From an uncultured Gammaproteobacteria bacterium (GTDB taxonomy: Bacteria > Pseudomonadota > Gammaproteobacteria > CAWCPV01), in contig CAWCPV010000006.1 in assembly GCA_963797555.1 (NCBI GenBank), forward strand, positions 64,001 to 128,000: 64,000 nucleotides of DNA. Direction: 5' to 3'. A program made the translations under genes and the position numbers. Positions 1-64,000 of this stretch are shown here, piece by piece. The notes beneath the pieces were generated by a model that ran no database searches, had not been told where the DNA came from, and worked only from the letters and a program-made list of their open reading frames with translations. Numbering within the stretch: position 1 is the first letter of the stretch; the number at the start of each line of letters is the position of its first letter.

Positions 1-191
1 AAACGAGTATTAATAGTACAGGCTTACTGGGGCACGGTTTTCCCCACCGGGACGGCGGTCAGGACTCGGCCGAGACGGCCCCGGAAAGATACGAGCCAAA
101 GAGTCGATGTCGTTAAACAAGCCGCTACAGCTTCGATGGTCCAGACAGCGGGGCGCAGGATCGAAGCCCATGCCTGGAGGAGGGAGCGTCC

Positions 192-1728
192 ATGAATTCC
201 ACCCGCCTGTCGTTCACCGCTGTCCTCGCGGCGCTGTTCTTGCCTCAGGCGCAGGCCTAATATCTCTCTCTACGGAATAGTCACGGAACCCGTCTTGCCG
301 ACGTCGTTCCAAGAGTGTTACGCGATGGCGCAGGCCTTCAACGCCGTCACCCAGAAAATCTCCGATCAGCTCATGCGGTGCGTAGATCAGTACAACGGTC
401 TTGAGGTGATTCCGCCCCATTGCAAGAAGTACCTACGTGAGCAGGACGAGGCCGACAGGGCGAGAGATCAGGCTTTGGACGCATGCCGCGCCAAAGTGGC
501 GGCCTACCTGGAACAGCAGCGAGAAATGGAACGGGAAAAGCAAAAGCAGGAACAGGAGCGGTTGGCGCGCGAGCGTCGGGACAGCGAGGAGCGGGACGCA
601 CGCGAGACAAGGCGCCAAGACGAGCGGCACGAGCGCGAGGCGCGCCAGGCTCGGGAGGAGCGGCGCAGAGAGGAAGACGCGCGGAGCAGGCAAGAACGGG
701 AGGCACGGCGCCAAGACGAGCGGCGCGACGGCGGAGAGAAACGGGAAGCAAAGAGCGCCAAGGATCGGGACCGTGAGTCGCATGAAGCGCGACAGGCATC
801 ACTTTGGCAAAAAATCTTGGACGCGTCCGAGCGGTCGAGGGAGCCGGAAGCGGAGCACCCCCAAGCAGAGGAAGCCCGCGCCGAGGAGCGTCAGCAGGAG
901 ACCGAGCAGGGTCGCCAAGAGGAAGAGACCCATTACTGGGATCTCGTAAAGAATCTGAAGGAAGGCGCCGGCCTGGCGAAGGACATCGCCGAGATCGGCG
1001 AGAATCCATTCGGGGCGTCCGCCCAGAAGGGCGGCGAAGCCGTCAGCAGCTTCTTGGTGGGCAAGGGGGTCGGTGTTGCGACCGGAGGCTTACCGGAGCA
1101 CGAGGATCAAGGCTACGGCGCGATAGCCTCCGGGGTGGATGAAATGCGCAGCCAGGCATTGGCGCGTAACCCGTTCGCGGCCGAGATTTCCGGGCAGGCG
1201 TTTCAAGGGATTCGCAGGGTCCAAGGCGCCGTTCTGGGCCAGGCCGAGGACCTCGGGGAACAGGTCTCGGAGATCGGCCGCGAGGAGGCGCCGAGTTCTG
1301 CCGGCGCGGCTAACCCCTTCCAGCCGCCTCGGCGGCGCTTCGTTCAGGACGTTGCCGAGCCGCCCCAACCGGTGGCCCGTGCGCAGGTGCGGCAGGTCGC
1401 TCAGCCGGCACCGCAGCCCGCGCCACAGTCGTTCGCATCGACGAGTACGGAGAATCCGTTCGGTCGGCGCTCGACTCCGGTCACCTACGACGACCTGGAG
1501 AGCGGCACTCGCTTCGACATTTCGCCAGGTCATGCCCTCTACCGGGACCCGGCGACCAGGCGCCTGCGCGTCGTGAGCCTGGCTGAGTTGCCGGCAGGCG
1601 CCGGGCGCGGCGACCAGCCCGGTGCCGGGAAGGTGGGATGCAGTGCGACGGGGGTTGGAATCGTCACTCCGGAGTGCGAGAAGGCGCGCCGTGCCAGCGT
1701 GAATCCTTTCGGAAGCGGTCAGAAGTAG
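192..1728 (+). CDS. Putative secreted hypothetical protein with a charged coiled-coil region and five NPF motifs; apparent 1-nt frameshift at ~258
   Basis: RBS-like GGAGGAGGGAG, then ATG192 encodes MNSTRLSFTAVLAALFLPQAQA (signal-peptide-like, AQA cleavage) ending at TAA258. Removing one base joins it to the 295..1728 frame (NISLYGIVTEPVLPTSF...). E/R/Q-rich helical region. Confidence 0.6.
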
Positions 1729-1825
1729 CAGCCCGATCGGGTCGAACGCGACGGCATCGATCGCATGCCCCCTACAAAGTCGCTCACAATCCCACCCCGC
1801 GAGCCCCCACAGCCCGCACATCCCA

Positions 1826-2182
1826 TCAAGCCGCATCCCGGATCTCCGCGTGAATAACGATCTCATCGAAAGGCGCAGCGAGTTTCCCGTCCTCGTCCCT
1901 TTCCAGCAGCCCAAGCTCGACCAGCTCCTTGACGTCGGTGTGGACGTTCTTGTAGTCGCGGCTAAGCCCCTGCGCGAGCTGGCGGACGTTCAGAGTCTGA
2001 TGAGCGGCCACGTGGCGCAACAGCTCCAGCCGTTTTTCGGTGATAGTGGAAAACAGCTCCCGCAGGCTCCCGAACGCGAGGCGCGGGGTGGACGACTCTC
2101 CAGCCTCCAATCGCCGCCAGGCCTCGGCGAAGGCATTCAGGCCGGCCTGCGGCCTCATCACCATGATCTCGATCCGGTTCAT
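1826..2182 (-). CDS. Winged-HTH DNA-binding protein, probable antitoxin partner of the DUF6516 gene
   Basis: ITEKRLELLR...LNVRQLAQGLSRDYKNVHTDVKELVELGLL wHTH pattern; ATGA overlap with the upstream gene at 2179-2182. Confidence 0.75.
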   Translation of the reverse strand: MNRIEIMVMRPQAGLNAFAEAWRRLEAGESSTPRLAFGSLRELFSTITEKRLELLRHVAAHQTLNVRQLAQGLSRDYKNVHTDVKELVELGLLERDEDGKLAAPFDEIVIHAEIRDAA

Positions 2183-2469
2183 TCCCACCTCCAGCCCGCC
2201 AGGCGCACGCAATCGGCGCGGAAGTCGGCGATCAACCTGTGCAGCGAATCGAACCGGTAAGGGTGTTCCCCGTCGGCGTCATGTCGATGGTCACCCTTGC
2301 CGCTCTCGTTGTCGTACCGAACGAGACACTTGCCGGCGCGACCGCAATACAGCCGGTATTTGAGCCCATGAGCCCGCTCCGGGGTAACTCCCGGTAAGGC
2401 CCAGATGACCATCTCCACGAACACATCCGCCTGCCGGGCCTTGTACCGGAAGATCTGCCGTGCCCGCAT
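2179..2469 (-). CDS. DUF6516-family (TumE-like) putative toxin
   Basis: 96 aa with HGLKYRLY...VRYDNESGKGDHRH...YRFDSLHRLIADF, the DUF6516 pattern; coupled to the HTH gene. Confidence 0.75.
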   Translation of the reverse strand: MRARQIFRYKARQADVFVEMVIWALPGVTPERAHGLKYRLYCGRAGKCLVRYDNESGKGDHRHDADGEHPYRFDSLHRLIADFRADCVRLAGWRWE

Positions 2470-2647
2470 GATGGTCTAGTATGCCATAACGGCCCCCGCC
2501 CGCGCGCAGCCTGAACCCGTCATCCAGGCAACGCAGGGCCTCAGGATTCGTGGCCCGCCGCGGCTGGTATATTAAGGACCGAGCCTAAACCCCCAAACGA
2601 TGCGCGGCAGCGAGCGCCCTGATCCAGCCGAGAGAGGAGATTCATCC

Positions 2648-2920
2648 ATGTCCGTCGTCCAGATCAACAGCTATTACGCCGAGTGGTTGCCTTCCGGCAC
2701 GCCTGACCACCCCGGGACCGGAAGGATTATCCTGCGCAGCGCGCAGCGCCTGACCGATCTGTATTGGCTCACCAACCTCCACTCGGATGACTTCCGGAAC
2801 CTGCTGACGCTGCTCCAAACCGAGAAGCCGCTGTTCTGGGACAAGTCCGCCGACTGCCTGCGCACGGCCCACCCCCAGAGCCTGGACGCCGAGCCCGTCG
2901 GGGAGCAGGAGCGCTCCTGA
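2648..2920 (+). CDS. Small hypothetical protein
   Basis: AGAGGAG RBS before ATG2648; GC3-biased codons; 90 aa. Confidence 0.55.
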   Translation: MSVVQINSYYAEWLPSGTPDHPGTGRIILRSAQRLTDLYWLTNLHSDDFRNLLTLLQTEKPLFWDKSADCLRTAHPQSLDAEPVGEQERS

Positions 2921-3119
2921 CTCGAAGACCCCCGGCCCCGCCGACGCGCAGGCCCGCAGGCCAAGGGAGGACGTCGCGAATTCGGGACAAACCGCAGCCT
3001 TCTGCGGCTGGCAGGGAACCCTCGGGTCGACCAGATGGGCCTCGGTCCCCGCCGTCCGGCATACCGGCGAACGGGTGTGGGGATCCCACAGGCGAGATAG
3101 CGGCAAGACTCCCGTTATT

Positions 3120-3389
3120 TCAGTAAGCAACAACCGCGATATCGGTCTTGCTGAAATCCCGACCTTTGAAGACCAGCGGCTCGCCCGTTTCTTTGGCAAG
3201 CCCATAGGCGATGCAATCACCGAAATTCAGGCCTGCCGGATGTCTCCCTCTACCGAACTCACGAAACGCCCTGCGGGCGATTTCCGCCTGTGTCGAGTCA
3301 AAAGCGGCGATTTGGATCTTGAGCTTCGCCAGCAGTAGATCGAGATCCCGCGAGCCTTCGTCACCGTGTCGCGCCCGGACCAGTAGATG
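3120..3389 (-). pseudogene. vapC: 5'-truncated VapC (PIN domain) toxin
   Basis: C-terminal PIN signature ARRAFREFGRGRHPAGLNFGDCIAYGLAK...LVFKGRDFSKTD. The N-terminal DTS motif and vapB are absent; similarity stops at the REP at 3390. Confidence 0.8.
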
Positions 3390-3420
3390 GTAGGTCGGGT
3401 TAGCGCAGTGTAACCCGACA
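3390..3420 (+). repeat. GTAG-family REP hairpin (left)
   Basis: GTAG-GTCGGGTTA-GCGCAGTG-TAACCCGAC-A: GTAG tetranucleotide followed by a palindrome. Confidence 0.9.
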
Positions 3421-3430
3421 ATCCGAATCT

Positions 3431-3973
3431 TCATTCCCCGCCAATGCCCTTCGGGAGGTCAACGGCGGATTCACCCCAGCTCTCGGGGTAGGTGCCGTCC
3501 GCGACGTAATGCCTGAAACTGGAATAGCGCCAATCGAGTGGGCGCTTGGCATAGCCGTGCTTTACCGGGTTGTAGTGGATATATTCGACATGCCGCCTGT
3601 AGTCTTCTTCATCGCGCAGCAGGTGTTCCCAATAGCGATGTTGCCAGATGGCCCGCTCGCCTTTTCGGCGCCTGGCGCTATTGGCGGGATTGTCTCGCAG
3701 GTGGGGATCGCAATGCTTGGTGAACCACGTCTTGACCAATCGCAGCCGGGTGGAGAAGTCTCGATCATGGTCGGGCAATGTCAGGATGCAATGCAGGTGG
3801 TCCGGAAGCACCACGGCCGCTGATAGGACGAACGGGTGCTGGTCCATCACGCCGCGGAACGCTTGCCGCAGGATGTCGATGGCGGCATCGGTCGCCAGGA
3901 TCGGCCGCCGGCTCTCGGTGACGAGAGTGAAGAAGTAGCTGCCACCAGGCACGTATGCACGGCGATATTGCAT
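3431..3973 (-). CDS. REP-associated tyrosine transposase (RAYT, HUH/Y1 family)
   Basis: YRRAYVPGGSYFFTLVT, HUH motif LPDHLH, WQHRYWEH, YIHYNPVKHG, WRYSSF; flanked by inverted REPs. Confidence 0.93.
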   Translation of the reverse strand: MQYRRAYVPGGSYFFTLVTESRRPILATDAAIDILRQAFRGVMDQHPFVLSAAVVLPDHLHCILTLPDHDRDFSTRLRLVKTWFTKHCDPHLRDNPANSARRRKGERAIWQHRYWEHLLRDEEDYRRHVEYIHYNPVKHGYAKRPLDWRYSSFRHYVADGTYPESWGESAVDLPKGIGGE

Positions 3974-4004
3974 CGGTGGAGTTATCTGTTCGTCGATATA
4001 TCGA

Positions 4005-4035
4005 TGTCGGGTTACGCTGCGCTAACCCGACCTAC
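4005..4035 (-). repeat. GTAG-family REP hairpin (right, inverted)
   Basis: Reverse complement GTAGGTCGGGTTAGCGCAGCGTAACCCGACA matches the left REP at 30/31 nt. Confidence 0.9.
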
Positions 4036-4249
4036 GAACTACGAACTCGTACTCAGATTCTAGGCCCTGAGCCGCCGCGGGCGCAGGTGTTCCGGCGCCC
4101 GCCGGACCGCCCGCGATTGCAGAAATGTCGGTGCGGCGTTCATGGGTACGGTCAAGGATCTCTGCTGAGGAAGCGGCCGACGCACGGCTCGGGGTATATT
4201 GTGCCGGTGGCCTGCCAGGCCGAACCGCCCCACAAGAAGCGAGTACGCC

Positions 4250-5815
4250 ATGCTCTTCGCCGAGATCGTCGACACCTCCCGGCGGGTCTCGGGGACCCGC
4301 AGCCGCCTGGCGAAGGTCGAGCAACTGGCCCAGTGCCTGAGACGCCTGCCGCCTGAAGAGCTGGAAGCGGGAGTCTGCTATCTGTCGGGCGTGACCCGCC
4401 AGGGCCGCATCGGCATTGGAGGCGCCGCGCTGCGCGACGCCATGCCGGGCAGCGCCGCCTCCACGCCCCGGCTCCCTATCGCCGAGGTGGACGAGACCCT
4501 CACCCGCATCGCAGAAACCTCGGGCGCGGGAAGCACCGCAAAGCGTCTCCAGCTTCTGGGCGGTTTACTCGCCGGGGCGACACGCGCGGAGCAGGATTTC
4601 CTGGTGCGGCTCCTGATCGGAGAGCTGAGGCAGGGAGCGCTGGAGGGGCTGATGGTGGAGGCCGTGGCGCAGGCGGCTCAGGTGCCCGCCGAAGAGGTCC
4701 GCCGCGCCGCCATGGTCGCGGGCGACGTGACGGCCGTGGCCGCTGCGGCGCTGACGGCCGGGACCGACGGGCTGCGGCGTTTCTCCATCCGTTTGCTAGA
4801 ACCGGTCCGGCCCATGCTGGCGCAAACCTCGGAAGACGTGCCGGACGCCCTCGCCCACCTGGGGCGCGCCGCCGTCGAGTTCAAGCTGGACGGCGCCCGG
4901 GTGCAGGTGCACAAGGCCGGCGGGCAGGTCCGGGTGTTCAGTCGCCGCATGAACGACGTGACGCCGGCCGTCCCGGAGCTGGTGGAGGCGGTGCGGGCGC
5001 TCCCTGCCGGAGAGATCATCCTGGACGGCGAGGCACTCGCCATGCGCCCGGACGGGAGGCCGCACCCCTTTCAGGTCACCATGCGCCGCTTCGGCCGGCG
5101 CCTCGACGTCGAGCGCATGCGAGAGAAGCTACCGCTCAGCGTCTACTTCTTCGACTGCCTGTACCTCGACGGCAGTGACCTGACGGGCGAGCCGGCGGCA
5201 AGGCGCTTTCGGGCGGCCTCCGAGACCCTGCCTGCAACCCTGATCATCCCCCGCATCGAAACCGTGGACCCGGATGAAGCGGCCTCCTTCCTCGACGAGG
5301 CCCTGCGGCGCGGACACGAGGGCGTGATGGCGAAGTCCCTGGAGGCCGTCTACGAGGCGGGCAATCGGGGCAGCACCTGGCTGAAGATCAAGCCCGCGCA
5401 CACCCTCGACCTGGTGATCCTCGCCGCCGAGTGGGGACACGGCCGGCGCAGCGGCTGGCTCAGCAATCTCCACCTCGGGGCGCGCGAGCCGGCGACTGGC
5501 GCCTTCGTGATGCTGGGCAAGACCTTCAAGGGGCTGACCGACGACATGCTGCAGTGGCAGACGCAGCGGCTCCTGGAGCTGGAGGTCGCCCGCGACGCTT
5601 ACACGGTGTGCGTGCGCCCCGAGCTGGTGGTCGAGGTCGCCTTCAACGACATCCAGGAGAGCCCCCACTACCCGGCCGGGATGGCTCTGCGCTTCGCACG
5701 GGTCAAGCGCTACCGACCCGACAAGAGCGCCGCCGACGCGGACACGGTCGAGACCGTGCGCGCCATCCACCAAGGCGAAGTTGGGCGCACCCGACCCGAA
5801 GCACATGAACGTTGA
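4250..5815 (+). CDS. ATP-dependent DNA ligase (DNA-binding, adenylation and OB domains)
   Basis: Motif I EFKLDGARVQVH, ILDGE, FFDCLYLDG, EGVMAK, WLKIK, ALRFARV. Confidence 0.93.
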   Translation: MLFAEIVDTSRRVSGTRSRLAKVEQLAQCLRRLPPEELEAGVCYLSGVTRQGRIGIGGAALRDAMPGSAASTPRLPIAEVDETLTRIAETSGAGSTAKRLQLLGGLLAGATRAEQDFLVRLLIGELRQGALEGLMVEAVAQAAQVPAEEVRRAAMVAGDVTAVAAAALTAGTDGLRRFSIRLLEPVRPMLAQTSEDVPDALAHLGRAAVEFKLDGARVQVHKAGGQVRVFSRRMNDVTPAVPELVEAVRALPAGEIILDGEALAMRPDGRPHPFQVTMRRFGRRLDVERMREKLPLSVYFFDCLYLDGSDLTGEPAARRFRAASETLPATLIIPRIETVDPDEAASFLDEALRRGHEGVMAKSLEAVYEAGNRGSTWLKIKPAHTLDLVILAAEWGHGRRSGWLSNLHLGAREPATGAFVMLGKTFKGLTDDMLQWQTQRLLELEVARDAYTVCVRPELVVEVAFNDIQESPHYPAGMALRFARVKRYRPDKSAADADTVETVRAIHQGEVGRTRPEAHER

Positions 5816-6087
5816 CCGCGTACCGGCCCGCCGCGTCACCTCCCTCGACGGGCCCGCGCCGAACCTCCCTCGGCCGACGGGCGCCCAGGATCGGATGCCG
5901 TCAACGGCTCCCGGCTGAATGGGCAGGCGTAGTTTCGAGTATCCTCCTTGGTCGGACACGAAATCCCTGTTAACTTCCCCCTGCAGTGAAATGCGGGGGC
6001 CGAAGGTGCCACCCGCCCGCCGAGCCGTTGAACGGCCGAGCCATGAAGGGCCTGTTCAACAAGAACACACCATAGAGAGCAGGACTC

Positions 6088-8205
6088 GTGAATCATAGCG
6101 AAATCGTCAGCTTCCTCTGGGGTGTCGCCGACCTGATCCGGGACACGTTCAGACGCGGCCATTACCAGGACGTCATCCTCCCCCTCACGGTCCTGCGCCG
6201 GCTCGACTGCGTCCTGGCCCCGAGCAAGGCGAAGATCCTCGCCACCCAGGCCAGGTTCAAGGGGAAGATCGAGAACCTGGACCCGCAGCTCCGCAAGGCG
6301 GCAGGCTTCGCCTTCTACAACACCTCCCGCTACGACTTCGAGAAGCTCCTGGCGGACGCCCCGCACCTGGCCGCCAACCTGCGCAACTACATCGCCGGCT
6401 TCAGCCCGAACATGCGCGAGGTGATCGAGAAGTTCGACTTCGACAACACCCTCAGCAAGCTCGACGAGGCCGGGCTGCTGTTCCAGGTGATGGAGCGCTT
6501 CAAGAACGTCGACCTGCACCCGGACAAGATCGACAACCCCACCATGGGGACCATCTTCGAGGAGCTGATCCGCAAGTTCAACGAAGCGCTGAACGAGAAC
6601 CCCGGCGAGCACTTCACGCCGCGCGATGTCGTCCACTTGATGGCGGACCTCCTGCTCGCAGGGGACCAGGCCCGAATCCGCAAGCGAGGGGTGGTCCTCA
6701 CGGTCTGCGACCCGTGCTGCGGATCGGGCGGCATGCTCACCATCACCAAGGACCACGTCACGGTCGGCGTTCGCAGCAACAGCGGCGTGGTGCGCGGGCC
6801 CATCAATCCCGACGCCGACATCCACCTGTTCGGCCAAGAGGTGAATCCCGAAACCTTCGCCATCTGCAAGTCCGACCTCTTCATGAAGTCGACCGACGGG
6901 CGGGACGCCGAGAACATTCTCTACGGGAGCACCCTCTCCAACGACCGCCACGCCGCCCGCGGGTTCGACTACCTGATCGCGAATCCCCCTTACGGCAAGG
7001 ACTGGAAGCGCGACGAGGACGCCGTGCGGGCCGAGCACGAGCGCGGCGCGGGCGGGCGGTTCGGGCCGGGCCTGCCGCGGATCAGCGACGGGCAGCTCCT
7101 GTTCCTGCTGCACATGCTGGCCCACATGAAGGCGCCGAAGGACGGCGGCTCCCGCGTCGCGATCATCATGAACGGCTCGCCCCTCTTCACCGGCGACGCC
7201 GGGAGCGGGGAGAGCGAGATCCGCCGCTGGATTCTCGAGAACGACTGGCTGGAGGCCCTGATCGCACTCCCCGAGCAGCTCTTCTACAACACCGGCATCG
7301 CCACCTACGTCTGGGTGCTCACCAACCGCAAGGCGCCCGAACGCAAAGGCAAGGTCCAGCTCATCGACGCGACCTCGTTCTGGGCGCCCATGCGCAAGAG
7401 CCTGGGCGACAAGCGCCGCGAGGTCCCGCGCGAGCGCGCCCAGGACATCCTGAAGATCCTCGCCGATTTTCGGGACGGCGATACCCGGACGGTGGCCAAG
7501 GACGCCAAAGAAGAGGAAGTCGTCGTCAGCCGCATCTTCCCGACTACCCACTTCGGCTTCCGCAAGATCACCGTCGAGCGCCCGCTGCGGCTCAACTTCC
7601 AGGCCAGCCCGGAACGTATCGCGCGGATCGAAGAGGAAAAGGGCTTCCAGACGATCGCGCAGCCCAAGAAGAAAGGCCCCGCCGGGGAGCAAGAGCAGGC
7701 CCAGGGCCGGGCCTTGCAGGAGTCGATCCGCAAGGTGGTGCACGGGCTGCCGAACACCCTCATAAAGGATCGTGCCGAGTTCGAGCGCCTGCTCGACGCC
7801 GTTACGACGAAGGCCGGCGTGAAGCTCCCGGCGCCCGCCAGGAAGGCCGTCCTCTCCGCGCTTTCGGAACGCGACGAGACGGCCGCCATTTGCTGCGACA
7901 AGGACGGCAACCCGGAGCCCGACCCGGAGCTGCGCGATACGGAGAGCGTGCCGCTCGCCGAGCGCGTCGAAGCCTTCTTCGATCGCGAGGTCAGGCCTCA
8001 CGTCCCCGACGCGTGGATCGACACATCCAAACGCGACCCCAAAGACAGCCAGGTCGGTCTCGTGGGCTACGAGATCAACTTCAACCGCTACTTCTACCGT
8101 TACACGCCGCCGCGCCCTCTGGAGGAGATCGAGGCGGACATCCGCGGCATCGAGAGGGATATCGTCCGCATGCTGGCGGAGGTGACCGGATCGAAGGTGC
8201 TCTGA
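6088..8205 (+). CDS. hsdM: Type I restriction-modification N6-adenine methyltransferase subunit M
   Basis: N-terminal FLWGVADLIR..ILPLTVLRRLD, GEHFTPRDVV, motif I DPCCGSGG, motif IV NPPY, C-terminal GYEINFNRYFY. Confidence 0.96.
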   Translation: MNHSEIVSFLWGVADLIRDTFRRGHYQDVILPLTVLRRLDCVLAPSKAKILATQARFKGKIENLDPQLRKAAGFAFYNTSRYDFEKLLADAPHLAANLRNYIAGFSPNMREVIEKFDFDNTLSKLDEAGLLFQVMERFKNVDLHPDKIDNPTMGTIFEELIRKFNEALNENPGEHFTPRDVVHLMADLLLAGDQARIRKRGVVLTVCDPCCGSGGMLTITKDHVTVGVRSNSGVVRGPINPDADIHLFGQEVNPETFAICKSDLFMKSTDGRDAENILYGSTLSNDRHAARGFDYLIANPPYGKDWKRDEDAVRAEHERGAGGRFGPGLPRISDGQLLFLLHMLAHMKAPKDGGSRVAIIMNGSPLFTGDAGSGESEIRRWILENDWLEALIALPEQLFYNTGIATYVWVLTNRKAPERKGKVQLIDATSFWAPMRKSLGDKRREVPRERAQDILKILADFRDGDTRTVAKDAKEEEVVVSRIFPTTHFGFRKITVERPLRLNFQASPERIARIEEEKGFQTIAQPKKKGPAGEQEQAQGRALQESIRKVVHGLPNTLIKDRAEFERLLDAVTTKAGVKLPAPARKAVLSALSERDETAAICCDKDGNPEPDPELRDTESVPLAERVEAFFDREVRPHVPDAWIDTSKRDPKDSQVGLVGYEINFNRYFYRYTPPRPLEEIEADIRGIERDIVRMLAEVTGSKVL

Positions 8206-8315
8206 CGCGAAAAGTCGGCACGGATATCACAGATGCCGACATTATGTGTTGACACGCCCGTTTGTCCGACGCATATTGCAGGCATGTCACAACAGCGTGC
8301 CGACAATTCGAGTCA
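8203..8315 (+). promoter_or_regulatory. Candidate internal sigma70 promoter and inverted-repeat operator of abiE
   Basis: TTGACA 8249-8254, 17 nt spacer, CATATT 8272-8277. Inverted boxes 8203-8222 and 8296-8315 (17/20 complementary) and a third TGCCGACA box at 8234. Confidence 0.5.
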
Positions 8316-8922
8316 ATCCCCCAAGTCTTCGGAGCCCGTCGACCTGCTTCGCAGCGCCGCTCTGGGTGCCTTCTTCCGTCCGAGCCAGATCCATGCGGCA
8401 GGACTATCGCGCGACCAGCTCCCGGCCCTCGTGCGATCGGGGAAGGTCGAACGAATCGGTCGCGGCCTCTACCGGCTCGCGGACGCCGAGCCGACCGAGA
8501 ACTACTCCCTGGCGATGGCGTGCGCGCGGGTGCCGAACAGCATCGTCTGCCTGCTCTCCGCCCTGCGCGTCCATGGCATCGGCACCCAGGCACCGGCCGA
8601 GGTCTGCCTCGCCATTCCGCACAAGGCGCGCATGCCGCGCCTCCCCGAACTCAAGCTGCGCGTCGTGCGCTTCAGCGGACCTGCTTGGACGTTCGGTGTA
8701 CAGACGACCGCGTTCGAGGGCGTGCCGGCACGGATCACCTCCCCCGCGCGGACCGTGGCGGACTGCTTCCGGTTCGAGCGCCTCGTGGGGCCCGAGGCTG
8801 CGATGGAAGCGCTGCAGGACGCCCTGCGACAGCGGAAGGTCACGATCCCCGAACTCTCGCGCGTGGCGGAGATCCTTCCGTCGCGCCGCCTCAGCGCCGC
8901 GCTGGACACGAGGTTGATATGA
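8284..8922 (+). CDS. abiEi: Type IV TA / abortive infection antitoxin AbiEi
   Basis: N-terminal wHTH (LVRSGKVERIGRGLYRL), IVCLLSALRVHGI, ITSPARTVADCFR; ATGA overlap with the next gene. Confidence 0.9.
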   Translation: MSQQRADNSSQSPKSSEPVDLLRSAALGAFFRPSQIHAAGLSRDQLPALVRSGKVERIGRGLYRLADAEPTENYSLAMACARVPNSIVCLLSALRVHGIGTQAPAEVCLAIPHKARMPRLPELKLRVVRFSGPAWTFGVQTTAFEGVPARITSPARTVADCFRFERLVGPEAAMEALQDALRQRKVTIPELSRVAEILPSRRLSAALDTRLI

Positions 8923-9854
8923 CTGCAGACGTGGCGGCGTCGGTCAGGGCCCGTCTCCTGAACCAGGCAAAGGCGAGCGGGGAGGAGTTCGAGCGAACCC
9001 TGGCGCGCTTCGCCGCCGAGCGGCTGCTCTTTCGCCTCGGTGAATCCGCGGCGCGAGACCGTTGCATCCTGAAAGGCGCCAGCCTCCTTGCGGTATGGCT
9101 TCCGGATCCTTACCGGGCAACCCGCGATGTGGACGTGCTGCTCTCGGGACAGGCGGACGACGCCGCGATCCGGTCGCTGGTGGCGGAGATCTGCGCGATG
9201 GCCTGTCCCGAAGACGCCCTCCGCTTCGACCTCTCCAAGCTGGTCGTCGAGACGATCCGGCCCGAGGACGAGTACTCGGGCAAGCGCGCCCGCTTCCGCG
9301 CGTTCCTCGGCAACGCGCGGATCGCCGTGCAGCTTGACCTTGGCGTTGGCGACGCGTTGACCGTACAGCCCGAAGAGATCGTCTACCCGACGATGCTCGA
9401 CACCCTGCCCCCGCCCCGGCTCCGCGCCTATCCGCGCGAGGCGTCCGTCGCCGAGAAGTTCGAAGCGATGGTGAAGCTCGACACGCGCAACAGCCGGATG
9501 AAGGACTTCCACGACATCTGGGCGCTTGTGGGCGCCTTCGAGTTCGATGGCCCGTCGCTCCAGAAAGCAATCGCGGCCTGCTTCGAGCGCCGGGGCACAC
9601 CGTGGACCGATGAACTCCCGCGCGTCCTGACCCCGGCGTTCTACCAGATGCCGGATATGGAGACGCGCTGGCGGAACTACCGCGCGGCGGGTGCCGTGCT
9701 CGCCCCGCTGCCGCCCCAGTTCGCGGTCATCGGAGAGCGCATCATCGAGTTCCTTGGCCCTGTCCGGAGCAGCATCGCCGCGGGAGAGGCGTTCGAGCGT
9801 GCCTGGGCGCCGGGAGGCCCTTGGATGTCTGCCGGACAAGAGAACACAGAATGA
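8919..9854 (+). CDS. abiEii: AbiEii/AbiGii nucleotidyltransferase toxin
   Basis: ASVRARLLN, ILKGASLL, RATRDVD, VAEKFEAMV, NSRMKDFHDIW motifs. Confidence 0.9.
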   Translation: MTADVAASVRARLLNQAKASGEEFERTLARFAAERLLFRLGESAARDRCILKGASLLAVWLPDPYRATRDVDVLLSGQADDAAIRSLVAEICAMACPEDALRFDLSKLVVETIRPEDEYSGKRARFRAFLGNARIAVQLDLGVGDALTVQPEEIVYPTMLDTLPPPRLRAYPREASVAEKFEAMVKLDTRNSRMKDFHDIWALVGAFEFDGPSLQKAIAACFERRGTPWTDELPRVLTPAFYQMPDMETRWRNYRAAGAVLAPLPPQFAVIGERIIEFLGPVRSSIAAGEAFERAWAPGGPWMSAGQENTE

Positions 9855-11719
9855 TCGGCGCCAGCTTCGACAGCACCAAGACCCCGCTTCACGACCTGCT
9901 CGCACGGGCCGACGGCGGCAAGCTCCAGCTTCCGGATTTTCAGCGCGGCTGGGTCTGGGACGACGACCGCATCCGGAGCCTCCTCGCCAGCGTGTCGGTC
10001 TCTTTCCCGATCGGTGCCGTGATGTTGCTCGAAACGGGCGGCGAGCACGTCCGCTTCAAGCCGCGGCCCCTCTCCGGAACGCACGAGCGGCTGCGCCAGA
10101 TCGCGCCCGAGACGTTGATCCTCGACGGCCAGCAGCGGCTGACATCGCTCTACCAGGCGCTGATGAGCGCGGTGGTGGTCGAGACCAAGGACGCCAAGGG
10201 CAAGCCGATCCGCCGCTGGTACTACATCGACATGAAGCAGGCCGTGACTAACGACGACGACCGCGAGGACGCGGTGCTGAGCGTCCCCGAGGACCGCCAG
10301 GTCAAGGCGTTCGGCGGCGAGATCGCTTTGGACGTGACGACACCCGAGCGGGAGTACGGAGCCGACCTCTTTCCCGTGAACCGGATTTTCCAGAGCGCGG
10401 AGTGGCGTCAGGCTTACAACAAGCACTGGAACTACGTACCCGAGAAGATCCAGCTCTACGACGAGTTCGAGCGCGAGGTCATCAAGCGGTTCGAGCAGTA
10501 TCAGGTGCCGGTGATCGAGCTGAAAAAGGAGACACCCAAGGAGGCCGTCTGCCTGGTCTTCGAGCGCGTGAACACGGGGGGCATGGCGCTCAACGTGTTC
10601 GAGCTGCTCACGGCCGCCTTTGCCGCGGACGATTTCCAGCTCCGCGATGACTGGAACGCCCGCGAGCAGCGCCTGAAGGGCCAGCACCCCGTGCTGCGCA
10701 ACCTCCAGAGCGACGACTTCCTCCAGGCCATCTCGCTCCTCGTGACGCAGAGGCGCCGCCACAACACGCTCGCGGCCGGCGTCGCCGTCGACAAGGCGCC
10801 CGGCATCAGTTGCAAGCGCAAGGACATCCTGAAGCTCGAGGTCGCCGACTGGCAGGCATGGGCCGAACGCGTCGAGGCCGGTTTCGTGCGCGCCGCGCGC
10901 TTTCTGTACGGGCAGAAGATATTCAAGGCGCGGGATCTGCCCTACCGCACCCAGCTCGTGCCGCTCGCCGCGATGTTTGTGAACCTCGGCCAGGACGGTG
11001 AGACCGAGGGTGCCCGCCAGCGGATCGCCCGATGGTACTGGTGTGGGGTTCTCGGCGAGCTTTACGGCGGCGCCATCGAGAGCCGCTTCGCGCGCGACCT
11101 GCCGGAGGTGGTCGCCCTGGTGCGCGGCGAGGGGAGCGAGCCGATCAGTATCCAGGAGTCGAGCTTCCAGGCCAACCGGCTGCTGACGCTGCGGACGCGC
11201 AACAGCTCGGCCTACAAGGGAGTCTACGCGCTCCTGATGCGCGACGGCGGGCGGGACTTCCGCACCGGCGAGCCGATCGAAGCCCAGACCTTCTTCGACG
11301 ACAAGGTCGACATCCACCACATCTTCCCCGAGAAGTGGTGCAAGGCGGCCGGCATCGAGCCCGGCACCTACAACAGCGTGATCAACAAGACGGCGCTCGC
11401 CGCCAAGACCAACCGCCAGATCGGCGGCCGCGCGCCGTCGAAGTACCTGCCTGCGATCGAGAAGGCCGCTGGTGTTGGTACCGAGCGTATGGACGAGATC
11501 CTGCGTTCGCATTGCATCGCACCGGGAGAACTGCGGGCCGACCGCTTCTGGGAGTTCTACGCTGCACGCGCCGAGGCGCTGCTCCAGCGCATCGAGGCCG
11601 CGACGGGCAAGACCATCACGCGCGAGCCGGAACTTTTCCGCGCCGGGGTCGTCGCCGAAGTCTACGACGAGGGGCCGGAGGAATGGGACGCCGAGGAGCC
11701 GATCGAGGAGGCGTCGTGA
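9851..11719 (+). CDS. DUF262 + HNH-like protein (GmrSD-type modification-dependent restriction family)
   Basis: DUF262 motifs LPDFQRGWVW, LDGQQRLT and FERVNTGG; C-terminal DIHHIFP...N...TN HNH-like motif. Confidence 0.85.
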   Translation: MIGASFDSTKTPLHDLLARADGGKLQLPDFQRGWVWDDDRIRSLLASVSVSFPIGAVMLLETGGEHVRFKPRPLSGTHERLRQIAPETLILDGQQRLTSLYQALMSAVVVETKDAKGKPIRRWYYIDMKQAVTNDDDREDAVLSVPEDRQVKAFGGEIALDVTTPEREYGADLFPVNRIFQSAEWRQAYNKHWNYVPEKIQLYDEFEREVIKRFEQYQVPVIELKKETPKEAVCLVFERVNTGGMALNVFELLTAAFAADDFQLRDDWNAREQRLKGQHPVLRNLQSDDFLQAISLLVTQRRRHNTLAAGVAVDKAPGISCKRKDILKLEVADWQAWAERVEAGFVRAARFLYGQKIFKARDLPYRTQLVPLAAMFVNLGQDGETEGARQRIARWYWCGVLGELYGGAIESRFARDLPEVVALVRGEGSEPISIQESSFQANRLLTLRTRNSSAYKGVYALLMRDGGRDFRTGEPIEAQTFFDDKVDIHHIFPEKWCKAAGIEPGTYNSVINKTALAAKTNRQIGGRAPSKYLPAIEKAAGVGTERMDEILRSHCIAPGELRADRFWEFYAARAEALLQRIEAATGKTITREPELFRAGVVAEVYDEGPEEWDAEEPIEEAS

Positions 11720-13074
11720 GGGCGGCGAAGAACACCGAGCGTGCGGCGCGGCCAGAGCGTTTCAGGTCCTATCCGGGCTACAAGGACTCGGGGGTCGAGT
11801 GGTTGGGGGAGATTCCCGCGCACTGGGAGGTCGCGCCCGTCTATGCGCGGTACCAGATAGCACTTGGAAAGATGCTCGATGCCAAGCGGGTGACCGGCGA
11901 GTCTTCCGGGCGATACTTGCGCAATATCGATGTCCAATGGGACGCGGTGAACACAGAAGGGCTGCCGGAGATGGACTTCGCCCCGGGGGAGCGCGACCGG
12001 TACCTGATTCGCCCGGGCGACCTGCTCGTTTGCGAGGGTGGCGAGGTCGGTAGAACCGCAATCTGGGGTGGGCAAATCGAGGAGTGCTTTTACCAGAAGG
12101 CGATCCACCGGGTAAGACCGCATTCGGACAAAGAGGCGCCGCGCTTTTTCTACTACCTTATGTACACTCTGGCAAAGCGTGGTGTATTCGTCGCGGGCGG
12201 GAACCCGAACACGATCGATCACCTCACCGCCGTGCAACTGAGGCATTACCGCCTTCCGTTCGCCCCGACTCAAGAACAACGTGCCATCGCCGCCTTCCTC
12301 GACCGGGAGACGGCGAGGATCGATGCGCTGGTGGCGAAGAAGGAGCGGCTGATCGAGCTGCTCCAGGAGAAACGCACCGCCCTCATCACCCGCACCGTCA
12401 CCAAGGGCCTCGACCCGAACGTCCCCATGAAGGACTCCGGCGTCGAGTGGCTGGGGGAAATTCCGGCGCATTGGGAGGTCAGGAAGACGACCTGGATATT
12501 CACGATTGGGAGTGGAACGACGCCCCGGTCTGAGGATCCCGCTTACTACGGTGGTGAGACGCCTTGGATCACCACATCTGAGCTTCGCGAGTCGGAAGTG
12601 GTCGCAACAGAGAAGAACGTCACTGGGGACGCGGTTAGAGACCACCCGAGCCTGAAGGTTCATCCCAAGGGGAGTGTCGCAGTGGCGATGTACGGTGCGA
12701 CGATTGGGCGTCTCGGAATCCTGGGCGTTCCCGCGACAGTTAATCAGGCTTGCTGTGTCTTTAGCAGGCCCAGGGGTATCGAGACGTGGTACTGGTTCTA
12801 TTGGCTGCAGATGCGGCGGCCGTATCTAATCTCGCTTGGCTACGGCGGCGGTCAACCGAACCTCAGCCAGGATCTCTTGAGATCGCTCCGCGTCCCGACG
12901 CCGCCCCTTCTCGAGCAGCGCGCCATCATTTCCTTTCTCGATCTGGAGGCGGCGCGGATTGACGCCCTCATTGCCAAGGTCCGCGAAGCCATCGAGCGGC
13001 TCAAGGAACTGCGTACCGCCCTCATCTCCGCCGCGGTGACAGGCAAGATCGACGTGCGGAAGGAGGTCGCATGA
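11716..13074 (+). CDS. hsdS: Type I restriction-modification specificity subunit S
   Basis: Duplicated conserved block KDSGVEWLGEIPAHWEV, two TRDs, EQRAI..FLD.E.ARIDAL helices, ALISAAVTGKIDVR terminus; GTGA overlap at the start. Confidence 0.95.
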   Translation: MRAAKNTERAARPERFRSYPGYKDSGVEWLGEIPAHWEVAPVYARYQIALGKMLDAKRVTGESSGRYLRNIDVQWDAVNTEGLPEMDFAPGERDRYLIRPGDLLVCEGGEVGRTAIWGGQIEECFYQKAIHRVRPHSDKEAPRFFYYLMYTLAKRGVFVAGGNPNTIDHLTAVQLRHYRLPFAPTQEQRAIAAFLDRETARIDALVAKKERLIELLQEKRTALITRTVTKGLDPNVPMKDSGVEWLGEIPAHWEVRKTTWIFTIGSGTTPRSEDPAYYGGETPWITTSELRESEVVATEKNVTGDAVRDHPSLKVHPKGSVAVAMYGATIGRLGILGVPATVNQACCVFSRPRGIETWYWFYWLQMRRPYLISLGYGGGQPNLSQDLLRSLRVPTPPLLEQRAIISFLDLEAARIDALIAKVREAIERLKELRTALISAAVTGKIDVRKEVA

Positions 13075-13429
13075 CTCGAATTGCCGTCAAACGGAAATTG
13101 GTGCACCAGGCACGCCAGAGGGTTGGCCGGAGCTTTGAGGCCCTTACACGGAAGTTGCCGAGGCTTCAGTGCGGCGCGAGCGTGCCCTGCTTGGAGCCGT
13201 CAGTCGACTGACGCTCTGCAGACGGTCCTCACCGGCAGTCCGCGGGGCCGTTGTCTTCACCGAAGCCCGCTGACGCAAATAGCTCGGCGGCTTGTTTTCG
13301 GAGGCGCTAACATCCTCGCAGCCAGCGAAGGTGGTTGTCTCCGGCTGGGGTTGTTGGTTAGACTTCACCATTGAAGTCTTAATAGCACTGCGGCTTATTC
13401 AGAGTTTCTGAACAGCGGGGCCTAGCGTC

Positions 13430-14593
13430 GTGCAGCGCGGGGAAACCGGTCGCTACGAGGTCACCAGCGTTGGGGGCGAGCAGGTCCGCGCCTTCGTGCC
13501 GGCCCCGCTGCCGCCAGCCCCGCCGCTCGTCTTGGACGGTCCACTCCAGCAGACGCTCGAATCCGCTGTGCTTGCGGTCGGGCGGCTCGACGGCGTCTCG
13601 ACCCTGCTGCCCGACAAGGCGCTCTTTCTCTATGCCTATGTGCGTAAGGAGGCGGTGCTCTCTTCCCAGATCGAAGGGACGCAGTCGTCGCTCTCGGACC
13701 TACTGCTCTTCGAGCTAGACGAGGCGCCGGGCGTTCCTCTCGATGACGTCGTCGAAGTCTCGAACTACGTCGCGGCCCTGGAGCACGGGCTGGCACGCCT
13801 GCGGGAGGGCTTTCCGCTCTCCAATCGACTCGTCCGCGAGATCCACGGCGTGCTGTTCTCGCGCGGGCGCGGCAGCGCCAAAAATCCCGGTGAGTTCCGC
13901 CGCTCGCAGAACTGGATCGGCGGCAGCCGGCCCGGCAATGCCGCCTTCGTGCCTCCGCCCCACACCGTCGTGCCCGACTGCATGGCGGCGCTCGAGCGTT
14001 TTCTTCACGCCGAGGGCGACGGCCTGCCCGTTCTGGTGCGCGCCGCAGTGGCGCACGTCCAGTTCGAGACGATCCACCCCTTCCTCGACGGCAACGGGCG
14101 TGTTGGACGTCTGCTCATCACCTTCCTGCTCTGCGATGCCGGCCTGCTGCGGGAGCCGCTTCTGTACCTGAGCCTCTATCTGAAGCAGAACCGGACGGCA
14201 TACTACGACCTGCTCGACCGAGTGCGGCGCACCGGTGACTGGGAGACCTGGCTTGCATTCTTCCTGGAGGGGGTAAGGCAGACGGCTGAAGGCGCGGTCT
14301 CGACCGCGCAGCGGTTGGCCGAAACGTTCACGGCCGATCGGGCGAAGATAGAACCGGCCGGCCGCCGGGCCGGCTCGGCGCTACGTGTGCACGAGGCGCT
14401 GAAGAGGCGGCCGATCCTCTCCATGCCCGAGGTCTGCCGAAGCACGGGGCTGTCCTTTCCGGCCGCCTCGTCGGCGATGGACCTGCTCGCAGAGTTCGGA
14501 ACGGTGCGGGAGCTGACCGGGAAACGTCGGAACAGGCTCTTCGTGTACGAACGGTACCTCGCCATCCTCAACGAGGGCACAGAGGCGCCATGA
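13430..14593 (+). CDS. Fic-family protein with C-terminal HTH
   Basis: Canonical Fic motif HPFLDGNGRVGR; EAVLSSQIEGT inhibitory-helix motif. Confidence 0.92.
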   Translation: MQRGETGRYEVTSVGGEQVRAFVPAPLPPAPPLVLDGPLQQTLESAVLAVGRLDGVSTLLPDKALFLYAYVRKEAVLSSQIEGTQSSLSDLLLFELDEAPGVPLDDVVEVSNYVAALEHGLARLREGFPLSNRLVREIHGVLFSRGRGSAKNPGEFRRSQNWIGGSRPGNAAFVPPPHTVVPDCMAALERFLHAEGDGLPVLVRAAVAHVQFETIHPFLDGNGRVGRLLITFLLCDAGLLREPLLYLSLYLKQNRTAYYDLLDRVRRTGDWETWLAFFLEGVRQTAEGAVSTAQRLAETFTADRAKIEPAGRRAGSALRVHEALKRRPILSMPEVCRSTGLSFPAASSAMDLLAEFGTVRELTGKRRNRLFVYERYLAILNEGTEAP

Positions 14594-17500
14594 GTCCCGA
14601 GATCTCCGAGCGCTCCTTCGAGCAGGCCATCGAGTGCGGGCTGCTCCGGTATGGCCCGGACGCCCGCGCCGGGGACTCGACCGCCGTCCGGGAGACGCCC
14701 CCGCCCTACGGCGAAGCCGTACCGGGCGACTACCGGAAGCGCTCGCCGGAGGACTACGACCGCGCGCTGTGCCTGCTGCCGCGCGACGTCGCGGACTTCG
14801 TCCTCGCCACGCAGCCGAAGGAATGGGAGAAGCTCAAGCAGCACCACGGCGCCGAAACCAAGGAGCGGTTCTTGAAGCGCCTCGCCTCGGAGATCGAACG
14901 GCGCGGCGCGCTCGACGTGCTGCGGAACGGCATCAAGGACTCGGGCTGCAAGTTCCGGCTCGCCTACTTCCGCCCCGCCAGCGGGCTCAACGAGGAGACC
15001 CGGCGCCTGCACGCGGCGAACCTGTTCGCGGTGGTGCGCCAGCTCCGTTACAGCGGGAAAAACGAGAAGAGCCTCGACCTGGCACTGTTCCTGAACGGGT
15101 TGCCGGTCTTCACTGCCGAGCTGAAGAACCCCCTCACCGGCCAGGATGTCGAGGACGCCATCCGACAGTACAAGAGCGACCGCGACCCGCGCGAGCCGCT
15201 CCTCGCCCACGGCCGCTGCCTCGCGCACTTCGCGGTGGATCCGGACCTGGTCTACGTGACCACCCAGCTCGCCGGGCCGAAGACGCGTTTCCTCCCCTTC
15301 AACCAGGGCAAGTTCGGCGGCGCCGGCAACCCGCCCGTGCCGCCCACCCGGGGGGGCTACGCGACCGCGTACCTCTGGGTGGAGACCTGGGCGCGCGACA
15401 GTGTGCTCGACCTCGTGCGCCAGTTCATCCATGAGGTCGAGGAGGAGGACGAGAAGGGGCGCAAGACCGGCAAACGCTTCCTGATCTTTCCGCGCTACCA
15501 GCAGCTCGACGCCGTCCGCCGGCTGGTGGCCCACGCCCGCCAGTACGGGGCGGGGCAGCGCTATCTCATCCAGCACTCGGCTGGCAGCGGCAAGAGCTTC
15601 ACCATCGCCTGGCTGGCCCACCAGCTCTCGACGCTCCACGACGCGGCCGACCGGCGGGTCTTCGACTCCATCGTGGTCGTCACCGACCGGCGCGTCCTCG
15701 ACCGGCAGCTCCAGACCACCATGCGCCAGTTCGAGCAAACCCTCGGCGTGGTGGAGAACATCGACACCACCTCGCGCCAGCTCAAGCAGGCTCTGGAGTC
15801 GGGGAAGACCATCATCGTGACGACGCTCCAAAAGTTCCCGGTGATCGCGCGGGAGATAGGCGAGCTTCCGGGGAGCCGCTTCGCCGTTATCGTGGACGAG
15901 GCGCACTCGTCGCAGTCGGGAGAGAGCACCAAGAGCCTCAAGTCGGTGCTGGCCTCCGCGAGCCTGGAGGAGGCGGAACGGGAGGAGGCCGCAGCAGAGA
16001 CTCCCGAGGAGGAGCTGGAGAACACGGTCCTCGCCGAGATGGAGAAGCGGGGCCGGCTCCCCAACCTCTCCCTGTTCGCCTTCACGGCGACCCCCAAGCC
16101 CAAGACCCTCGAGCTCTTCGGCACGAAGCGCCCCGACGGCAGGTTCGCGCCCTTCCACCTGTACAGCATGCGCCAGGCCATCGAGGAGGGATTCATCCTC
16201 GATGTCCTGGAGACCTACACCACCTACAAGGCATACTGGCGGCTCCTCAAGAAGATCGAGGACGACCCCCGTTACGACAAGAACAAGGCGCAGCACCTGC
16301 TGAAGTCGTTCGTGGAGCTGCACCCGCACGCCATCAACGAGAAGGTGCGGATCATGGTCGAGCACTTCGCCGCCCAAGCGCAGAACGAGATCGGCGGGAA
16401 GGCCAAGGCCATGATCGTGACGCGGTCGCGGCTGCACGCGGTGCGCTACCGGCTGGCGCTGGACCGTTATGTGAAGGAGAAGGGGTATCCGTTCAGGGCG
16501 CTGGCCGCCTTCTCGGGCGCCGTGCAGGACGGCGGACTGGGCTACACCGAGGCGGAGATGAACGGCTTGTCCGAGAGGCAGACCGCCAAGACCTTCGAAC
16601 GCCCCGAGTACCGTTTCCTCATCGTGGCCAACAAGTTCCAGACCGGCTTCGACCAGCCGCTGCTGCACACCCTGTACGTGGACAAGAAGCTCGGCGGGGT
16701 GAACGCCGTGCAGACCCTGTCACGGCTGAACCGCATCCACCCCGGGAAGCGCGGGACGATGGTGCTGGACTTCGCCAACGAGGCCGACGCCATTCAGGCG
16801 GCGTTCGAGCCATACTACGAGACCACGCTGCTCTCGGAGGCGACGGACCCCAACCTCCTCTACGAGACGCAGAGCCGGCTCCTCGCCTTCGGGGTCTATA
16901 CCGAGGCGGACGTGGACCGCTTCGCGAAGGTCTATTTCGACCGCAAGGCCACGCAGGACCAGCTCTATGCGGCCCTGGCCCCGGTGACGGCGCGCTTCTT
17001 CGGGGAGCTGTCCGAAGAGGAGCGGCACGACGTCCGCGGCCAGCTCACCGACTACGTGCGGCTCTACGCCTTCCTGGCCCAAGTGCTGACCTTCGCCGAC
17101 ACGGACCTCGAGAAGCTCTACGTGTTCGCGCGCCACCTGCGGCGGCTCCTGCCCTCCGATCAGGTCGAGCTTCCCCGGCGAGGTGCAGCAGAACATCGAC
17201 ATGGAGTCCTACCGCATCCAGCAGACGGGGAGCGGGAAGATCGCGCTGGAGCGCAAGACCGGCCTGCTCGACCCGATGGGGACGAAAGACCATCCCGGGC
17301 CGGGACCGGAGCAGATCGAGCCACTATCCCGGATCATCGCCGAGCTGAACGAGCGCTTCGGGCTGAATCTCGGCCCCGAGCACCGAGTCACGCTCGGCCA
17401 GATGATCGAGAAGCTGGACGACGACCCGGCCCTCGACGCCAGCGCCCGGGCCAACACGCGCGAGAACGTGAGGCTCACCTTCGACCAGAAGGTGGAGGAC

Positions 17501-18133
17501 GTGATCCAGGAAATCGTCGACTCGAACTTCGATCTGTACAAACGCATCACCGACGACCGGGCGTTCGGCCAAGCGGTCAAGAACTTCCTTTTCGATCAGT
17601 ATCTGCGGACCCACCGGCAGGCGGAGGAGCTGATCAAACGAGGCGAGTCCCGGACCCTCGAGTTCAAGTCCACGCTGCGCTGGAGCCTCCGCGAAAACCG
17701 GATGGACGACAAGGCCGTCACCCATGCCGTCCTCAAGACCATCGCGGCGTTCCTGAACACCGAGGGCGGCGACCTCCTCATCGGTGTCGCGGACGACGGA
17801 TCGGTGGTCGGCATCGAGGTCGACCGGCTCGACAGCGACGACAAGTTCATGCGCCACCTGGCGCAGGCCGTCCGCAACGGCCTGGGCGACCGTGCCAGCA
17901 CCTGCATCGACCCGAGGACCCAGGTCGTCCGGGGAAAGACCGTGTGCCTGGTCACCTGCCAGCGCAGCCCGGAGCCCGTGTTCCTCAAATGGAAGGGAAC
18001 CGAGGAGGGCCCCGGCGGAGATTTCTACGTGCGGAGCGGGCCGGGAAGCGTGAGACTCCGCCCCGAAAGCGCTGCGGAATACATCCGGACGCGGTTTCCG
18101 GAGGCGCCGAAGCGTGGTGAAGATTCGCCGTAG
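14590..18133 (+). CDS. hsdR: Type I restriction subunit R with C-terminal Schlafen/AlbA_2 domain; 1-nt frameshift at ~17175
   Basis: Nuclease motif DLALFLNGLPVFTAELKN, Walker A HSAGSGKS, DEAH, FTATP, QTLSRLNR. HsdR tail continues in the 17183..18133 frame (ELP-EVQQNIDMESYR), then GESRTLEFKS...IAAFLNTEGGDLLIGVADDG. Confidence 0.92.
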
Positions 18134-18713
18134 GAGCCGGGTACGGTGTATGTGAGCGCCCGCTGCGGCCGGATGCCGCCGTACCCCACCAGCAACCCGC
18201 CAAGATTGCCACCTGGATTTTGCGTTCCGTAAGGTTGGCTTGGCGCGACTCCAAGCACCCCATAGCTGAGCCGCCCACGGCGGCCTTGTCCCTTCGAGAA
18301 ATACGCATTGCCAATCCCCTCAGGTACGCGCGCAGCATGCACGCGGAACACGCTTCCGCCGGCGCAAGCCGTGCCGTCGCGGGACACCCGTCGCACACGC
18401 TCCTGGGCGATGCTCGGTTCGCCGAGTGGGCGTTGCCGACCGACTGAAAACCGAACAAGATTCAAGTTGTGCCGCCCCAGTGTTTGAACGTATCAAACAC
18501 GCCCGCGCCCTGAGCGGCTCATTGGGGTCAGGCGAGAGGATGCGGCCGGATGCTGCTGACCGTCTGGTTTCGACCCAGAGCAGCCATTCGTGTCCGACAC
18601 GACACGGCAGCCGCACGGCTGCGCTGCCCCAGTGGTCCCCGCCGCTTGAGTTGTGGCAAGCTAGTGAAGCCGTAACCGGTTTGTCATGACATCAAAAAGC
18701 GAGGAGAGCCCCC

Positions 18714-19222
18714 ATGAAATTCCGTCTCGTAGCGTTGGTGAGCTTCACCTGCTTTGCGCTGGGCACCGCAGCCGCTGCTGAACCGGTCATGATGTCGCAG
18801 AATGGGCCAAGCAGGCGTGTGAAGCATGGAACGCCGATTCGACCCTGACCGAGGGTCTGGAGAAGTGGATAGAGAACGACAAGGGCCGCGGCTTCAAGGT
18901 GATCGAAATGTACCGCACCGACTGCCCCGATAGCCCGCGTGTGGAGCTTCGATTCAACAAGAAGGACGGCAAGGCGATGTGTGGTTACGGCGGTGCGGTC
19001 GAAACCAAGAATTTGGACCTCAGTGCCGACTACATCATGTCCGCGGCGACCCCGCGCTGGCTAGAAATGGGCAAGGGAGAATATGGACCCTTCAAGGCGA
19101 TGATGTTCGGCCGCTTGAAGTTCGAAGGGCCGAAGATGGAGGCGATGGGCAACATGGGGCCTTTCGGGGCCTTCCTGCGCATCGTGGGCAAGGTTCCGAG
19201 CGATTCCTCCAAGTGCCCCTAA
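18714..19222 (+). CDS. Signal-peptide-bearing SCP2 (sterol-carrier-like) domain protein; frameshift at ~18796
   Basis: GAGGAG RBS, MKFRLVALVSFTCFALGTAAAA signal, then EWAKQACEAWN in a shifted frame that continues to PFKAMMFGRLKFEG (SCP2-like C-terminus). Confidence 0.7.
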
Positions 19223-19540
19223 CGTGAAGGAAAGCCTCCAGAGCGTTGGATGTCCCAGACAAGGCAGCATGCCCAACTCAGTGGTTTCTTACGGCACAGA
19301 TTCTTCACCGAGCTTTGCATCGCAGAGCACTGTGGTCGCGCGGAGCCCGGATATAGCGCTATGAGCAGCCCGGTGATTGAGCGCTTTCCCGCGAGTCCAT
19401 CAGTCCGCAAGCCTGCCGACATCCGACTCGGAGCGACAGCGGTGAGGTGACGATATGGCAGAAGAAGCGAGGGGGAGCCGGCAGTACATCAGTTCTCGCT
19501 CGCCGCCGGTCGCGCCTCAATCGACGGCGGGCGTGACCTT

Positions 19541-19846
19541 CTAGCTCCACTTCTTTCCCAGCGCCTCCAAGTTGGCGCGCGCGAGGTCTTCGGGCGTCAT
19601 GGCAATGCGGAACTCCACTTCGGCATCGAAGGTGAGAAACCACGGCTCGGCCAACATCGGGACCTCGGACGGATCGTCGACGTGGACGACCAAAGTGCCA
19701 CCGCGCCGACCGTTCTGCTCGGAGAAATAGACGGCTTCGGGCTTGATGGCTTCAAGAATTCGCTGGATCTTCTCCCCAACGGTGCCATCCAGAACCGCAG
19801 TGTTGAACGGTTCAAGCGGGACATGGACATGCATGAGCATGCGCAT
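19541..19846 (-). CDS. Small conserved hypothetical protein (DUF3303/GYD-like), copy 1
   Basis: 101 aa, KPEAVYF...GRRGG...LAEPWFL..AEVEFRIAMTPEDL; GGAGG RBS and TATAAT upstream. Confidence 0.75.
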   Translation of the reverse strand: MRMLMHVHVPLEPFNTAVLDGTVGEKIQRILEAIKPEAVYFSEQNGRRGGTLVVHVDDPSEVPMLAEPWFLTFDAEVEFRIAMTPEDLARANLEALGKKWS

Positions 19847-19945
19847 GACTGACCTCCAGAGGTGTCGCGTGGTTTCCTGCTCGATTATATGTCAGCCGCC
19901 TCCGTCTAAGGCGGTCAGCGGCTTGGGGCTCACCTGCGGCGCCGC

Positions 19946-20210
19946 TCACGAGCGCAAGGCATGAGTCCGTTGCGCGGGCGAGGACGCGATCACGTGGGCC
20001 ATGTCCCCGAGGTGCACGAGATCACAACCGCGCAGCTTGCTATCGATGGCGAGGTTGAACAGGGCGAGATCCCGAATCCGCTTGGCGATCTGCAGCCGAA
20101 TGCGGATGGCCCAGATCTCCTTGAGCTTGAAGGGAGACTTCGGTCGGACCAGCCTGCCCTTTCCGGGGTCTCGGGCGGCCAGTCGCTTGGTGCGGGTGCT
20201 CAGCGCACAT
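19946..20210 (-). pseudogene. Tyrosine recombinase N-terminal fragment
   Basis: KGRLV..KSPFKLKEIWAIRIRLQ...RDLALFNLAIDSKLRGCDLV; the catalytic C-terminus is absent. Confidence 0.75.
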
Positions 20211-20762
20211 GGTAGGGTCCCCCAGGGTGGTTGAGGAACCATGAGTCTGCGCGCCCACCACAACGGTCGGTTCACGACCCTGAGCTAGCACTACGAGACC
20301 CTCCTGAGCGAAGGCGAGGCGGCCAATCCCCCGGCCTGCGCGAGCAAGCAGACGATGTGCTGCGATTCACCCGCGACCCGCGCGTACCCGCGATGCAGCC
20401 TCGCAACGGCGTGCTATGTGATGTATCCTAGCCACTTGGCGCCTGCCCGTATCCTCGATTCAGCGTCTGGCGCGCGCCGTCTACGGCCACGAATCGAACC
20501 GAGCGGAGTCGGATACGGTAACGGGCTGCAGTATCTCTCGCTTCCCAAATAATACAAAGAATTATCTGCGGAAGCTGCCGTGCCGGCCGTTGGTGACAAG
20601 AGCTAAGGATGAGGTCAGCTTTCGTCAGGGAGGCGGTCCTACGAAGGACTTAATGGCGCCGGCGCTTCACCCGTGCGCGTGCAGTGCGCCCTGCTTCGAT
20701 TCTAGAGCCCCGCCTCTCTCCTGCCCGGTGCGCGCGGGCGCTCCTCCTGTCCGGAGGAGCCC

Positions 20763-21377
20763 ATGCCTCAGGACAGGCTGGGGTTGACCGTGTCCTCCGT
20801 CCCCCACAACGCGTATCCGTTGGGTGCGACGCCCGACCAGCGCTCGCGCGGTCATGTCGAGGCGATTCGCGCCGAGCAGATCCGGCTGCTGCTGCGCCAA
20901 GCCCCGTTTGGCCTCAGCGCTGTCGCCATCAACGCCGTCATCCTCGTCGCCGTCATGTGGGGCGAGATACCGCAAGTCCTGCTACTCACCTGGTTGGCGC
21001 TCACCCTGCTGCTTACCCTGGCGCGTTACCTGCTAACACGGGCTTACTCCCGCGCACAGCCCATGCCCTCCGAAGCGGCGCGCTGGGGGTTCTGGTTCGT
21101 GCTCGGCGCGGGCGTCTCGGGGCTCACCTGGGGCGTGGCCGGCGCCCTCTTCTTCACCCGGCAAAGCTATGCCCACCAGGCATTCCTGGCGTTCGTGCTC
21201 GCCGGCATGTCGGCGGGCGGTGTGTCCACGCTATCGTCCTATCCCGGCACTTACCCCGCCTTCCTGCTGCCGGCCCTGCTCCCCTATACGGGACGGGTTT
21301 TTGCCCAAGGGGGTATCCTGCATACCGCCATGGGGCTGATGCTGGTCCTGTTCTCTGGCTTGATGCTGTGCCTCTGA
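20763..21377 (+). pseudogene. Multi-TM sensor N-terminus (histidine kinase or GGDEF type), truncated at an ISL3 remnant
   Basis: AEQIRLL followed by about six hydrophobic helices; ORF ends exactly where ISL3 sequence begins; no output domain. Confidence 0.65.
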
Positions 21378-22386
21378 GGGCGGGCTCGGTCTTGATCTCC
21401 TGGCGGCGCACCGCGTCGACCGCCTCGTTGGCGAGCTTGATCACGTGGAAGGCATCGAAGCTCACCGTAGCCTGAGGCAGATGCTTGGCCACCCCGGCGC
21501 GGTAGGCGGCGGACATGTCGATGCACACCTGCTCGATGGCCTGCGGGTCGCCGCCGTGCGCCTTGAGGTCGGCGGCGAAGGCCGCCACGGTGCTCTGGTC
21601 GCGGCCCTCGCAGGCGAACAGCAGGCGTTTTCCCGTGAGGTCATGGAACAGGCTGATGTAGTGCTGTCCACGCCGGGCAGCGGTCTCGTCCAGGCCCACA
21701 GCGCTCACCTGCGAGTGGTCCTCCTGAGCACGGGCCCTGCCTACGTAGTGATCGAGCACCGCCCACAGGCGCTCATCGCCCACGCCCAGGTGCCGAGCCA
21801 CGGTCGCCACCGGCATGGCCTGGCACAGCGTGACCACCAGCGCCTCCATCAGCGCCGTGAAGCCACTCTGTGCGCGCGCCCACGGCGGGTTCGACCTGGG
21901 TCGTCTTGCCGCAGGCCTCGCAGCGCACCCGCGGCAGATGCGCGTGCAGGTACGCCCGTGACTTAAAGAAGCTCAGGTGCTGCCAACTGCGCTCCCGGGT
22001 GTCGTGCACCGCCTGGCCTTGCACTCCGCAGGCCGGGCAAGCAAAGCGGCTGCCCTTGGCAAACGCCACATCGAGGTCGATGCGCCCAGCCTCGGGGTCG
22101 AAGCGCACGTCGGTGACCTCCCAAGGCGCCGTCAGGCCCAGTGCCGTGGTAAACAGATGCGTGGGCCGCACGGTGCTCCCCCCTTGGATGACGACCTGTG
22201 GATTTGTGGACGAGCCCTGCGGAGCGGCCCGCGTCCCAAGGACCGTGTGGACAACCTCCCGGTTGCCCACACTCGCGGGCCTCTCGCCCACAACCCCACA
22301 AGCCCAACCACAAGATGTTGTGATAAGCGACCGGTCAGGGCAGATGCTACTTCACCACCGCGACCCACACAATTTCCGAAAGAGCC
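21368..22386 (-). mobile_element. Partial ISL3-family element (left end and 5' two-thirds of transposase, frameshifted)
   Basis: Terminal GGCTCTTTCGGAAATTGTGTGG on minus strand; zinc finger CPACG, GLDET, CIDMS, FDAFHV; closely similar to the ISL3 at 56831. Confidence 0.9.
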
Positions 22387-22489
22387 ACATAAAATCAGAG
22401 CGACTGGACGGCGGCCCGTCCTTCAGCGCTTGCCTCCGTGGTAAGCTTTCGCGTGCGGGCTGCCGCCGATTATGAGCGGTCCGTTAGCC

Positions 22490-22645
22490 ATGGGGGTGCC
22501 CTGATCGTAGCTGAGGGTGATGTCTTCAGCGGGGTCGGGGAAGTGGACGGCGCTCAGGCCGTTCAGCGCATCGTAGCTGTAGATGATGATGGTGCCGTCG
22601 ACGCGGGTCTCGCTCACGCAGTTGTCGGCGGCATCGTAGGCCTAG
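22490..22645 (-). pseudogene. RHS/YD-repeat fragment
   Basis: Minus strand reads YDAADN...YSYDALNGLSAVHFPDPAEDITLSYDQG. Confidence 0.55.
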
Positions 22646-22699
22646 ATGGTGAGACCTTATCAGGGGGAAGTAAATCGAGTACGACCCCATTTATTCACG

Positions 22700-23177
22700 A
22701 TTATCGAGTACGACCCCTTTTATTCTTCGACGCTCTTCAAGGCAGTGGAAAATTGGGTTTGCCGCTTATTGGGATGGGCTGTTTTACGAAAATCCGCCTG
22801 TCGCCGACTTCATGGTGGACAAGGTCGAGGAGCGTCCTGACGAAATCTGGATCGTGCGGATCAATCCCCAAACGCGCAGGACGATTCCGAAAACAACAGA
22901 AGGTATACTGGATCGACGGAATGAATTGTCAGGCAATCTATCTATGAACCAGGAACTTCATTTCATCGAGGTCGTGAATCGATGGATAGAGGAGGGTTAC
23001 TTCGCGGAAAAGGCCTCCGAAAAGTTCAAGAAGGTTAGGGTGCGCTGGATCGATATGAGTCCCGAATTGTCTGCGACCCTGGATTACGCCTCGAAACTCG
23101 ATCGGTCGCCGTCCTTCCTGCATCAGTTGATGGAGGAAGGCAAACGCCAAGCCGTTACGTTCTTGCTGGGCATGTGA
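22700..23177 (+). pseudogene. Patatin-like phospholipase C-terminal fragment
   Basis: YWDGLF-x-NPP in one frame, then PDEIWIVRINPQ...DRRNELSGNLS...SKLDRSPSF; N-terminus missing. Confidence 0.65.
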
Positions 23178-23229
23178 GCTGGTGATTACCTTCACTGAGT
23201 GTCCGAGTCACTCATGGGATGCCTCACTG

Positions 23230-25098
23230 CAGAACTCCTGACATGCGCTACCTAACCGATTGAGAAGGCGCTATAATCGATGCGGGTATCGAAATATAAA
23301 TACGAGACCAGAGGAATGCTATGCCAGGCACCATTGAGCTTCCCTTGCTGCCCGAACAGGCTGTGACATTGGGTCCGCGGTTGACGGTCATCGAAACGCC
23401 CAAGGAACTCGTGTTCATGAATGCCTCCGGTCCGTTGATGAGCTGCGCGCGCACGGATACGACGGCTAAGTGTTACCTCGGGGCGGTGTTCATGACGCAG
23501 GGTTTAGCGAAGGGTGAGGACTTGGCGGCGGTGTTGGGTGTTCACCGCTCGACGGTATTTCGCAACCAGAAGCTGTATCGCGAAGGGGGTCTTGATGCCA
23601 TACGCGATGGCCGAGGCCATGGTGCGCCGCGTCGTGGGCATAAGCTCACCGATGAGGTTTTGCCGATCGCTCAGGCGTGCTTGGACCAAGGGTGCTCGCA
23701 GTCGCAGGCCGCGCGTGCGCTCGGTGTGAGTGAGACGGCGGTGCGCCATGCGATCAAGACCGGACGGCTGCGCCGCTCGCCAACAGGCGGCGCAACTAGC
23801 CGCGGCGTTGACCGCCCAGTGGGCGCAGGGGGAGCCCGATGAGCTGGGCATACTGTACGTCGACGGTCACGTCCATGCCTACACGGGGCGCAAGCATCCG
23901 CTGCCTAAGACGTTGGTGCAGAAACGCCGCCAGTGTCTGCCCGCCTCGACGGATGTTTGGGTGCATAACGGAGCGGCCGAGCCGGTGTTCTTCGTCACCA
24001 GCCCCCTCAATGGACACCTCTTGGCGCTGATCGAGCAGGAGGTCATTCCCCAGGCGCGCCAGCAGATCGGCCCCGACCGGACGCTGACCTTGGTGTTTGA
24101 CCGTGAGGCTTGGAGCCCCCAGTCCTTCCAGCAGTGGCACAGCCAAGGGGCCGAAGTCATCACGTATCGCAAGGGTAAACAAACGCCCTGGGACCCGGAG
24201 GACTTCCGCCCCTTAAGCGTCGAGCACCACGGTAAGTCTGTGACCTATAGTCTGGCCGAGTGCAGCGTGCAGGTCATCGCTGCCAATCGCAAGCAACCCG
24301 CCTTGTGGATGCGCGAGATCCGCCGCTTATGCAAAAACGGACATCAGAGCGCGATCCTGACGACCCGGCAGGACTTACCTGCCGCAGAGATCGCCCATCG
24401 CATGTTCGGCCGTTGGCGCCAAGAGAACTTCTTCAAATACCTGCAGGACGAATTCAACATCGACCACTTGAGCACCTATGCCACCGAACCAGCCGATCCT
24501 GAGCGGATGGTTCCCAATCCTGAGCGCCGAGCGCTGATAAAATCGCTCCAGGCAACCAAGGCGCAGCTCGGCAGAGCCTACGCCCAGCGTGGCAAGCACC
24601 AACGTAACAGGGCATCGACGGCGAAGCAAGAGAAGGCGACAGAGGCCATCGAACGATTGGAAAGGCAATGCGAGCAACTCAGCGAACGCATCAACGCGAT
24701 GGAAAAGCGCGTGCCATTGAAGAGCATTTATGAGGCGGACAAGATCGTACATCACGAACGCGAACGAAAAACCATTACCCGGCTCATCAAGGTCGTCGCT
24801 TATCGCAGTGAGAGTTGTCTCGCGAGCATTGTCGAACCCTTTTTCGTGCGCCACGACGACGAAGTTCGCGCCTTCCTCAAAGCCGTGTTCTGCTTACCCG
24901 GCGAGATTATCCCGGATTACCAGCGCCATGAATTGCGGGTGCGTCTCTACGGCTTGGCCAATAATCGATCTCAACAAGCTCTCATCGCTCTTTGCGAATA
25001 TCTGAATACCCAGCAGATGAAATACCCTGGCACCCACCTGCCCCTGGTCTACGACACCGCCCAGTCGCATTGAATTTAGCGCCAAGTCAGGAGTTCTG
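23230..25098 (+). mobile_element. IS element with DDE transposase (family uncertain, IS4-superfamily-like), split into ORFs 23321..23842 and 23730..25073
   Basis: Terminal inverted repeats CAGAACTCCTGACATGCGCTA and TAGCGCCAAGTCAGGAGTTCTG; HTH N-terminus, YVDGH, VFDRE, RWRQENFFK. Confidence 0.8.
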
Positions 25099-25209
25099 CG
25101 CTGTGACTGAGACGACCGTTCCTGCTGGGTCTATAAGCCGTTACGACTCATGCGCCAGGTTTTCGCAGTGCCTTCGCAACCTGAGTCGGCGGTCATCCAC
25201 ACGAGAGGA

Positions 25210-25560
25210 GTGCGGCGTGCAGATTTGGGAGTGAGATGGGGACAAAACAGGCCGGTCGGTACAGGTACACAGCTTGGCCGGGCGCCGCTGGGAGGCAGCG
25301 TCTGAGCAATTAGGGGTTGTAAGTTTCCCCAGGGTGAAGTTGCAGGCCGTAGCGCGAGCGAACCTACGAGTAGCCTCGTTACGATGAGCTGGAGATGCCG
25401 ACCCTGTGGTCAGAAGGGGAAGGCCGCTGTCGGTGGAATGGGAAAACGGAAGCGTTCCATCGGATCTCCCGGGGTAGCAGGGGCGGCATGCAGCGGAAGA
25501 GAAGCAGAGCAGGGCGGGAGACCCGCGGCGGTGGGGCACAGGGCCGCCAACCGCTAGAAA
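25210..25560 (+). ncRNA. 5' fragment of a group II intron (domain I region), no RT ORF
   Basis: Starts with GTGCG; purine-rich structured segment with GAAGGC and GGGAGACC motifs typical of bacterial group II intron 5' regions; cut off by IS1380 sequence. Right boundary approximate. Confidence 0.55.
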
Positions 25561-26711
25561 GGTGCACGGACAACTCCTTTCGCGGGACTTCAACCCGCCA
25601 GAGAAACAGACGGTTACGGCATACGGCCAGAGAGAACGATTTCTTCCGCCAGGCGCTGGGTATCGAGCGGGTGCCTTCGGCGGAAAAGCTGAGGCAGCGC
25701 CTCGAACGAGCACGCAGCGGCGATGCGGGGGTATCGACGAGGCCAATATTGAGTTCATGGTCAACGCCAAGGTGCCGGTGAGCCCCCTGAAGACCGCCCA
25801 TGCGCCCGTGGACATCGATGTCTTTCCCATGGACAACTCCGGGACCCAGAAAGAAGGGGGCTCGCGCACCTACCCCGGCTATGACGGTTATGCGCCGATC
25901 GCGGCCTATGTGGGAGCCGAAGGCTGGAGCCTCGCCTGTGAGCTGCGCGAAGGCAAGCAGCACAGCCAGAAGGAATTCAGCTACGTCTGGGAGCGCATCC
26001 TGCCGCGCGCCAGGCGCCTGACGGCCCTGCCTTTGCTGGTACGCCAGGACAGCGCCCACGACGCACTGGAGAATCGGCTGAGGTCTGTGCAAGAGGAGGT
26101 GGACTTCATTATCCAGTGGAACCCCGAGGCGAGGACCCTGCGCAGTGGCTTGAGCGCGCCGAGCACCAAGGGGTGTGGGAGACACCCCGACCCGGCAAGC
26201 GGATAGCGCTGTTCAGCGTCATCGAGGAGCACCCCCATCCAGGCCATACCTACTACGTTCGCCGGGTCATGCGGGTGACCGAGCGCACCATCGACAAATA
26301 GGGCCAAATGCTGCTGGTGCCGGAGCTTGAGCTCGAGGGCTGGTGGACCTCCCTGGCCTACTCTGACCATGCGATCCTCGCCCTGTACCAGGACCACGGC
26401 ACCTCCGAGCAGTTTCACGAGACGAGTTCAAGACCGATCTCGACATCGAGCGGCTGCCCTCCGGGAACTTTGACACCAATGACCTACTGCTGGGCTTTGC
26501 CGTATTCGCCTACAACATCCTGCGCTTCATCGGTCTCATCGGGCTGACCGGCGAGGTCGCCCCCCTGCGCCACCCAGCCAAGCGCAGGCGGCTCCGGACC
26601 GTCATCCAGGAGCTGATGTATCTCGCCGCCCGGTTGGTCGCCACCGCCCGGAGGCTCTGTCCCGGCTTCCGCGCCTTCGAGCAAGTGTATTGCCAACTCG
26701 CCTTCGGGTAG

Positions 26712-27797
26712 CTAGTGTAGTGCTTCATTCTGTTTAGAACTTAAACGTGCGTTGGCGCGGATGACCTTCTGCAGGATGTCCTTAGCCTTGGCGGTCCAGA
26801 TGAAGGGTTTGGGATTGGCGTTGTGGGCATCGACATAGCGGTTGATGGCATGGATCAACTCGGGGACGCTTCGAAACACGCCACGGCGCAACCGATCCAC
26901 AGTCAGGTCGCGGAAGAATCGCTCGACCATGTTCAACCAGGATGCTGAGGTGGGCGTGAAATGGATGTGGAAACGCGGGTGTTTTCCCAGCCATTTCTGA
27001 ACGTTGGGATGTTTGTGGGTGGCGTAGTTGTCGCAGACCAAGTGCAGTTCCTTGTCCTTGGGCGTCTCGCGGTCGATTTGGCGCAGGAAGGTGAGCCACT
27101 CCGTGTGGCGATGGTGCGGCTCGCAGCGGGCAATCACGGAACCCTCCAAGGTGTTCAGGGCAGCAAACAGTGTCGTGGTGCCATGGCGCTTGTAGTCATG
27201 GGTCATGGTCGCAGCCCGCCCCTTCTTCAGCGGCAGGCCAGGTTGGGTACGATCCAGCGCCTGAACCTGACTCTTCTCGTCGCAGCACAACACCAAAGCA
27301 TGCTCCGGGGGGGACAGATACAGCCCGACGATGTCCTCCAACTTCTCGGTGAATTTCGGGTCGCGCGATACCTTGAAGGATTCGACACGATGCGGCTTCA
27401 GCCCATGGGCATGCCACACGCGCAGCACCGTGGTGTCGCTCACTCCCATTTCCTTAGCCAGGGTCCGCGTACTCCACTGTGTCGCTGCTAAGGGCTGGGT
27501 CTGAGTCGTGCGTCGCACGATCTCGGCGGCATCCACCTTGGGCTGACGACCTCCGCGCGGCAGGTCACACTCGATGGCCGCCAGCCCGCCTTGCGCATAG
27601 CGCTCCCGCCAACGCCCAACCTGCACACGCCCAATCTTGAGTTCCGCCGCGATGGCCTTGTTCTCCATGCCCACCGCCGCCAACAGCACAATGCGCGCTC
27701 GGCGGGCCAGCCTCACACTCGTGGTGTTCGAACGCGACACACGCCTCAGGCTCCGCTGTTCTTCCGCGCTCAGTCGGACCATCGGGGCTACTCGCAT
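26712..27797 (-). CDS. IS630-family transposase
   Basis: HTH N-terminus, CCDEKSQVQAL, THDYKRHGT, CDNYATHK, SWLNMVERFF. Confidence 0.95.
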   Translation of the reverse strand: MRVAPMVRLSAEEQRSLRRVSRSNTTSVRLARRARIVLLAAVGMENKAIAAELKIGRVQVGRWRERYAQGGLAAIECDLPRGGRQPKVDAAEIVRRTTQTQPLAATQWSTRTLAKEMGVSDTTVLRVWHAHGLKPHRVESFKVSRDPKFTEKLEDIVGLYLSPPEHALVLCCDEKSQVQALDRTQPGLPLKKGRAATMTHDYKRHGTTTLFAALNTLEGSVIARCEPHHRHTEWLTFLRQIDRETPKDKELHLVCDNYATHKHPNVQKWLGKHPRFHIHFTPTSASWLNMVERFFRDLTVDRLRRGVFRSVPELIHAINRYVDAHNANPKPFIWTAKAKDILQKVIRANARLSSKQNEALH

Positions 27798-27877
27798 CAG
27801 TGCTCTCCTGTCTTGGCTTCATAGCCCTGGACAGCGATAGATCATATATGTTCCGTTAATTACCAAGCACTACACTA
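26713..27877 (-). mobile_element. IS630-family element, apparently intact
   Basis: Ends TA-GTGTAGTGCTT and AAGCACTACAC-TA, both in CTAG context (TA duplication). Confidence 0.92.
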
Positions 27878-28176
27878 GGACGACATCAGAGAAGCTCCAC
27901 CCGTGCCCCACCAGGCTGCGGTGTAAACCTACGCCCGAAAGGCAGCACCAAAGGGTCAAGGTCCTGCAATCACCCCTGCGCCGAGGAGGATCCAAGCCTT
28001 CTCTGCAGCCGGTGTCACCGGTTGGCCAAAAACTGTACCAACTCAACTGAGAAGACCTCCCATTCCCCTCCCTTCCGGCTGCTCAAAGCTCGAAGTCACG
28101 GATCCAGGACCGCGTCAGACTGAAAGGGCTTGGCATATAATCGAACAGGAAAACACCCGACACTTGGAGGTCAGTC

Positions 28177-28483
28177 ATGCGCATGCTTATGCACGTTAAG
28201 CTCCCGGTTGAACCGTTCAACACCGCCGTTCTGGATGGCACCGCAGGGGAAAAGATCCAGCGAATTCTTGAGGCTATCAAGCCCGAAGCCGTCTATTTCT
28301 CCGAGCAGAACGGCCGGCGCGGTGGCACCTTAGTCGTGAACGTCCACGAATCCGTCCGAGGTCCCCATGTTGGCCGAGCCGTGGTTTCTCACATTCGATG
28401 CCGAAGTGGAGTTTCGGATTGCCATGACGCCCGAAGAACTCGTGCGCGCCAACTTGGAGGCCTTGGGAAAGAAGTGGGCTTAG
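28177..28483 (+). pseudogene. DUF3303/GYD-like small protein, copy 2 (frameshift at ~28350)
   Basis: Near-identical translation to 19541..19846 up to VVNVHE; remainder (PMLAEPWFLTFDAEVEFRIAMTPEEL) lies in a shifted frame. Confidence 0.75.
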
Positions 28484-28809
28484 TCAAGCCGGCCGTCGAC
28501 TGGGACGTTGGTTAACCGTCACCGATGTCCGCGACCGCACAGCGTCTTGCGTCCTGCCGCGGGACCGGCGGAAGCTGGTGGTTGGGTGCGGCCGGAGGAG
28601 TGCCAGCTCGCGGACTGACAACGGCCGGAGTGGCCGGTCAAGCGGCCGGTTGTTCGGGTTGATCCGGCCAAGGGACGCGGTCTAATCGGGTAAGGGCGGG
28701 TGTTTGGCCCGCCCTCCTCGTACCACCAGCGAGGAGGTGACACGGTCATGAACTCACAAATCTTTGGATTGCGTGTAGCGAGCATTGTGTTCGGGTTAAT
28801 AGCCATAGC

Positions 28810-28998
28810 CATGGCTGGCCGCTTGGCGCGACCCCTGGGAGGACCAGATGTTGTTTCTGGGCGCCCGCGGATTCCGCTGCATCGCCCATGACCGCCGCGG
28901 TAATGGCCGATCGAGCCAGCCTTGGAACGGCAACGACATGGACACGTACGCTGACCTTGCGACGCTCGTCGAAACGCTCGATCTCCAGAACGCCATCC
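28810..28998 (+). pseudogene. Non-heme chloroperoxidase-like alpha/beta hydrolase fragment
   Basis: HGWPL...[37 protein letters not shown] read across frames. Confidence 0.7.
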
Positions 28999-29050
28999 AG
29001 TCGGTGAGTCGCTCGATCTGAGCACCCACGCCAACAATGGACACATCGCC

Positions 29051-30733
29051 ATGACCGGTGCCATCGCTACGCCAGAACCTTTGACGCTTACCGCGCGTAT
29101 CGCCCAGATGTTTCCGACACTGACGCCCGCGCAGATCGAGCGCATCGGGGCGCACGGGCACCGGCATCCGATCCAACGCGGCGAGGTGCTCTTCGAAGCG
29201 GGGTCCGAGGTCATGCCGTTCTTCGTGGTCACGGAAGGTCAGATCGAGATCGTCCAGCCATCCGGCGCCACCGAGACGCTGATCGCGGTCCATGAACCGG
29301 GTCAGTTCACCGGCGAGATCCAAATGCTCTCGGGCCGCCGAGCGCTCGTCCGGGCGCGTGCCAGCGAGCCGGGCGAAGTGATCGAGCTGGATCGCGAGCA
29401 CCTTCTGGCACTCGTGCAGACCGACAGCGAGCTGAGCGAGATCATCATGCGCGCCTTCATCCTGCGCCGCGTGGAGTTGATCGCGCACGGGTTCGGAGAC
29501 GTCGTGCTCATCGGGTCGACTCATTGCTCGGGAACGCTGCGCGTCAAGGAGTTCCTGACGCGCAACGGTCATCCCTACTCGTACATCGACCTCGACCGTG
29601 ACTCCAACGTCCAGGCCCTGCTCGACCGGTTCCATATCTCCGCCGCGGACGTGCCGGTGCTGATCTGGCGCGGCGACGTGGTGTTGCGGAGCCCGACCAA
29701 TCAGCAGATCGCCGATTGCCTCGGCTTTAACGCCGCGATCGACGAGACGCAGATACGCGACGTGGTCATCGTCGGCGCGGGACCCGCGGGGCTCGCGGCG
29801 GCCGTGTACGCCGCGTCGGAGGGGCTAGACGCCCTGGTGATCGAGACCAATGCGCCCGGGGGACAGGCCGGTTCGAGCTCGAAAATCGAGAATTACCTCG
29901 GCTTCCCGACGGGCATCTCAGGCCAGGCGCTCGCCGCCCGCGCGTACACACAGGCGCAGAAGTTCGGGGCCCAGGTGATTATCGCGAAAAGCGCCACGCG
30001 GCTGACGTGCGACCGCAAACCCTACGCCATCGAGATCGGTGAGGGTCCGCGCGTGACGACACGCACCGTCGTGATTGCGACGGGCGCCGAGTACCGGAAA
30101 CCGGCGATCGAGAACCTGTCGCGGTTCGAAGGGGCAGGCGTGTACTACGGCGCGACCTTCATGGAGGCGCAGTTGTGCGCCGGTGAAGAGGTGATCGTGG
30201 TGGGAGGCGGAAACTCGGCCGGCCAGGCCGCGGTTTTCCTCGCGCAGACAGCCAGGCGCGTGCACATGCTCGTCCGGTCGAGCGGGCTGGCCGAGAGCAT
30301 GTCGCGCTACCTGATCCGGCGGATCGAAGAAAATCCCGCCATCGTCTTGCGAACGCAGACGGAAATCGTGACCCTCGAAGGCAGCGGCCATCTCGAACGC
30401 GTGCGCTGGCGCGAACATCGGTCCGGAAACGTCGAGACCCACGACCTCCGGCACGTCTTCTTCATGACCGGCGGCGTTCCCAACACGCAGTGGGTCGATA
30501 GCTGCCTCCTACGCGACGCGAAGGGATTCATCAAGACCGGATCCGAACTGACGCAGGACGACCTCGCCGCGGCGCATTGGCCGCTCGGCCGCGCGCCGCA
30601 CCTCCTGGAAACGAGCCTGCCCGGCGTGTTCGCGGTCGGCAACGTCCGGGCAGGAAGCATCAAGCGCGTGGCGTCCGCCGTCGGGGAGGGATCGATTACC
30701 ATCGCCTTCGTACACCAAGTACTCCGCGAGTAG
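29051..30733 (+). CDS. cNMP-binding domain + thioredoxin-reductase-like FAD oxidoreductase
   Basis: cNMP fold (PGQFTGEIQMLSGRRALVRARA), GAGPAG, IENYLGFP, GGGNSA, TSLPGVFAVG. Confidence 0.9.
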   Translation: MTGAIATPEPLTLTARIAQMFPTLTPAQIERIGAHGHRHPIQRGEVLFEAGSEVMPFFVVTEGQIEIVQPSGATETLIAVHEPGQFTGEIQMLSGRRALVRARASEPGEVIELDREHLLALVQTDSELSEIIMRAFILRRVELIAHGFGDVVLIGSTHCSGTLRVKEFLTRNGHPYSYIDLDRDSNVQALLDRFHISAADVPVLIWRGDVVLRSPTNQQIADCLGFNAAIDETQIRDVVIVGAGPAGLAAAVYAASEGLDALVIETNAPGGQAGSSSKIENYLGFPTGISGQALAARAYTQAQKFGAQVIIAKSATRLTCDRKPYAIEIGEGPRVTTRTVVIATGAEYRKPAIENLSRFEGAGVYYGATFMEAQLCAGEEVIVVGGGNSAGQAAVFLAQTARRVHMLVRSSGLAESMSRYLIRRIEENPAIVLRTQTEIVTLEGSGHLERVRWREHRSGNVETHDLRHVFFMTGGVPNTQWVDSCLLRDAKGFIKTGSELTQDDLAAAHWPLGRAPHLLETSLPGVFAVGNVRAGSIKRVASAVGEGSITIAFVHQVLRE

Positions 30734-30743
30734 AGGAAACCCC

Positions 30744-31016
30744 ATGACATCCAGATCATCCTGCGCTCATCTCGGCGCCATTACGACGGTCACACACGCG
30801 AAACGCCGGGAGTGCGATGAGTGTGTGAAGATCGGCGCAAGATGGGTCCATCTGCGGACCTGTCAGGAGTGCGGCACGACGCTGTGCTGCGACGATTCGC
30901 CAAACCGCCACGCGACCAAGCACGCGCACGGCAGTGGGCACCCCGTGGTAGCCTCGGCGGAGCCCGGGGAGCGGTGGCTGTACTGCTATCCGGACGACGC
31001 CTTCGCGGAATACTGA
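30744..31016 (+). CDS. UBP-type zinc finger protein
   Basis: CAH...CDEC...WVHLRTCQECG..LCCDDSPNRHATKH...HPVV..EPGERW.YCY. Confidence 0.9.
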   Translation: MTSRSSCAHLGAITTVTHAKRRECDECVKIGARWVHLRTCQECGTTLCCDDSPNRHATKHAHGSGHPVVASAEPGERWLYCYPDDAFAEY

Positions 31017-31079
31017 AGTCAGGCGCAAATAAAGAAAGTGGGATTCTAGATCCGCCACAAAAAGGGCTTCCGCCTGCCG

Positions 31080-32408
31080 TCAGTTCGGCGCCGTCTTGGG
31101 GATCGCGAAGGCCGGCACGCAGGTCAGCAACGTCAGTGCCGCGGAGATCAGGAACACGTAAGGACCCAGGAAACGATACAGCAGGCCCCCGGCGATCAAG
31201 CCGATGATGCTGGCCACGGCGGCCAGGCCCCCGGCGATCCCCTGAACTGCCCCCTGCACGTCACGGCCCGCGGATTTCGCCAGGACCGAGAGCAATGAGG
31301 GCCACATTACGCCGTTGCCGAGAGCGAGCAAGGCCGTGCCGATGTAGAGGGTCGCGGTACTGGCCGAACTGAAAAACGGGAAGCTGGCGGCCAGCACCAG
31401 GCTGCCGCCCAGGACCAGGGCACGGTCGGACCAAATTCTCGCGGCGCGCTTCAACACCGGACCCTGCACGAGCACCATCATGAAACTCATGGCCGAAAAA
31501 AACACGCCGGTTTCGGCGAGCGACCAGTGGATCCCGGTGGCCGCGTACACCGGAAAGCTGACGTAAAACAAATTGAAGGCGAGGAACACCAGGAAGTACA
31601 GCGCGAGTAGCAACCCCACCGACGGCAGCGCCAGGATCTCGATGATCGACAGTTTCGGCGCGGCCGTCAGCCGAAAACGCGCCTTGTGATCCTGGCCGAG
31701 GACCTTGCGCACACTGACCCCCTCCGGGTCGCTCCGCAATACGCAGGGATCGGTCTCCGGGAGCCACCAGGCGATCATCAGGCTCGCCACCACCGAGATG
31801 ACGAACGCGGCCAGGACTGGCAACGTCGCCCCCGCCAACGTCGCGCCCAGCGCGCCGGCGATCGCCGGCCCCAAAATGAACCCGAGGTTCGCCGACACCG
31901 CCATTTTGCCGAAATTGGCGCTGCGGTTCGTGTCATCGCTGATGTCCGCCAGGTAGGCGTTCGCAACCGACGCATTGCCTCCCGTGAGCCCGTCCAACGC
32001 CCGCGCGAAAAAAAGCACCACGAGCGGTGCCGTGAGCGTGAACGCGCCGAGCAGCGCGGAGTGCACTTCAAGCAAGGGCCGGACCGGAAGCCAGAGCGCC
32101 ACCAGAAAGATCCCCCAGGAGACGAGGGTCCCGACTTGACTCAGCAGCAGGATGCGCCGCCGCCCGTAGCGATCCGACCAACGCCCCAGCACCGGCGCGC
32201 CGAAGAGTTGGAAGATGGAGTAAGTCGCCCCCACGGCACCGTAGACGAGCGCGTCCCCCCCGAGCTTCGTGACGAGAAAGACCAGAAACGGCAGCACGAT
32301 ACTGAAACCCAGAGTGCCGACGAAGTTGACTGCCAGGATCGGGTAGATCGACGTACGGCTGGACAGCTTGGTCCCGACTCCCTTCGCTGGGTCGGACCTG
32401 ACGATCAT
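31080..32408 (-). CDS. MFS transporter (TetA/DHA1-like)
   Basis: Motif A GRWSDRYGRR, ARALDGLTGG, motif C GFILGPAIAG; about 12 TM helices. Confidence 0.9.
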   Translation of the reverse strand: MIVRSDPAKGVGTKLSSRTSIYPILAVNFVGTLGFSIVLPFLVFLVTKLGGDALVYGAVGATYSIFQLFGAPVLGRWSDRYGRRRILLLSQVGTLVSWGIFLVALWLPVRPLLEVHSALLGAFTLTAPLVVLFFARALDGLTGGNASVANAYLADISDDTNRSANFGKMAVSANLGFILGPAIAGALGATLAGATLPVLAAFVISVVASLMIAWWLPETDPCVLRSDPEGVSVRKVLGQDHKARFRLTAAPKLSIIEILALPSVGLLLALYFLVFLAFNLFYVSFPVYAATGIHWSLAETGVFFSAMSFMMVLVQGPVLKRAARIWSDRALVLGGSLVLAASFPFFSSASTATLYIGTALLALGNGVMWPSLLSVLAKSAGRDVQGAVQGIAGGLAAVASIIGLIAGGLLYRFLGPYVFLISAALTLLTCVPAFAIPKTAPN

Positions 32409-32559
32409 TGCGTCTGACGCCGCCCCTGATGATGAAAGAAGCTCAAGGGTGGGAAACGCCGAGAGAGGTCGCACAAGTTTTTGGCGGCTCGACCCCGCAG
32501 AATAACGTGACCCGCCGACTCGTACCCCGGATTGCTGCCATAGAAAGCGCACGCCAAAA

Positions 32560-32915
32560 AGGCCGCCGGCGGCTCGCCGCCTTCAGGCTTATTCGGTCCC
32601 AGCATCCGCCGTGCCGGCGCCTGAAAGCCGAAGAACTGTTCGAAGCCCGTATCGGCCGCTTCGATGCCCGGCCGCTCTTAGCGCTCAAGGAGAAGCGCAA
32701 CAGCCTGCTCTTTCCTGCAGACCGTGGCTGGCGTTGATCTCATCGGCGCCATGCCTACCGGACCGGCAGGGGGGCCTGCTCCTGGTGGAGATCGTGCGCC
32801 GTATCAGCCTCTTCGGCTATGCGGACCACCCGGCTTCCTGGGTGGGCATCTGCCCCGGCAACGATGTATCTGCCGGCAAGCGCAAATCGGGACGCTCCCT
32901 GAATGGCAACCCCCA
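32560..32915 (+). pseudogene. IS110-family transposase remnant
   Basis: LLVEI...ASWVGICPGNDVSAGKRKSGR..GN matches the IS110 C-terminal motif; frameshifted. Boundaries approximate. Confidence 0.65.
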
Positions 32916-33250
32916 AGCCGATCCCTCTGCCTAGACCAATAGCGGGCAGACTATTTCCTGCAGAACCGGACAGGTCTATTCGTTTGACGACACCACCCGC
33001 CGTTGGTCCGCCCGCGGTGGGCTGTTCGGCCAGCGCGGTCGCCGGGTACCCGGCAGTTCCCAGAAATGTCCGCGACCTTGCACTCCGGGTGAAAGATTCC
33101 CCGTCTAGCGCTCGCCGTTTCTGCTCGCCGGCGACCGTGGGTCGGAGCTTCGATTGGGGTATCATGGAGCGGGTCACGGCCCGATACTCATCCCGCAAAC
33201 CGGGCTTGTGCGGCGTACGTACCTCACGGTCCTGCCCCACGAGATTGTTT

Positions 33251-34264
33251 ATGCTGGTCGCTCTCAGCCTGATCGGTGCCCTGCTCCTTATCCTCGCGGC
33301 TGCGGAAGTCTTCACCAACGCCTTGGAACATCTGGGAGAACGTCTCAACATCTCCGAGGGCGTGACGGGATCTGTTTTTGCGGCGGTCGCGACCGCGCTG
33401 CCGGAAACCACGGTGCCGCTGCTGGCGATATTTGGGGGAACGCCGGATCAACACCTCAACGAGGAGATCGGCGTCGGCGCCATACTGGGCGCACCGCTGA
33501 TGTTGTCCACGCTCGCCATGGGGCTCCTCGCCCTGTTCAGTCTGCGCAGTCGCGGCACGCGCGGAACGTTCGATCCGGAGCCAAGTGGTATCGAGCGGGA
33601 CCTGGATTTCTTTGTGCTGGCGTTCCTGTTGGCTGCGCTCGCCTTGTTTGTGCCCCACCATGTGAGCTTGCTGCGTGCGCTCCTAGCGATGGCCTTGGTG
33701 CTGACCTACTTCGTCTACCTTCTCCTCACCGTGAGGGCCTCGACCAAGCTAGTGGAAAGCGGCCACGGGACCCAAGCGCACGAATCCATGCTGCTGAGCA
33801 GGCTAGGTCTGCCCGAGAACCTCGCCACCATCATCTCCCAGCTTCTAGGAGGGCTGGCCCTCCTCCTGGCAGGAGCCAAGGGGTTCATACACGGGATACA
33901 GCAGGCATCTGCTCTACTCGGCGTGTCGGCCTTGCTGCTATCCTTGCTCATCATTCCGGTTGCGACGGAACTTCCCGAGAAAGTCAACAGCATCCTCTGG
34001 ATACGGCGCCGCAAGGACACACTCGCCTTCGCGAACGTCACCGGTGCCATGGTCTTCCAGGGAACGCTGCTACCCGCCATCGGCATCATGCTCACCCCTT
34101 GGGAAGCTCGCATTGAAGTGCTCACCGGCGTCCTCGTCACGCTGGCCGCTGCGTTGTGGCTGCGTCTGCGGGTTCGAGCGGGGCCCTTGTGCGTGTATCA
34201 CCTCGCGGTAAATGGGGTGCTGTACGTCACATACCTGACCATCACTCTTGCTTGGGGGCGCTGA
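33251..34264 (+). CDS. Sodium:calcium antiporter (CaCA family)
   Basis: Alpha repeats ATALPET and ATELPEK; multiple TM helices. Confidence 0.88.
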   Translation: MLVALSLIGALLLILAAAEVFTNALEHLGERLNISEGVTGSVFAAVATALPETTVPLLAIFGGTPDQHLNEEIGVGAILGAPLMLSTLAMGLLALFSLRSRGTRGTFDPEPSGIERDLDFFVLAFLLAALALFVPHHVSLLRALLAMALVLTYFVYLLLTVRASTKLVESGHGTQAHESMLLSRLGLPENLATIISQLLGGLALLLAGAKGFIHGIQQASALLGVSALLLSLLIIPVATELPEKVNSILWIRRRKDTLAFANVTGAMVFQGTLLPAIGIMLTPWEARIEVLTGVLVTLAAALWLRLRVRAGPLCVYHLAVNGVLYVTYLTITLAWGR

Positions 34265-34296
34265 CAGCCCTCACCCGATTTACCTCCGCGAGGGGG

Positions 34297-35445
34297 TCAG
34301 TCGCACTCGTGATCCAGAGTTCCAACGTCTTCACCAGCCAACTGCCGTCTCACGATCTCGACGTCAAGGTCATGCAGGGTAAACGGGAAGGAGCGGATGT
34401 CCGAAGGGCTGGAATCGCCGTACGGGCGGTTGCAGGCAGAGACTTCGCGGTCTGTCTTTCCTGGACAGCCGGAGGTTCGGAACGGTTTCCCCGAACGGAT
34501 GAGAGTCTCGACTTCGGCGGGGGAAAATCCGAAGTCCACCACTTGGCCCGCGGCGTTGAAGCGCATGTCCTCGACCCGGCCGCCGACATAATCGATGATG
34601 AAGCGCCCGAGCTGCACTCTGCGCCATTGATCTCTCGGGACCGGTCCCCAGTCTTCCATTAAGGAGCCCCGCTCGGGAAAGAAGGCAAATATGTGGTTGT
34701 GGCCGCCCATGTCGGTGATGCGTTGCGCCACCGTGAGAATCTCCTGCTCGGTCTCCCCCATCCCGCAGATGAGGTGGGCGCCGAAGCGCTCCGGGCCGAA
34801 GATCTCCGCCGCCCACTCAATGGCCTGCCAATAGCGTTCCCAGGTGTGGGGGCTGTCCACGGTCTTTCCACGCGTGCGCTCGAAGATCTCTGGGGTGACG
34901 GCATCCAGGGCCACCGTGAAGATCTGCGCGCCCTCGTTGCGCAGGCGCACGATGTCGTCGTGGTTCAAAGTCGTCGGATTGGAGAGGATGGATACTGGAA
35001 CATCGGGCACCTCCTTCATCCACCGCTTGAGCATCACCAATGTGTCGCAGTCCGAGTTGGGGTGCGTAATCATGGAGATACACATGCGCTCGAAAGCGCC
35101 ACCGTCGTGGCTGGACCGGACCCGCTCGATCACTTCCTCATAGCGCGCGGTGGGCCAGTCTACCCGGATGAAGTTCCGGTCGGCGTAATCCCGCGACTCC
35201 TCCCGATGACGCGCCAGTCCGCAGTAGCTGCAGTTGGCGCGACAGCCCTCCGGATAGGTTACCAAGAGGTTCAGGCAATGGGTGCAAGAGGTTCGGTGCA
35301 TGACGCCGGGCACGAGCCCCAGGGTGATCGCCGCCGCTGTCGACATCTGCACGTACTCTGGCGAGCGCATGTCAGGTGTCTTTACGTGGTAGTTCGGCCG
35401 ATAGAAATTCAGCGGCGCCACCAAGTTCTCAGCCGGTTTGCTCAT
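34297..35445 (-). CDS. lipS2: Radical SAM sulfur-insertion protein of the sLpl(AB)-LipS1/S2 lipoate pathway
   Basis: CRANCSYC motif; C-terminal TSGCPG...ACNRP; last gene of the cluster. Confidence 0.8.
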   Translation of the reverse strand: MSKPAENLVAPLNFYRPNYHVKTPDMRSPEYVQMSTAAAITLGLVPGVMHRTSCTHCLNLLVTYPEGCRANCSYCGLARHREESRDYADRNFIRVDWPTARYEEVIERVRSSHDGGAFERMCISMITHPNSDCDTLVMLKRWMKEVPDVPVSILSNPTTLNHDDIVRLRNEGAQIFTVALDAVTPEIFERTRGKTVDSPHTWERYWQAIEWAAEIFGPERFGAHLICGMGETEQEILTVAQRITDMGGHNHIFAFFPERGSLMEDWGPVPRDQWRRVQLGRFIIDYVGGRVEDMRFNAAGQVVDFGFSPAEVETLIRSGKPFRTSGCPGKTDREVSACNRPYGDSSPSDIRSFPFTLHDLDVEIVRRQLAGEDVGTLDHECD

Positions 35446-35474
35446 GTCGCTCCTCCGCCACGTTCCCGTATCGC

Positions 35475-36566
35475 CTACGCGTCGAAATACTCCTCGAAGG
35501 CGATCCATCCGCGCCGCATGACGCTGTCCTTGTGGGCCGCGGACGTTCTCCAGCAGCCGTCCAGATAGCGGCGGGCACGGACCGCCCGCGACAGGGTGTT
35601 CTCGAACTGGTCGCGTAGGTCCTCCTCGAAGTGCTCGAGGGCCTTCTTCCCGCGGCCGCCGAGGAACTCCGCGACCGCCCGGCCTGCACTTTCCCCGGAG
35701 ACGACCGCCGCGGCAATGCCGGCACCCGTGATCGGATGGGTCAGGCCCGCCGCATCCCCTACGAACAAGGCCGCGCCCTCCACCAGCCGCGGGCGAAGCC
35801 CGCCTACTGGAATCGCACCGCCGGTGCGCGCAAGAGTTCTGTACTTGATGCGACCCTCAGCGGCCAACCGCCTCACCAGAGTATCGAGGGGCCCTTTGAG
35901 GTCGCGTTGAAAGCCTCTGTCCACCCCGATCCCGACGTTGGCGACCGCGCCCTTGGGAAACAGCCATGCATAGCCGCCCGGGAAAGCATCCGACAACCAG
36001 ATGTCCGTCTTTCTGTAGACGCTCGCCAGCGGAACACGGTACTGCCGGGTGTGAACCAGCGGCAAAGGGTCCAGCCCCATCAGCGCAGCCACGGAAGAAC
36101 GCGGCCCGTCAGCCGCGATCAACGTCCTGTAGCCGAGCGCAGACGGCAGCCCGTCCGGCGGCCTCCGCACCCAGGCCACCTTCCTCACGCCATCAACGCC
36201 CTCCAGGACAACGCCCGCCATGAGGCGAGCTCCGGCACGGCACGCTCGGGCCGCGATGGCGCGATCGAAGGTCGGGCGGTCGATCATCAGGCCGGGGAAC
36301 GGGGATGACTCCACGGCACCAGAGGGCAGCACCGTTTCCATTCCCTCGATGCGCTGCACTGTGACGCCGTCATCCTGTGCGAAGGGGGACATGGGCAGCG
36401 GGATGAACTCGGCGCACTGAACGGGTTCGCCCAACTGCCGCCGTTTCTCTATCCCCACGACCGCCAGTCCCGCCCGAGCCGCCACTGCGGCCGCGCTGGC
36501 ACCCGCCGGCCCCAGCCCGACCACCAGCAGGTCAACGGTGGACACGCCGCTCCGGAAATCCGGCAT
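35475..36566 (-). CDS. lipT: FAD/NAD(P) oxidoreductase, geranylgeranyl-reductase family (LipT)
   Basis: GLGPAG, PVQCAE, ADG, GYAWLFPKG, GDAAGLTHPITGAGI; lies between the ligase and lipS2. Confidence 0.78.
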   Translation of the reverse strand: MPDFRSGVSTVDLLVVGLGPAGASAAAVAARAGLAVVGIEKRRQLGEPVQCAEFIPLPMSPFAQDDGVTVQRIEGMETVLPSGAVESSPFPGLMIDRPTFDRAIAARACRAGARLMAGVVLEGVDGVRKVAWVRRPPDGLPSALGYRTLIAADGPRSSVAALMGLDPLPLVHTRQYRVPLASVYRKTDIWLSDAFPGGYAWLFPKGAVANVGIGVDRGFQRDLKGPLDTLVRRLAAEGRIKYRTLARTGGAIPVGGLRPRLVEGAALFVGDAAGLTHPITGAGIAAAVVSGESAGRAVAEFLGGRGKKALEHFEEDLRDQFENTLSRAVRARRYLDGCWRTSAAHKDSVMRRGWIAFEEYFDA

Positions 36567-37614
36567 TAGCCAGCGCCGCAAGGACCGGCGCTAGGAAGTC
36601 CTCACGGGTCATCAGGAGCATCTCGGCGGAATGGCTGTCGAAGAACCCGTGCAGCCGTGGCCGCAGCTGGGTCAGCGGAGTGTCGCGCAGCGCGGCCTCC
36701 AAGTCTAGAACCGCACGCCGCGGGTTGACGAAGAAGTCGCCGCTGTACCAGACCTGTTTAACGCACTCCTTGTGGGCGTCGTAGAGAACCTGAGCGCGCA
36801 GCGACCCCCCGGGGCAGCGATGCAGGGCCTCGAGCAGAGGCGCTTCAACCCGGGGCCGATCTGCGCACCATACCCAGTCCCGATGTCCGATCTCGGACAA
36901 TGCCTCTCGGTATCGCTCTTCCTCCGCGGCCATCAGACCACCCTCATCGAGCCGCACCCCGAACTCCTCCCGGAAGGCACCCGTCAGACAGCGCTGAACC
37001 TCTTCCAGGCCCACTTCCCGGCCCAGCAATTCCCGGAGGTTGGACACCCGCTCGCGCGCCGAGCGGATCGCTTTATGGTTGAGCTTCTCCGCCGGGACGC
37101 GTAGCGCGCACAGCATTTTCTGCACGTCGAACTCGACCAGCAGCGTCCCTTGGAACAGCAACGAGTCCCCGTCGAATGCTCCGCCTGTCCCGGACACCTT
37201 GCGGCCGGCAACCTCGATGTCGTTGCGGGGGCGATAGCACGCGTCCACGCCCAGACTCCGGATACCCCGTGCCGCCGCCTCGCACAGCCTGCGGGAGATC
37301 GCCGCCATGTCCCCGGTACCGAGCAGCGGCTTATCCAGGAAAAGCTCCCAGCCAAGCTGGGTCTCATCGAAGTAGATCGCTCCGCCACCGGTGATGCGCC
37401 GCTGAATCTCGACCCCATGGGAAACGCAGTACTCGACGTGCAGTTCCTGGGCGACATGTTGATGGAAGCCGACCAGTGCTGAGGGCGTGAAACGCAGGAA
37501 ACGCAACGTATACGGGGCATCCCCAGCCTGATGGCTCTCCAGGATGGCGCGGTCGAGGGCGATGTTCTCGGCCGCCGAGCGCAGGCCGGTATCGAGCAGT
37601 CGCCAAGCCTTCAC
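36532..37614 (-). CDS. Lipoate:protein ligase, sLpl(AB) type
   Basis: RRITGGGAIYFD, RNDIEVAGRKVSGTG, C-terminal LplB-like GDFF domain; GTG start after GAGGAG. Confidence 0.88.
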   Translation of the reverse strand: MKAWRLLDTGLRSAAENIALDRAILESHQAGDAPYTLRFLRFTPSALVGFHQHVAQELHVEYCVSHGVEIQRRITGGGAIYFDETQLGWELFLDKPLLGTGDMAAISRRLCEAAARGIRSLGVDACYRPRNDIEVAGRKVSGTGGAFDGDSLLFQGTLLVEFDVQKMLCALRVPAEKLNHKAIRSARERVSNLRELLGREVGLEEVQRCLTGAFREEFGVRLDEGGLMAAEEERYREALSEIGHRDWVWCADRPRVEAPLLEALHRCPGGSLRAQVLYDAHKECVKQVWYSGDFFVNPRRAVLDLEAALRDTPLTQLRPRLHGFFDSHSAEMLLMTREDFLAPVLAALANAGFPERRVHR

Positions 37615-37642
37615 CGGCTTGGCTCCTCGGCCCGCCGAGGCG

Positions 37643-38821
37643 TCATAGCAGCGCGCGGCGAGTCCGGGCCACGACGGGTATCTCACCCAGGCGCCCCGAG
37701 CGAGGTAGAGATCGGTGCCGCCGCTCCTGCTCCAGGATCGACTGGAGATCGATCTCCACGGCTCCCTTGTCACTGTCCGTGGACATTAACCCTTCCGCCG
37801 CTGCCAAGGAGCAGCACGAGGCGCGCACCCGCACTGTCCGTCCCAGGCGTGCGGCCAACTCCACGACGCCTTCGGCCGGGTGGGCGATGCCGTCCAGCCC
37901 GGCCATGACCGCGTAGCTGTCGATCCGCTGCTTGGCCGTCCCCGGTGGACGGGCGCAACCGAGCAGCAGGGGCATGTCGGGCAGCGCTCCGCGGACATCC
38001 GTGAAGAACCGTCCCACCTGGTGGGTATCCGGGGTATCGAACGGGCGCTGCCGCGGCGCGTAAAAAGGCATGACCACCACCAAGACCAAGGCGTCCGGCC
38101 GATGCCGCTGGACCATCTCCAGGGCAACCCACTCCCCGAGCAAGTGACCATAATGCAGGCCCAGGACAATGTGCGGCACCACCTTCATGCGAGTGGCCAC
38201 CAGTGCCGCAAGGGTTTGCTCGAAGTCCTCTACGCTTCGCTTCAAATGGTAAACCTGGGTGATGGTATCCTGGGCACCGATCACGTCCATCATGGCCACA
38301 TCGATACCAGCATGCTCCATGGCGAGCGCCGTGTCCTCGTTTACCAGCGCCGTATGGACCGTGATGCGGAACTCCGGGAAGGAGTCCTTGATGCGCCGGA
38401 TGGTCGAGTAGAACGGCGCGTAGTGGACCTCGTTGCGACGGCTCGATCCCCCGGTCAGCAGCATACCCTGGGCGCCGTGGTCGACCAGCTCCGTGACCCT
38501 ATTCCACAGCTCCTGTGGCGTTCGTGCCGGGATCATCGGCCCCAAGACCTTGGCCTTACAGTGATCGCATTGGAGCTCACAGTCTCCGCCGGTGATGGAG
38601 ATCGCGGGCCAGGAAGCCTTGGCACAGGCGGACAGCTCGGAACTCTGGAATGTTTTGAACGTAGGAGTATAAAAGCAGATGGGCGGAAGTGGCTGTCCTG
38701 ATGGGCGTTGCCAGCGGGCCTGGATATCCGCGATGAGAGCCGGGTCTAGGCCCGCATCTTCCAGCGGCTCGACCCGCTGAACGACTTCGGGCCAGGGGGT
38801 CGCCGCGCCGTCAGCAGCCAC
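37643..38821 (-). CDS. lipS1: Radical SAM protein of the lipoate assembly pathway
   Basis: ISITGGDCELQCDHC, PHIVLGLHYG, LGCARP, SCCS; directly downstream of lbpA. Confidence 0.8.
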   Translation of the reverse strand: MAADGAATPWPEVVQRVEPLEDAGLDPALIADIQARWQRPSGQPLPPICFYTPTFKTFQSSELSACAKASWPAISITGGDCELQCDHCKAKVLGPMIPARTPQELWNRVTELVDHGAQGMLLTGGSSRRNEVHYAPFYSTIRRIKDSFPEFRITVHTALVNEDTALAMEHAGIDVAMMDVIGAQDTITQVYHLKRSVEDFEQTLAALVATRMKVVPHIVLGLHYGHLLGEWVALEMVQRHRPDALVLVVVMPFYAPRQRPFDTPDTHQVGRFFTDVRGALPDMPLLLGCARPPGTAKQRIDSYAVMAGLDGIAHPAEGVVELAARLGRTVRVRASCCSLAAAEGLMSTDSDKGAVEIDLQSILEQERRHRSLPRSGRLGEIPVVARTRRALL

Positions 38822-39248
38822 CGAAGCCCTCGGAGTCCATCTTGGCCTCGAAGGCGGTCAGTGCATCCCCGCCGGTCTTGAGGTCACCGGACTCCGCCCC
38901 CCAGTCGGTTGGCTTGATCTTCACTAGCCATCCCTCCCCGTAGGGACTCTGGTTAATCAGGCCGGGCTTGGCCTGCACCGCGTCGTTCACCGCGACAATG
39001 TCACCGCCCACGGGTGCTTTCACCGGCCCCACCCATTTCCCGGACTCCACCGTGGCGCAGGACTTGTCCTTCTTCACATCTTTGCCGACCTTCTTGGGAG
39101 TAAAGGACACTATCTGCCCAGCCAGGGAACCGGCGTATGCCGTAAGCCCGACGGTGACATTGCCGTCCGCCTCCCGACGCGCCCAGACGTTGCTCTCGAT
39201 GTGATAGTGAAGGTCCTCCGGCAGATTGCACCCGCGCACAACACCCAT
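38811..39248 (-). CDS. lbpA: GcvH-like lipoate-binding protein (LbpA2 type)
   Basis: Lipoyl-lysine motif TVESGKWVGP, PYGEGW, N- and C-terminal cysteines (RGCNLP...FGGC) characteristic of LbpA. Confidence 0.85.
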   Translation of the reverse strand: MGVVRGCNLPEDLHYHIESNVWARREADGNVTVGLTAYAGSLAGQIVSFTPKKVGKDVKKDKSCATVESGKWVGPVKAPVGGDIVAVNDAVQAKPGLINQSPYGEGWLVKIKPTDWGAESGDLKTGGDALTAFEAKMDSEGFGGC

Positions 39249-39292
39249 GGGAACAGTCTCCTTGCTGGTTGGTTATTGTCCGGCAATCGCCC

Positions 39293-39691
39293 TTAGAAGG
39301 TCAAGACCTTGTCGCAGGAAAGAATTAAGTCCGCAAGCACTCCGCCCCCGGACAGTGCGTCCACCTCGTCGATGATGTCCTTGCTCTCGTCGATATCATA
39401 GCCAGGCAGCGCCGGCAGACACAAGTGCAGCTTCACGCCAGCCCTCTTGGCGTCGCGAATGAATTCGATGATGCGCTTTCCCCCCACCATGGCCGCGAGG
39501 CTCTCGGCCACCCCGTTTTCCGCCAGTTGCACAGCCTCCATGGTGAGAAAGATATTTACCTCGGCATCCATGGCCGCGAGAATAGCGCCTAAGTAGAACG
39601 GGGTAGCACAGCGATGAGGCGCGCTTGGACCGCTGGTCATGATGATGACCACCGATCTCGCCTCGGCCTCTATTAAGTGAACCGGGTCCAC
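39293..39691 (-). CDS. DsrE-family sulfurtransferase
   Basis: MTSGP..PHRCATPFY...IFLTMEAV...AKRAGVKLHLC; start codon uncertain (GTG39691 chosen). Confidence 0.8.
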   Translation of the reverse strand: MDPVHLIEAEARSVVIIMTSGPSAPHRCATPFYLGAILAAMDAEVNIFLTMEAVQLAENGVAESLAAMVGGKRIIEFIRDAKRAGVKLHLCLPALPGYDIDESKDIIDEVDALSGGGVLADLILSCDKVLTF

Positions 39692-39693
39692 GG

Positions 39694-40143
39694 TCAGGCT
39701 CGATCCTGAGTTCGCTCGCGGTGGACGCCTTTGCCAACCGCGTCGTCGCAGTATCCGCGGCACGCCCCATCCCAGGTTCGGAAATCGGGCAGGGCACCGT
39801 CCGGCCCGGCCACGGCCTCCACCCTTGCGGCCCATGCATCATAGGCCACCCGGTTGAGCGGGCTCGGGTCCTCCAGGACGGCACTGTTGGCCATCCGGAT
39901 CACGCCGACGAAGCAGTGAGGAACCAGCCCCGCCGAGCTGGCGTTCTCAATAGTGCCCACCGGTTTCTCCGCGGGCCCGCGACTCCGGGACGCCGCGCAC
40001 AGGGAAAGCGTTGCCGGCAATGTTTCTGGGACATGCCGGTCATTCCGATGCTAAGCGTTCCATCCTGCTCCCGGCGCACCCACATCTAGTACTCCTCATC
40101 GTAGTACAGGTCACAACGGCTTTCACAGGCCGTTGCACTGCAT
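39694..40143 (-). pseudogene. Decayed second lipoate-binding protein (LbpA1-like)
   Basis: MQCNG..DLYYDEEY*MWVRREQDGTLSIGMT...PVGTIENASSAG...: in-frame TAG, frameshifts, and no lysine at the lipoyl position. Confidence 0.7.
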
Positions 40144-40576
40144 CCGACCGAAATCCCCTTCCCTGGGAACGACCGCGGGGGCTTTCGGCGGCTGCACTCC
40201 TGCAAGGCTAGCTAGCGAGAATCGCTTGGACGAACCCCCGCTGCTTGAGCAGATCTGGCGTGTCACCCTCGTTCCCTGGATCCCAGCTTGCGCGGCGACA
40301 AGCCCAAGTCGAGGCCCAGGAGCTACGAGAAATACAATATCCTGACGCTGGTGTTGATACCGAAGACCTTCTCCGCCCGTACTTGGTCCACCTCAGGGAC
40401 TCTTGCGCCGAAGTGTCCTGTCAGCGGTGGGATGTCACAGAGGTTTGGGACGGCGGGGCGTGCGCAGCGCGAGGTGTGCAGCTTCGGCCGATCCTGCCCG
40501 AGGAGCGGGGCCGCTGGGATGCGCTGATGCGCTGGTATTTTATCACATCAGATTTATTGTCCTGCATCCGATGGCC

Positions 40577-40608
40577 AATAATAACCCCGCCTCGGCGGGG
40601 TTATTATT
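40577..40608. terminator. Perfect hairpin, probable intrinsic terminator downstream of 40626..41525
   Basis: AATAATAACCCCGCC-TC-GGCGGGGTTATTATT. Confidence 0.7.
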
Positions 40609-40625
40609 AACAGCACATCGCGGCG

Positions 40626-41525
40626 TCAGCCTTTTCCTCCCGCAGCCAGGGTCAACGCCTTCTTGATAGCGTCCGGTGCACACATGATGGACATAAAGCT
40701 ATGACCACCCATCATGGACAGATCCGGAAAATCGATCGCGATGCGGAAGCGCGCGTTCAGAGCGTAGACGGTGTTACCGGAAACGAGCATCTCGTAAGGA
40801 AGGTGCGGGCTGTGCTTGATCGGTCCAGAATCGATGCGTTCCATGATGTATTGATCTCCGCTGCAGCCTTCAGTCATATGTACCCCAAACACCGTCTCTT
40901 CCTTGCCGGAGATGTCAATACGATAGACCTTGGAGACGCCGCCGCGGCTGGCCGCTAAACCGCCTTCCACAGCTTTCACTGCCTGGTCGTAACTACCATA
41001 GGTGGCCAGCACGTCTGGTTCGTCGAAGTACGGCATACCGAACATATAGTGGTATTTGCGCAGCTTGGTGGCCGGAAGTCCGTCCTTCGATCCGAAGGCT
41101 TCCACCATGCCGAGGGCGTCCGTGAGGGACGACTGGACGCCGCTGGAGTCGTAGCCCATGCGGTAGGCACTCGCCATATAGAGGGGATTGGTGTAGGCGA
41201 TCTGGACCTCGTCACCCGCCTGGGTCACCGACACCCGCTGCATCGCGCCGAAGCCTCCCTTCTCCGACTTCGCGGCGCCCGCCCGCAGATCATCGTTCGT
41301 CACCACGAGGATGTGGGCTTCGGGATACGGCGAGTATTCCCCGACAACTTGGAGCCCATGGCCGCCCAGGCTCTGCCTGACCTCGACCACCTTGTCCTGA
41401 AGCTGTCCTGGCCCACGCCACGCGAGATAGAAAGGCTTGAGATTTTCGTCCGCCGCACAGGCCGGACCCTGCACCGCAGCCCACAGCAGGGCCGGCCACA
41501 GGATGGCTTTCGTTACTGTTCGCAT
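40626..41525 (-). CDS. Secreted hypothetical protein
   Basis: AGGAG RBS, signal peptide ending ACA-AD, 299 aa, YHYMFGMPYF and RFRIAIDFPDLSMMG segments; no function recognised. Confidence 0.75.
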   Translation of the reverse strand: MRTVTKAILWPALLWAAVQGPACAADENLKPFYLAWRGPGQLQDKVVEVRQSLGGHGLQVVGEYSPYPEAHILVVTNDDLRAGAAKSEKGGFGAMQRVSVTQAGDEVQIAYTNPLYMASAYRMGYDSSGVQSSLTDALGMVEAFGSKDGLPATKLRKYHYMFGMPYFDEPDVLATYGSYDQAVKAVEGGLAASRGGVSKVYRIDISGKEETVFGVHMTEGCSGDQYIMERIDSGPIKHSPHLPYEMLVSGNTVYALNARFRIAIDFPDLSMMGGHSFMSIMCAPDAIKKALTLAAGGKG

Positions 41526-41962
41526 GTTTTCGTCTCCTGTTGGTGAGTCTCGGTCTTCCCATGTATATCATAGACGGCGGATTGCGGGCCGTCGCTGCGC
41601 GGACCACTTCAGGGCCCCATCCTCCTCACTGGCACCCTCATGATGCCAGAGGTACTCATCCTGACGACTGGACTTTTCCTGAGTAGCGTTCCAGCAGCGG
41701 GGGCTTACTCGGGGGTCAGGGTTGCAGGGTACTTCCATCGCGTTCTGCTTGGGGTGCACGTTCGACCCGTCGGGCCCGAGAAGCGGGACCGCTGGGAGGC
41801 GCTGATGCGCTCGCATCACTATCTGGGCCCGCGCTCATCCTCGAGTGGCTCCGGCAGGAGACAGGGCCGCCGGGCGGTGGAGTGGACGGTGTTCCTGAGC
41901 ACCCACTGCTCGCTCCGGGCTCGCACCGCCCCTGTCCTTGGTGTTAGAATCTCAGAGCCGAT

Positions 41963-42038
<76 letters not shown>

Positions 42039-42078
42039 TCCACGCGGGGCCGGGCAATGCCCGGCCCGCTTGTGCCCC

Positions 42079-42155
42079 GCCCCGGTAGCTCAGCAGGATA
42101 GAGCGTCCCCCTCCTAAGGGGAAGGTCAGCCGTTCGAGTCGGCTCCGGGGCGCCA
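42079..42155 (+). tRNA. tRNA-Arg(CCT)
   Basis: GCCCCGG/CCGGGGC acceptor, anticodon arm TCCCC-CT-CCT-AA-GGGGA, TTCGA, CCA end. Confidence 0.96.
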
Positions 42156-42581
42156 CTCTCGGGAAGTGAAGGAGGCTCGGTGCTACCGCGGTGCTACCGA
42201 ACCAAGACCGGCCGGGGCGTTACCCGTAACGCGTTACGGTGCTGTTACGATGCGCCGGCAGGCACAAAAAACCCCGCGCGGGGCGGGGTGAAGGGGGTGG
42301 GGTACTACCCTACATGCTCGGGCGAGATTGGGGCGTTAGGCGAAGCCTACGCCCGCTGTGGGTGAGCAGTGTCGAGACTTGACACGGTGATGCGGACGGT
42401 GGTTCGATCCTATTCGTGCCTACCAGCTTCAAGACGGTAACAGAGGGTTCGGGGTAACCGAACCCACACCACAACCCCGCACGCGGCGAGGTCCAGGGTG
42501 GCGGGATGTTAGGGCTACGGGGTCCGTGTTGTCTCGGCTTCTGTCAGAAACTCAGTCCAGGCGCGCATGCACTAGGCTGTC

Positions 42582-42875
42582 ATGGCTAATAATCGCAAAG
42601 CTCGAAAGCAGATCAAGACCACCGTTCGCGCCATCAGCAACGCGCTGTATGGTGCCGGTACTGTTGTTCAGCTCTGGCCTGACTGCCCCACCATGCGAAA
42701 AATTGTGAGGTCGCCGGATGGTCGGTGGACGGTGCGTAGCTCTTCTGTCCCTGTCCACTGTGACCATGGCTATGCCTCTGATTGTGAGGCAATGCAAAGC
42801 GACTGGGTACGTATCGGCGGGGACGTGAAGGTGGCACTCGCGAAATGGCGACGTGACTACGAAAAGAAGGGATAA
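42582..42875 (+). CDS. Small hypothetical protein upstream of DUF2335 gene
   Basis: C-terminal D.EAMQSDW..IGGDVK.AL helix; overlaps the next gene. Confidence 0.55.
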   Translation: MANNRKARKQIKTTVRAISNALYGAGTVVQLWPDCPTMRKIVRSPDGRWTVRSSSVPVHCDHGYASDCEAMQSDWVRIGGDVKVALAKWRRDYEKKG

Positions 42876-43281
42876 GCGCCTACCGGAGGCGAAGGATGCT
42901 TTGTCCTCGCAGGATGCTTCCTCCCATCATCAAGGGGCGCCCCAGCAAATAACAGCCAAATGGCAAGGTCCATTACCGCCTCCCGCTTTACTTGATCAAT
43001 ACGAACGCACTCTGCCCGGTGCAGCCGAGCGCATTTTGGCCATGGCTGAGAAGGAACAAGGGCACCGGCACACCTTTGAGCAGTCCGCCATCCGCATTGA
43101 TGCCCGAGAAGCCTCTGTCGGGCAGTGGTTGGCGTTCGCCATCGGAGCGCTTACGATTATATGTGGCACCTACACGGCAACTCATGGAGCCCAAGTAGCC
43201 GGTGCCTTCATCGGAACCGGCGGCGTGGTTGGATTGGTTTCTGCCTTCATCTTCGGGCGGGTGCGTCGACCGCCAGATTGA
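42853..43281 (+). CDS. DUF2335-family membrane protein
   Basis: WQGPLPPPALLDQYERTLPGAAERILAMAEKEQGHR followed by two TM helices. Confidence 0.85.
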   Translation: MTTKRRDKRLPEAKDALSSQDASSHHQGAPQQITAKWQGPLPPPALLDQYERTLPGAAERILAMAEKEQGHRHTFEQSAIRIDAREASVGQWLAFAIGALTIICGTYTATHGAQVAGAFIGTGGVVGLVSAFIFGRVRRPPD

Positions 43282-43306
43282 GCTGGCGTACCGCTAGGAG
43301 CATCTC

Positions 43307-43795
43307 GTGACCATCCGTACGACGCCGGCGAAACTTCACTGGAACTACTTCCTGGCGTTAGAGCGGGATATGGACTTAACGTCTCGCTACGTCGAATTCT
43401 GCCAATCAAACTTCTTAGCTTTTTCTATAGAGTTTGCCCATCTTCTATTTGCCGCTGCATCTGAGGTTGATGTTGTTGCGAAGCTCCTCTGCGAACTAGT
43501 GGAGCCTGCTGCGCCGAGAGGAAATATCGATGCGTACAGGTCCGTTTTGCTTCCTGCGCTGCCAAATCTTCCCGATACCGAAGTAATTGTTCTTCGCTAT
43601 GGATTGACCTTCCAGCCGTGGGAGAACTGGGCTAACGGCGAGAATCCGGATTGGTGGCGCTACTACTCCCGCAAACTAGCCGCACAGCCAAATGAAGTTC
43701 TGGCCCCGAAGGACACGACGCAACAGTTGTATCCCCAGTCAGAATTGATTCGTCTCCACGGAGACTACTACCACAGATATCTAGTGGCTTCTTGA
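43307..43795 (+). CDS. Lower-GC hypothetical protein, possibly internally deleted
   Basis: HWNYFLALERD...SRYVEF...FSIEFAHLLFAAASEVDVVAKLLC...PWENW...NPDWW; AGGAG RBS. Confidence 0.6.
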   Translation: MTIRTTPAKLHWNYFLALERDMDLTSRYVEFCQSNFLAFSIEFAHLLFAAASEVDVVAKLLCELVEPAAPRGNIDAYRSVLLPALPNLPDTEVIVLRYGLTFQPWENWANGENPDWWRYYSRKLAAQPNEVLAPKDTTQQLYPQSELIRLHGDYYHRYLVAS

Positions 43796-43940
43796 GCCCT
43801 CGGTGTGTCACGGGCAGCGCTCGCAGTCGGGGCCCGGGGCCTAACGCGGGAAGGGGCGGAGGGGTGACTGTGGGAACGAGCGTGGCGCCGGTCGGGGATG
43901 AGTAGTATCAGAAACGGCAAATCTAACCACGGATTCTTCA

Positions 43941-43965
43941 AAAAAACCCCCGGCCGAAGCCGGGG
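43941..43965 (-). terminator. Intrinsic terminator for the minus-strand satellite operon
   Basis: AAAAAA-CCCCCGGC-CGAA-GCCGGGG on plus strand, i.e. hairpin plus U-tract on minus. Confidence 0.55.
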
Positions 43966-44076
43966 AGGAAGGAGCGACAGACGAAGTTGCCGCGTCGCGC
44001 CGGGGAGTGAGGCCGGCGACCGGAGCGGTGCGTCCCGCAGCCCGCGGTTCTCAGCGCAGGCGGCGGCCGGTGGGCT

Positions 44077-44283
44077 TTACTTGCGGCGCCCTACATGCCC
44101 CAGGGCGGCAGTACGCTCCTGTCCCAGCTCCAACGCCATGGCCTCGGAGCGCGACATGCAGAACAGGACTTTCGAGTCACCTACGAGCCGTTGACCCTCG
44201 GCAGCGCTGATGACACTGCGCACAAAGGCAAACGTACCGTCGTGCCGGCGGCGCATCACAACCCAGGGATCGCGTCGACTCAT
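44077..44283 (-). CDS. Small hypothetical protein
   Basis: MSRRDPWVVM...; ATGA overlap with 44280..44546. Confidence 0.4.
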   Translation of the reverse strand: MSRRDPWVVMRRRHDGTFAFVRSVISAAEGQRLVGDSKVLFCMSRSEAMALELGQERTAALGHVGRRK

Positions 44284-44546
44284 TGCAACCCCTGCGCCGC
44301 AGGGCACAGCGTCGATCCAGCGGGTATCTCGGTCACGTCCAACGGCTGCGTAAAAAGCAGCCCGTCGCCGGTAATCATCGCAAAAACTCCAGCCGACTCC
44401 TCGGTGCAAACCGCGACGGCAGGAATCCCGGGCACAGAATCACGAAGTTTGGCCGCAACCGCAGTGGCGCATTTACGGCAAATTCCGGCATGGCGCTGGA
44501 ACGAACGCGATGCAGCTCGGACTTGGGTACGGGTCAGGGTGCTCAT
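44280..44546 (-). CDS. Small hypothetical protein downstream of capsid gene
   Basis: TAATG overlap with the capsid stop; CxxC motif. Confidence 0.5.
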   Translation of the reverse strand: MSTLTRTQVRAASRSFQRHAGICRKCATAVAAKLRDSVPGIPAVAVCTEESAGVFAMITGDGLLFTQPLDVTEIPAGSTLCPAAQGLQ

Positions 44547-45595
44547 TATGCGGTTGCCTTCACAATACCGTTCCGGCCAATTGCCTGAATCCCGGTAATG
44601 AACTCGAATCGAAACGCTTGACCGTCATACGTTAGTGGCGTGCGGACTCGGGAAACACTCGGAGTATTCGGGAAGTTCAGCGCCATCCTGGCGATGACGG
44701 GTGCAATCGCCGGGTCACCCATTAGATAGGATGCCCCGCTCGGCAACCATGGGTTGCAGATAACTTGAATACCAGGAACGCCAGCATACAAACTCGCCAC
44801 GGTGGCCGCCGCTGCGATCTCCGAATCGCCAGGGACCACCCAAAACGCAGGCTTGATATTGCCGACGTTGCCGACTCCCGTGGTGTTCGTCCGCAACTTC
44901 GCGGCCGCATTACCCAAACCCGTTATCGTGGCGACTCCACCCGAGACCGAATTGCCGGCGCCGATCAACGGTGCGCCGTCGCCCAAATTGCCGTTTGCCT
45001 GAATGACAGCGGCAATCTGCGCCGCTTCTATTCTCGCCGCATGTCCCGACAATTGCTCGGTCGCCGAAATAATAATGTCCGCGTCACCATTGATCAACAT
45101 TTGGCGAGAGACGAGAAAACGCGCACCAAAAACAGAAGGCTCCCCGGTGACTCCGGCACTGGCGAGAATCGGAGCGAATTGAATCGGTCCTCCGCTCTTC
45201 GGAATAAACGAAAGCTCGCCCAGATCCAGCTCGGGAAACGAAATCGGCCTAAGATCGCGAGCTACGATGTCCCGACAAATAGAGCCATGCTCCGCAGATT
45301 GTTTATCGTAGCTGATGGCGGGAACTCGCGACAACGCGACGGCGAGAGCCTCCCCAAAATCCGACGTGGTTAGCTGTCTCGTCGCTTCGGAGCCGGTGCG
45401 CCCGCTGCCATGGCCGCTCAAATGCGCTGCGATGTCAAGCAACGAAACTCGCTCGTCCGGGCCGTTGAGCAGCTCCGCGACCGGGTGCGCGTCGGGCACG
45501 CGCTGCCCAGCTCGGAGGAGGAGAAAATCAGGCAGAGCTTCGAGAATGTCTTGCCTGGCGAACGGAATCGGTCGGGTCAATCGTGGCTCTGGCAT
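44546..45595 (-). CDS. Phage major-capsid-like protein (probable HK97 fold)
   Basis: TTSDFG..L, FGARFLVSRQMLINGD, GNLGDG.PL....N, IKPAFWVVP, and a C-terminal RFE....AIGRNGIVK resemble lambdoid/Mu-gpT-like capsids; AAGGAGG RBS. Confidence 0.72.
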   Translation of the reverse strand: MPEPRLTRPIPFARQDILEALPDFLLLRAGQRVPDAHPVAELLNGPDERVSLLDIAAHLSGHGSGRTGSEATRQLTTSDFGEALAVALSRVPAISYDKQSAEHGSICRDIVARDLRPISFPELDLGELSFIPKSGGPIQFAPILASAGVTGEPSVFGARFLVSRQMLINGDADIIISATEQLSGHAARIEAAQIAAVIQANGNLGDGAPLIGAGNSVSGGVATITGLGNAAAKLRTNTTGVGNVGNIKPAFWVVPGDSEIAAAATVASLYAGVPGIQVICNPWLPSGASYLMGDPAIAPVIARMALNFPNTPSVSRVRTPLTYDGQAFRFEFITGIQAIGRNGIVKATA

Positions 45596-45719
45596 GGTCA
45601 CCTCCTTGATCATGGCGTTATACACATCTCCCCGTAGCTAGGGCTGCTGCCCCTCTGGACACAGCCCCCGGAAGCTGATTCAATGCCCCCATCGTTCACC
45701 AGGTGACGAGGGGGAGCAG

Positions 45720-46592
45720 ATGGAGAAGGGGTTGCCGAGGTGGTTGGGTGGGCGCGTGCTGAGCGCGGGGGAGCTTGAGAGCATACGGCGGGAGGCTCGG
45801 CTGGCGGAGCCCCGAGTGCGAGCCGAGGTGGCGCGGCGGGTGTGTCGGGTGCTGGGGTGGACCGATGCAGCCGGTAGGCCCAAGCTGATGAGCTGTCGAG
45901 TCGGGCTGCTGCGGCTGCATCGGGCAGGCTGGATCGAGCTGCCGGCGCCGCGCAACGGTAACGGCAATGGGAAGGGGCTGTCGCGCGAGCCGCAAGATTG
46001 GCCCGCTGAGGTACCGGTGGTGGGCGCAGTGCGGGATTTGCAGGGTCTGCACTTGGCGCCGGTTGCTGACCCGGCGGACTCGGCGCTGTGGAATGGGCTC
46101 ATCGACCGGTACCATTATTTGGGCTACCGGCCGCTGCCCGGTGCCCAGCTGCGCTATCTGATTCGCTGGGACGCGGGTGTGGTGGGGGCCATGGGCTTCG
46201 GGGCCGCGGCCTGGAAGGTGGGCGTGCGCGACCGCTGGATTGGCTGGGATGCGCCAAGCCGTGCGCAGCACCTGGGGCAGGTGCTGAACCATGCGCGGTT
46301 TCTCATTCTGCCGTGGGTGCGGGTGGCGAACCTGGCCTCCAAGGTCCTCGGGCGGGCCGCGCGGCAGGTGCCGGGCGAGTTCGAAGAGCGCTACGGGGTA
46401 CGCCCGGTGCTGCTGGAGACCTTTGTCGAGGCCGGCCGGTTCGCGGGCACCTGCTACCGGGCGGCCAACTGGCATCATCTGGGGCAGACCACCGGGCGGG
46501 GCAAGCTCGACCGTGAGGCGCTGCCCATCAAGGATGTCTATGTGTATCCGCTCGATGGCCGCTTTCGCCGGGCGCTCGGGGGAGCCGCATGA
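45720..46592 (+). CDS. DUF4338 (DruA-like) domain protein
   Basis: WNGLIDRYHYLGY..LPGAQLRYL, RDRWIGW, RFLILPWVRVANLASKVL, LLETFV, GTCYRAANW..LGQTTGRG. Confidence 0.88.
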   Translation: MEKGLPRWLGGRVLSAGELESIRREARLAEPRVRAEVARRVCRVLGWTDAAGRPKLMSCRVGLLRLHRAGWIELPAPRNGNGNGKGLSREPQDWPAEVPVVGAVRDLQGLHLAPVADPADSALWNGLIDRYHYLGYRPLPGAQLRYLIRWDAGVVGAMGFGAAAWKVGVRDRWIGWDAPSRAQHLGQVLNHARFLILPWVRVANLASKVLGRAARQVPGEFEERYGVRPVLLETFVEAGRFAGTCYRAANWHHLGQTTGRGKLDREALPIKDVYVYPLDGRFRRALGGAA

Positions 46593-47923
46593 ATGCCCTG
46601 GCCGAGGAGCTGGCCGCCATCGACTTGGGTGATGCGCGCCTCAACCGCCGGGCGCGACGCACCCTGGAGAAGCTGGGAGCCCATCCCATGCAGAGCATTC
46701 CCACCGCCTGTGGCGGCTGGGCCGAGACCTTGGCGGCTTATCGGCTGTTCGACCATCCCCAGGTCACCGCCCAGGCGGTGCTCGAGCCCCATTACGCCTG
46801 CACCGAGCAGCGTATGCGCGAATACTCGGTGGTGCTGTGCATCCAAGACACCACGGAAGGGGACTATAGCGGCAAGAACGACATCGTCGGGCTGGGCCCG
46901 CTCAACTACGAGACCCGCCGTGGATTGTACCTGCACCCCACCCTCGCCGTGACCCCCGAGCGGGTGCCCTTGGGGCTATTGGATCTATGGAGCTGGACCC
47001 GCGAGGCGGGCAGTCTGGGCAAGGAGCAGGGCCGCCGGCCCATCGAGGAAAAAGAGAGCCTGCGCTGGCTGGAGGGTTATCGACGCGTCTCGGAGCTCAT
47101 CGAGTCCCTGCCCGAGACCCAGTTGGTCTATGTCGCCGACCGCGAGGCCGACATCTACGAGGTGCTCGCGGAACGCGCCGCCACGCAGCCCTGCGCCGAG
47201 TGGCTCATCCGCGCCGAGCGCGCCCGGCTCGCAAGCGCGCCGGTGCTGGCCGAGGCCGAATTCGACCTGCCCGCCACCGCTAGGCGTCCGGCGCGGCGCA
47301 TCCACCAGCAACTGCGCGTCGCACGCCTCACTTTCAAGGCCCCGCATCGCTCGGACCGCACCCTGGCGGACATCGAGGTGAGCGCCGTGCTGGCCCGCGA
47401 GGTGGACCCGCCCCAGGGCGAGGAGCCCATCGAGTGGCTGCTCCTCACCAGCCTCCCCGTCGAGACCGCCGAGCAGGCCCTGGAGAAGCTCCAATGGTAC
47501 CTCTGCCGGTGGCAAATCGAGGTGTTCTTCAAGATCCTCAAAAGCGGCTGCCGCATCGAGAAGCTGCAGCTCGAGACCCTCGAACGCCTGGAGCCCGCGC
47601 TCGCCTTCTACCTCATCATCGCCTGGCGGGTGCTCTACCTCACCCTGCTCGGGCGCGACTGCCCGCAGATGCCCTGCAACGTGGTGTTCGCCGAGGAGGA
47701 ATGGCGCGCGGTGTATATCGTCACCAAGCGCCAGCCCCCGCCTGAGACACCCCCCTCGCTCGATGCGATGGTGCGTATGGTGGCGAGCTTCGGCGGCTTC
47801 CTCAATCGCAAGGGCGACGGCTTCCCGGGTCCGCAAAGCCTGTGGATCGGGCTGCAGCGAACCCGCGACTTCGTGCTCGCCATGGACGCACAACGGGCCT
47901 CACAGAGCCCGAGATGTGTATAA
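46589..47923 (+). CDS. IS4-family (Tn5-like) transposase
   Basis: LGDARLNRR, IQDTT, VADREADIYE, WLLLT, YREK motif YLCRWQIEVFFKILKSG, GGFLNRKGDGFPG. Confidence 0.93.
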   Translation: MNALAEELAAIDLGDARLNRRARRTLEKLGAHPMQSIPTACGGWAETLAAYRLFDHPQVTAQAVLEPHYACTEQRMREYSVVLCIQDTTEGDYSGKNDIVGLGPLNYETRRGLYLHPTLAVTPERVPLGLLDLWSWTREAGSLGKEQGRRPIEEKESLRWLEGYRRVSELIESLPETQLVYVADREADIYEVLAERAATQPCAEWLIRAERARLASAPVLAEAEFDLPATARRPARRIHQQLRVARLTFKAPHRSDRTLADIEVSAVLAREVDPPQGEEPIEWLLLTSLPVETAEQALEKLQWYLCRWQIEVFFKILKSGCRIEKLQLETLERLEPALAFYLIIAWRVLYLTLLGRDCPQMPCNVVFAEEEWRAVYIVTKRQPPPETPPSLDAMVRMVASFGGFLNRKGDGFPGPQSLWIGLQRTRDFVLAMDAQRASQSPRCV

Positions 47924-47937
47924 GGACATGCCTTGAT

Positions 47938-48331
47938 GCCCTATCAGACCGTGCCTGGAACCGCAATTGCTGCGGGTATTTTTCAGTATCTCGTAAGGCT
48001 GGCGACGCGATGTCGGGACATGGCAGCCCGAAGCCAGGACAGCTTGAACTGTTGCGCCAACATCGCCCGTGCGAACCTTGCGACGTAGCAAGATTGAGAT
48101 CTGCCCGGCGAGCGCCCACGTGGACCGCGAGCCGGTAGGGTCCACCAGCTCCCCAAGCCTGGCAATCGCGGAATCTCGCAACTGACGGGCGCCCGGGCCC
48201 GCCAGATCCAGGGCGTGCTCTAGGTCCTCACCGGACTGCCAACGGGTCAACGCCTCCGTGATCCAGCCGGCGAGACCCGGGTCGTGGACCCGGGCCAGCG
48301 CGACGAGCTGGTTGAGCCGAGATCGGCTCAT
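47938..48331 (-). CDS. Hypothetical satellite protein (3' end at the IS insertion site)
   Basis: ATGA-coupled to the upstream ORF; WQSGEDLEHALDLAGPG segment. Confidence 0.45.
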
Positions 48332-48531
48332 CTTGGAATGGGCGATGCCGTCGGTGGTGATGTCGGTGGTGGTTGTGGTCGCACCGAATGTGCGCCAAGG
48401 ACCGCATGAGCGTGGAGCAGCGAGGTCAACGCCTTGTCGGCCGCCTCGAAGGAGGCGATAACATCGCCCTTGTGCGCCGGCTTTAGGTGGCCTTCAATCT
48501 CGTCATACAGCGTTTGAAGTTGAATCAGCAT
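48328..48531 (-). CDS. Small hypothetical protein
   Basis: GAGGTG RBS then MLIQLQTLYDEIE; co-oriented in the operon. Confidence 0.45.
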   Translation of the reverse strand: MLIQLQTLYDEIEGHLKPAHKGDVIASFEAADKALTSLLHAHAVLGAHSVRPQPPPTSPPTASPIPR

Positions 48532-48545
48532 AATCGCGCACCTCG

Positions 48546-49079
48546 CTATTGTGGAATTTGGACGTCCCACGCCTGCGCCAACTCGATGCAGACGGCGCGT
48601 CCTTCGGCCTTCAGCTTCTCGTACACGGCGCGCTCGTCGGTCTCGGCTGCCAAAATTGGCGCGAGTCTATCGGCCAGCGCTAATATACGGTCGCGAGCGG
48701 TGCGGGCACCCATAAACGCTGTGGTCTCGACGCGGCTTCGCTCCACCAGCTCGCCGGCGCGCTCGCGAATCCGCATGTCGATCAATTCGCGCTGACTCTT
48801 GGCAAGCTGCGCTCTCTCTTGGTCAAGGCGAAGGTGAATGTCGGCCACTTGCTCCCCGAAGTCCTCACGGATCTTTTGGCGCACAGCCCAAAGGACCACG
48901 CTTCTCGGGTCGAATCGGTGCGCTTGCCCGCGCCGGCCGCGTTCCCAAATTGGAAGCGGGTCGTTCCTGCGCGTGGTAAGCGTCGTCAGCCATCGCGGCG
49001 TAATACCCCCAAGCACATAACGGGTTTGCTCGGAGCTCCACAGGTAGGAACCGGGCGTTAATTTGGCGTTGTCATCCAA
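48546..49079 (-). CDS. Terminase small subunit-like protein (lambda Nu1/DUF1441-like)
   Basis: N-terminal wHTH (G+TPRWLTTL...LP...RG..HRFD...V..W), coiled coil ERAQLAKSQRELIDMRIRERAGELVER; AAGGAG RBS. Confidence 0.72.
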   Translation of the reverse strand: MDDNAKLTPGSYLWSSEQTRYVLGGITPRWLTTLTTRRNDPLPIWERGRRGQAHRFDPRSVVLWAVRQKIREDFGEQVADIHLRLDQERAQLAKSQRELIDMRIRERAGELVERSRVETTAFMGARTARDRILALADRLAPILAAETDERAVYEKLKAEGRAVCIELAQAWDVQIPQ

Positions 49080-49164
49080 CGTACGAACTCCTTAGGGAAG
49101 TGTTAGCCTACGGATTTATCGCCGGCTTGCTCGCTCGCAGCGAAGGGACGCCAGGAGAACCTAG

Positions 49165-49848
49165 TCATCGCAGCCCGCCCTCCGCCAGCGCCGCCAACAC
49201 ATCGCCGTGACACGGGAGCGGAGAACACCAGCAGCCCAAGCGTTTTCCTCGAAGCTCTGGCAGCCGGGCCATCAGCTCCGGTTGGGTCAGTATCCAAGCC
49301 CGGTACTTCGCGATGACCTCCGCGCGATCCCCGTCGCGGCCGATGCGATAGGGGTTCGCCCATGGGGATGCGGGCAATCCAAGGCGCGGGACGGCGCGGC
49401 CAATGTACACGTTGTATGGCTCACGCTGGCAGTGCACCACACTTGTCGTGCTCACGCGGTCCGCCCAGGGCTCCACCGTCGCGTCCGGATACACCTTGGC
49501 GATGATGGCGCGGGCCTCAGCCGGAATGGCGGCCGGCACGAAGTCGAAGGTGCGGGTGGTGCCGTCCGGGAGGGAGGCGAGAAAGCGCCAGGCTTTTGGC
49601 ACTTCTGGCACTGCCTGGTGTGGCACATCCGTGAATTTCATACCCCCTTCGACGGCCTCTTCCACCCGGTCATCGACACCATGAATTTTTGCGGATGTGC
49701 CAGGGGGGGTAGTGCCAAAAGTGCCAGAAGGGTCACTTTTCAGGCTTTCGGCACTTCTGGCACTGGGGGGTGTGCCACATTTCAGAATTTTCAGTCTGGC
49801 GATAGCGTCCATGGTCGTGGTCAGATCAGGCTCGGGTGGATGGTCCAT
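49165..49848 (-). CDS. Hypothetical protein with C-terminal DUF4326 domain
   Basis: VVHC....VYIGR...SPWANPY......VIAKYRAWI...LRGKRLGCWCSPLPCHGDVL. Confidence 0.8.
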   Translation of the reverse strand: MDHPPEPDLTTTMDAIARLKILKCGTPPSARSAESLKSDPSGTFGTTPPGTSAKIHGVDDRVEEAVEGGMKFTDVPHQAVPEVPKAWRFLASLPDGTTRTFDFVPAAIPAEARAIIAKVYPDATVEPWADRVSTTSVVHCQREPYNVYIGRAVPRLGLPASPWANPYRIGRDGDRAEVIAKYRAWILTQPELMARLPELRGKRLGCWCSPLPCHGDVLAALAEGGLR

Positions 49849-52297
49849 ACGGTCGTTTTTCTGCCCCCGGTCTCGACAGTCTCCCCCCTAACCCAGCCGT
49901 GATCAGCTAATACTTCCAGTGCGTCATCGGTGCCGGTGCGGTCTAGCAACCGCCAATGATGGCGGTATATCTCCCGAGCTGTGACTGGGCTTACCACGTC
50001 CCGGGCGAGGATGTGTTGAGCCAGCTCGCGTGCACAAGCTAAGTCGGGGTCCAGTGCCGTGGCGTATAGCCTTCTGGCATGGCATTCCAGGTACTCAGCC
50101 CACGCGATAGCAGCGACTAGCGGCGTCTCACCGACCGGTCCGGTGCCCATGTCGGCAAGATGGATCAGCAGTGCCAGCGACGGGATCAAGCTTCGATACT
50201 TCGCCAGGTGCGCCTCAAAGGCAACGTGCTCCTCTTCGTCCCTCAGCCTCTTTTCCAGCCCCGCGCGCCATGCGTTGAACACGCTTTGCGCGTCCTCAGC
50301 AAATCGCAGGAAGGGGATGCTGCCCTCTTCATGGGTCGCTCCGATGGCGGCCGGCACGAGGCTGTCCATCCGTGTGAACACATCCCACGCGGCACGCCTG
50401 GCCTCCGTGTCTGGCCAACGGTCCACATGGCGCCAATCACCAGATACGTCGGGCCAGACAACGAGCTGAAAACGCTGCAAGAGACCGTCGTCTCCTACGC
50501 CTCCGGCGAGCGCACCACGCAGGTATTCTTGCAGGGGGCCAGGCTGAATGCCCCCGAGAACAGAAACGCAACACGACTCGATGTCGATAGTGCCGCGTCC
50601 AATTCGGTCAAACGTATAACGCCCGCTGCCGTTCCACGCCTCTAGAAAAAATGCCCGAGAACACTCCCAGCCCTCCCGGTCCAAAGATCGCAGCAGCCCA
50701 GTCAGCTCGTCGCGGAACAGCAGCAAGCCCCGCGGGTTTGCAGCCAGAAGTTCGCCCAGCGCCTCGACCGTGCTGTCGTTCGCTACGTATCGGCAGCGCC
50801 GGGGCGGGCCTTCCTCGTCAACCGTCGCTGCGGTCGCAAGTCGGTATGCTTCCTCTTCGTCGCCTCGCTTCAATGCCGAGTCAATGGCTTTTTGAGCCTT
50901 CTTCGCGGCTGACTTGTCCACCACTGAGCCGGCCTTGCTGCGAAGCAACGCCTCGTCGTATGTCTCCTTGGCGACGTGCTCCAGACGGAGAAGAGGCCGC
51001 GTCGCCTCGGCAAGCGCTGGGGTCTTGAGAAGCCCCGGCCGACCGATGACGCCACCCCATAAATTTGGGATGACTAGCCAATCATCGCGCCGCTTTGGAC
51101 GAATACCGATCTGCCGGCCGACAACCGCAGCGAGCGACACCATGGATGCCACGGCAGGAAAGTCCGGGGGGCATTGCATCCTCTCCGCAATGTCCTCCAC
51201 CCATGGGCGGAACGCGTCTGGCATCAAGATCGGGTCGAAGCTCGGCACGCTGGGCAGACCATCAGGGAGCGGCTCTGGGTTGGGCCAGTCAAGATGATCC
51301 GCCCCGTTCGCCCGTTGGTCAGTGCCGTTCGCCCGCAGTCCTAGCCTCTGGGCCAGCCACTGCGCCGCGGCCTTGGGCGCGCTGGCGCTGCCGAACCGCA
51401 GCACGACATCGATAGGCGTCAGTCCGTCCTCTTCCCCAAAGTCTCGGATACCCTGGGGCAGCAGGCTCAAGTCCTCCTCCAGGTCGCGTCCCAGGTCCTT
51501 CGACGAGACTCGATACCCGTCCTGATGCGCGCGCACTGGGGAACAGCTCCGGTGCCCACGCACTCGAGATCCGCCAGCGCGAGCGCGTTCACCCGCGCGA
51601 ACCAGTCCAGCGGTCCCCTGGGGCCGGCAGCCTGGTGCCGCTCCTCCTTCGGTGCCTCCGCGAGCAGGGCTTCCACGTCAACGGGGCCGCCCTCGAAGCG
51701 GTAGACATCGGCCTGGAGTGGTGGGCAGTAGAGGGGCTGCGCCGGCCTGTAGACGGCGCGGTCCCACTTGAAGCATCCGCCTCCCAGCTCCCGCTCGATG
51801 CGGGCCTCGATGGCGATACACACTCGCTCGGCCTCGGCGGGGGTCATCTCCCGGTCGGTCTCCAGAACGAACCTGCACCTGGGGGAAACGGCGGTGTGAC
51901 TGGCGGTCGTGTAGGCGAACCCCTGGGACCGCTGCAGCCAGGAAACCAGCGCCGCGAAGCCCTCGGGGTCCGTCCCGTCGACATCGAAAGCGACGAAGCG
52001 CCGTGGCAGGGCGTCGTCTTTGCAGCGGTGGTGCCTTCCGTCTCCGTTCGCGCGGAAGGGGCCGCAGATGTACTGCCTGCCCTTCGCTCGCGCACGGTCG
52101 GCCAGCACGGTGGACGCGAACTCAGCGAACGTGCTGGCAGTGCGCTGAATAGGGTAGGCGTCGGTCTTGCTGCCACCGCGGGAGTATCGAACCGTGCTAT
52201 CCTGCGGTGTGTCTGTGTCGTCCCCTGCGGCCTCGTCCGGTGCCCTCCGGTCGGGGCCGCGCTCGTTTGGGGGTCCAGCTCGGGGCGGGGCGGTCAT
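49821..52297 (-). CDS. AEP primase-polymerase fused to DUF3987 (YfjI-like) domain; 1-nt frameshift at ~51555
   Basis: AEP-like motifs AFDVDG, YTTASH, RFV, WDR in 51467..52297. DUF3987 motifs QCPPDF, PNLWGGVIG.PG..KTP, DEL, GGIQP, DGLLQRF in 49821..51563. Confidence 0.75.
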
Positions 52298-52298
52298 G

Positions 52299-54523
52299 TC
52301 ACGCAGCCTCGCCCGCGTCGAAGCGCCGCGTCCGCCGCGCTAAAAGCGCGTTAAGGTCACTCAGACGGTACTGACAGGTCCGCCCCACGCGGATGTAAGG
52401 CAACGCGTTGCGGCCGCTCGATGCCCAAAGCTCTAGGGTTCGAACCGGAACGCGGAGATACTTTGCGGCTTCTTCGCGAGTTAGCCCGACTTCGCGGATT
52501 CGCACGGCGATTGGCCCGCTGGCCAGGGGTAAGTGATTGTTTGTGGGGACCGTGGTGAGCCAAAAAGGGTTGAAACGCGCTGTAGTGAAGACCTTGCTTG
52601 TTTTCAAGGGGAAAAATCTGCGGATAATGATGTTCCATCATGTTTCTACGGGCCACGACGCGGAAGAAAGACGGCAAGGAGCACCGTTACTGGAGTATTG
52701 TCGAGAATAGGCGCCTGAGCGGTGGGCGCGTGCTGCAACGGCATGTGCTGTATTTGGGTGAGATCAACTCCTCGCAGGAGTTGGCGTGGCGCAAATCCAT
52801 TGAGGTGTTCGAAGACGGGGCGCTGACACCGCGCACGATGTCGTTGTTTCCCGAGGAGCGATCTGAAGAGCTGTCGAGGGATGCTTCGGTGGTACGTTTG
52901 CGGCTGAAAGAATTGCGGCTGTGCCGACCGCGGCAGTGGGGTGCGTGTTGGCTGGCGCTGCAACTGTGGGAGGAATTGCAGTTAGATCGCTTCTGGTGGG
53001 AACGGTTAACGCCGAGTCGCAAGGGCACTCGGTGGGATCAGGTGTTATTCGTGCTCGTGGCCTATCGGTTGCTGGCACCGGGCAGCGAGTGGCGGTTGCA
53101 CCGGGAGTGGTTTGGCCGTACGGCCTTGACGGATTTGCTCGGAGCGGATGCGGCGCTCTCCGACAGCCACCGGCTGTATGTCTGTCACGACCGCTTGCTG
53201 GAGCACAAGGCGGCGGTCTTTGACCATCTGGTGCGGCGGTGGCGGGATCTGTTCAATGCCACCTTCGAGGTGCTGCTCTACGACCTCACGAGCACCTACT
53301 TTGAGTGTGAGCCCCCGCAGTCGGAGCAGGACAAACGACGATTCGGCCACTCGCGCGATAAGCGCAGGGACTGTGTGCAGGTGGTGATCGCCTGGGTGGT
53401 GACCCCGGAAGGCTTGCCCTTGGCCTATGAAGTGTTGGCGGGCAATACGGCCGACAAGACGACGTTGAAGGAGTTCCTCGCGCGCATTGAGCGTCAGTAC
53501 GGAAGAGCGCAGCGGATTTGGGTGATGGACCGCGGCATTCCGACCGAAGCGGTGCTGGAAGAGATGCGCGCAAGTCGCCCGCCAGTGCACTGACCTGGTG
53601 GGCACGCCCAAGGGGCGGCTCAGCAAATTGGAGAGCGCGCTGCTGCTCAAGCCGTGGCGGGAAGCGCGCCCCGGCGTAGCCGTGAAACTGTTGGCGCAGG
53701 ATGGGGAGCTGTATGTGTACGCGCAAAGTGAACAGCGCGTGGCGAAGGAGCGTGCGATACGACGGCGCAAGCTGAAGTGGTTATGGGCGCGGTTGAAGAA
53801 ACTCGCGACCATGCAGCTCACCCGCGAGCAACTGCTGATGAAGCTCGGTGCGGCGCGCCAACACGGCCCAGCGGTATGGCGCTTGGTTCAACTGGAGGTC
53901 GACCCCAAGGACGCCACGTTTAGCTACCGCCTGCGCCGCGATAAGCTGCGTGAAGTGCGCCGGCGCGAAGGACGGTATCTGCTGCGCACCAATCTCACCG
54001 ACACCGATCCCGCCAAGCTATGGGGGTTTTACCTGCAACTGGTGGCGGTGGAAGAAGCGTTCAAGAATCTCAAGGGGGATTTGGCCATTCGGCCAATCTT
54101 TCATCAACACATCGAGCGTATCGAAGCCCATATCTTCATTGCCTTTCTTGCCTATTGTCTGCATGTCACGCTCGGGCGACGTTTGCATGCGCTCGCGCCT
54201 GGATTAACCACGCGCAGCGTGCTGGAGAAATTCGCCGCCGTGCAGATGGTCGACGCACAGGTGCCGACCACCGATGGGCGCGAATTGACGTTCACCCGCT
54301 ACACCCAACCTGAGCCAGAACTGCAACTGCTCCTCGCGCAGTTGAAGCTCGAACTGCCCGCACCACCAGCTCCGAAAATCAGCACCGCCCACACTGCCTC
54401 AGCCGCCGCGATGTAGTGCAGACCTTGCCAGGCGCCCTCTCGCAATTTCAACCACTTACGCTATCCCTACCCCGCGAATCCGCGAAGTCGGGCTAGGCGC
54501 GGGTCCGGGTCAACGAAAGGCAT
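52299..54523 (-). pseudogene. Excisionase/AlpA-like HTH gene split by IS1634
   Basis: Removing the IS restores MPFVDPDPRL-TREEAAKYLRVPVRTLELWASSG...LPYIRVGRTCQYRLSDL in frame; GAGGTG RBS upstream of ATG54523. Confidence 0.8.
52484..54493 (+). mobile_element. IS1634-family element; transposase 52640..54416 with a 1-nt frameshift at ~53591
   Basis: Perfect inverted repeats GCCCGACTTCGCGGATTCGC and GCGAATCCGCGAAGTCGGGC; LYDLTSTYFE, GHSRDKRRD, VMDRG, VEEAFKNLK..LAIRPIFH. Confidence 0.92.
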
Positions 54524-54589
54524 TTTTGCTCACCTCACGGGCTGTCAACTTGCGGTGAGATGAGTAAAACAGCGAAGGCGGCCTTGAAC

Positions 54590-55243
54590 TTAGCTCGTGT
54601 CCGTTTTTTTGTTGAGAATGCGCCGAACCTGGCGCACGCTCTTGTCCACGCGGCGTGCAATTTTTGACGCCCACTCGTGACGTGGGGTCGTTCCTGCCCG
54701 CTCGAAGGCTCCGGCCGCGTTCAGGACGCGGGCCTCGGTGTTCCTGCCCCGCACGATGCCGGCGTTGACCCCCCCTTTGTGGCGCCCTGTTTGCACGCGA
54801 CGCCCGTGCCCCGCGTTGGTCTCGTGGGGCCTGACATGAGCCCTGCCCACTGCGAGCCCCAGGTTGACCGCAAGATGAGCGAGCAACCTCCGGTCCGCTG
54901 CGCGGTCCCCGATGGCCTGCTTGACGTGCTCGCAGCCCTCTAACACATCCCTGGCGTCGCGGCCTTCGTCGGGTAGGCTCGTCCGGTCCAGGGTCCGCCA
55001 CAGCCGGGCGTCATAGCCGAGACGCTCAAGCCTTCGTCTGGCCTCTGCCTCCCAGGAGGCCAGGATAGCGGGAAACCGTGCGGCGCTGGTCTCGTTGAAC
55101 TGCCTCAGCGCCTCTTCCCTGTCGTGCTCCCGCTCCCGCCACTTCTTCCACCAGCGCTTGGGTGTCGCCGGCCACTTCTCTAACGGCTCCGGGCCAAGCG
55201 GCTCGGTTTGCTCCTCGAAGAACTCAGAAACGCGCCGGGTCAT
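54590..55243 (-). CDS. Hypothetical protein downstream of integrase, possible C-terminal HTH
   Basis: ATGA overlap with the integrase stop; C-terminal ASKIARRVDKSVRQVRRIL. Confidence 0.6.
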   Translation of the reverse strand: MTRRVSEFFEEQTEPLGPEPLEKWPATPKRWWKKWREREHDREEALRQFNETSAARFPAILASWEAEARRRLERLGYDARLWRTLDRTSLPDEGRDARDVLEGCEHVKQAIGDRAADRRLLAHLAVNLGLAVGRAHVRPHETNAGHGRRVQTGRHKGGVNAGIVRGRNTEARVLNAAGAFERAGTTPRHEWASKIARRVDKSVRQVRRILNKKTDTS

Positions 55244-56400
55244 GTGCCGGTCTTGATGTCTTGCACGTCGGCGATCGGCAGCACGCCCGCGGCGGCCAGC
55301 ATGGCGCGGGTGGCCTTCTCGAGGGACGCCCGCACTGGGTCCAGGTTCAGCCTGGCGTAAATGGCGGTGGTGCTGACGTTCGAGTGCCCCAGGCTCTTGC
55401 CGATAGTGACGAGGCTTGCCCCGGTGGCGGCCTGCCAGCTCCCGAGCGACCGGCGCAAGTCATGAAGGTGCAGGTCCTCGACGCCCGCACGTTTCTTGAC
55501 CGCTACCCATGCCCGCTTGGGCTCGACCATGTGCCCGGTCTTGCCCCGGCTCGGGAAGATCCACGGGCTGTCCCCGGCGAACACGCGGCGAGTTTCGAGT
55601 ACCGCGACGGCCTCCGCTACCAACGGGACCGTCAGGGCCTCGCCGGTCTTGGTCTGCGGGATGCGCCAGGTGGCCTCTTCGATCCGCACGTCTTCCCAGC
55701 GCATGGCGAGCACGTTGCTGCGCCGGGCGCCGGTCAGCAGAGCGAGCAACAGGAAGTCGCGCGTGTCCCGCGGGGCCTGCGCGACGGCCTCGAAGAACCG
55801 GGGAAGCTCGCTCGGCTGCAGAAAACGATCGCGGGAGCGCTCCCGGAACTTGGTGACTCCTTCGGCCGGGTTGTCACCCTTCCACAGCTCCCAGGCGATG
55901 GCGCGGTTGAACATGGCCCGCAGCATGGAAACGGTCTTGTTGGCGGTGGTGTGTCCCTCTCCCGCCCCAGGCGCATATGCAGCGCCCGCACCTCGGAACG
56001 GCTGATGGCGGAAAGCTTCCGGCTCGCCCACGGGGCGAGGTACAGGCCCCAGTAGCTCTCGGGGTTCTTGGTCCGCTTGCCTTGAGCCTTGATGTGCTCT
56101 TCGAGGTATTGCTGGTATAGCTCCCCCAGGGTCAGCTCTGCCCGCTTGGCGCGCAGGGCGGCCTGCGGGTTGTCCCCCGAGGCGATGGCGCCGTTCAGCT
56201 TCTCGGCTCTTTGGCGTGCCAGGAATACCGTCATGGCGGGCCAGCGCCCGAGCAGCACGCGCTCGGGCTTACCGTCCAGCTTGCGGTAGAGATAGAAGCT
56301 CTTGGCGCCGCTCGGCTGCACACACAACGCCAGGTGCGGCGTCTTGGAGTCGTAGAAGTAAGTGCGCACCGGGTCGGGGGCGAGCGCCTTGACCACTGAG
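55240..56400 (-). CDS. P4-like tyrosine integrase; frameshift at ~55950, start uncertain
   Basis: Arm-binding N-terminus (YDSKTPHLALCVQPSGAKSF...LGRWPAMT), catalytic TGARRSNV, HDLRR, LGH, TTAIYAR. Confidence 0.88.
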
Positions 56401-57249
56401 ATACCGGCACTTGAGGAGATGGGAGGCCGTCGAGTGCGCCAAGGGGGATCTGGAGGAACCATGTCCGGGTACCCTCACTTTAATCTTCCGTGAAACGCAA
56501 TGGATGAGTACTCTCTGGAATCGTTCGAGCACTATATTGAACTGGTAGGGCACGGATCGCCAGGTAAACTGCGGTTGTTTCGCGGTCAATCCACGGATGA
56601 ACCTCTGCTTCCCAAATTGGCTCGCTTGCGACTGCGCTCTGCTATAAGAATAGAAATAGCAGAAAAACGCATGTATGAGGATTTCAGACGAAGAAGTCTT
56701 CCGTTTCTGGAACATGTGCCAAGTACTACATGGGATTGGCTGGCATTGATGCAACACTCATGGACTGGCCACCCGCCTTCTTGATTGGACGGCAAACCCG
56801 CATGCCGCGCTGTGGTTTGCAACGGAAAAGGGCTCTTTCGGTAATTGTGTGGATCGTGGTGGTCGAGTAGCATCCGTTCTGAGCAATCGTCTATCACAAC
56901 ATCTTGTGGTTGGGCCTGTGGGGTTGTGGGCGAGAGGCCCGCGAGTGTGGGCAACCGGGAGGTTGTCCACACGGTCCTTGGGACGCGGGCCGCTCCGCAG
57001 GACTCGTCCACAAATCCACAGGCCATCAAGGGGGGAGCGCCATGGAGCCAACGCATCTATTCACGACGGCACTGGGCCTCACGGCGCCTTGGGAAGTCAC
57101 CAGCGTACGCTTTGACCCCGAGGCTGGGCGCATCGACCTCGAGGTGGCCTTTGCCAAGGGGAGCCGCTTCGCCTGCCCGGCGTGCGGAGCGCCAGGCCAG
57201 CCGGTGCATGATACCCGCAAGCGCAGCTGGCAGCACCTGAGCTTCTTTA

Positions 57250-58351
57250 CTAAGTCCATTTTAAGTAAAGCCATATGTTGGTACAATGGGGGCATGAAAT
57301 GCAAGCGCGAATCGGACGGGCGCAAGCTCGATCATAGGAGCCTGCAGGTGCTGCGCCAGCAAGCCGTGAAAGCGGTGCGTCACGGACAGACGGTACAGAG
57401 CGTAGCGCAGGCCTTCGGGTTGAACATTCGCACCGTGTTTCGCTGGCTCTCGGCATTTGCCTCGGGGGGACAGAACGCGCTGTTGGCCAAGCCGATCCCG
57501 GGCCGCCCGCCGCTGCTTGGCGCCGAGGAGATGCGCTGGCTGGCGGGGGCGGTGCGCGAGCACACGCCGCAGCAGTTCCGATTCGAGTTTGCGCTGTGGA
57601 CCCTGCCGCTCATCGGCAGGTTGATCGAGCGGCGGTTCAACAAGCGCCTTTCGGACTCCGCCGTCAGGCGGGTGATGCGGGTGCTGGGATTCACTGCCCA
57701 GAAGCCGCTCTACCGTGCCTGGCAGCGCGATCCGGTGCTGGTCGAGCGCTGGCAGAAAGAGCAATTTCCCGCCATCCAGGCCGAGGCCAAGCGCGTGGGG
57801 GCAACCATCTACTTTGGGGATGAGTCGGGGATGCGCTCCGACTACCACGCCGGCACCACTTGGGCGCCGATGGGCAAGACCCCGGTGGTCGCGGTGACCG
57901 GGGCGCGGTTCTCGCTCGCCATGCTCTCGGCGGTGAGCGCCCGCGGGGGCTTGCGCTTCATGGTGCACGAGGGGACGGTGACCGCCGCGGTGTTCAAGGA
58001 ATTCCTCAAGCGCCTGCTGGTGGGCGCCACCCGGCCGGTCTTCCTCATCGTCGATGGCCATCCCATCCACAAGGCACGATTGATCCAGGACTTCATCGGC
58101 GAACAGAACGGGCGCCTTAAGCTGTTCTTCCTCCCCCCGTACTCGCCCCAACTCAATCCCGACGAACAGGTTTGGGGGCATGTGAAAGCCCGCGTCGCCA
58201 AGCGCCGGGTGGAAAGCAAAGAGGATCTCAAGAGCAAACTCCTCGGTGCTTTGCGCCGGCTCCAGAAGCTGCCAGAAATCGTCAAAGGCTTTTTCATGCA
58301 TCCGCATTGCTGCTACGCTGTCTGATATGGCCTTACTTAAGAAAGGATTAG
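57250..58351 (+). mobile_element. IS630-family element nested in ISL3
   Basis: Inverted ends CTAAGTCCATTTTAAGTAAAGCCATAT and ATATGGCCTTACTTAAGAAAGGATTAG; TA duplicated; the empty site CTTTAAGTCACG is visible in the other ISL3 copy (~21960). Confidence 0.94.
57294..58325 (+). CDS. IS630-family transposase
   Basis: HTH, YFGDESG, IVDGHPIH, LPPYSPQLNPDEQVW. Confidence 0.94.
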   Translation: MKCKRESDGRKLDHRSLQVLRQQAVKAVRHGQTVQSVAQAFGLNIRTVFRWLSAFASGGQNALLAKPIPGRPPLLGAEEMRWLAGAVREHTPQQFRFEFALWTLPLIGRLIERRFNKRLSDSAVRRVMRVLGFTAQKPLYRAWQRDPVLVERWQKEQFPAIQAEAKRVGATIYFGDESGMRSDYHAGTTWAPMGKTPVVAVTGARFSLAMLSAVSARGGLRFMVHEGTVTAAVFKEFLKRLLVGATRPVFLIVDGHPIHKARLIQDFIGEQNGRLKLFFLPPYSPQLNPDEQVWGHVKARVAKRRVESKEDLKSKLLGALRRLQKLPEIVKGFFMHPHCCYAV

Positions 58352-60263
58352 TAAGTCACGGGCAGACCTGCACGCGCATCTGCCGCGAGTGCGCTGTGAG
58401 AGCTGCGGCAAGACGACTCAGGTCGAGCCGCCGTGGGCGCGCGCACACAGTGGCTTCACGGCGCTGATGGAGGCACTGGTGGTGACGCTGTGCCAGGCGA
58501 TGCCGGTGGCGACCGTCGCCCGGCACCTGGGCGTGGGCGATGAGCGCCTGTGGGGGGTGCTCGAGCACTACGTGGAGGCGGCCCGCGCCTAGGAGGACCA
58601 CTCCCCGGTGCGCGCCGTGGGCCTGGACGAGACCGCCGCCCGGCGTGGGCAGCACTACATCAGCCTGTTCCATGACCTCACGGGCAAACGCCTGCTGTTC
58701 GCCTGCGAGGGCCGCGACCAGAGCACCGTGGCGGCCTTTGCCGCCGACCTCCAGGCGCACGGGGGCGACCCGCAGGCCATCGAGCAGGTGTGCATCGACC
58801 TGTCCGCCGCTTATCTCGCCGGGGTGACCAAGCATCTGCCTAAAGCCACGGTGAGCTTCGATGCCTTCCATGTCATCCAGCTCGCCAACCAGGCCGTCGA
58901 TACAGTGCGCCGCGAGGAGGTCAAGACCGAGCCCGCCCTCAGGGGCACCCGCTGGACCTGGCTCAAAGACGCCCACGACTGGACCTGGGAGCAGCTCACC
59001 GACTTTCACTGGCTCTCCCGCGCCCGCCTCAAGACCGCCCGCGCCTGGCGCCTCAAGGAGGCGCTGCGCGATATCTACGCCACGGCCAGCACCCTCGAGC
59101 AGGCCGAGACCGCGCTCACGCGCTGGTATAGCTGGGCACGGCGTAGCCGCCTGCAACCCATGAAACACCTCGCTGCCACTCTGAAAGACCACTGGGACGG
59201 TGTGCTCGCCGCGTTCGACTCCGGCCTCACCAACGGCCGCGCCGAGGGCATCAACTCCCTCATCCAGGCCGCCAAAGCCCGCGCCCGGGGCTACCGCACC
59301 ACGCGCTCGCTCATCACCATCGCCTACCTCATCGCGGGCAACCTGGCCCACTTGCCGGCCTCGCCGTTCAACACACGATCTTGTGTCAGACCTCAGGCAG
59401 AGGCTGCCGCAGCGTAAGCATATCTACCCACACGATTCCGGTAAGAACCCGGAAAAGCCACCGAAGAAAGACAAGAACGATGAACCAAGGTCGGGCGTGG
59501 TTTGGGTATTTCGACCCGCTGGTCCAGATATGGTTGATATCGCGAAATCACGAGATCCCTTTCAAGCCACGCGAACGCAGGTATTTCAGCCAAGCCATAT
59601 CACTCGCCGCATCATTGCGCAATTCGGTTGGTTTACGGCACACAAACTCATAGACGGAGAGAAGATTGTGCCACTGGAGGACAATGGCCTCTACGAGAAG
59701 AAGCTAACGAAAATAATGATCCAACCGGAAATGTTTTCGAAGATGAGATCTACGTTAAATATATTTGGCATAAATTCAGGCGTGCTATTTCCAGACCTTG
59801 TTGGTTTGTGTGAAGCCATACAATGGGAAAGCTCTTGTTTGGAAGACGAAAAGCCAGGACTACGCAAACCAGTGCTATTCTTTCAAAGCGATGGGCCGAT
59901 AAAAATCCGCCGTAAGCCCCGGCCGACGCGGATAAAGCTGCGGCCGATCAGGGGGTAGCACGCAAAGAGGAACCGCCCGCGCCGGGGTCCGGGATTTCGG
60001 TCGCCCCGCCATGCCACATGCGGTGGCTGGCGTCTCACGCGGGCTACGATGGTGTTACGCTCGCACGTCCACGCTTACCCTGCTCTTCCTCGACTTCCCT
60101 GACGAGCGCTCGCGCTCAGCCCAATGCGGCCAGTATTTCCAGGGGTGACGCCAGGATGGCCGCTTTCCGGCCGTGAGGGACGCGAACGGGGGTGGGGCGG
60201 GGGACTTATGGGCGGGCGTGGGGTTAGGGGAGTAATTATTGCGGAATACGAATGCAGACTACC

Positions 60264-60303
60264 AAAAAAAGCCCCCAGAGTTCGTCTGGGGGCACTTTTT
60301 TTT
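60264..60303. terminator. Bidirectional intrinsic terminator
   Basis: A7-GCCCCCAGA-GTTCG-TCTGGGGGC-AC-T8, just downstream of dsrE2. Confidence 0.85.
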
Positions 60304-60319
60304 AAGTGCGCAGCAGCCC

Positions 60320-60800
60320 TCAGATGAACAAGCAGATATCGGATTCGCCGGCAAACTCGAAAAACGTCGCGGCGCCACCGTACTCGATTCCATCGATGAA
60401 TTCGCTCGGGTTCATGTCGAACAGGTCAACGGTCATCTGACAGGCGATGAGCTTGAACGTCCGCCTCGATACATAGACCTCGCAACTCCTCGACACTGGC
60501 GACACCCTTGGACTTCATCTTCTGCTTCATCATGGCTGTCATCATCGACTGCATACCGGGCAGCGCAGTCAACAGGACTGGAAACCACTTGTCCATGCCC
60601 ATCGGCATCGGCATGCCGGGGTTGCCGAGGGGGGTCACCTGCAGGTTGAGCTTCTTGCGCAGGAGCTGCAGCCCGTAGAAGGTGAAGAATACCTGGGTCT
60701 CGTAGCCAAGCGCCGCGGCGGTGGACGCGAGGATGAACGGCGGATAGGCCCAGTCCAAAGAACCCTTGGTGGCGATGATGGCCAGTTTCTTCTCCGACAT
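60320..60800 (-). CDS. dsrE2: DsrE2-like sulfur relay protein; 1-nt frameshift at ~60460
   Basis: TKGSLDWAYPPFILASTAAALG..FFTFYGL; C-terminus KLIACQMTVDLF...GAATF in the adjacent frame. Confidence 0.85.
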
Positions 60801-60810
60801 GGCAGACCTC

Positions 60811-61041
60811 CTATTTCTTCCTCAGCAGAAAATAGAACTTGCCCCCTTCTTCGCGGGACTCGATCAACTGGTTTCCAGTCTGCTTCGCGAACGCCTCGAA
60901 GTCTTTCACCGAGCCCGGATCGGTCGCGATCACGTGGAGCGTCTGCCCGCTCTGCAACTCCCCCAGTGCCTTCTTGGTACGGAGCACCGGCAGGGGGCAG
61001 TTGAGACCGGAAGCGTCAAGCTCCTTGTCAAAGTCAGCCAT
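60811..61041 (-). CDS. tusA: Sulfur carrier protein TusA
   Basis: LDASGLNCPLPV, ATDPGSVKDF; 76 aa; AAGGAGGAG RBS. Confidence 0.93.
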   Translation of the reverse strand: MADFDKELDASGLNCPLPVLRTKKALGELQSGQTLHVIATDPGSVKDFEAFAKQTGNQLIESREEGGKFYFLLRKK

Positions 61042-61370
61042 CGTCTTCTCCTCCTTGGGTAAGGGTTTAACAGCAGTGGTCGATGCTGGCGGTCTTTCCC
61101 GCCAGCCCCATCGGGCATCTCGGGCAGCCCACCGGGAGCCGCATCCTCTTCGGAACGCGCGAATAGCCGCATTGCGCGAGAAATGCCTTGTTTGTACCCC
61201 AAAAGCACGCGTCTTGTCAATATTAAAATATTGTTATATGGTTTCAAGCAGGGGCGCTCCGCCTTGCACTGGCCTGATGACCGGCAACCGGTGGGCAAGC
61301 GAGACTTGACCCGCCACACCCGTTACACTAACCGCTAACCGTACATACCACCGCGGGTGGTCGGCGGGCT

Positions 61371-61475
61371 ACAACGGTCTATAAGTGCTACGAGCTCCAC
61401 GAGGACGCTTGGTCAGGTCCATATGCCGAACAACTTGGCGCCACAACGGTCTATAGTCTACGAGCTCCACGAGGA
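61371..61475. repeat. Two direct repeats of 35 and 33 bp separated by 37 bp
   Basis: ACAACGGTCTATAAGTGCTACGAGCTCCACGAGGA and ACAACGGTCTATAGTCTACGAGCTCCACGAGGA. Confidence 0.8.
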
Positions 61476-61715
61476 TGCCAAGATTGTTCGCTTGCGGGAC
61501 GACGATGGCTGCCTCAAGTAGGCTCTGGCACCGGGGCGTGATCAGGATCGTAAAGAAGGTGGCTCTCCCGGTCGTGTGCCGGTTTTTGCTGCCTGAGTCA
61601 TGCTGACCGAGGCCAAGTGGGAACGGGGGCAGATGGTACAGGTGCACTCGACCTCCCCGGCTCATCGGCAAGTGATGAGGTCGCCCTGTCGGGCGACTCG
61701 GGCGGTAATCGTTTG

Positions 61716-63155
61716 ATGCGACCCTTCAAAATCCTGTTTCTCAGCCTGGGCGCGCTCATCTGGCTCGTGCAGGCGAGCGCCCAACAATTCGCGCTTCCTG
61801 ACATCGGCGACGCGGCAGATGCGATCATGTCCTCAGCAGACGAGCAGCGCCTCGCGGAAGCGTTCATGCGCGAGGTGCGCCAGCAACTTCACGTCATCGA
61901 CGATCCGGAAGTCAGCGCCTATCTGGCAGGACTGGCTGAACGGCTCACCGCGCACCTCCAAGGCGGGCCCGGGCACTTCAGCTTCTTCGCGGTTTCCGAT
62001 CCGGCCATCAACGCCTTTGCCGGACCCGCAGGGTACATCGGGGTAAACTCCGGCCTGATTCTGGCGAGCCGCACGGAGAGTGAGCTAGCTGCGGTGCTCT
62101 CCCACGAAATGGGGCACGTGATACAGCACCACATCGCCCGCACCCTGCGGGAGGCCCAGCGCATGACTCTGCCGGCTGCTGCGGCGTTGCTCGCGGCGAT
62201 CCTGATAGGGCTGAAGAGCCCGGAGGTAGGTACGGCCGCACTGGCTGCCACGACGGCGGGACAAATGCAGCACGAGATCAGTTTCACACGGGAGCACGAA
62301 GAGGAGGCGGATCGGGTCGGCATGCAGATCCTCGCCCGCTCGGGCTTCGATCCCCGGGGCATGCCCAGCTTCTTCGAACGCATGCTGCAAAGCGAGCGGC
62401 TCGCCACACGCCCACCGGCCTTCTTGCTGGACCACCCCGTCACGGAGAGCCGCATCGCCGAGTCGCGCGCGCGGGCCGAGCAGTATCCGCACCGGACCGT
62501 ACCCGATGACCTCAGCTACGAGATTATCAAGGCGCGCCTTCGAGTGCTGGACGAACCCGACCCGCGCTCCGCGGTCAGCTACTTTAGGCCTGCAATGGAT
62601 ACCGGAACAGCGACCGAACGCGTGGCGGCCCGTTACGGTTACGCACTCGCCCTGTTCCAGAGCGGCTCCTACCAAGAGGCTCAGCGGCAAATCGCTCAGC
62701 TATCGGAGGCCGATCCCGAACGCATTGCGTACGTCATCCTGCGTGCTCGGGTCCTGCTCGCCCTTGGACAGAAAGAGAAAGGGCTGAAGATCTTCGCAAG
62801 TGCCCTGCAGTCGAACCCGGGAGACTTGGCCCTGACCCTCGCTTATGCCCAAGCCCTGCTCGACGGCGGTGAGCCTGACCTCGCGCGACGCAAGCTGATA
62901 GAGTACCTGCGCGACGAAGGGTTTCCCGGACCTGAAGCGTACCGTTTACTCGCCCAGGCGCAGGGCGAAGCGGGTTATGCGGCGGACGCCCACCAATCCC
63001 TCGCTGAGTACTATTACGGGATGGGGGACCGGAAGTCCGCCATCAAGCAACTCGAGATGGCTCTGCGCCTGACCAAAGACGATTTCTACCGCACATCGCG
63101 CACGGAGGCGAGACTGGAGCAACTGCATGCCGAAGAGAAAGCCGCGCGGAAATAG
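61716..63155 (+). CDS. bepA: M48 family periplasmic metalloprotease with TPRs (BepA/YfgC)
   Basis: Signal peptide, LPDIG, INAFA, zinc motif HEMGH, EEEADRVG, LLDHP...RI, TPR C-terminus. Confidence 0.9.
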   Translation: MRPFKILFLSLGALIWLVQASAQQFALPDIGDAADAIMSSADEQRLAEAFMREVRQQLHVIDDPEVSAYLAGLAERLTAHLQGGPGHFSFFAVSDPAINAFAGPAGYIGVNSGLILASRTESELAAVLSHEMGHVIQHHIARTLREAQRMTLPAAAALLAAILIGLKSPEVGTAALAATTAGQMQHEISFTREHEEEADRVGMQILARSGFDPRGMPSFFERMLQSERLATRPPAFLLDHPVTESRIAESRARAEQYPHRTVPDDLSYEIIKARLRVLDEPDPRSAVSYFRPAMDTGTATERVAARYGYALALFQSGSYQEAQRQIAQLSEADPERIAYVILRARVLLALGQKEKGLKIFASALQSNPGDLALTLAYAQALLDGGEPDLARRKLIEYLRDEGFPGPEAYRLLAQAQGEAGYAADAHQSLAEYYYGMGDRKSAIKQLEMALRLTKDDFYRTSRTEARLEQLHAEEKAARK

Positions 63156-63426
63156 CCCAATGTACCCACAAAACAGGCGCGTTGTATGCTCCTGGGGCAG
63201 ACCCCGGGGTGATGTCGTGGGATCGCTTTGGTGGCCAGGCAGACCGCCAGAAACCGGATTGGCTTGTCACGGCTGCCAGCTCCAGTTGCGCGAACCGCCT
63301 GCCGACCAACGGCGTCGCGATAGAGAGCACCACTCCACTGGTGCGGGGGATCGGCGGTCGTCTGGCGCAGATGTGGGCCAGCGAATTCCCGGCCGCTGCG
63401 GAGCCTTAGGAACGGTTCACTAACAA

Positions 63427-64000
63427 CCTGATTCCGTGACTTCGCGTCTCAGCGGATGGCCGCAACCTGCTGATTTATCATTGCAGTTCAGCTAAAATCG
63501 GGCCGCACTCCAGGTCACCCGGCAGGTGAACGATGAAGCGGTTCATCTTGGAGCAGTCCGATGAGGAATTTTACACCTCCCATTCTGGTCTGGCCTTGGT
63601 CGGTCTTTGCGTCAACCGCTTTAGCGGGTTGGGCAAGGCGCTGAAGCAGGCGATCCCGCTACGCCACGGCATCTCCCATGAAGACGTAGCCAAGAGCTAT
63701 CTGGGGTTGATGTGTTTGGGCAAGAGCGACTTCGAAGCGGTCTCCAACGTCCGAGAGGACGATTTCTTCCGCCAGGCGTTGGGGCTGGAGCGGGTACCCT
63801 CGCCAGAAACGCTGAGGCAGCGTCTCGACGAGCACGCAGCGGTCCTGCGGGAGGTCATTGACGAGGCCGATATCGAGTTCATGGTCAACGCCAAGGCACC
63901 GGTCAGTGCGCTCAAGACCGGTCATGTGCCGGTGGACATCGATGTCTTTCCCATGGACAACTCCGGGACCAAGCAAGAAGGAGTCTCGCGCACCTACCAC
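63427..64000 (+). mobile_element. IS1380-family element, left end; transposase from ATG63533 runs off the window
   Basis: Terminus CCTGATTCCGTGACTTCG; MKRFILEQSDEEFYTSHSGLALVG...GKSDFEAV...DIDVFPMDNSGTKQEGVSRTY. Confidence 0.9.

Follow-up and report, generated by a model that had tools for sequence, protein, structure and literature searches.

Type I restriction and abortive-infection RNases are usually regarded as separate layers of immunity that are joined in special cases only, PrrC being one. The locus described here raises the question of whether a restriction motor can itself bear a nuclease of the Schlafen type, and what such a nuclease would do. The window (the whole stretch of 64,000 nucleotides that was analysed) encodes, at positions 14590-18133 of the + strand, a type I HsdR with a C-terminal Schlafen/AlbA_2 domain, formed by the last ~165 residues. 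A restriction motor of this kind would make the link between restriction and an RNase covalent, and would do so in a widespread family.

The hsdR-Schlafen gene and its operon

A first-pass annotation of this DNA proposed a covalent HsdR-Schlafen fusion with an intact nuclease motif, and both points hold. An open reading frame at 17183-18133 (+), which comprises 316 amino acids, begins as HsdR C-terminal sequence and continues from the HsdR tail into ...LIKRGESRTLEFKS...KTIAAFLNTEGGDLLIGVADDG...FYVRSG without a stop. Over residues 1-153 it shares 79-83% identity with the tails of homologues that are uninterrupted. A match to Pfam PF04326 (SLFN_AlbA_2) follows at residues 155-292 (window 17645-18058) and takes in nearly the whole profile (1-117 of 118), with a score of 69.5 bits against a cut-off of 25.3 (E 4.7e-19); the same domain scored 71.5 bits in the genome search. 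When the domain of a homologue served as query, PF04326 was found in all 30 of the nearest Atlas clusters. The E-x4-E-x-K motif is complete (Table 1), and the domain is in frame with HsdR C-terminal sequence whatever happens at the join further upstream.

Profile A3 matches solved Schlafens, among them the SLFN11 N-terminal domain (7fex, E 1.8e-7) and SLFN13 (5yd0, E 1.5e-6). Such matches are weak, with E between 1.8e-7 and 5e-3, and lie mostly in the motif and the SAFAN-GG-IGVDD core. The Schlafen box of the window, AAFLNTEGGDLLIGV, reads A-A-F-L-N instead of S-A-F-A-N and is aligned to SAFANT..GG..IGV of SLFN5, 11, 12, 13 and 14. Both alignments, A1 and A3, show no variation at N52, G55, G56, L58 and G61. 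D64 pairs in the profile alignment with the second Asp of SLFN11 GVDD, one position from the first Asp, which we take to be the catalytic one.

The HsdR motor is 86% identical to residues 2-860 of the intact homologue P0002. The D..ExK and QxxxY signatures of the HsdR nuclease are invariant in 52/52 sequences, and the motor motifs of the window are present as GSGKS at residue 332 and DEAH at residue 436. As these canonical nuclease and motor motifs are intact, the Schlafen domain represents an addition and replaces no part of HsdR. Judged by sequence, the protein belongs to a divergent HsdR lineage: P0002 scores 210 bits against NCBIfam TIGR00348, below the cut-off of 284.55, and the best PADLOC REase_I model gives just 121-124 bits. 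The closest solved relative is EcoR124I, in the motor region only.

Table 1. Features of the hsd operon and of the hsdR-Schlafen gene, in window coordinates
Feature	Position	Strand	Evidence
hsdM, type I methyltransferase, 705 aa	6088..8205	+	Pfam HsdM_N and N6_Mtase; PADLOC MTase_I PDLC03029, 898.7 bits, profile 5-660 of 661
abiEi, antitoxin/regulator of the AbiE pair	8233..8922	+	Pfam AbiEi_4, AbiEi_3_N, AbiEi_1; PADLOC AbiEi, 192 bits
abiEii, nucleotidyltransferase toxin (start approximate)	8901..9854	+	Pfam AbiEii, E 9.5e-40; PADLOC 311.5 bits, profile 6-298 of 299
GmrSD/DUF262-like gene, local cargo between abiEii and hsdS	9821..11719	+	Pfam GmrSD_N, E 2e-29; PADLOC PDC-M55C / HEC-05
hsdS, specificity subunit	11716..13074	+	Pfam Methylase_S, two stretches; PADLOC Specificity_I, ~377 bits, full length
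SoFic-type Fic protein between hsdS and hsdR	13430..14593	+	Pfam Fic_N and Fic; PADLOC SoFic, 391.3 bits, profile 5-359 of 361
hsdR, first reading frame: PD-(D/E)xK nuclease, SF2 motor, domain 3, start of helical tail	14590..17175	+	Pfam HSDR_N, SWI2_SNF2, ResIII, T1R_D3-like
One-base insertion breaking hsdR	17173..17179	+	CCCCGGC in the window; one base fewer in homologous loci
hsdR, second reading frame: C-terminal helical region	17183..17602	+	83% identity to P0002 from residue 862; 66-90% in loci
Short linker, Schlafen/AlbA_2 domain, variable tail, stop codon	17603..18133	+	PF04326
E-x4-E-x-K motif, ESRTLEFK (E15, E20, K22 of the domain piece)	17645..17668	+	Aligned to ES..IEFK of SLFN11 7fex
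D64 of GVADDG, candidate third metal ligand	17792..17794	+	Invariant in A3; at least 90% of A1 rows

The hsdR gene of the window is split by one extra base. The junction reads CCCCGGCGAG, whereas homologues have nine bases at this place (e.g. CCCCGCGAG). The match to P0002 runs in one frame up to ...DQVELP and in the next from EVQQNID, and the junction is in frame in all 75 homologous loci in which it is readable. Two short unitigs carry the same base. These unitigs, one from X1 and one from X4, are assembler-independent and stem from two public runs of one study, possibly of the source sample; X4 record 15 spans 17071-17279 with no gaps against the window, and X1 record 2 spans 17039-17189 with no differences from it. 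In a search of sequencing runs, no single run contained as much as half of the sampled words. Given that public short-read unitigs share the extra base, the window copy is very probably a real pseudogene. The earlier caveat, that the join needs a 1-nt correction near 17175, was right as to the defect; what it would have corrected is probably a true pseudogene of the HsdR-Schlafen fusion, and since hsdR is broken in this genome, it should be annotated as such. As the insertion lies upstream of the helical tail, the cell probably still modifies its DNA but would have lost both restriction and the Schlafen function.

It is unlikely that the frameshift is non-biological, that is, a sequencing or assembly error, or that +1 ribosomal slippage on CCC-C lets a full-length fusion be made. 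At 84.6% completeness in 20 contigs, the genome has other HsdR paralogues that look broken too, which indel errors could bring about; the two public unitigs nonetheless match the window without gaps across the site, and the surrounding region is full of IS elements and gene remnants. Slippage on CCCC would give back ...ELPGEVQQ..., but inspection by eye revealed no stimulator sequence upstream of CCC-C. As none of the 75 homologues is shifted here, this is not a conserved recoding site, and programmed +1 frameshifting at CCC-C was set aside.

The operon has the order hsdM-abiEi-abiEii-(GmrSD)-hsdS-SoFic-hsdR, with all genes on the + strand, and DNA similarity to homologous loci starts at hsdM. 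Gene content was counted in the 43 loci that extend 6 kb or more upstream of hsdR. HsdM is found in 36 of these and HsdS in 39; abiEi is present upstream of hsdR in 32, abiEii in 31 and SoFic in 20. The GmrSD/DUF262-like gene occurs in just two of the 43 loci and is 83% identical to its counterpart in locus L041. The hsdM-abiEi-abiEii-hsdS-(SoFic)-hsdR group moves as a unit. A literature search on AbiE inside type I operons yielded nothing useful. Downstream of hsdR, no conserved open reading frame that might encode a partner or inhibitor was detected across 75 loci, the largest cluster of downstream frames being shared by three of them, all cyanobacterial. None of 72,556 plasmid and 50,697 phage records covers at least 80% of the C-terminal piece, and no mobile carrier came to light. 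For an open reading frame of 97 amino acids at 13081-13374, neither a family match nor a relative in the loci was found, and it is possibly not a gene.

Distribution and conservation of the fusion

Scoring of 7,993 candidates gave 2,230 relatives of the C-terminal piece at E<=1e-3. PF04326 is found in all of the best 120 of these, and 95 of the 120 are uninterrupted HsdR-Schlafen proteins of 1,032-1,203 amino acids with HSDR_N and motor domains. Full-length HsdR and AlbA_2 fusions, the existence of which elsewhere had been in question when the locus was annotated, are thus abundant. The converse search gave a similar picture, with PF04326 in 116 of the best 120 relatives of the motor part. HsdR-Schlafen was detected in loci of 111 species from many phyla, 80 of which, 70-85% identical, were kept, and the fusion is found in 60 of 75 further loci. 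A 49%-identical orthologue in Acanthopleuribacter pedis (P0176) retains the domain and its motif. The fusion is real and common, and far beyond chance: high significance attaches to the domain match, to the full-length relatives of 80% identity and to conservation of the operon alike.

The domain is not universal. Two close relatives, P0384 and P0448, stop exactly at the domain boundary, which indicates that this HsdR can exist without it. A shortened frame is seen in about 9-10 of 55 loci, some of which perhaps represent assembly errors. Among genomes of the same class, 5 of 41 matched (G000 included), and two same-class genomes, one of them G039, have HsdR matches of 45-46% identity that end before the Schlafen part. 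Relatives of this Schlafen subfamily are also fused to Eco57I-type methylases, DUF262/GmrSD proteins and an SNF2 helicase.

In a comparison of 698 pairs from 39 loci, median dN/dS was lowest in the Schlafen part (0.108), followed by the helical tail (0.147) and the motor (0.169). The Schlafen part is under purifying selection and is thus selectively maintained. In the HsdR-borne domains E15 is conserved in 78/80, E20 and K22 in 79/80 each, and D64 in 80/80. L041 represents the sole lineage in which all three motif residues are replaced (E to A, E to A and K to T). Four separate point changes are involved, and the rest of the domain is conserved. Loss of all three together is as expected if these residues form one active site that is sometimes costly.

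Possible function and trigger

Our preferred reading, which is tentative and falls a little short of probable, is that this R subunit, encoded in a type I operon that moves horizontally, has a built-in Schlafen RNase effector that is switched by the HsdR C-termini. We infer the RNase activity, its substrate and its trigger. HsdR of this family would end in a metal-dependent endoribonuclease domain of the Schlafen type. In intact members the methyltransferase core would sense the methylation state, and HsdR would reel in unmodified DNA and cut it with the PD-(D/E)xK nuclease at its N-terminus. A second effector is the most likely role of the Schlafen lobe at the C-terminus, which would cut tRNA or other RNA and halt translation. 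The switch may consist of HsdR C-termini being brought together or released when the complex engages foreign, unmodified DNA, during translocation, stalling or collision.

Bacterial Schlafens with the E-x4-(D/E)-x-K motif are described as tRNases required for defence (PMC13056530). The characterised enzymes act only as assemblies: RorSlfn5 is a hexamer (PMC13056530), CbCash is active in filaments only (PMC13462974), and RzAgo requires Schlafen dimers that mimic SLFN11 (preprint 10.64898/2026.05.29.728809). As no inhibitor gene travels with hsdR and these nucleases need dimers or higher oligomers, pairing or release of the C-termini may be the switch. A more elaborate proposal, possible but more doubtful, is that HsdR-Schlafen combines restriction and abortive infection in one chain. 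The motor would license the tRNase by pairing or freeing its lobes, and a cell unable to destroy DNA fast enough would stop its own translation. The hsdM-abiE-hsdS-SoFic-hsdR-Slfn cassette would then represent a four-layer defence unit that may have moved between bacterial phyla recently. In a variant seen in A. pedis, the Schlafen domain is followed by a LexA-like S24 autopeptidase with an Ala-Gly site as candidate cleavage point; this variant would contribute a release step dependent on DNA damage (the RecA filament).

The chief rival trigger is a block imposed by anti-restriction proteins. Here the working complex would silence the Schlafen domain, as in a PrrC-like guard, and a phage protein that blocks or distorts the complex (the DNA mimics Ocr or ArdA, or the peptide Stp) would set off abortive infection. 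The HsdR C-terminal tail contacts the methyltransferase core where DNA mimics bind; a short linker joins the domain to this tail, and the operon has further abortive modules, AbiE and SoFic. Two guards of restriction have been described, PARIS and PrrC, the latter a tRNA-Lys anticodon nuclease in the type IC locus ecoprrI that is activated by T4 Stp inhibition (PMC12707154). Pfam detects no homology to PrrC or RloC, however, and related Schlafens are carried by single-chain enzymes of the DUF262 and Eco57I type that have no separate methyltransferase core, so that for those a shared logic based on foreign-DNA sensing is the simpler one. The guard model is considered improbable.

Two further readings concern the domain itself. 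Doubt also attaches to the idea, which we find no more attractive than the guard, that AlbA_2 is a non-catalytic module that binds DNA, RNA or hybrids and tunes HsdR loading, translocation or regulation. The sources name such proteins 'RNA-binding domain-containing protein' or 'putative DNA binding domain-containing protein', purifying selection by itself is no proof of catalysis, and both catalytic residues and nuclease activity are described as absent from some mammalian Schlafens (PMC13462974). Nevertheless, the nuclease motif is found in 78-80 of 80 sequences and is retained in relatives of only 41-52% identity, and the joint loss of three residues in L041 is hard to square with a purely structural role. 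It is very unlikely that the domain is a second DNase that aids restriction by cutting, for example, single strands or nicks left by translocation. Its tether to a DNA motor and the presence of its relatives on DNA-restriction enzymes would suit that role, but HsdR already has an intact, invariant PD-(D/E)xK DNase, and the characterised Schlafen nucleases in the literature examined all cut RNA, mostly tRNA. An RNase effector switched by the HsdR C-termini is still the preferred reading, and as the family is large, strongly conserved and found in a few cultured bacteria, it is directly testable. Cultured carriers with an intact operon are Pelomicrobium sp. G1 (L008), Cyanobium sp. Morenito 9A2 (L017) and Microcystis elabens FACHB-917 (L059), and Acanthopleuribacter pedis KCTC 12899 (L167) represents the S24 variant.

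Comparison with known systems

Since 2025-2026 the literature has presented bacterial Schlafens as sensor-fused tRNase effectors of defence, and Schlafen-restriction links are already in print, among them fusions to methyltransferases, HsdS and DUF262. The literature search found no paper naming an HsdR-Schlafen fusion. The first-pass view that the system is not a characterised one therefore stands for the HsdR fusion, but not for the wider association of Schlafens with restriction.

The pSlfn proteins RorSlfn5 (Ig-like sensor and Slfn) and EcoSlfn7 (DUF262 and Slfn) share with HsdR-Schlafen the Pfam domain, the E-x4-(D/E)-x-K motif, fusion to a presumed sensor in one polypeptide and location among defence genes (Nat Microbiol 2026, PMC13056530; preprint 10.1101/2025.07.24.666596). 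EcoSlfn7 is alike also in that its Schlafen domain has a restriction-type (GmrSD-like) partner. Plating of T7 is reduced ~540-fold by a DUF262-Slfn fusion (PMC13056530). Unlike in pSlfn, the partner here is a complete type I HsdR motor-nuclease of an R2M2S1 complex, and the Schlafen domain stands at the C-terminus. A quick tree groups the HsdR-borne domains in a clade of their own (SH-aLRT 99), and a 99-supported branch separates the DUF262-borne ones. The main text of PMC13056530, whose Supplementary Table 2 lists 55 architectures, makes no mention of HsdR, and neither does that of preprint 10.1101/2025.07.24.666596.

Cash (Csx15 and Schlafen) is a Schlafen tRNase effector in nucleic-acid-sensing immunity (Nat Commun 2026, PMC13462974), the kind of role that is proposed for HsdR-Schlafen. 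It differs from HsdR-Schlafen in being turned on by cA4 and filament formation. The same source describes Schlafens fused directly to restriction methyltransferases, as well as many homologues encoded next to restriction systems; over half of the Schlafens linked to defence adjoin restriction systems or other nucleases, and the restriction-linked ones are speculated to sense structures that arise from DNA cleavage (PMC13462974). The text of that paper contains no occurrence of an HsdR fusion. SLFN-pAgo has a domain resembling the Schlafen C-lobe that must pair to cut tRNA, and a 'Schlatpase' module is fused to the type I specificity subunit HsdS in Poribacteria (preprint 10.64898/2026.05.29.728809). 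A GHKL ATPase stands beside Schlafen in those systems, whereas the HsdR fusion has no GHKL and is on R, not on S.

A further parallel, in logic, involves different proteins. PrrC and RloC consist of an ABC-type ATPase and an anticodon-nuclease domain; they are unrelated to the Schlafen domain and encoded by a separate gene, whereas the RNase candidate here is fused to HsdR. PrrC with EcoprrI, and RloC, represent tRNA-cutting suicide enzymes coupled physically and genetically to a type I enzyme (PMC12707154). Activation by Stp is demonstrated for PrrC, and HsdR-Schlafen would share this logic by analogy, not by membership. Pfam and PADLOC gave no PrrC/RloC-type match in the operon, and the parallel with PrrC drawn at first pass survives as an analogy of logic and not as homology.

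Human SLFN11 resembles HsdR-Schlafen in joining a Schlafen domain, in its case a tRNase, to a nucleic-acid motor on one chain, and binding of single-stranded DNA by its helicase part activates the tRNase (PMC13056530). Compared with HsdR-Schlafen, the domain order is reversed, the helicase belongs to a different superfamily and similarity is confined to the core motifs. The mammalian Schlafen nuclease is two-lobed, whereas the bacterial domain matches the C-lobe only. The HsdR-Schlafen family would offer a defined system for asking in what way a machine that senses DNA can turn on an effector that cuts RNA, a question that arises for SLFN11 too, where the helicase domain controls the tRNase.

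The hsdR-Schlafen reading frame in the window

A single operon extends on the + strand from hsdM to hsdR (see table). The first frame of hsdR carries HSDR_N, SWI2_SNF2, ResIII and T1R_D3-like domains (Pfam). The second encodes an ordinary HsdR tail followed, with no stop between, by a Schlafen domain (SLFN_AlbA_2, PF04326), and the Pfam match spans the entire profile (69.5 bits, cut-off 25.3; E 4.7e-19). Downstream of the E-x4-E-x-K motif are a SAFAN-like box with a core of glycine and hydrophobic residues (AAFLNTEGGDLLIGV) and a loop rich in Asp, GVADDG. The first-pass annotation had proposed an HsdR tail running in frame into a Schlafen/AlbA_2 domain with an intact nuclease motif, and the sequence, together with the HMM scan, bears out both parts. 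Pfam, PADLOC and NCBIfam give no match for a 97-aa open reading frame located between hsdS and the Fic gene, and none of the 80 homologous loci contains a relative; it is possibly not a gene.

Coordinates of the operon and associated features (window positions unless a locus or contig is named)
Feature	Position	Strand	Remark
hsdM	6088-8205	+	
abiEi	8233-8922	+	
abiEii	about 8901-9854	+	
GmrSD/DUF262-like gene	9821-11719	+	
hsdS	11716-13074	+	
97-aa open reading frame	13081-13374	+	
SoFic-type Fic gene	13430-14593	+	
hsdR	14590-18133	+	two reading frames
hsdR, first frame	to 17175	+	
Extra base	within 17173-17179		
hsdR, second frame	17183 to stop codon 18131-18133	+	316 aa
SLFN_AlbA_2 match	17645-18058		
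E-x4-E-x-K motif	17645-17668		
Group II intron D1-D4 match	25247-25484	+	Rfam, 72.9 bits, full model
Mobile, tRNA and phage features	3431-3973, 23730-25073, 25562-26206, 26712-27797, 46589-47923, 52640-53593, 56904-58325; 41963-42155; 44546-45625; 49821-51563		
HsdR paralogue remnants, same genome	C7:3507-5205; C4:844634-846178		
Second AlbA_2 gene, same genome	C4:646295-646681		
Replaced Schlafen motif, Nitrospiraceae	L041:10448-10508		
M78 and DUF4411 genes	L059:5839-7487		
430-aa Schlafen family member and neighbours	L089:8001-9305		
S24 variant, Acanthopleuribacter pedis KCTC 12899	L167:10001-13990		

An uninterrupted homologue of 1,178 aa (P0002) is 86% identical to the first hsdR piece and 83% to the second, and reads ...AELPREVQQNIDMESY across the junction. 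At this point the window has CCCCGGCGAG where homologues show nine bases, which amounts to one extra base, and the junction is in frame in all 75 homologous loci where it is readable. The one-base correction anticipated near 17175 is thus located. Logan contigs from four public runs, aligned to window positions 16600-17800, display no insertion or deletion relative to the window. A 209-base unitig of run X4 covers 17071-17279 with no gaps and one mismatch, and a 151-base unitig of run X1 covers 17039-17189 and is identical. The read check that had been advised for 17165-17185 therefore finds the extra base, although the runs carrying it belong to one study that may be the source of the assembly itself, so that they demonstrate the base in reads and not its sharing by other populations.

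The hsdR of the window is likely to be a genuine pseudogene, with odds of roughly three to one in favor. The shift lies upstream of the C-terminal helical region, and the motor part would be followed by about 314 wrong residues; in EcoR124I this helical region connects HsdR with the methyltransferase core. As hsdM, hsdS, the AbiE pair and SoFic all match their profiles end to end, modification has probably been kept in this genome while restriction has been lost. Broken copies are not rare. Among 55 loci with a locatable upstream stop, at least 950 open codons precede the Schlafen domain in 43 and fewer in 12; two of the shorter frames (921 and 927 codons) may be whole, and some of the shortened loci are long-read assemblies that may contain errors.

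Distribution and conservation of the family

With the 316-aa piece as query among longer proteins, 7,993 candidates were scored and 2,230 matches obtained at E ≤ 1e-3. All of the best 120 of these carry PF04326, at 79-85% identity; 95 measure 1,032-1,203 aa and include HSDR_N and the motor domains, and the other 25 are shorter. Full-length HsdR-AlbA_2 fusions, which the first-pass annotation had suggested seeking, are thus plentiful. When the motor part was the query, PF04326 was present in 116 of the best 120 matches. Two of the others (P0384 and P0448, 1,016 aa each, motor 84-87% identical) stop exactly where the Schlafen domain starts (...EERIER), and a Schlafen-less form therefore exists; the remaining two are cut short near residue 902.

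Relatives are encoded in 111 loci, one genome per species being searched, and 80 were kept (70-85% identity). These are from Acidobacteriota, Gemmatimonadota, Nitrospirota, Cyanobacteria, Planctomycetota, Chloroflexota, Myxococcota, several Pseudomonadota classes and others. A second scan with a Schlafen-box pattern gave at least 560 relatives; 75 new loci were kept, in 60 of which an HsdR tail directly precedes the domain. An orthologue from A. pedis (P0176), only 49% identical, has the domain in the same place, which indicates that the fusion has long been part of this HsdR lineage. Members are named in their sources as type I restriction enzyme R subunit, RNA-binding domain-containing protein or putative DNA binding domain-containing protein. 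The intact protein scores 210 bits against the NCBIfam HsdR model (curated cut-off 284.55), PADLOC type I models score weakly, and the nearest solved structure is EcoR124I, for the motor only. The family is a divergent HsdR.

In P0176, P0131 and P0167 the Schlafen domain is followed by a Peptidase_S24 domain of LexA/UmuD-like type, with an Ala-Gly site (AAAG), the GRSMEP serine and a lysine. The operon of this variant is a compact hsdM-hsdS-hsdR adjoining trpBA. S24 tails are also found, with DUF3387 and without Schlafen, on other HsdR families (P0344, P0345, P0355, P0357, P0359, P0363 and P0367), and they likewise end some methylases and DEAD/DUF1998 helicases. The tail could be a built-in device for DNA-damage-triggered release or restriction alleviation.

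Of 80 HsdR-borne domains (79 loci plus the window), 78 keep E15, 79 keep E20, 79 keep K22 and all keep D64, N52, G55, G56, D74, D80 and R144. These positions also vary little or not at all in relatives at only 41-52% identity. Median dN/dS (Nei-Gojobori, 698 pairs, 39 loci) rises from 0.108 in the Schlafen part through 0.147 in the helical tail to 0.169 in the motor, so the domain is at least as constrained as its host enzyme. All 52 sequences compared retain the classical HsdR nuclease residues (D..ExK, QxxxY), and the motor motifs are there as well; the Schlafen domain has thus been added to HsdR without replacing any of it.

In the Nitrospiraceae locus L041 the motif reads A-x4-A-x-T (E to A, E to A and K to T). 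This represents four separate point changes, the rest of the domain being well conserved and the HsdR frame open. Loss of exactly these three residues would be expected if they form one active site that is costly at times, and may reflect this, although a single lineage is no proof by itself. L041 is also the only full locus with the GmrSD insertion of the window, the two inserted genes being 83% identical; both operons with this insertion are thus impaired in Schlafen function, albeit n=2.

A domain-only profile matches the N-terminal domain of SLFN11 (7fex, E 1.8e-7), SLFN13 (5yd0, 1.5e-6) and SLFN5, 12 and 14 (5e-6 to 3e-4). In the SLFN11 alignment, ES..IEFK pairs with ESRTLEFK of the window and SAFANT.EGG..FIGVDD with AAFLNTEGG..LIGVADD. 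The first Asp of SLFN11 GVDD is the catalytic one, and D64 aligns one position beyond it. Because of this offset, D64 is a tentative candidate for the third metal ligand.

A domain-only search of 1.84 billion representatives produced 6,433 matches at E ≤ 1e-3, of which 201 reach E ≤ 1e-30. Besides HsdR fragments, the nearest relatives are proteins of ~390-450 aa with an unannotated N-terminal part, for which there is a weak ATP12-like lead only, and a C-terminal Schlafen domain. One member of this ~430-aa family (L089) has a DUF499-DUF3780-DUF1156 set on one side and a PLD-SNF2 helicase on the other, in an island of BREX-related type. Related domains are found at the ends of an SNF2 helicase and a TPR protein, in Eco57I-type restriction-methylases (~1,350-1,425 aa) and in DUF262/GmrSD-type proteins (~750 aa). 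In a quick tree, with SH-aLRT as its only support measure, 25 HsdR-borne domains form one clade (99) placed among the 430-aa family, and DUF262-borne domains are across a 99-supported branch. The genome under study has a second AlbA_2 gene.

Cassette context and probable transfer

Nucleotide similarity between window positions 6000-18130 and the homologous loci (L001-L080) extends from the first bases of hsdM to the hsdR stop. Where the sequence upstream of hsdR reaches 6 kb or more (43 loci), HsdS is found in 39, HsdM in 36, AbiEi in 32, AbiEii in 31, Fic in 20 and GmrSD in 2. The commonest order is hsdM-abiEi-abiEii-hsdS-Fic-hsdR (15 loci), with a Fic-less version in 12. Some Fic-less loci (L059, L017, L013 and L008) have HTH-Peptidase_M78 (ImmA/IrrE-like) and DUF4411 genes between hsdS and hsdR. 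Cargo thus occupies two positions in the operon: hsdM|hsdS has AbiE, with or without GmrSD, and hsdS|hsdR has SoFic or M78 plus DUF4411.

Synonymous divergence between phyla is down to 0.2-0.4 (0.22 for the motor of Polyangiaceae and Acidobacteriota), which points to recent cassette transfer between phyla. No plasmid or phage record searched carries the cassette, and no vehicle was recognised among them.

IS elements are abundant in the window, with IS200-like, Transposase_29, two DDE_3 and Tn5-like elements and DDE fragments, and a match to group II intron domains D1-D4 adjoins transposase fragments. Past the tRNA-Ala and tRNA-Arg genes lie a gene resembling those for phage capsids and a DUF3987 gene, which suggests an integrated element. 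The window is thus a decaying and variable region, in keeping with a broken hsdR. Of two further HsdR paralogue remnants elsewhere in the genome, one consists of three frames without the motor part and the other has an in-frame TGA.

Possible mode of action and known Schlafen systems

In HsdR-Schlafen, a conserved Schlafen domain with its motif has been added to a type I R subunit that is itself complete; there is no partner gene, and the surrounding cassette is full of abortive modules. No conserved open reading frame lies 3′ of hsdR (the largest cluster comprises 3 of 75 loci); if the domain is dangerous, control must reside in the enzyme itself. The domain would be a metal-dependent RNase, probably a tRNase; a purely nucleic-acid-binding role or DNase activity is possible at lower odds. 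In the SLFN-pAgo preprint (10.64898/2026.05.29.728809), the bacterial domain corresponds to only the C-lobe of mammalian Schlafens and pairing is needed for tRNA cutting; a lone lobe would then be inactive. Type I complexes have two HsdR each (PMC2602864). Since characterised Schlafens work only as pairs or in larger assemblies, the switch would most likely be an altered holding of the HsdR C-termini upon engagement of unmodified DNA. Alternatively, the domain might act as a guard resembling PrrC, firing when anti-restriction proteins block the enzyme (PMC12707154). Related Schlafen domains also occur on single-chain restriction enzymes, which favors the DNA-engagement switch over a guard but is not decisive.

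Bacterial Schlafens with E-x4-(D/E)-x-K were shown in 2025-2026 to be tRNA-cutting defence effectors, with 55 fusion architectures; among these, RorSlfn5 is a hexamer that senses a T5 tail-assembly chaperone, and a fusion of DUF262 with Slfn reduces T7 plating by a factor of about 540 (PMC13056530 and preprint). The paper on Cash, a Csx15-Schlafen fusion that cuts tRNA once cA4 drives filaments, reports Schlafen fusions with restriction methyltransferases, finds more than half of defence-linked Schlafens adjoining restriction systems or other nucleases, and speculates that restriction-linked Schlafens sense DNA cleavage products (PMC13462974). A Schlafen-ATPase module fused to HsdS is described in the SLFN-pAgo preprint, and Schlafen RNases as backup effectors in a comparative BREX study (PMC12839542). 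HsdR is absent from the main text, as far as searched, of the pSlfn, Cash, SLFN-pAgo and BREX papers; their supplementary tables might list it. A literature search on Schlafen/AlbA_2 with HsdR or "type I restriction" found nothing on an HsdR-Schlafen fusion. Of the first-pass annotation, the observation holds in full and the interpretation in part. The earlier view that this is not a characterised system thus stands for the fusion itself but not for its principle, since Schlafen effector fusions and restriction links are already in print. HsdR-Schlafen is a widespread, uncharacterised family that extends this principle and offers a good lead, open to direct testing, in a field under active study.

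Follow-up and report, generated by a model that had tools for sequence, protein, structure and literature searches.

Identity and gene content of the locus

The locus analysed here raises the question whether a run of phage-like genes at a tRNA gene, including genes for a capsid protein and a small terminase, is a phage satellite or the residue of something larger, and whether it can still move. It lies in a window of 64,000 nucleotides, i.e., the whole stretch of DNA that was analysed. The host resembles sulfur oxidisers and has no close relatives among sequenced bacteria. The locus is very probably a PICI-type phage satellite at the 3′ end of tRNA-Arg(CCT), which measures about 10 kb without its insertion sequences (IS) and is now defective. 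It was compared with eight att-bounded relatives, of which L015–L018 lie in the host genome and L039, L042, L044 and L045 in other genomes of the class.

The genes follow each other on the minus strand in the order integrase, hypothetical gene, AlpA-like HTH gene, primase-like gene, DUF3987 helicase gene, DUF4326 gene, Nu1-like small terminase gene (terS), two small ORFs, the gene of an HK97-fold capsid protein and two further small ORFs; every gene that the initial annotation had listed was present at its location. All five PICI core components occur in this run, namely integrase, regulator, primase-replicase, capsid gene and small terminase. Portal, large terminase (TerL), protease, tail and lysis genes had been reported as missing, and indeed no such family matched any of the 46 ORFs scanned with Pfam or the 28 scanned with PHROG. 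Removal of 6,962 bp of IS from the 17,995 bp of the locus leaves about 11.0 kb, in agreement with the first estimate; between the tRNA end and the start of the integrase gene, 9,966 bp remain after removal of two IS.

The satellite is an already known type of element because its gene set agrees with the five core components published for Gram-negative PICIs, which according to the accessible text include “capsid morphogenesis” and terS (PMC10085698), and because the prototype EcCICFT073 is described to have a capsid gene, next to a decoration gene (PMC6092414). The combination of capsid and TerS had been regarded as unusual, but both are published in PICIs in the accessible parts of these two sources.

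Integration site and damage to the window copy

The features that bear on integration and mobility are the following:

42079..42155, plus strand: intact tRNA-Arg (CCT), called by ARAGORN; same geometry in relatives
55240..56462, minus strand: tyrosine integrase with arm-binding domain (PF00589 3.1e-28, PF13356 2.1e-11)
52299..52481, minus strand: AlpA/excisionase-like HTH_17 gene, cut by an IS (PF12728 5e-9, residues 42–92 of a fusion ORF)
52482..54495, plus strand: IS whose 22-nt inverted repeats are perfect; DDE_Tnp_1 transposase spread over two frames
45611..47930, plus strand: Tn5-like IS with a DruA/DUF4338-like ORF and a transposase; 7-bp target duplication CCTTGAT

The 3′ end of tRNA-Arg faces the island and the tRNA side is therefore attL, while no copy of this 3′ end that could represent attR was found within the window. 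The integrase gene is split by one frameshift near 55945–55962 (tblastn, frames -1 and -3). The IS at 52482–54495 interrupts alpA at about codon 10 and displaces its first ~10 codons to about 54496–54525; residues 1–42 of the listed HTH_17/AlpA-like fusion ORF (52299–52607, minus strand) are IS-encoded and repeated across the genome. Moreover, the Tn5-like IS lies 15 nt 5′ of the actual start codon of the capsid gene and truncates the ORF that precedes this gene. Due to the frameshifted integrase, the IS in alpA and in the pre-capsid gene and the missing attR, the window copy looks dead and can probably no longer move. The initial annotation mentioned neither this defective state nor the several paralogous copies in the genome, nor that a helper was not found in the genome (84.6% complete).

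It is very unlikely that the window copy is still mobile, the frameshift being an assembly error and enough function being left despite the IS or coming in trans from sister elements. In favour of mobility, the ORFs for capsid, TerS, helicase and primase-like protein are all intact, the integrase retains conserved C-terminal motifs on either side of the single frame change, and the sister element L018 encodes an intact 406-aa integrase, the target of which is, however, a different tRNA. Furthermore, the lack of an attR within the window, the loss of the promoter side of alpA together with its first codons and the separation of the capsid gene from its operon by an IS speak against mobility, as does the damage of some kind in all five copies of the genome (the window copy and four relatives).

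The packaging and capsid module

The module downstream of the replication genes comprises:

49080..49162, minus strand: non-coding block of ~85 nt with an imperfect palindrome, immediately 5′ of terS
48546..49079, minus strand: Nu1-like small terminase (phrog_57 7.9e-16)
48328..48570, minus strand: 80-aa conserved ORF between TerS and capN; homologues in L018, L016 and L017
47931..48331, minus strand: “capN”, small all-helical protein encoded 5′ of the capsid gene; conserved, 3′ end cut by an IS
44546..45595, minus strand: major-capsid-protein homologue of 349 aa (PF25209 5.6e-20; HK97 fold)
44280..44546, minus strand: 88-aa conserved ORF directly 3′ of the capsid gene; paralogues in L016, L017 and L015
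44077..44409, minus strand: small conserved ORF; same-position homologues in three paralogous elements
43947..43966, minus strand: terminator-like hairpin (8 pairs and a T run) that ends the minus-strand late operon

A Pfam search at E<=0.01 gave no family for the TerS of the window; its paralogues pass the cut-off of PF07471. The profile of the TerS family matches the DNA-binding domain of lambda gpNu1 (6hn7_B 3.5e-14, 1j9i 1.4e-12) as well as RppC (3.7e-6), and it reaches the ORF directly upstream of the gpA TerL in the complete head module L047 (3.5e-41). The ~85-nt block is kept in all five terS-bearing elements of the genome and might be a cos/packaging or late-promoter site.

The capsid ORF was listed as 44546–45625 and has its true start at the ATG at 45595. 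The protein aligns to positions 280–630 of the 634 positions of NF045541, the protease domain being absent. The HK97 fold claimed for it was borne out by structure prediction: the AlphaFold2 model (pLDDT 94.6) matches phage capsids and encapsulins in Foldseek with E about 1e-8 and probability 1.00, among them the capsid of the cf-PICI EcCI2 (9gyi_B). The capN ORF, listed as 47900–48331, would encode 158 aa without the IS; its AlphaFold2 model (pLDDT 73.7) has seven helices and returned no match in a fold search. The 88-aa ORF shows no profile similarity to phage cement proteins, and for the ORF at 44077–44409 the likely true start is an ATG near position 44283, which overlaps the preceding ORF’s stop codon.

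Replication and regulation genes

54590..55243, minus strand: hypothetical protein of 217 aa between int and alpA; L045 homologue at the same position
51467..52297, minus strand: primase-like protein of 276 aa (phrog_3228 1.6e-14, phrog_9765 9.3e-7)
49821..51470, minus strand: DUF3987 helicase-type replication protein (PF13148 2.2e-85; phrog_2373 1.4e-23)
49597..49777: iteron cluster just 3′ of the helicase gene, eight TGGCAC/GTGCCA arranged as inverted triads
49165..49848, minus strand: DUF4326 gene (PF14216 2.6e-26; domain at residues 137–219)

The AlpA-like regulator also matches TIGR01764 (4.1e-7) and belongs to a predicted regulation module; the 217-aa hypothetical protein has no match in Pfam, PHROG or the PDB. 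What had been read as one primpol-DUF3987 gene turned out to be two genes overlapping by TTGA. The primase-like protein shares 61% identity with the N-terminal part of an AAA_25 protein of 634 aa encoded on contig C9, and the DUF3987 ORF, listed as 49821–51563, likely starts at a TTG at 51470 that is preceded by a GGAGGAGG motif. The 5′ part of the listed DUF4326 ORF overlaps the iteron region, and L018 carries a 103-aa DUF4326 homologue. Eight of the 40 matches of the hexamer TGGCAC/GTGCCA in the window are concentrated in 181 bp, and this cluster is a candidate replication origin. Similarly, L039, L044 and L045 (three of five relatives inspected) have iterons of their own 3′ of the replication genes, and published PICI origins are likewise described 3′ of the replication gene in the accessible text of PMC6092414.

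The family of related elements

The eight relatives span 8,702–10,527 bp between 46–61-bp direct repeats of a tRNA 3′ half and occupy eight different tRNA genes in five genomes. Their common order is integrase, regulator, replication gene, packaging/capsid module, cargo and tRNA, some copies missing genes, and none contains a portal or TerL gene; these relatives uphold the earlier claim of a PICI-like satellite with its own capsid and Nu1-like TerS. The markers proposed for a new subfamily fared differently. The tRNA-distal integrase holds in all seven att-resolved relatives that have an integrase, whereas the primpol-DUF3987 replicon varies, being replaced by AAA_25, PrimPol-AAA_25, Toprim-D5_N or other replication genes, and DUF4326 occurs in only two of the nine elements compared. 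The search for further relatives that had been suggested gave none in scans of viral and metagenome contigs.

In the capsid tree, a single clade (support 94/83) holds the stand-alone capsid proteins from five elements that are partial or have no portal gene. The satellites L044 and L045 encode protease-capsid fusions, and these branch within the proteins of head modules. Only distant protease-capsid fusion relatives have tail, lysis, portal or TerL genes.

As judged from these sequences, the relatives favour a satellite over the remnant of a prophage. It is extremely unlikely that the locus arose from a full prophage through deletion of its genes for portal, TerL, tail and lysis: IS and pseudogenes are abundant in the genome and a TerL and a portal adjoin each of the 20 protease-capsid fusion loci in the phylum sample, but the same reduced content recurs in eight relatives with intact att repeats uniformly spaced at 8.7–10.5 kb, satellites typically have a primase-helicase replication module with the origin beside it, and the closest capsid relatives are all located in such small units. 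A complete or recently decayed prophage is largely refuted, neither genes for tail, lysis, portal or TerL nor their relicts being present in the element and its closest relatives.

Equally improbable is a descent by reduction from a capsid-forming PICI that formerly had portal, TerL and head-tail connectors. The phylum sample does contain head-only units in which TerS, TerL, portal, protease-capsid fusion and cement genes are directly followed by an integrase and a tRNA (L054, L056, L062 and L064; L055 comprises 15.3 kb between two tRNA-Pro calls). However, where an integrase was seen in these units it mostly adjoins the tRNA (L054, L056, L062, L064), the reverse of the tRNA-distal position in the present family, the clade of stand-alone capsids is separate and long-branched, and portal or TerL relicts are absent from all nine elements (the window copy and the eight relatives).

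Comparison with known satellites

The PICI-type satellite of the window resembles EcCICFT073 in its size of ~10–11 kb, the lack of portal, TerL and tail genes, the succession of integrase, AlpA-type regulator and primase-type replicon with an adjacent origin (a candidate one in the window element), and a capsid-protein homologue accompanied by small genes and a packaging-specificity protein. The gene order of EcCICFT073, i.e., int, HTH, primase, SSB, capsid, decoration and small genes, parallels that of the window element. However, its RefSeq-annotated capsid has no significant sequence similarity to the window capsid (BLASTP E 0.084), it has Rpp and no TerS whereas the window element encodes a full Nu1-like TerS, and its annotated region is without a tRNA gene, while members of the family described here insert into tRNA genes and have their integrase at the end distant from the intact tRNA. 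The helper of EcCICFT073 is reported to be a lambdoid cos phage in the accessible text of Fillol-Salom et al. (2018, PMC6092414; 2019, PMC6739421); for the window element a helper of this type is suggested by its gene families.

For SaPIbov5, the available text of PMC5052747 describes Ccm as a capsid homologue of HK97 fold whose N-terminal domain is shortened and which gives rise to small capsids. Similarly, the window protein is a satellite HK97-fold capsid homologue missing part of the N-terminal region of the putative helper protein, and it might act like Ccm. The helper of SaPIbov5 is a cos phage, and that of the window element may be of the cos type as well. In contrast, SaPIbov5 has a Gram-positive host and no sequence relationship to the window element, and as far as this source describes it, it carries the helper cos site and has no TerS.

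The window element shares an HK97-fold capsid protein and a TerS of its own with the cf-PICIs EcCIEDL933 and EcCI2 (accessible parts of PMC10085698; bioRxiv 10.1101/2022.09.08.507074). According to the former, cf-PICIs differ from PICIs by head-tail adaptor/connector genes and terL; no portal, terL or head-tail family was found in the window element or its eight relatives. The marine VEIMEs are likewise small integrative elements of environmental bacteria with int, AlpA, primase/helicase and TerS homologues, but the consulted part of PMC9618062 describes no major capsid gene for them and reports packaging as concatemers in full-size heads.

Possible life cycle and search for a helper

Members of the capsid and TerS families occur in head modules alongside a TerL of gpA type and a portal of the lambda family, which fits a lambdoid cos-type helper as initially suggested. 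In an intact element, the cycle might start with infection by, or induction of, a helper siphophage whose head module resembles that of lambda (Nu1/gpA terminase, lambda-family portal, protease-capsid fusion). The AlpA-like protein and the integrase would excise the island, and its replication by the primase-like protein and the DUF3987 helicase would begin at the TGGCAC iterons just 3′ of the helicase gene. The island’s Nu1-like TerS would then bind a site on the island, for which the conserved ~85-nt block before terS is a candidate, and recruit the helper large terminase. The protease-less capsid homologue might enter or redirect helper capsid assembly, possibly with participation of the neighbouring small proteins, resulting in small heads fitting about 10 kb in the manner of SaPIbov5 Ccm, and the helper would provide portal, protease, large terminase, tails and lysis. 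For EcCICFT073, it was reported in the accessible text of PMC6092414 and PMC6739421 that deletion of the capsid or decoration gene left interference intact and that the island is packaged in full-size heads; a size-redirecting role of the PICI capsid gene is therefore not general.

The suggested search for a helper prophage in the genome gave none: three TerL families, two portal families and one tape-measure family were all unmatched in the host genome (84.6% complete), and no gpA TerL was found in the four other genomes with intact-looking relatives (98–100% complete).

Cargo genes and insertion sequences

As initially annotated, accessory genes lie at both ends on the opposite strand:

42582..43795, plus strand, left end: cargo of a 97-aa ORF, a DUF2335 membrane protein (42853–43281) and a 162-aa ORF
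56500..59958, plus strand, right end: PDC-S15-like candidate defence gene (PADLOC PDLC04938 1e-20 and 1.1e-35)
~56830–59450: ISL3 that splits the PDC-S15-like gene and holds an IS630-like element at 57247–58354

The DUF2335 protein (PF10097 2.7e-17) matches phrog_3996 of the “moron” category (2.9e-35), and a PADLOC search of the left cargo was without match. The PDC-S15-like gene, which may or may not be part of the island, is present in two parts (56500–~56829 and ~59451–59958).

A highly improbable reading makes the locus a defence island that integrates but is not carried in phage particles, and in which the homologues of capsid and TerS serve only as decoys to poison assembly and packaging of an infecting phage. 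Family members carry candidate defence and toxin-antitoxin cargo, the helper search in five genomes was without result, and satellite capsid and TerS-like proteins are described to block helpers in the accessible parts of the sources (Ccm, PMC5052747; Rpp, PMC6739421). However, the narrow size range together with a replicon and a candidate origin argues for packaging as a unit, and the full-length TerS with its predicted N-terminal DNA-binding domain suggests recognition of the element’s own DNA.

Four IS are located at the locus, the fourth being the IS630-like element nested in ISL3. Counting the window copies, the genome contains eight near-full-length copies of the Tn5-like IS and ten of the DDE_Tnp_1 IS.

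Gene Content of the Island

The window, contig C6:64001-128000, belongs to a genome of 5.35 Mb (20 contigs, 84.6% complete). The island lies there at tRNA-Arg(CCT), and its core is a single minus-strand run of genes from integrase to capsid.

Features of the island and its flanks in the window, from the tRNA end to the integrase end
41963-42038, plus: tRNA-Ala
42079-42155, plus: tRNA-Arg (CCT)
plus, between operon end and tRNA: cargo, i.e., a DUF2335 membrane protein (phrog_3996, 2.9e-35) and two unknown ORFs
43966-43947, minus: strong terminator-like hairpin at the end of the minus-strand run
minus, after the capsid gene: 88-aa ORF and one more small ORF
minus: capsid protein gene (PF25209, 5.6e-20)
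minus, between small terminase and capsid genes: 80-aa ORF and 143-aa ORF
minus: small terminase, TerS (phrog_57, 7.9e-16)
minus: DUF4326 gene (2.6e-26)
minus: DUF3987 gene (PF13148, 2.2e-85)
minus: primase-like gene, 276 aa (phrog_3228, 1.6e-14)
minus: HTH_17/excisionase-like gene, alpA (PF12728, 5e-9)
minus, between integrase and alpA: 217-aa hypothetical gene
55240-56462, minus: tyrosine integrase (PF00589, 3.1e-28; arm-binding PF13356, 2.1e-11)
plus, beyond the integrase: PDC-S15-like candidate defence gene (PADLOC, 1e-20 and 1.1e-35 for its two halves)

Pfam and PHROG scans of the minus-strand run matched no portal, large terminase (TerL), protease, tail or lysis family, and the gene list of the initial annotation, which had noted the same omissions, is thereby borne out. 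The primase-like and DUF3987 proteins are encoded by two genes with a TTGA stop/start overlap behind a GGAGGAGG motif. The 217-aa protein had no match among PDB sequences. Just after the 3′ end of tRNA-Arg (42160-42260), GGTGCTACCG occurs twice together with several GTTACG/CGTAAC motifs, short repeats that may be arm-type sites of the integrase.

Related Elements in the Same and in Other Genomes

Searching the window genome by tblastn with the island proteins revealed four further elements and two capsid-gene remnants.

Sister elements and remnants in the window genome
C3:308282-354181: elements L015, L016 and L017, within 45 kb, at tRNA-Glu, tRNA-Val and tRNA-Leu
C4:825777-835325: element L018, at tRNA-Lys
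C3:300861-301985 and C14:474117-474858: two capsid-gene remnants

Each of the four sister elements lies between two direct repeats of 46-61 bp that match the tRNA 3′ half, with 8,702 to 9,816 bp from one repeat to the other. The relatives drawn for the window genome share no more than its class; a six-frame profile search of 400 other genomes of this class detected the capsid family in 12. The genomic context was examined for eight of the 12, and four proved to be att-bounded islands of 9,552-10,527 bp (L039, L045, L044 and L042; at tRNA-Pro, tRNA-Glu, tRNA-Leu and tRNA-Pro). Each carries an integrase, a replication gene and a capsid gene, three of the four an AlpA-like HTH gene, and none a portal or TerL gene; a Nu1-like or TerS-like gene is recognisable in L039 and L045. 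L044 and L045 encode a long capsid form of 619-647 aa, with a ClpP-type protease domain detected in L044 only. The remaining four loci comprise two partial ones (L041 at a contig start, L030 on a 3.5-kb contig) and two full head modules: L047 has TerS, a gpA-type TerL, a lambda-family portal, a protease-capsid fusion, a cement gene, a gpZ-like gene and a tape measure, and L046 is alike except that TerL and TerS were not seen in the part examined.

The layout is shared as well. The integrase adjoins the displaced tRNA fragment in all seven att-resolved relatives that have an integrase, starting 123-214 bp from the repeat in intact-looking copies, and the intact tRNA faces the capsid/cargo end. 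After subtraction of two insertion sequences (IS), the window copy measures 9,966 bp from tRNA end to integrase start, which falls inside the size range of the family. The proposal that the island is a phage satellite is therefore supported by its gene order and by att-bounded relatives that carry neither portal nor TerL.

In a phylum-wide sample, 41 of 400 other genomes matched the capsid family at E<=1e-15, nearly all with open frames of 600-790 aa, and TerL and portal homologues stood beside the fusion gene in 20/20 loci, which had been picked for lying on long contigs. A maximum-likelihood phylogeny built from 29 capsid-domain rows unites the stand-alone capsids of the window, L016, L039, L041 and L030 in a single clade (support 94/83) and places the fused capsids of L044 and L045, both satellites, in separate head-module groups; the positions of L042, L030 and the C3 remnant, all long-branched, are uncertain. 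This topology suggests that portal-less satellites acquired capsid genes from a head-module phage lineage more than once.

Capsid Protein and Its Neighbours

Searching 1.84 billion representative proteins with a profile built from the capsid protein plus its paralogues gave 7,173 matches at E<=0.001, of which 226 reached E<=1e-30; most of the top-ranking ones are stand-alone proteins of ~340-390 aa, the rest being protease-capsid fusions of 600-680 aa. In NCBIfam, the window protein aligns to positions 280-630 of the 634-position model 'prohead protease/major capsid protein fusion', so it represents the capsid part alone. Its AlphaFold2 model (69 sequences, mean pLDDT 94.6) retrieved phage capsids and encapsulins with Foldseek (E ~1e-8, probability 1.00, TM scores 0.4-0.55), among them the capsid of the cf-PICI EcCI2; the outcome that the initial annotation had named first as refuting its proposal, a capsid ORF without the HK97 fold, thus did not arise. 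A tblastn search of 50,697 phage records gave two weak matches (26% identity, E 6e-4 to 8e-4), and scans of genome, viral and metagenome contig collections with the capsid alignment gave pattern matches and no confirmed relative.

Upstream of the capsid gene, a small all-helical protein, here called capN, is encoded (47931-48331, minus). A homologue search with capN gave two proteins, both unnamed or hypothetical, and a protein atlas placed it in hypothetical clusters only; sequence and fold searches against the PDB returned nothing significant, and comparison with the protease/scaffold part of fused capsid proteins gave an hhalign probability of 0.2%. A complex prediction of capsid protein with capN gave no answer (score 0.00) and speaks neither way. 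The 88-aa ORF likewise did not match phage cement proteins (probability 0.3%). That the 143-aa ORF is the N-terminus of an IS-split capsid gene was considered and rejected, because two separate ORFs persist in the paralogues and the capsid gene starts at an ATG of its own, behind its own ribosome-binding site.

Small Terminase and Candidate Replication Origin

The window TerS had no Pfam match at E<=0.01; its paralogues score above the Phage_Nu1 cut-off (55.9, 36.8 and 33.2 bits), and the family profile matched the DNA-binding domain of lambda gpNu1 (6hn7_B, 3.5e-14; 1j9i, 1.4e-12) and, more weakly, RppC (3.7e-6). A block of ~85 nt directly 5′ of terS, which holds an imperfect palindrome, is kept in 5/5 terS-bearing elements of the window genome, the TerS proteins of which are merely ~28-40% identical. 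Genome-wide, its core motif occurs in four of the five elements and in one probable chance match, the L015 copy having diverged; in the elements of other genomes the block was not found. In phage lambda, the packaging site lies directly upstream of Nu1. The block could be a packaging site or a late promoter.

The window contains 40 TGGCAC/GTGCCA hexamers, and eight of them cluster as inverted triads in 181 bp (49597-49777) immediately behind the 3′ end of the helicase gene. Of five relatives examined for such repeats, three (L039, L044 and L045) carry element-specific iterons of another sequence immediately 3′ of the replication genes, L018 shows a single perfect repeat pair of 19 nt, and L016 gave nothing clear. 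Published PICI origins lie 3′ of the replication genes (PMC6092414), and by this analogy the cluster is a putative origin.

A capsid-less island at tRNA-Phe in the window genome (L019, C9:267000-275600), with an AlpA gene and an integrase adjoining the tRNA, encodes a 634-aa AAA_25 protein. Over its N-terminus, this protein shares 61% identity with the primase-like protein (276 aa) of the window, and the primase domain is therefore common to two different island types.

Decay of the Island and of Its Sister Elements

The window copy very probably is dead. The true start of the capsid gene is the ATG at 45595, which follows AAGGAGG. A Tn5-like IS of 2,320 bp (45611-47930; 19-nt ends, 7-bp duplication CCTTGAT) lies 15 nt upstream of this codon and replaces the last codons of capN, the IS-free ORF of which would be 158 aa. 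A second IS of 2,014 bp (52482-54495; perfect 22-nt inverted repeats) interrupts alpA about ten codons in; of the 102-aa ORF annotated as alpA, residues 1-42 are encoded by the IS and recur across the genome. The integrase has one frame change near 55945-55962, and the PDC-S15-like gene is interrupted by an ISL3 element (~56830-59450) that itself contains an IS630-like element (57247-58354). Near-full-length IS copies in the genome number 8, 10 and 10, the window's own counted. Contigs of four soil-metagenome runs covered mainly IS copies, with island genes only as small low-depth pieces. The Tn5-like IS also carries a DruA/DUF4338-like ORF upstream of its transposase (PF14236, 2.6e-44), and a second DruA-like ORF adjoins IS66 on C9 (L019:14742-15398).

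No second tRNA-Arg 3′ half, i.e., no attR, was found right of the integrase or elsewhere in the window by exact, 3-mismatch, k-mer and local-alignment searches with shuffled controls. In three segments right of the integrase, alignment scores of 17-19 stayed below the highest value of the shuffles (22); the higher scores elsewhere belong to the flank of the query itself (32) and to a gapped alignment upstream of the tRNA (28). The PDC-S15-like gene (56500-59958) has a low G+C content and begins 38 bp past the integrase start, the position of attR in the relatives; it may have taken the place of the att site or be part of a second island.

The damage differs in every element of the window genome. 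In L015 the integrase is truncated and stops disrupt the capsid gene; in L017 the integrase is frameshifted and the capsid gene broken. L016 is devoid of integrase and alpA and its replication gene is fragmented, with the TerS-capN-capsid module intact; L018 keeps integrase, PrimPol-AAA_25, DUF4326 and TerS intact and has no capsid gene. With five copies, all damaged, and the helper not found, this genome shows that PICI-type satellites can build up and decay in one genome. Toxin-antitoxin cargo is present in two elements, namely a YoeB-like toxin with antitoxin (L018:13418-13940) and a HigB/RelE-like toxin (L016:15728-15997).

Helper Phage

A helper prophage had been suggested as a check, and none was found: GpA_ATPase, TerL_ATPase, Terminase_6N, Phage_portal, Phage_portal_2 and PhageMin_Tail (three TerL, two portal and one tape-measure family) had no match in the window genome, the absence not being proven because this genome is 84.6% complete. 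GpA_ATPase was also absent from four genomes with intact-looking relatives (98-100% complete). The TerS profile reaches the TerS adjoining the gpA TerL of head module L047 (3.5e-41), and the capsid family occurs in gpA/lambda-portal head modules. The type of helper is therefore deduced solely from this homology.

Comparison With Known Satellites

Five PICI core components are named in PMC10085698, i.e., integrase, regulator, primase-replicase, capsid morphogenesis and small terminase; there, the capsid component is commoner in Proteobacteria, PICIs have no other structural or lysis genes, and cf-PICIs are recognised by genes for a head-tail adaptor, a head-tail connector and TerL. PmCI172 is reported to encode a capsid homologue and to make small capsids. 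The annotated EcCICFT073 region (~10.7 kb) runs int, HTH, small genes, primase, SSB, PerC, 351-aa capsid, decoration and three small genes. Given the PICI core set and this order, the architecture of the window island is a known one, and the understanding of satellites is left unchanged by it. In contrast to EcCICFT073, the island has another capsid lineage (no significant similarity between the two capsids, E 0.084), a true TerS instead of Rpp, a tRNA target with a distal integrase and another host. The initial annotation had suggested an undescribed subfamily defined by replicon, DUF4326 gene and tRNA-distal integrase; the distal integrase and the capsid lineage are all that still speaks for it. 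In EcCICFT073, deletion of the capsid or the decoration gene left interference unrelieved (PMC6092414).

The observation is confirmed and the satellite reading supported, and we infer the life-cycle function from architecture and precedent. A bolder reading, which we regard as improbable, is that the family consists of 'half capsid-forming' satellites, intermediate between PICIs and cf-PICIs, whose own capsid protein would build the whole shell of a small ~10-kb head, only portal, TerL and tail being stolen. The capsid would be protease-fused in some members, and in others it stands alone and the upstream all-helical protein could act as a private scaffold; the helper would be exogenous and possibly virulent, since a gpA terminase occurs in 0/5 host genomes.

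With these elements, a poorly sampled, sulfur-oxidiser-like lineage joins the hosts of PICI-type satellites that encode their own capsid and small terminase; literature searches listed nothing on satellites in sulfur oxidisers. Nine comparable elements, with clean att sites, element-specific iterons and a conserved block preceding terS, offer a tractable case for the role of satellite capsid proteins.

In the phylum sample, three loci (L054, L056 and L062) consist of TerS, gpA TerL, portal, protease-capsid fusion and cement genes, followed directly by an integrase and a tRNA. L064 has the same head-only run before integrase and tRNA with no TerS detected, and in L055 two tRNA-Pro calls stand 15.3 kb apart. 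All five have the appearance of capsid-forming (cf-PICI-like) elements that use the same head lineage.
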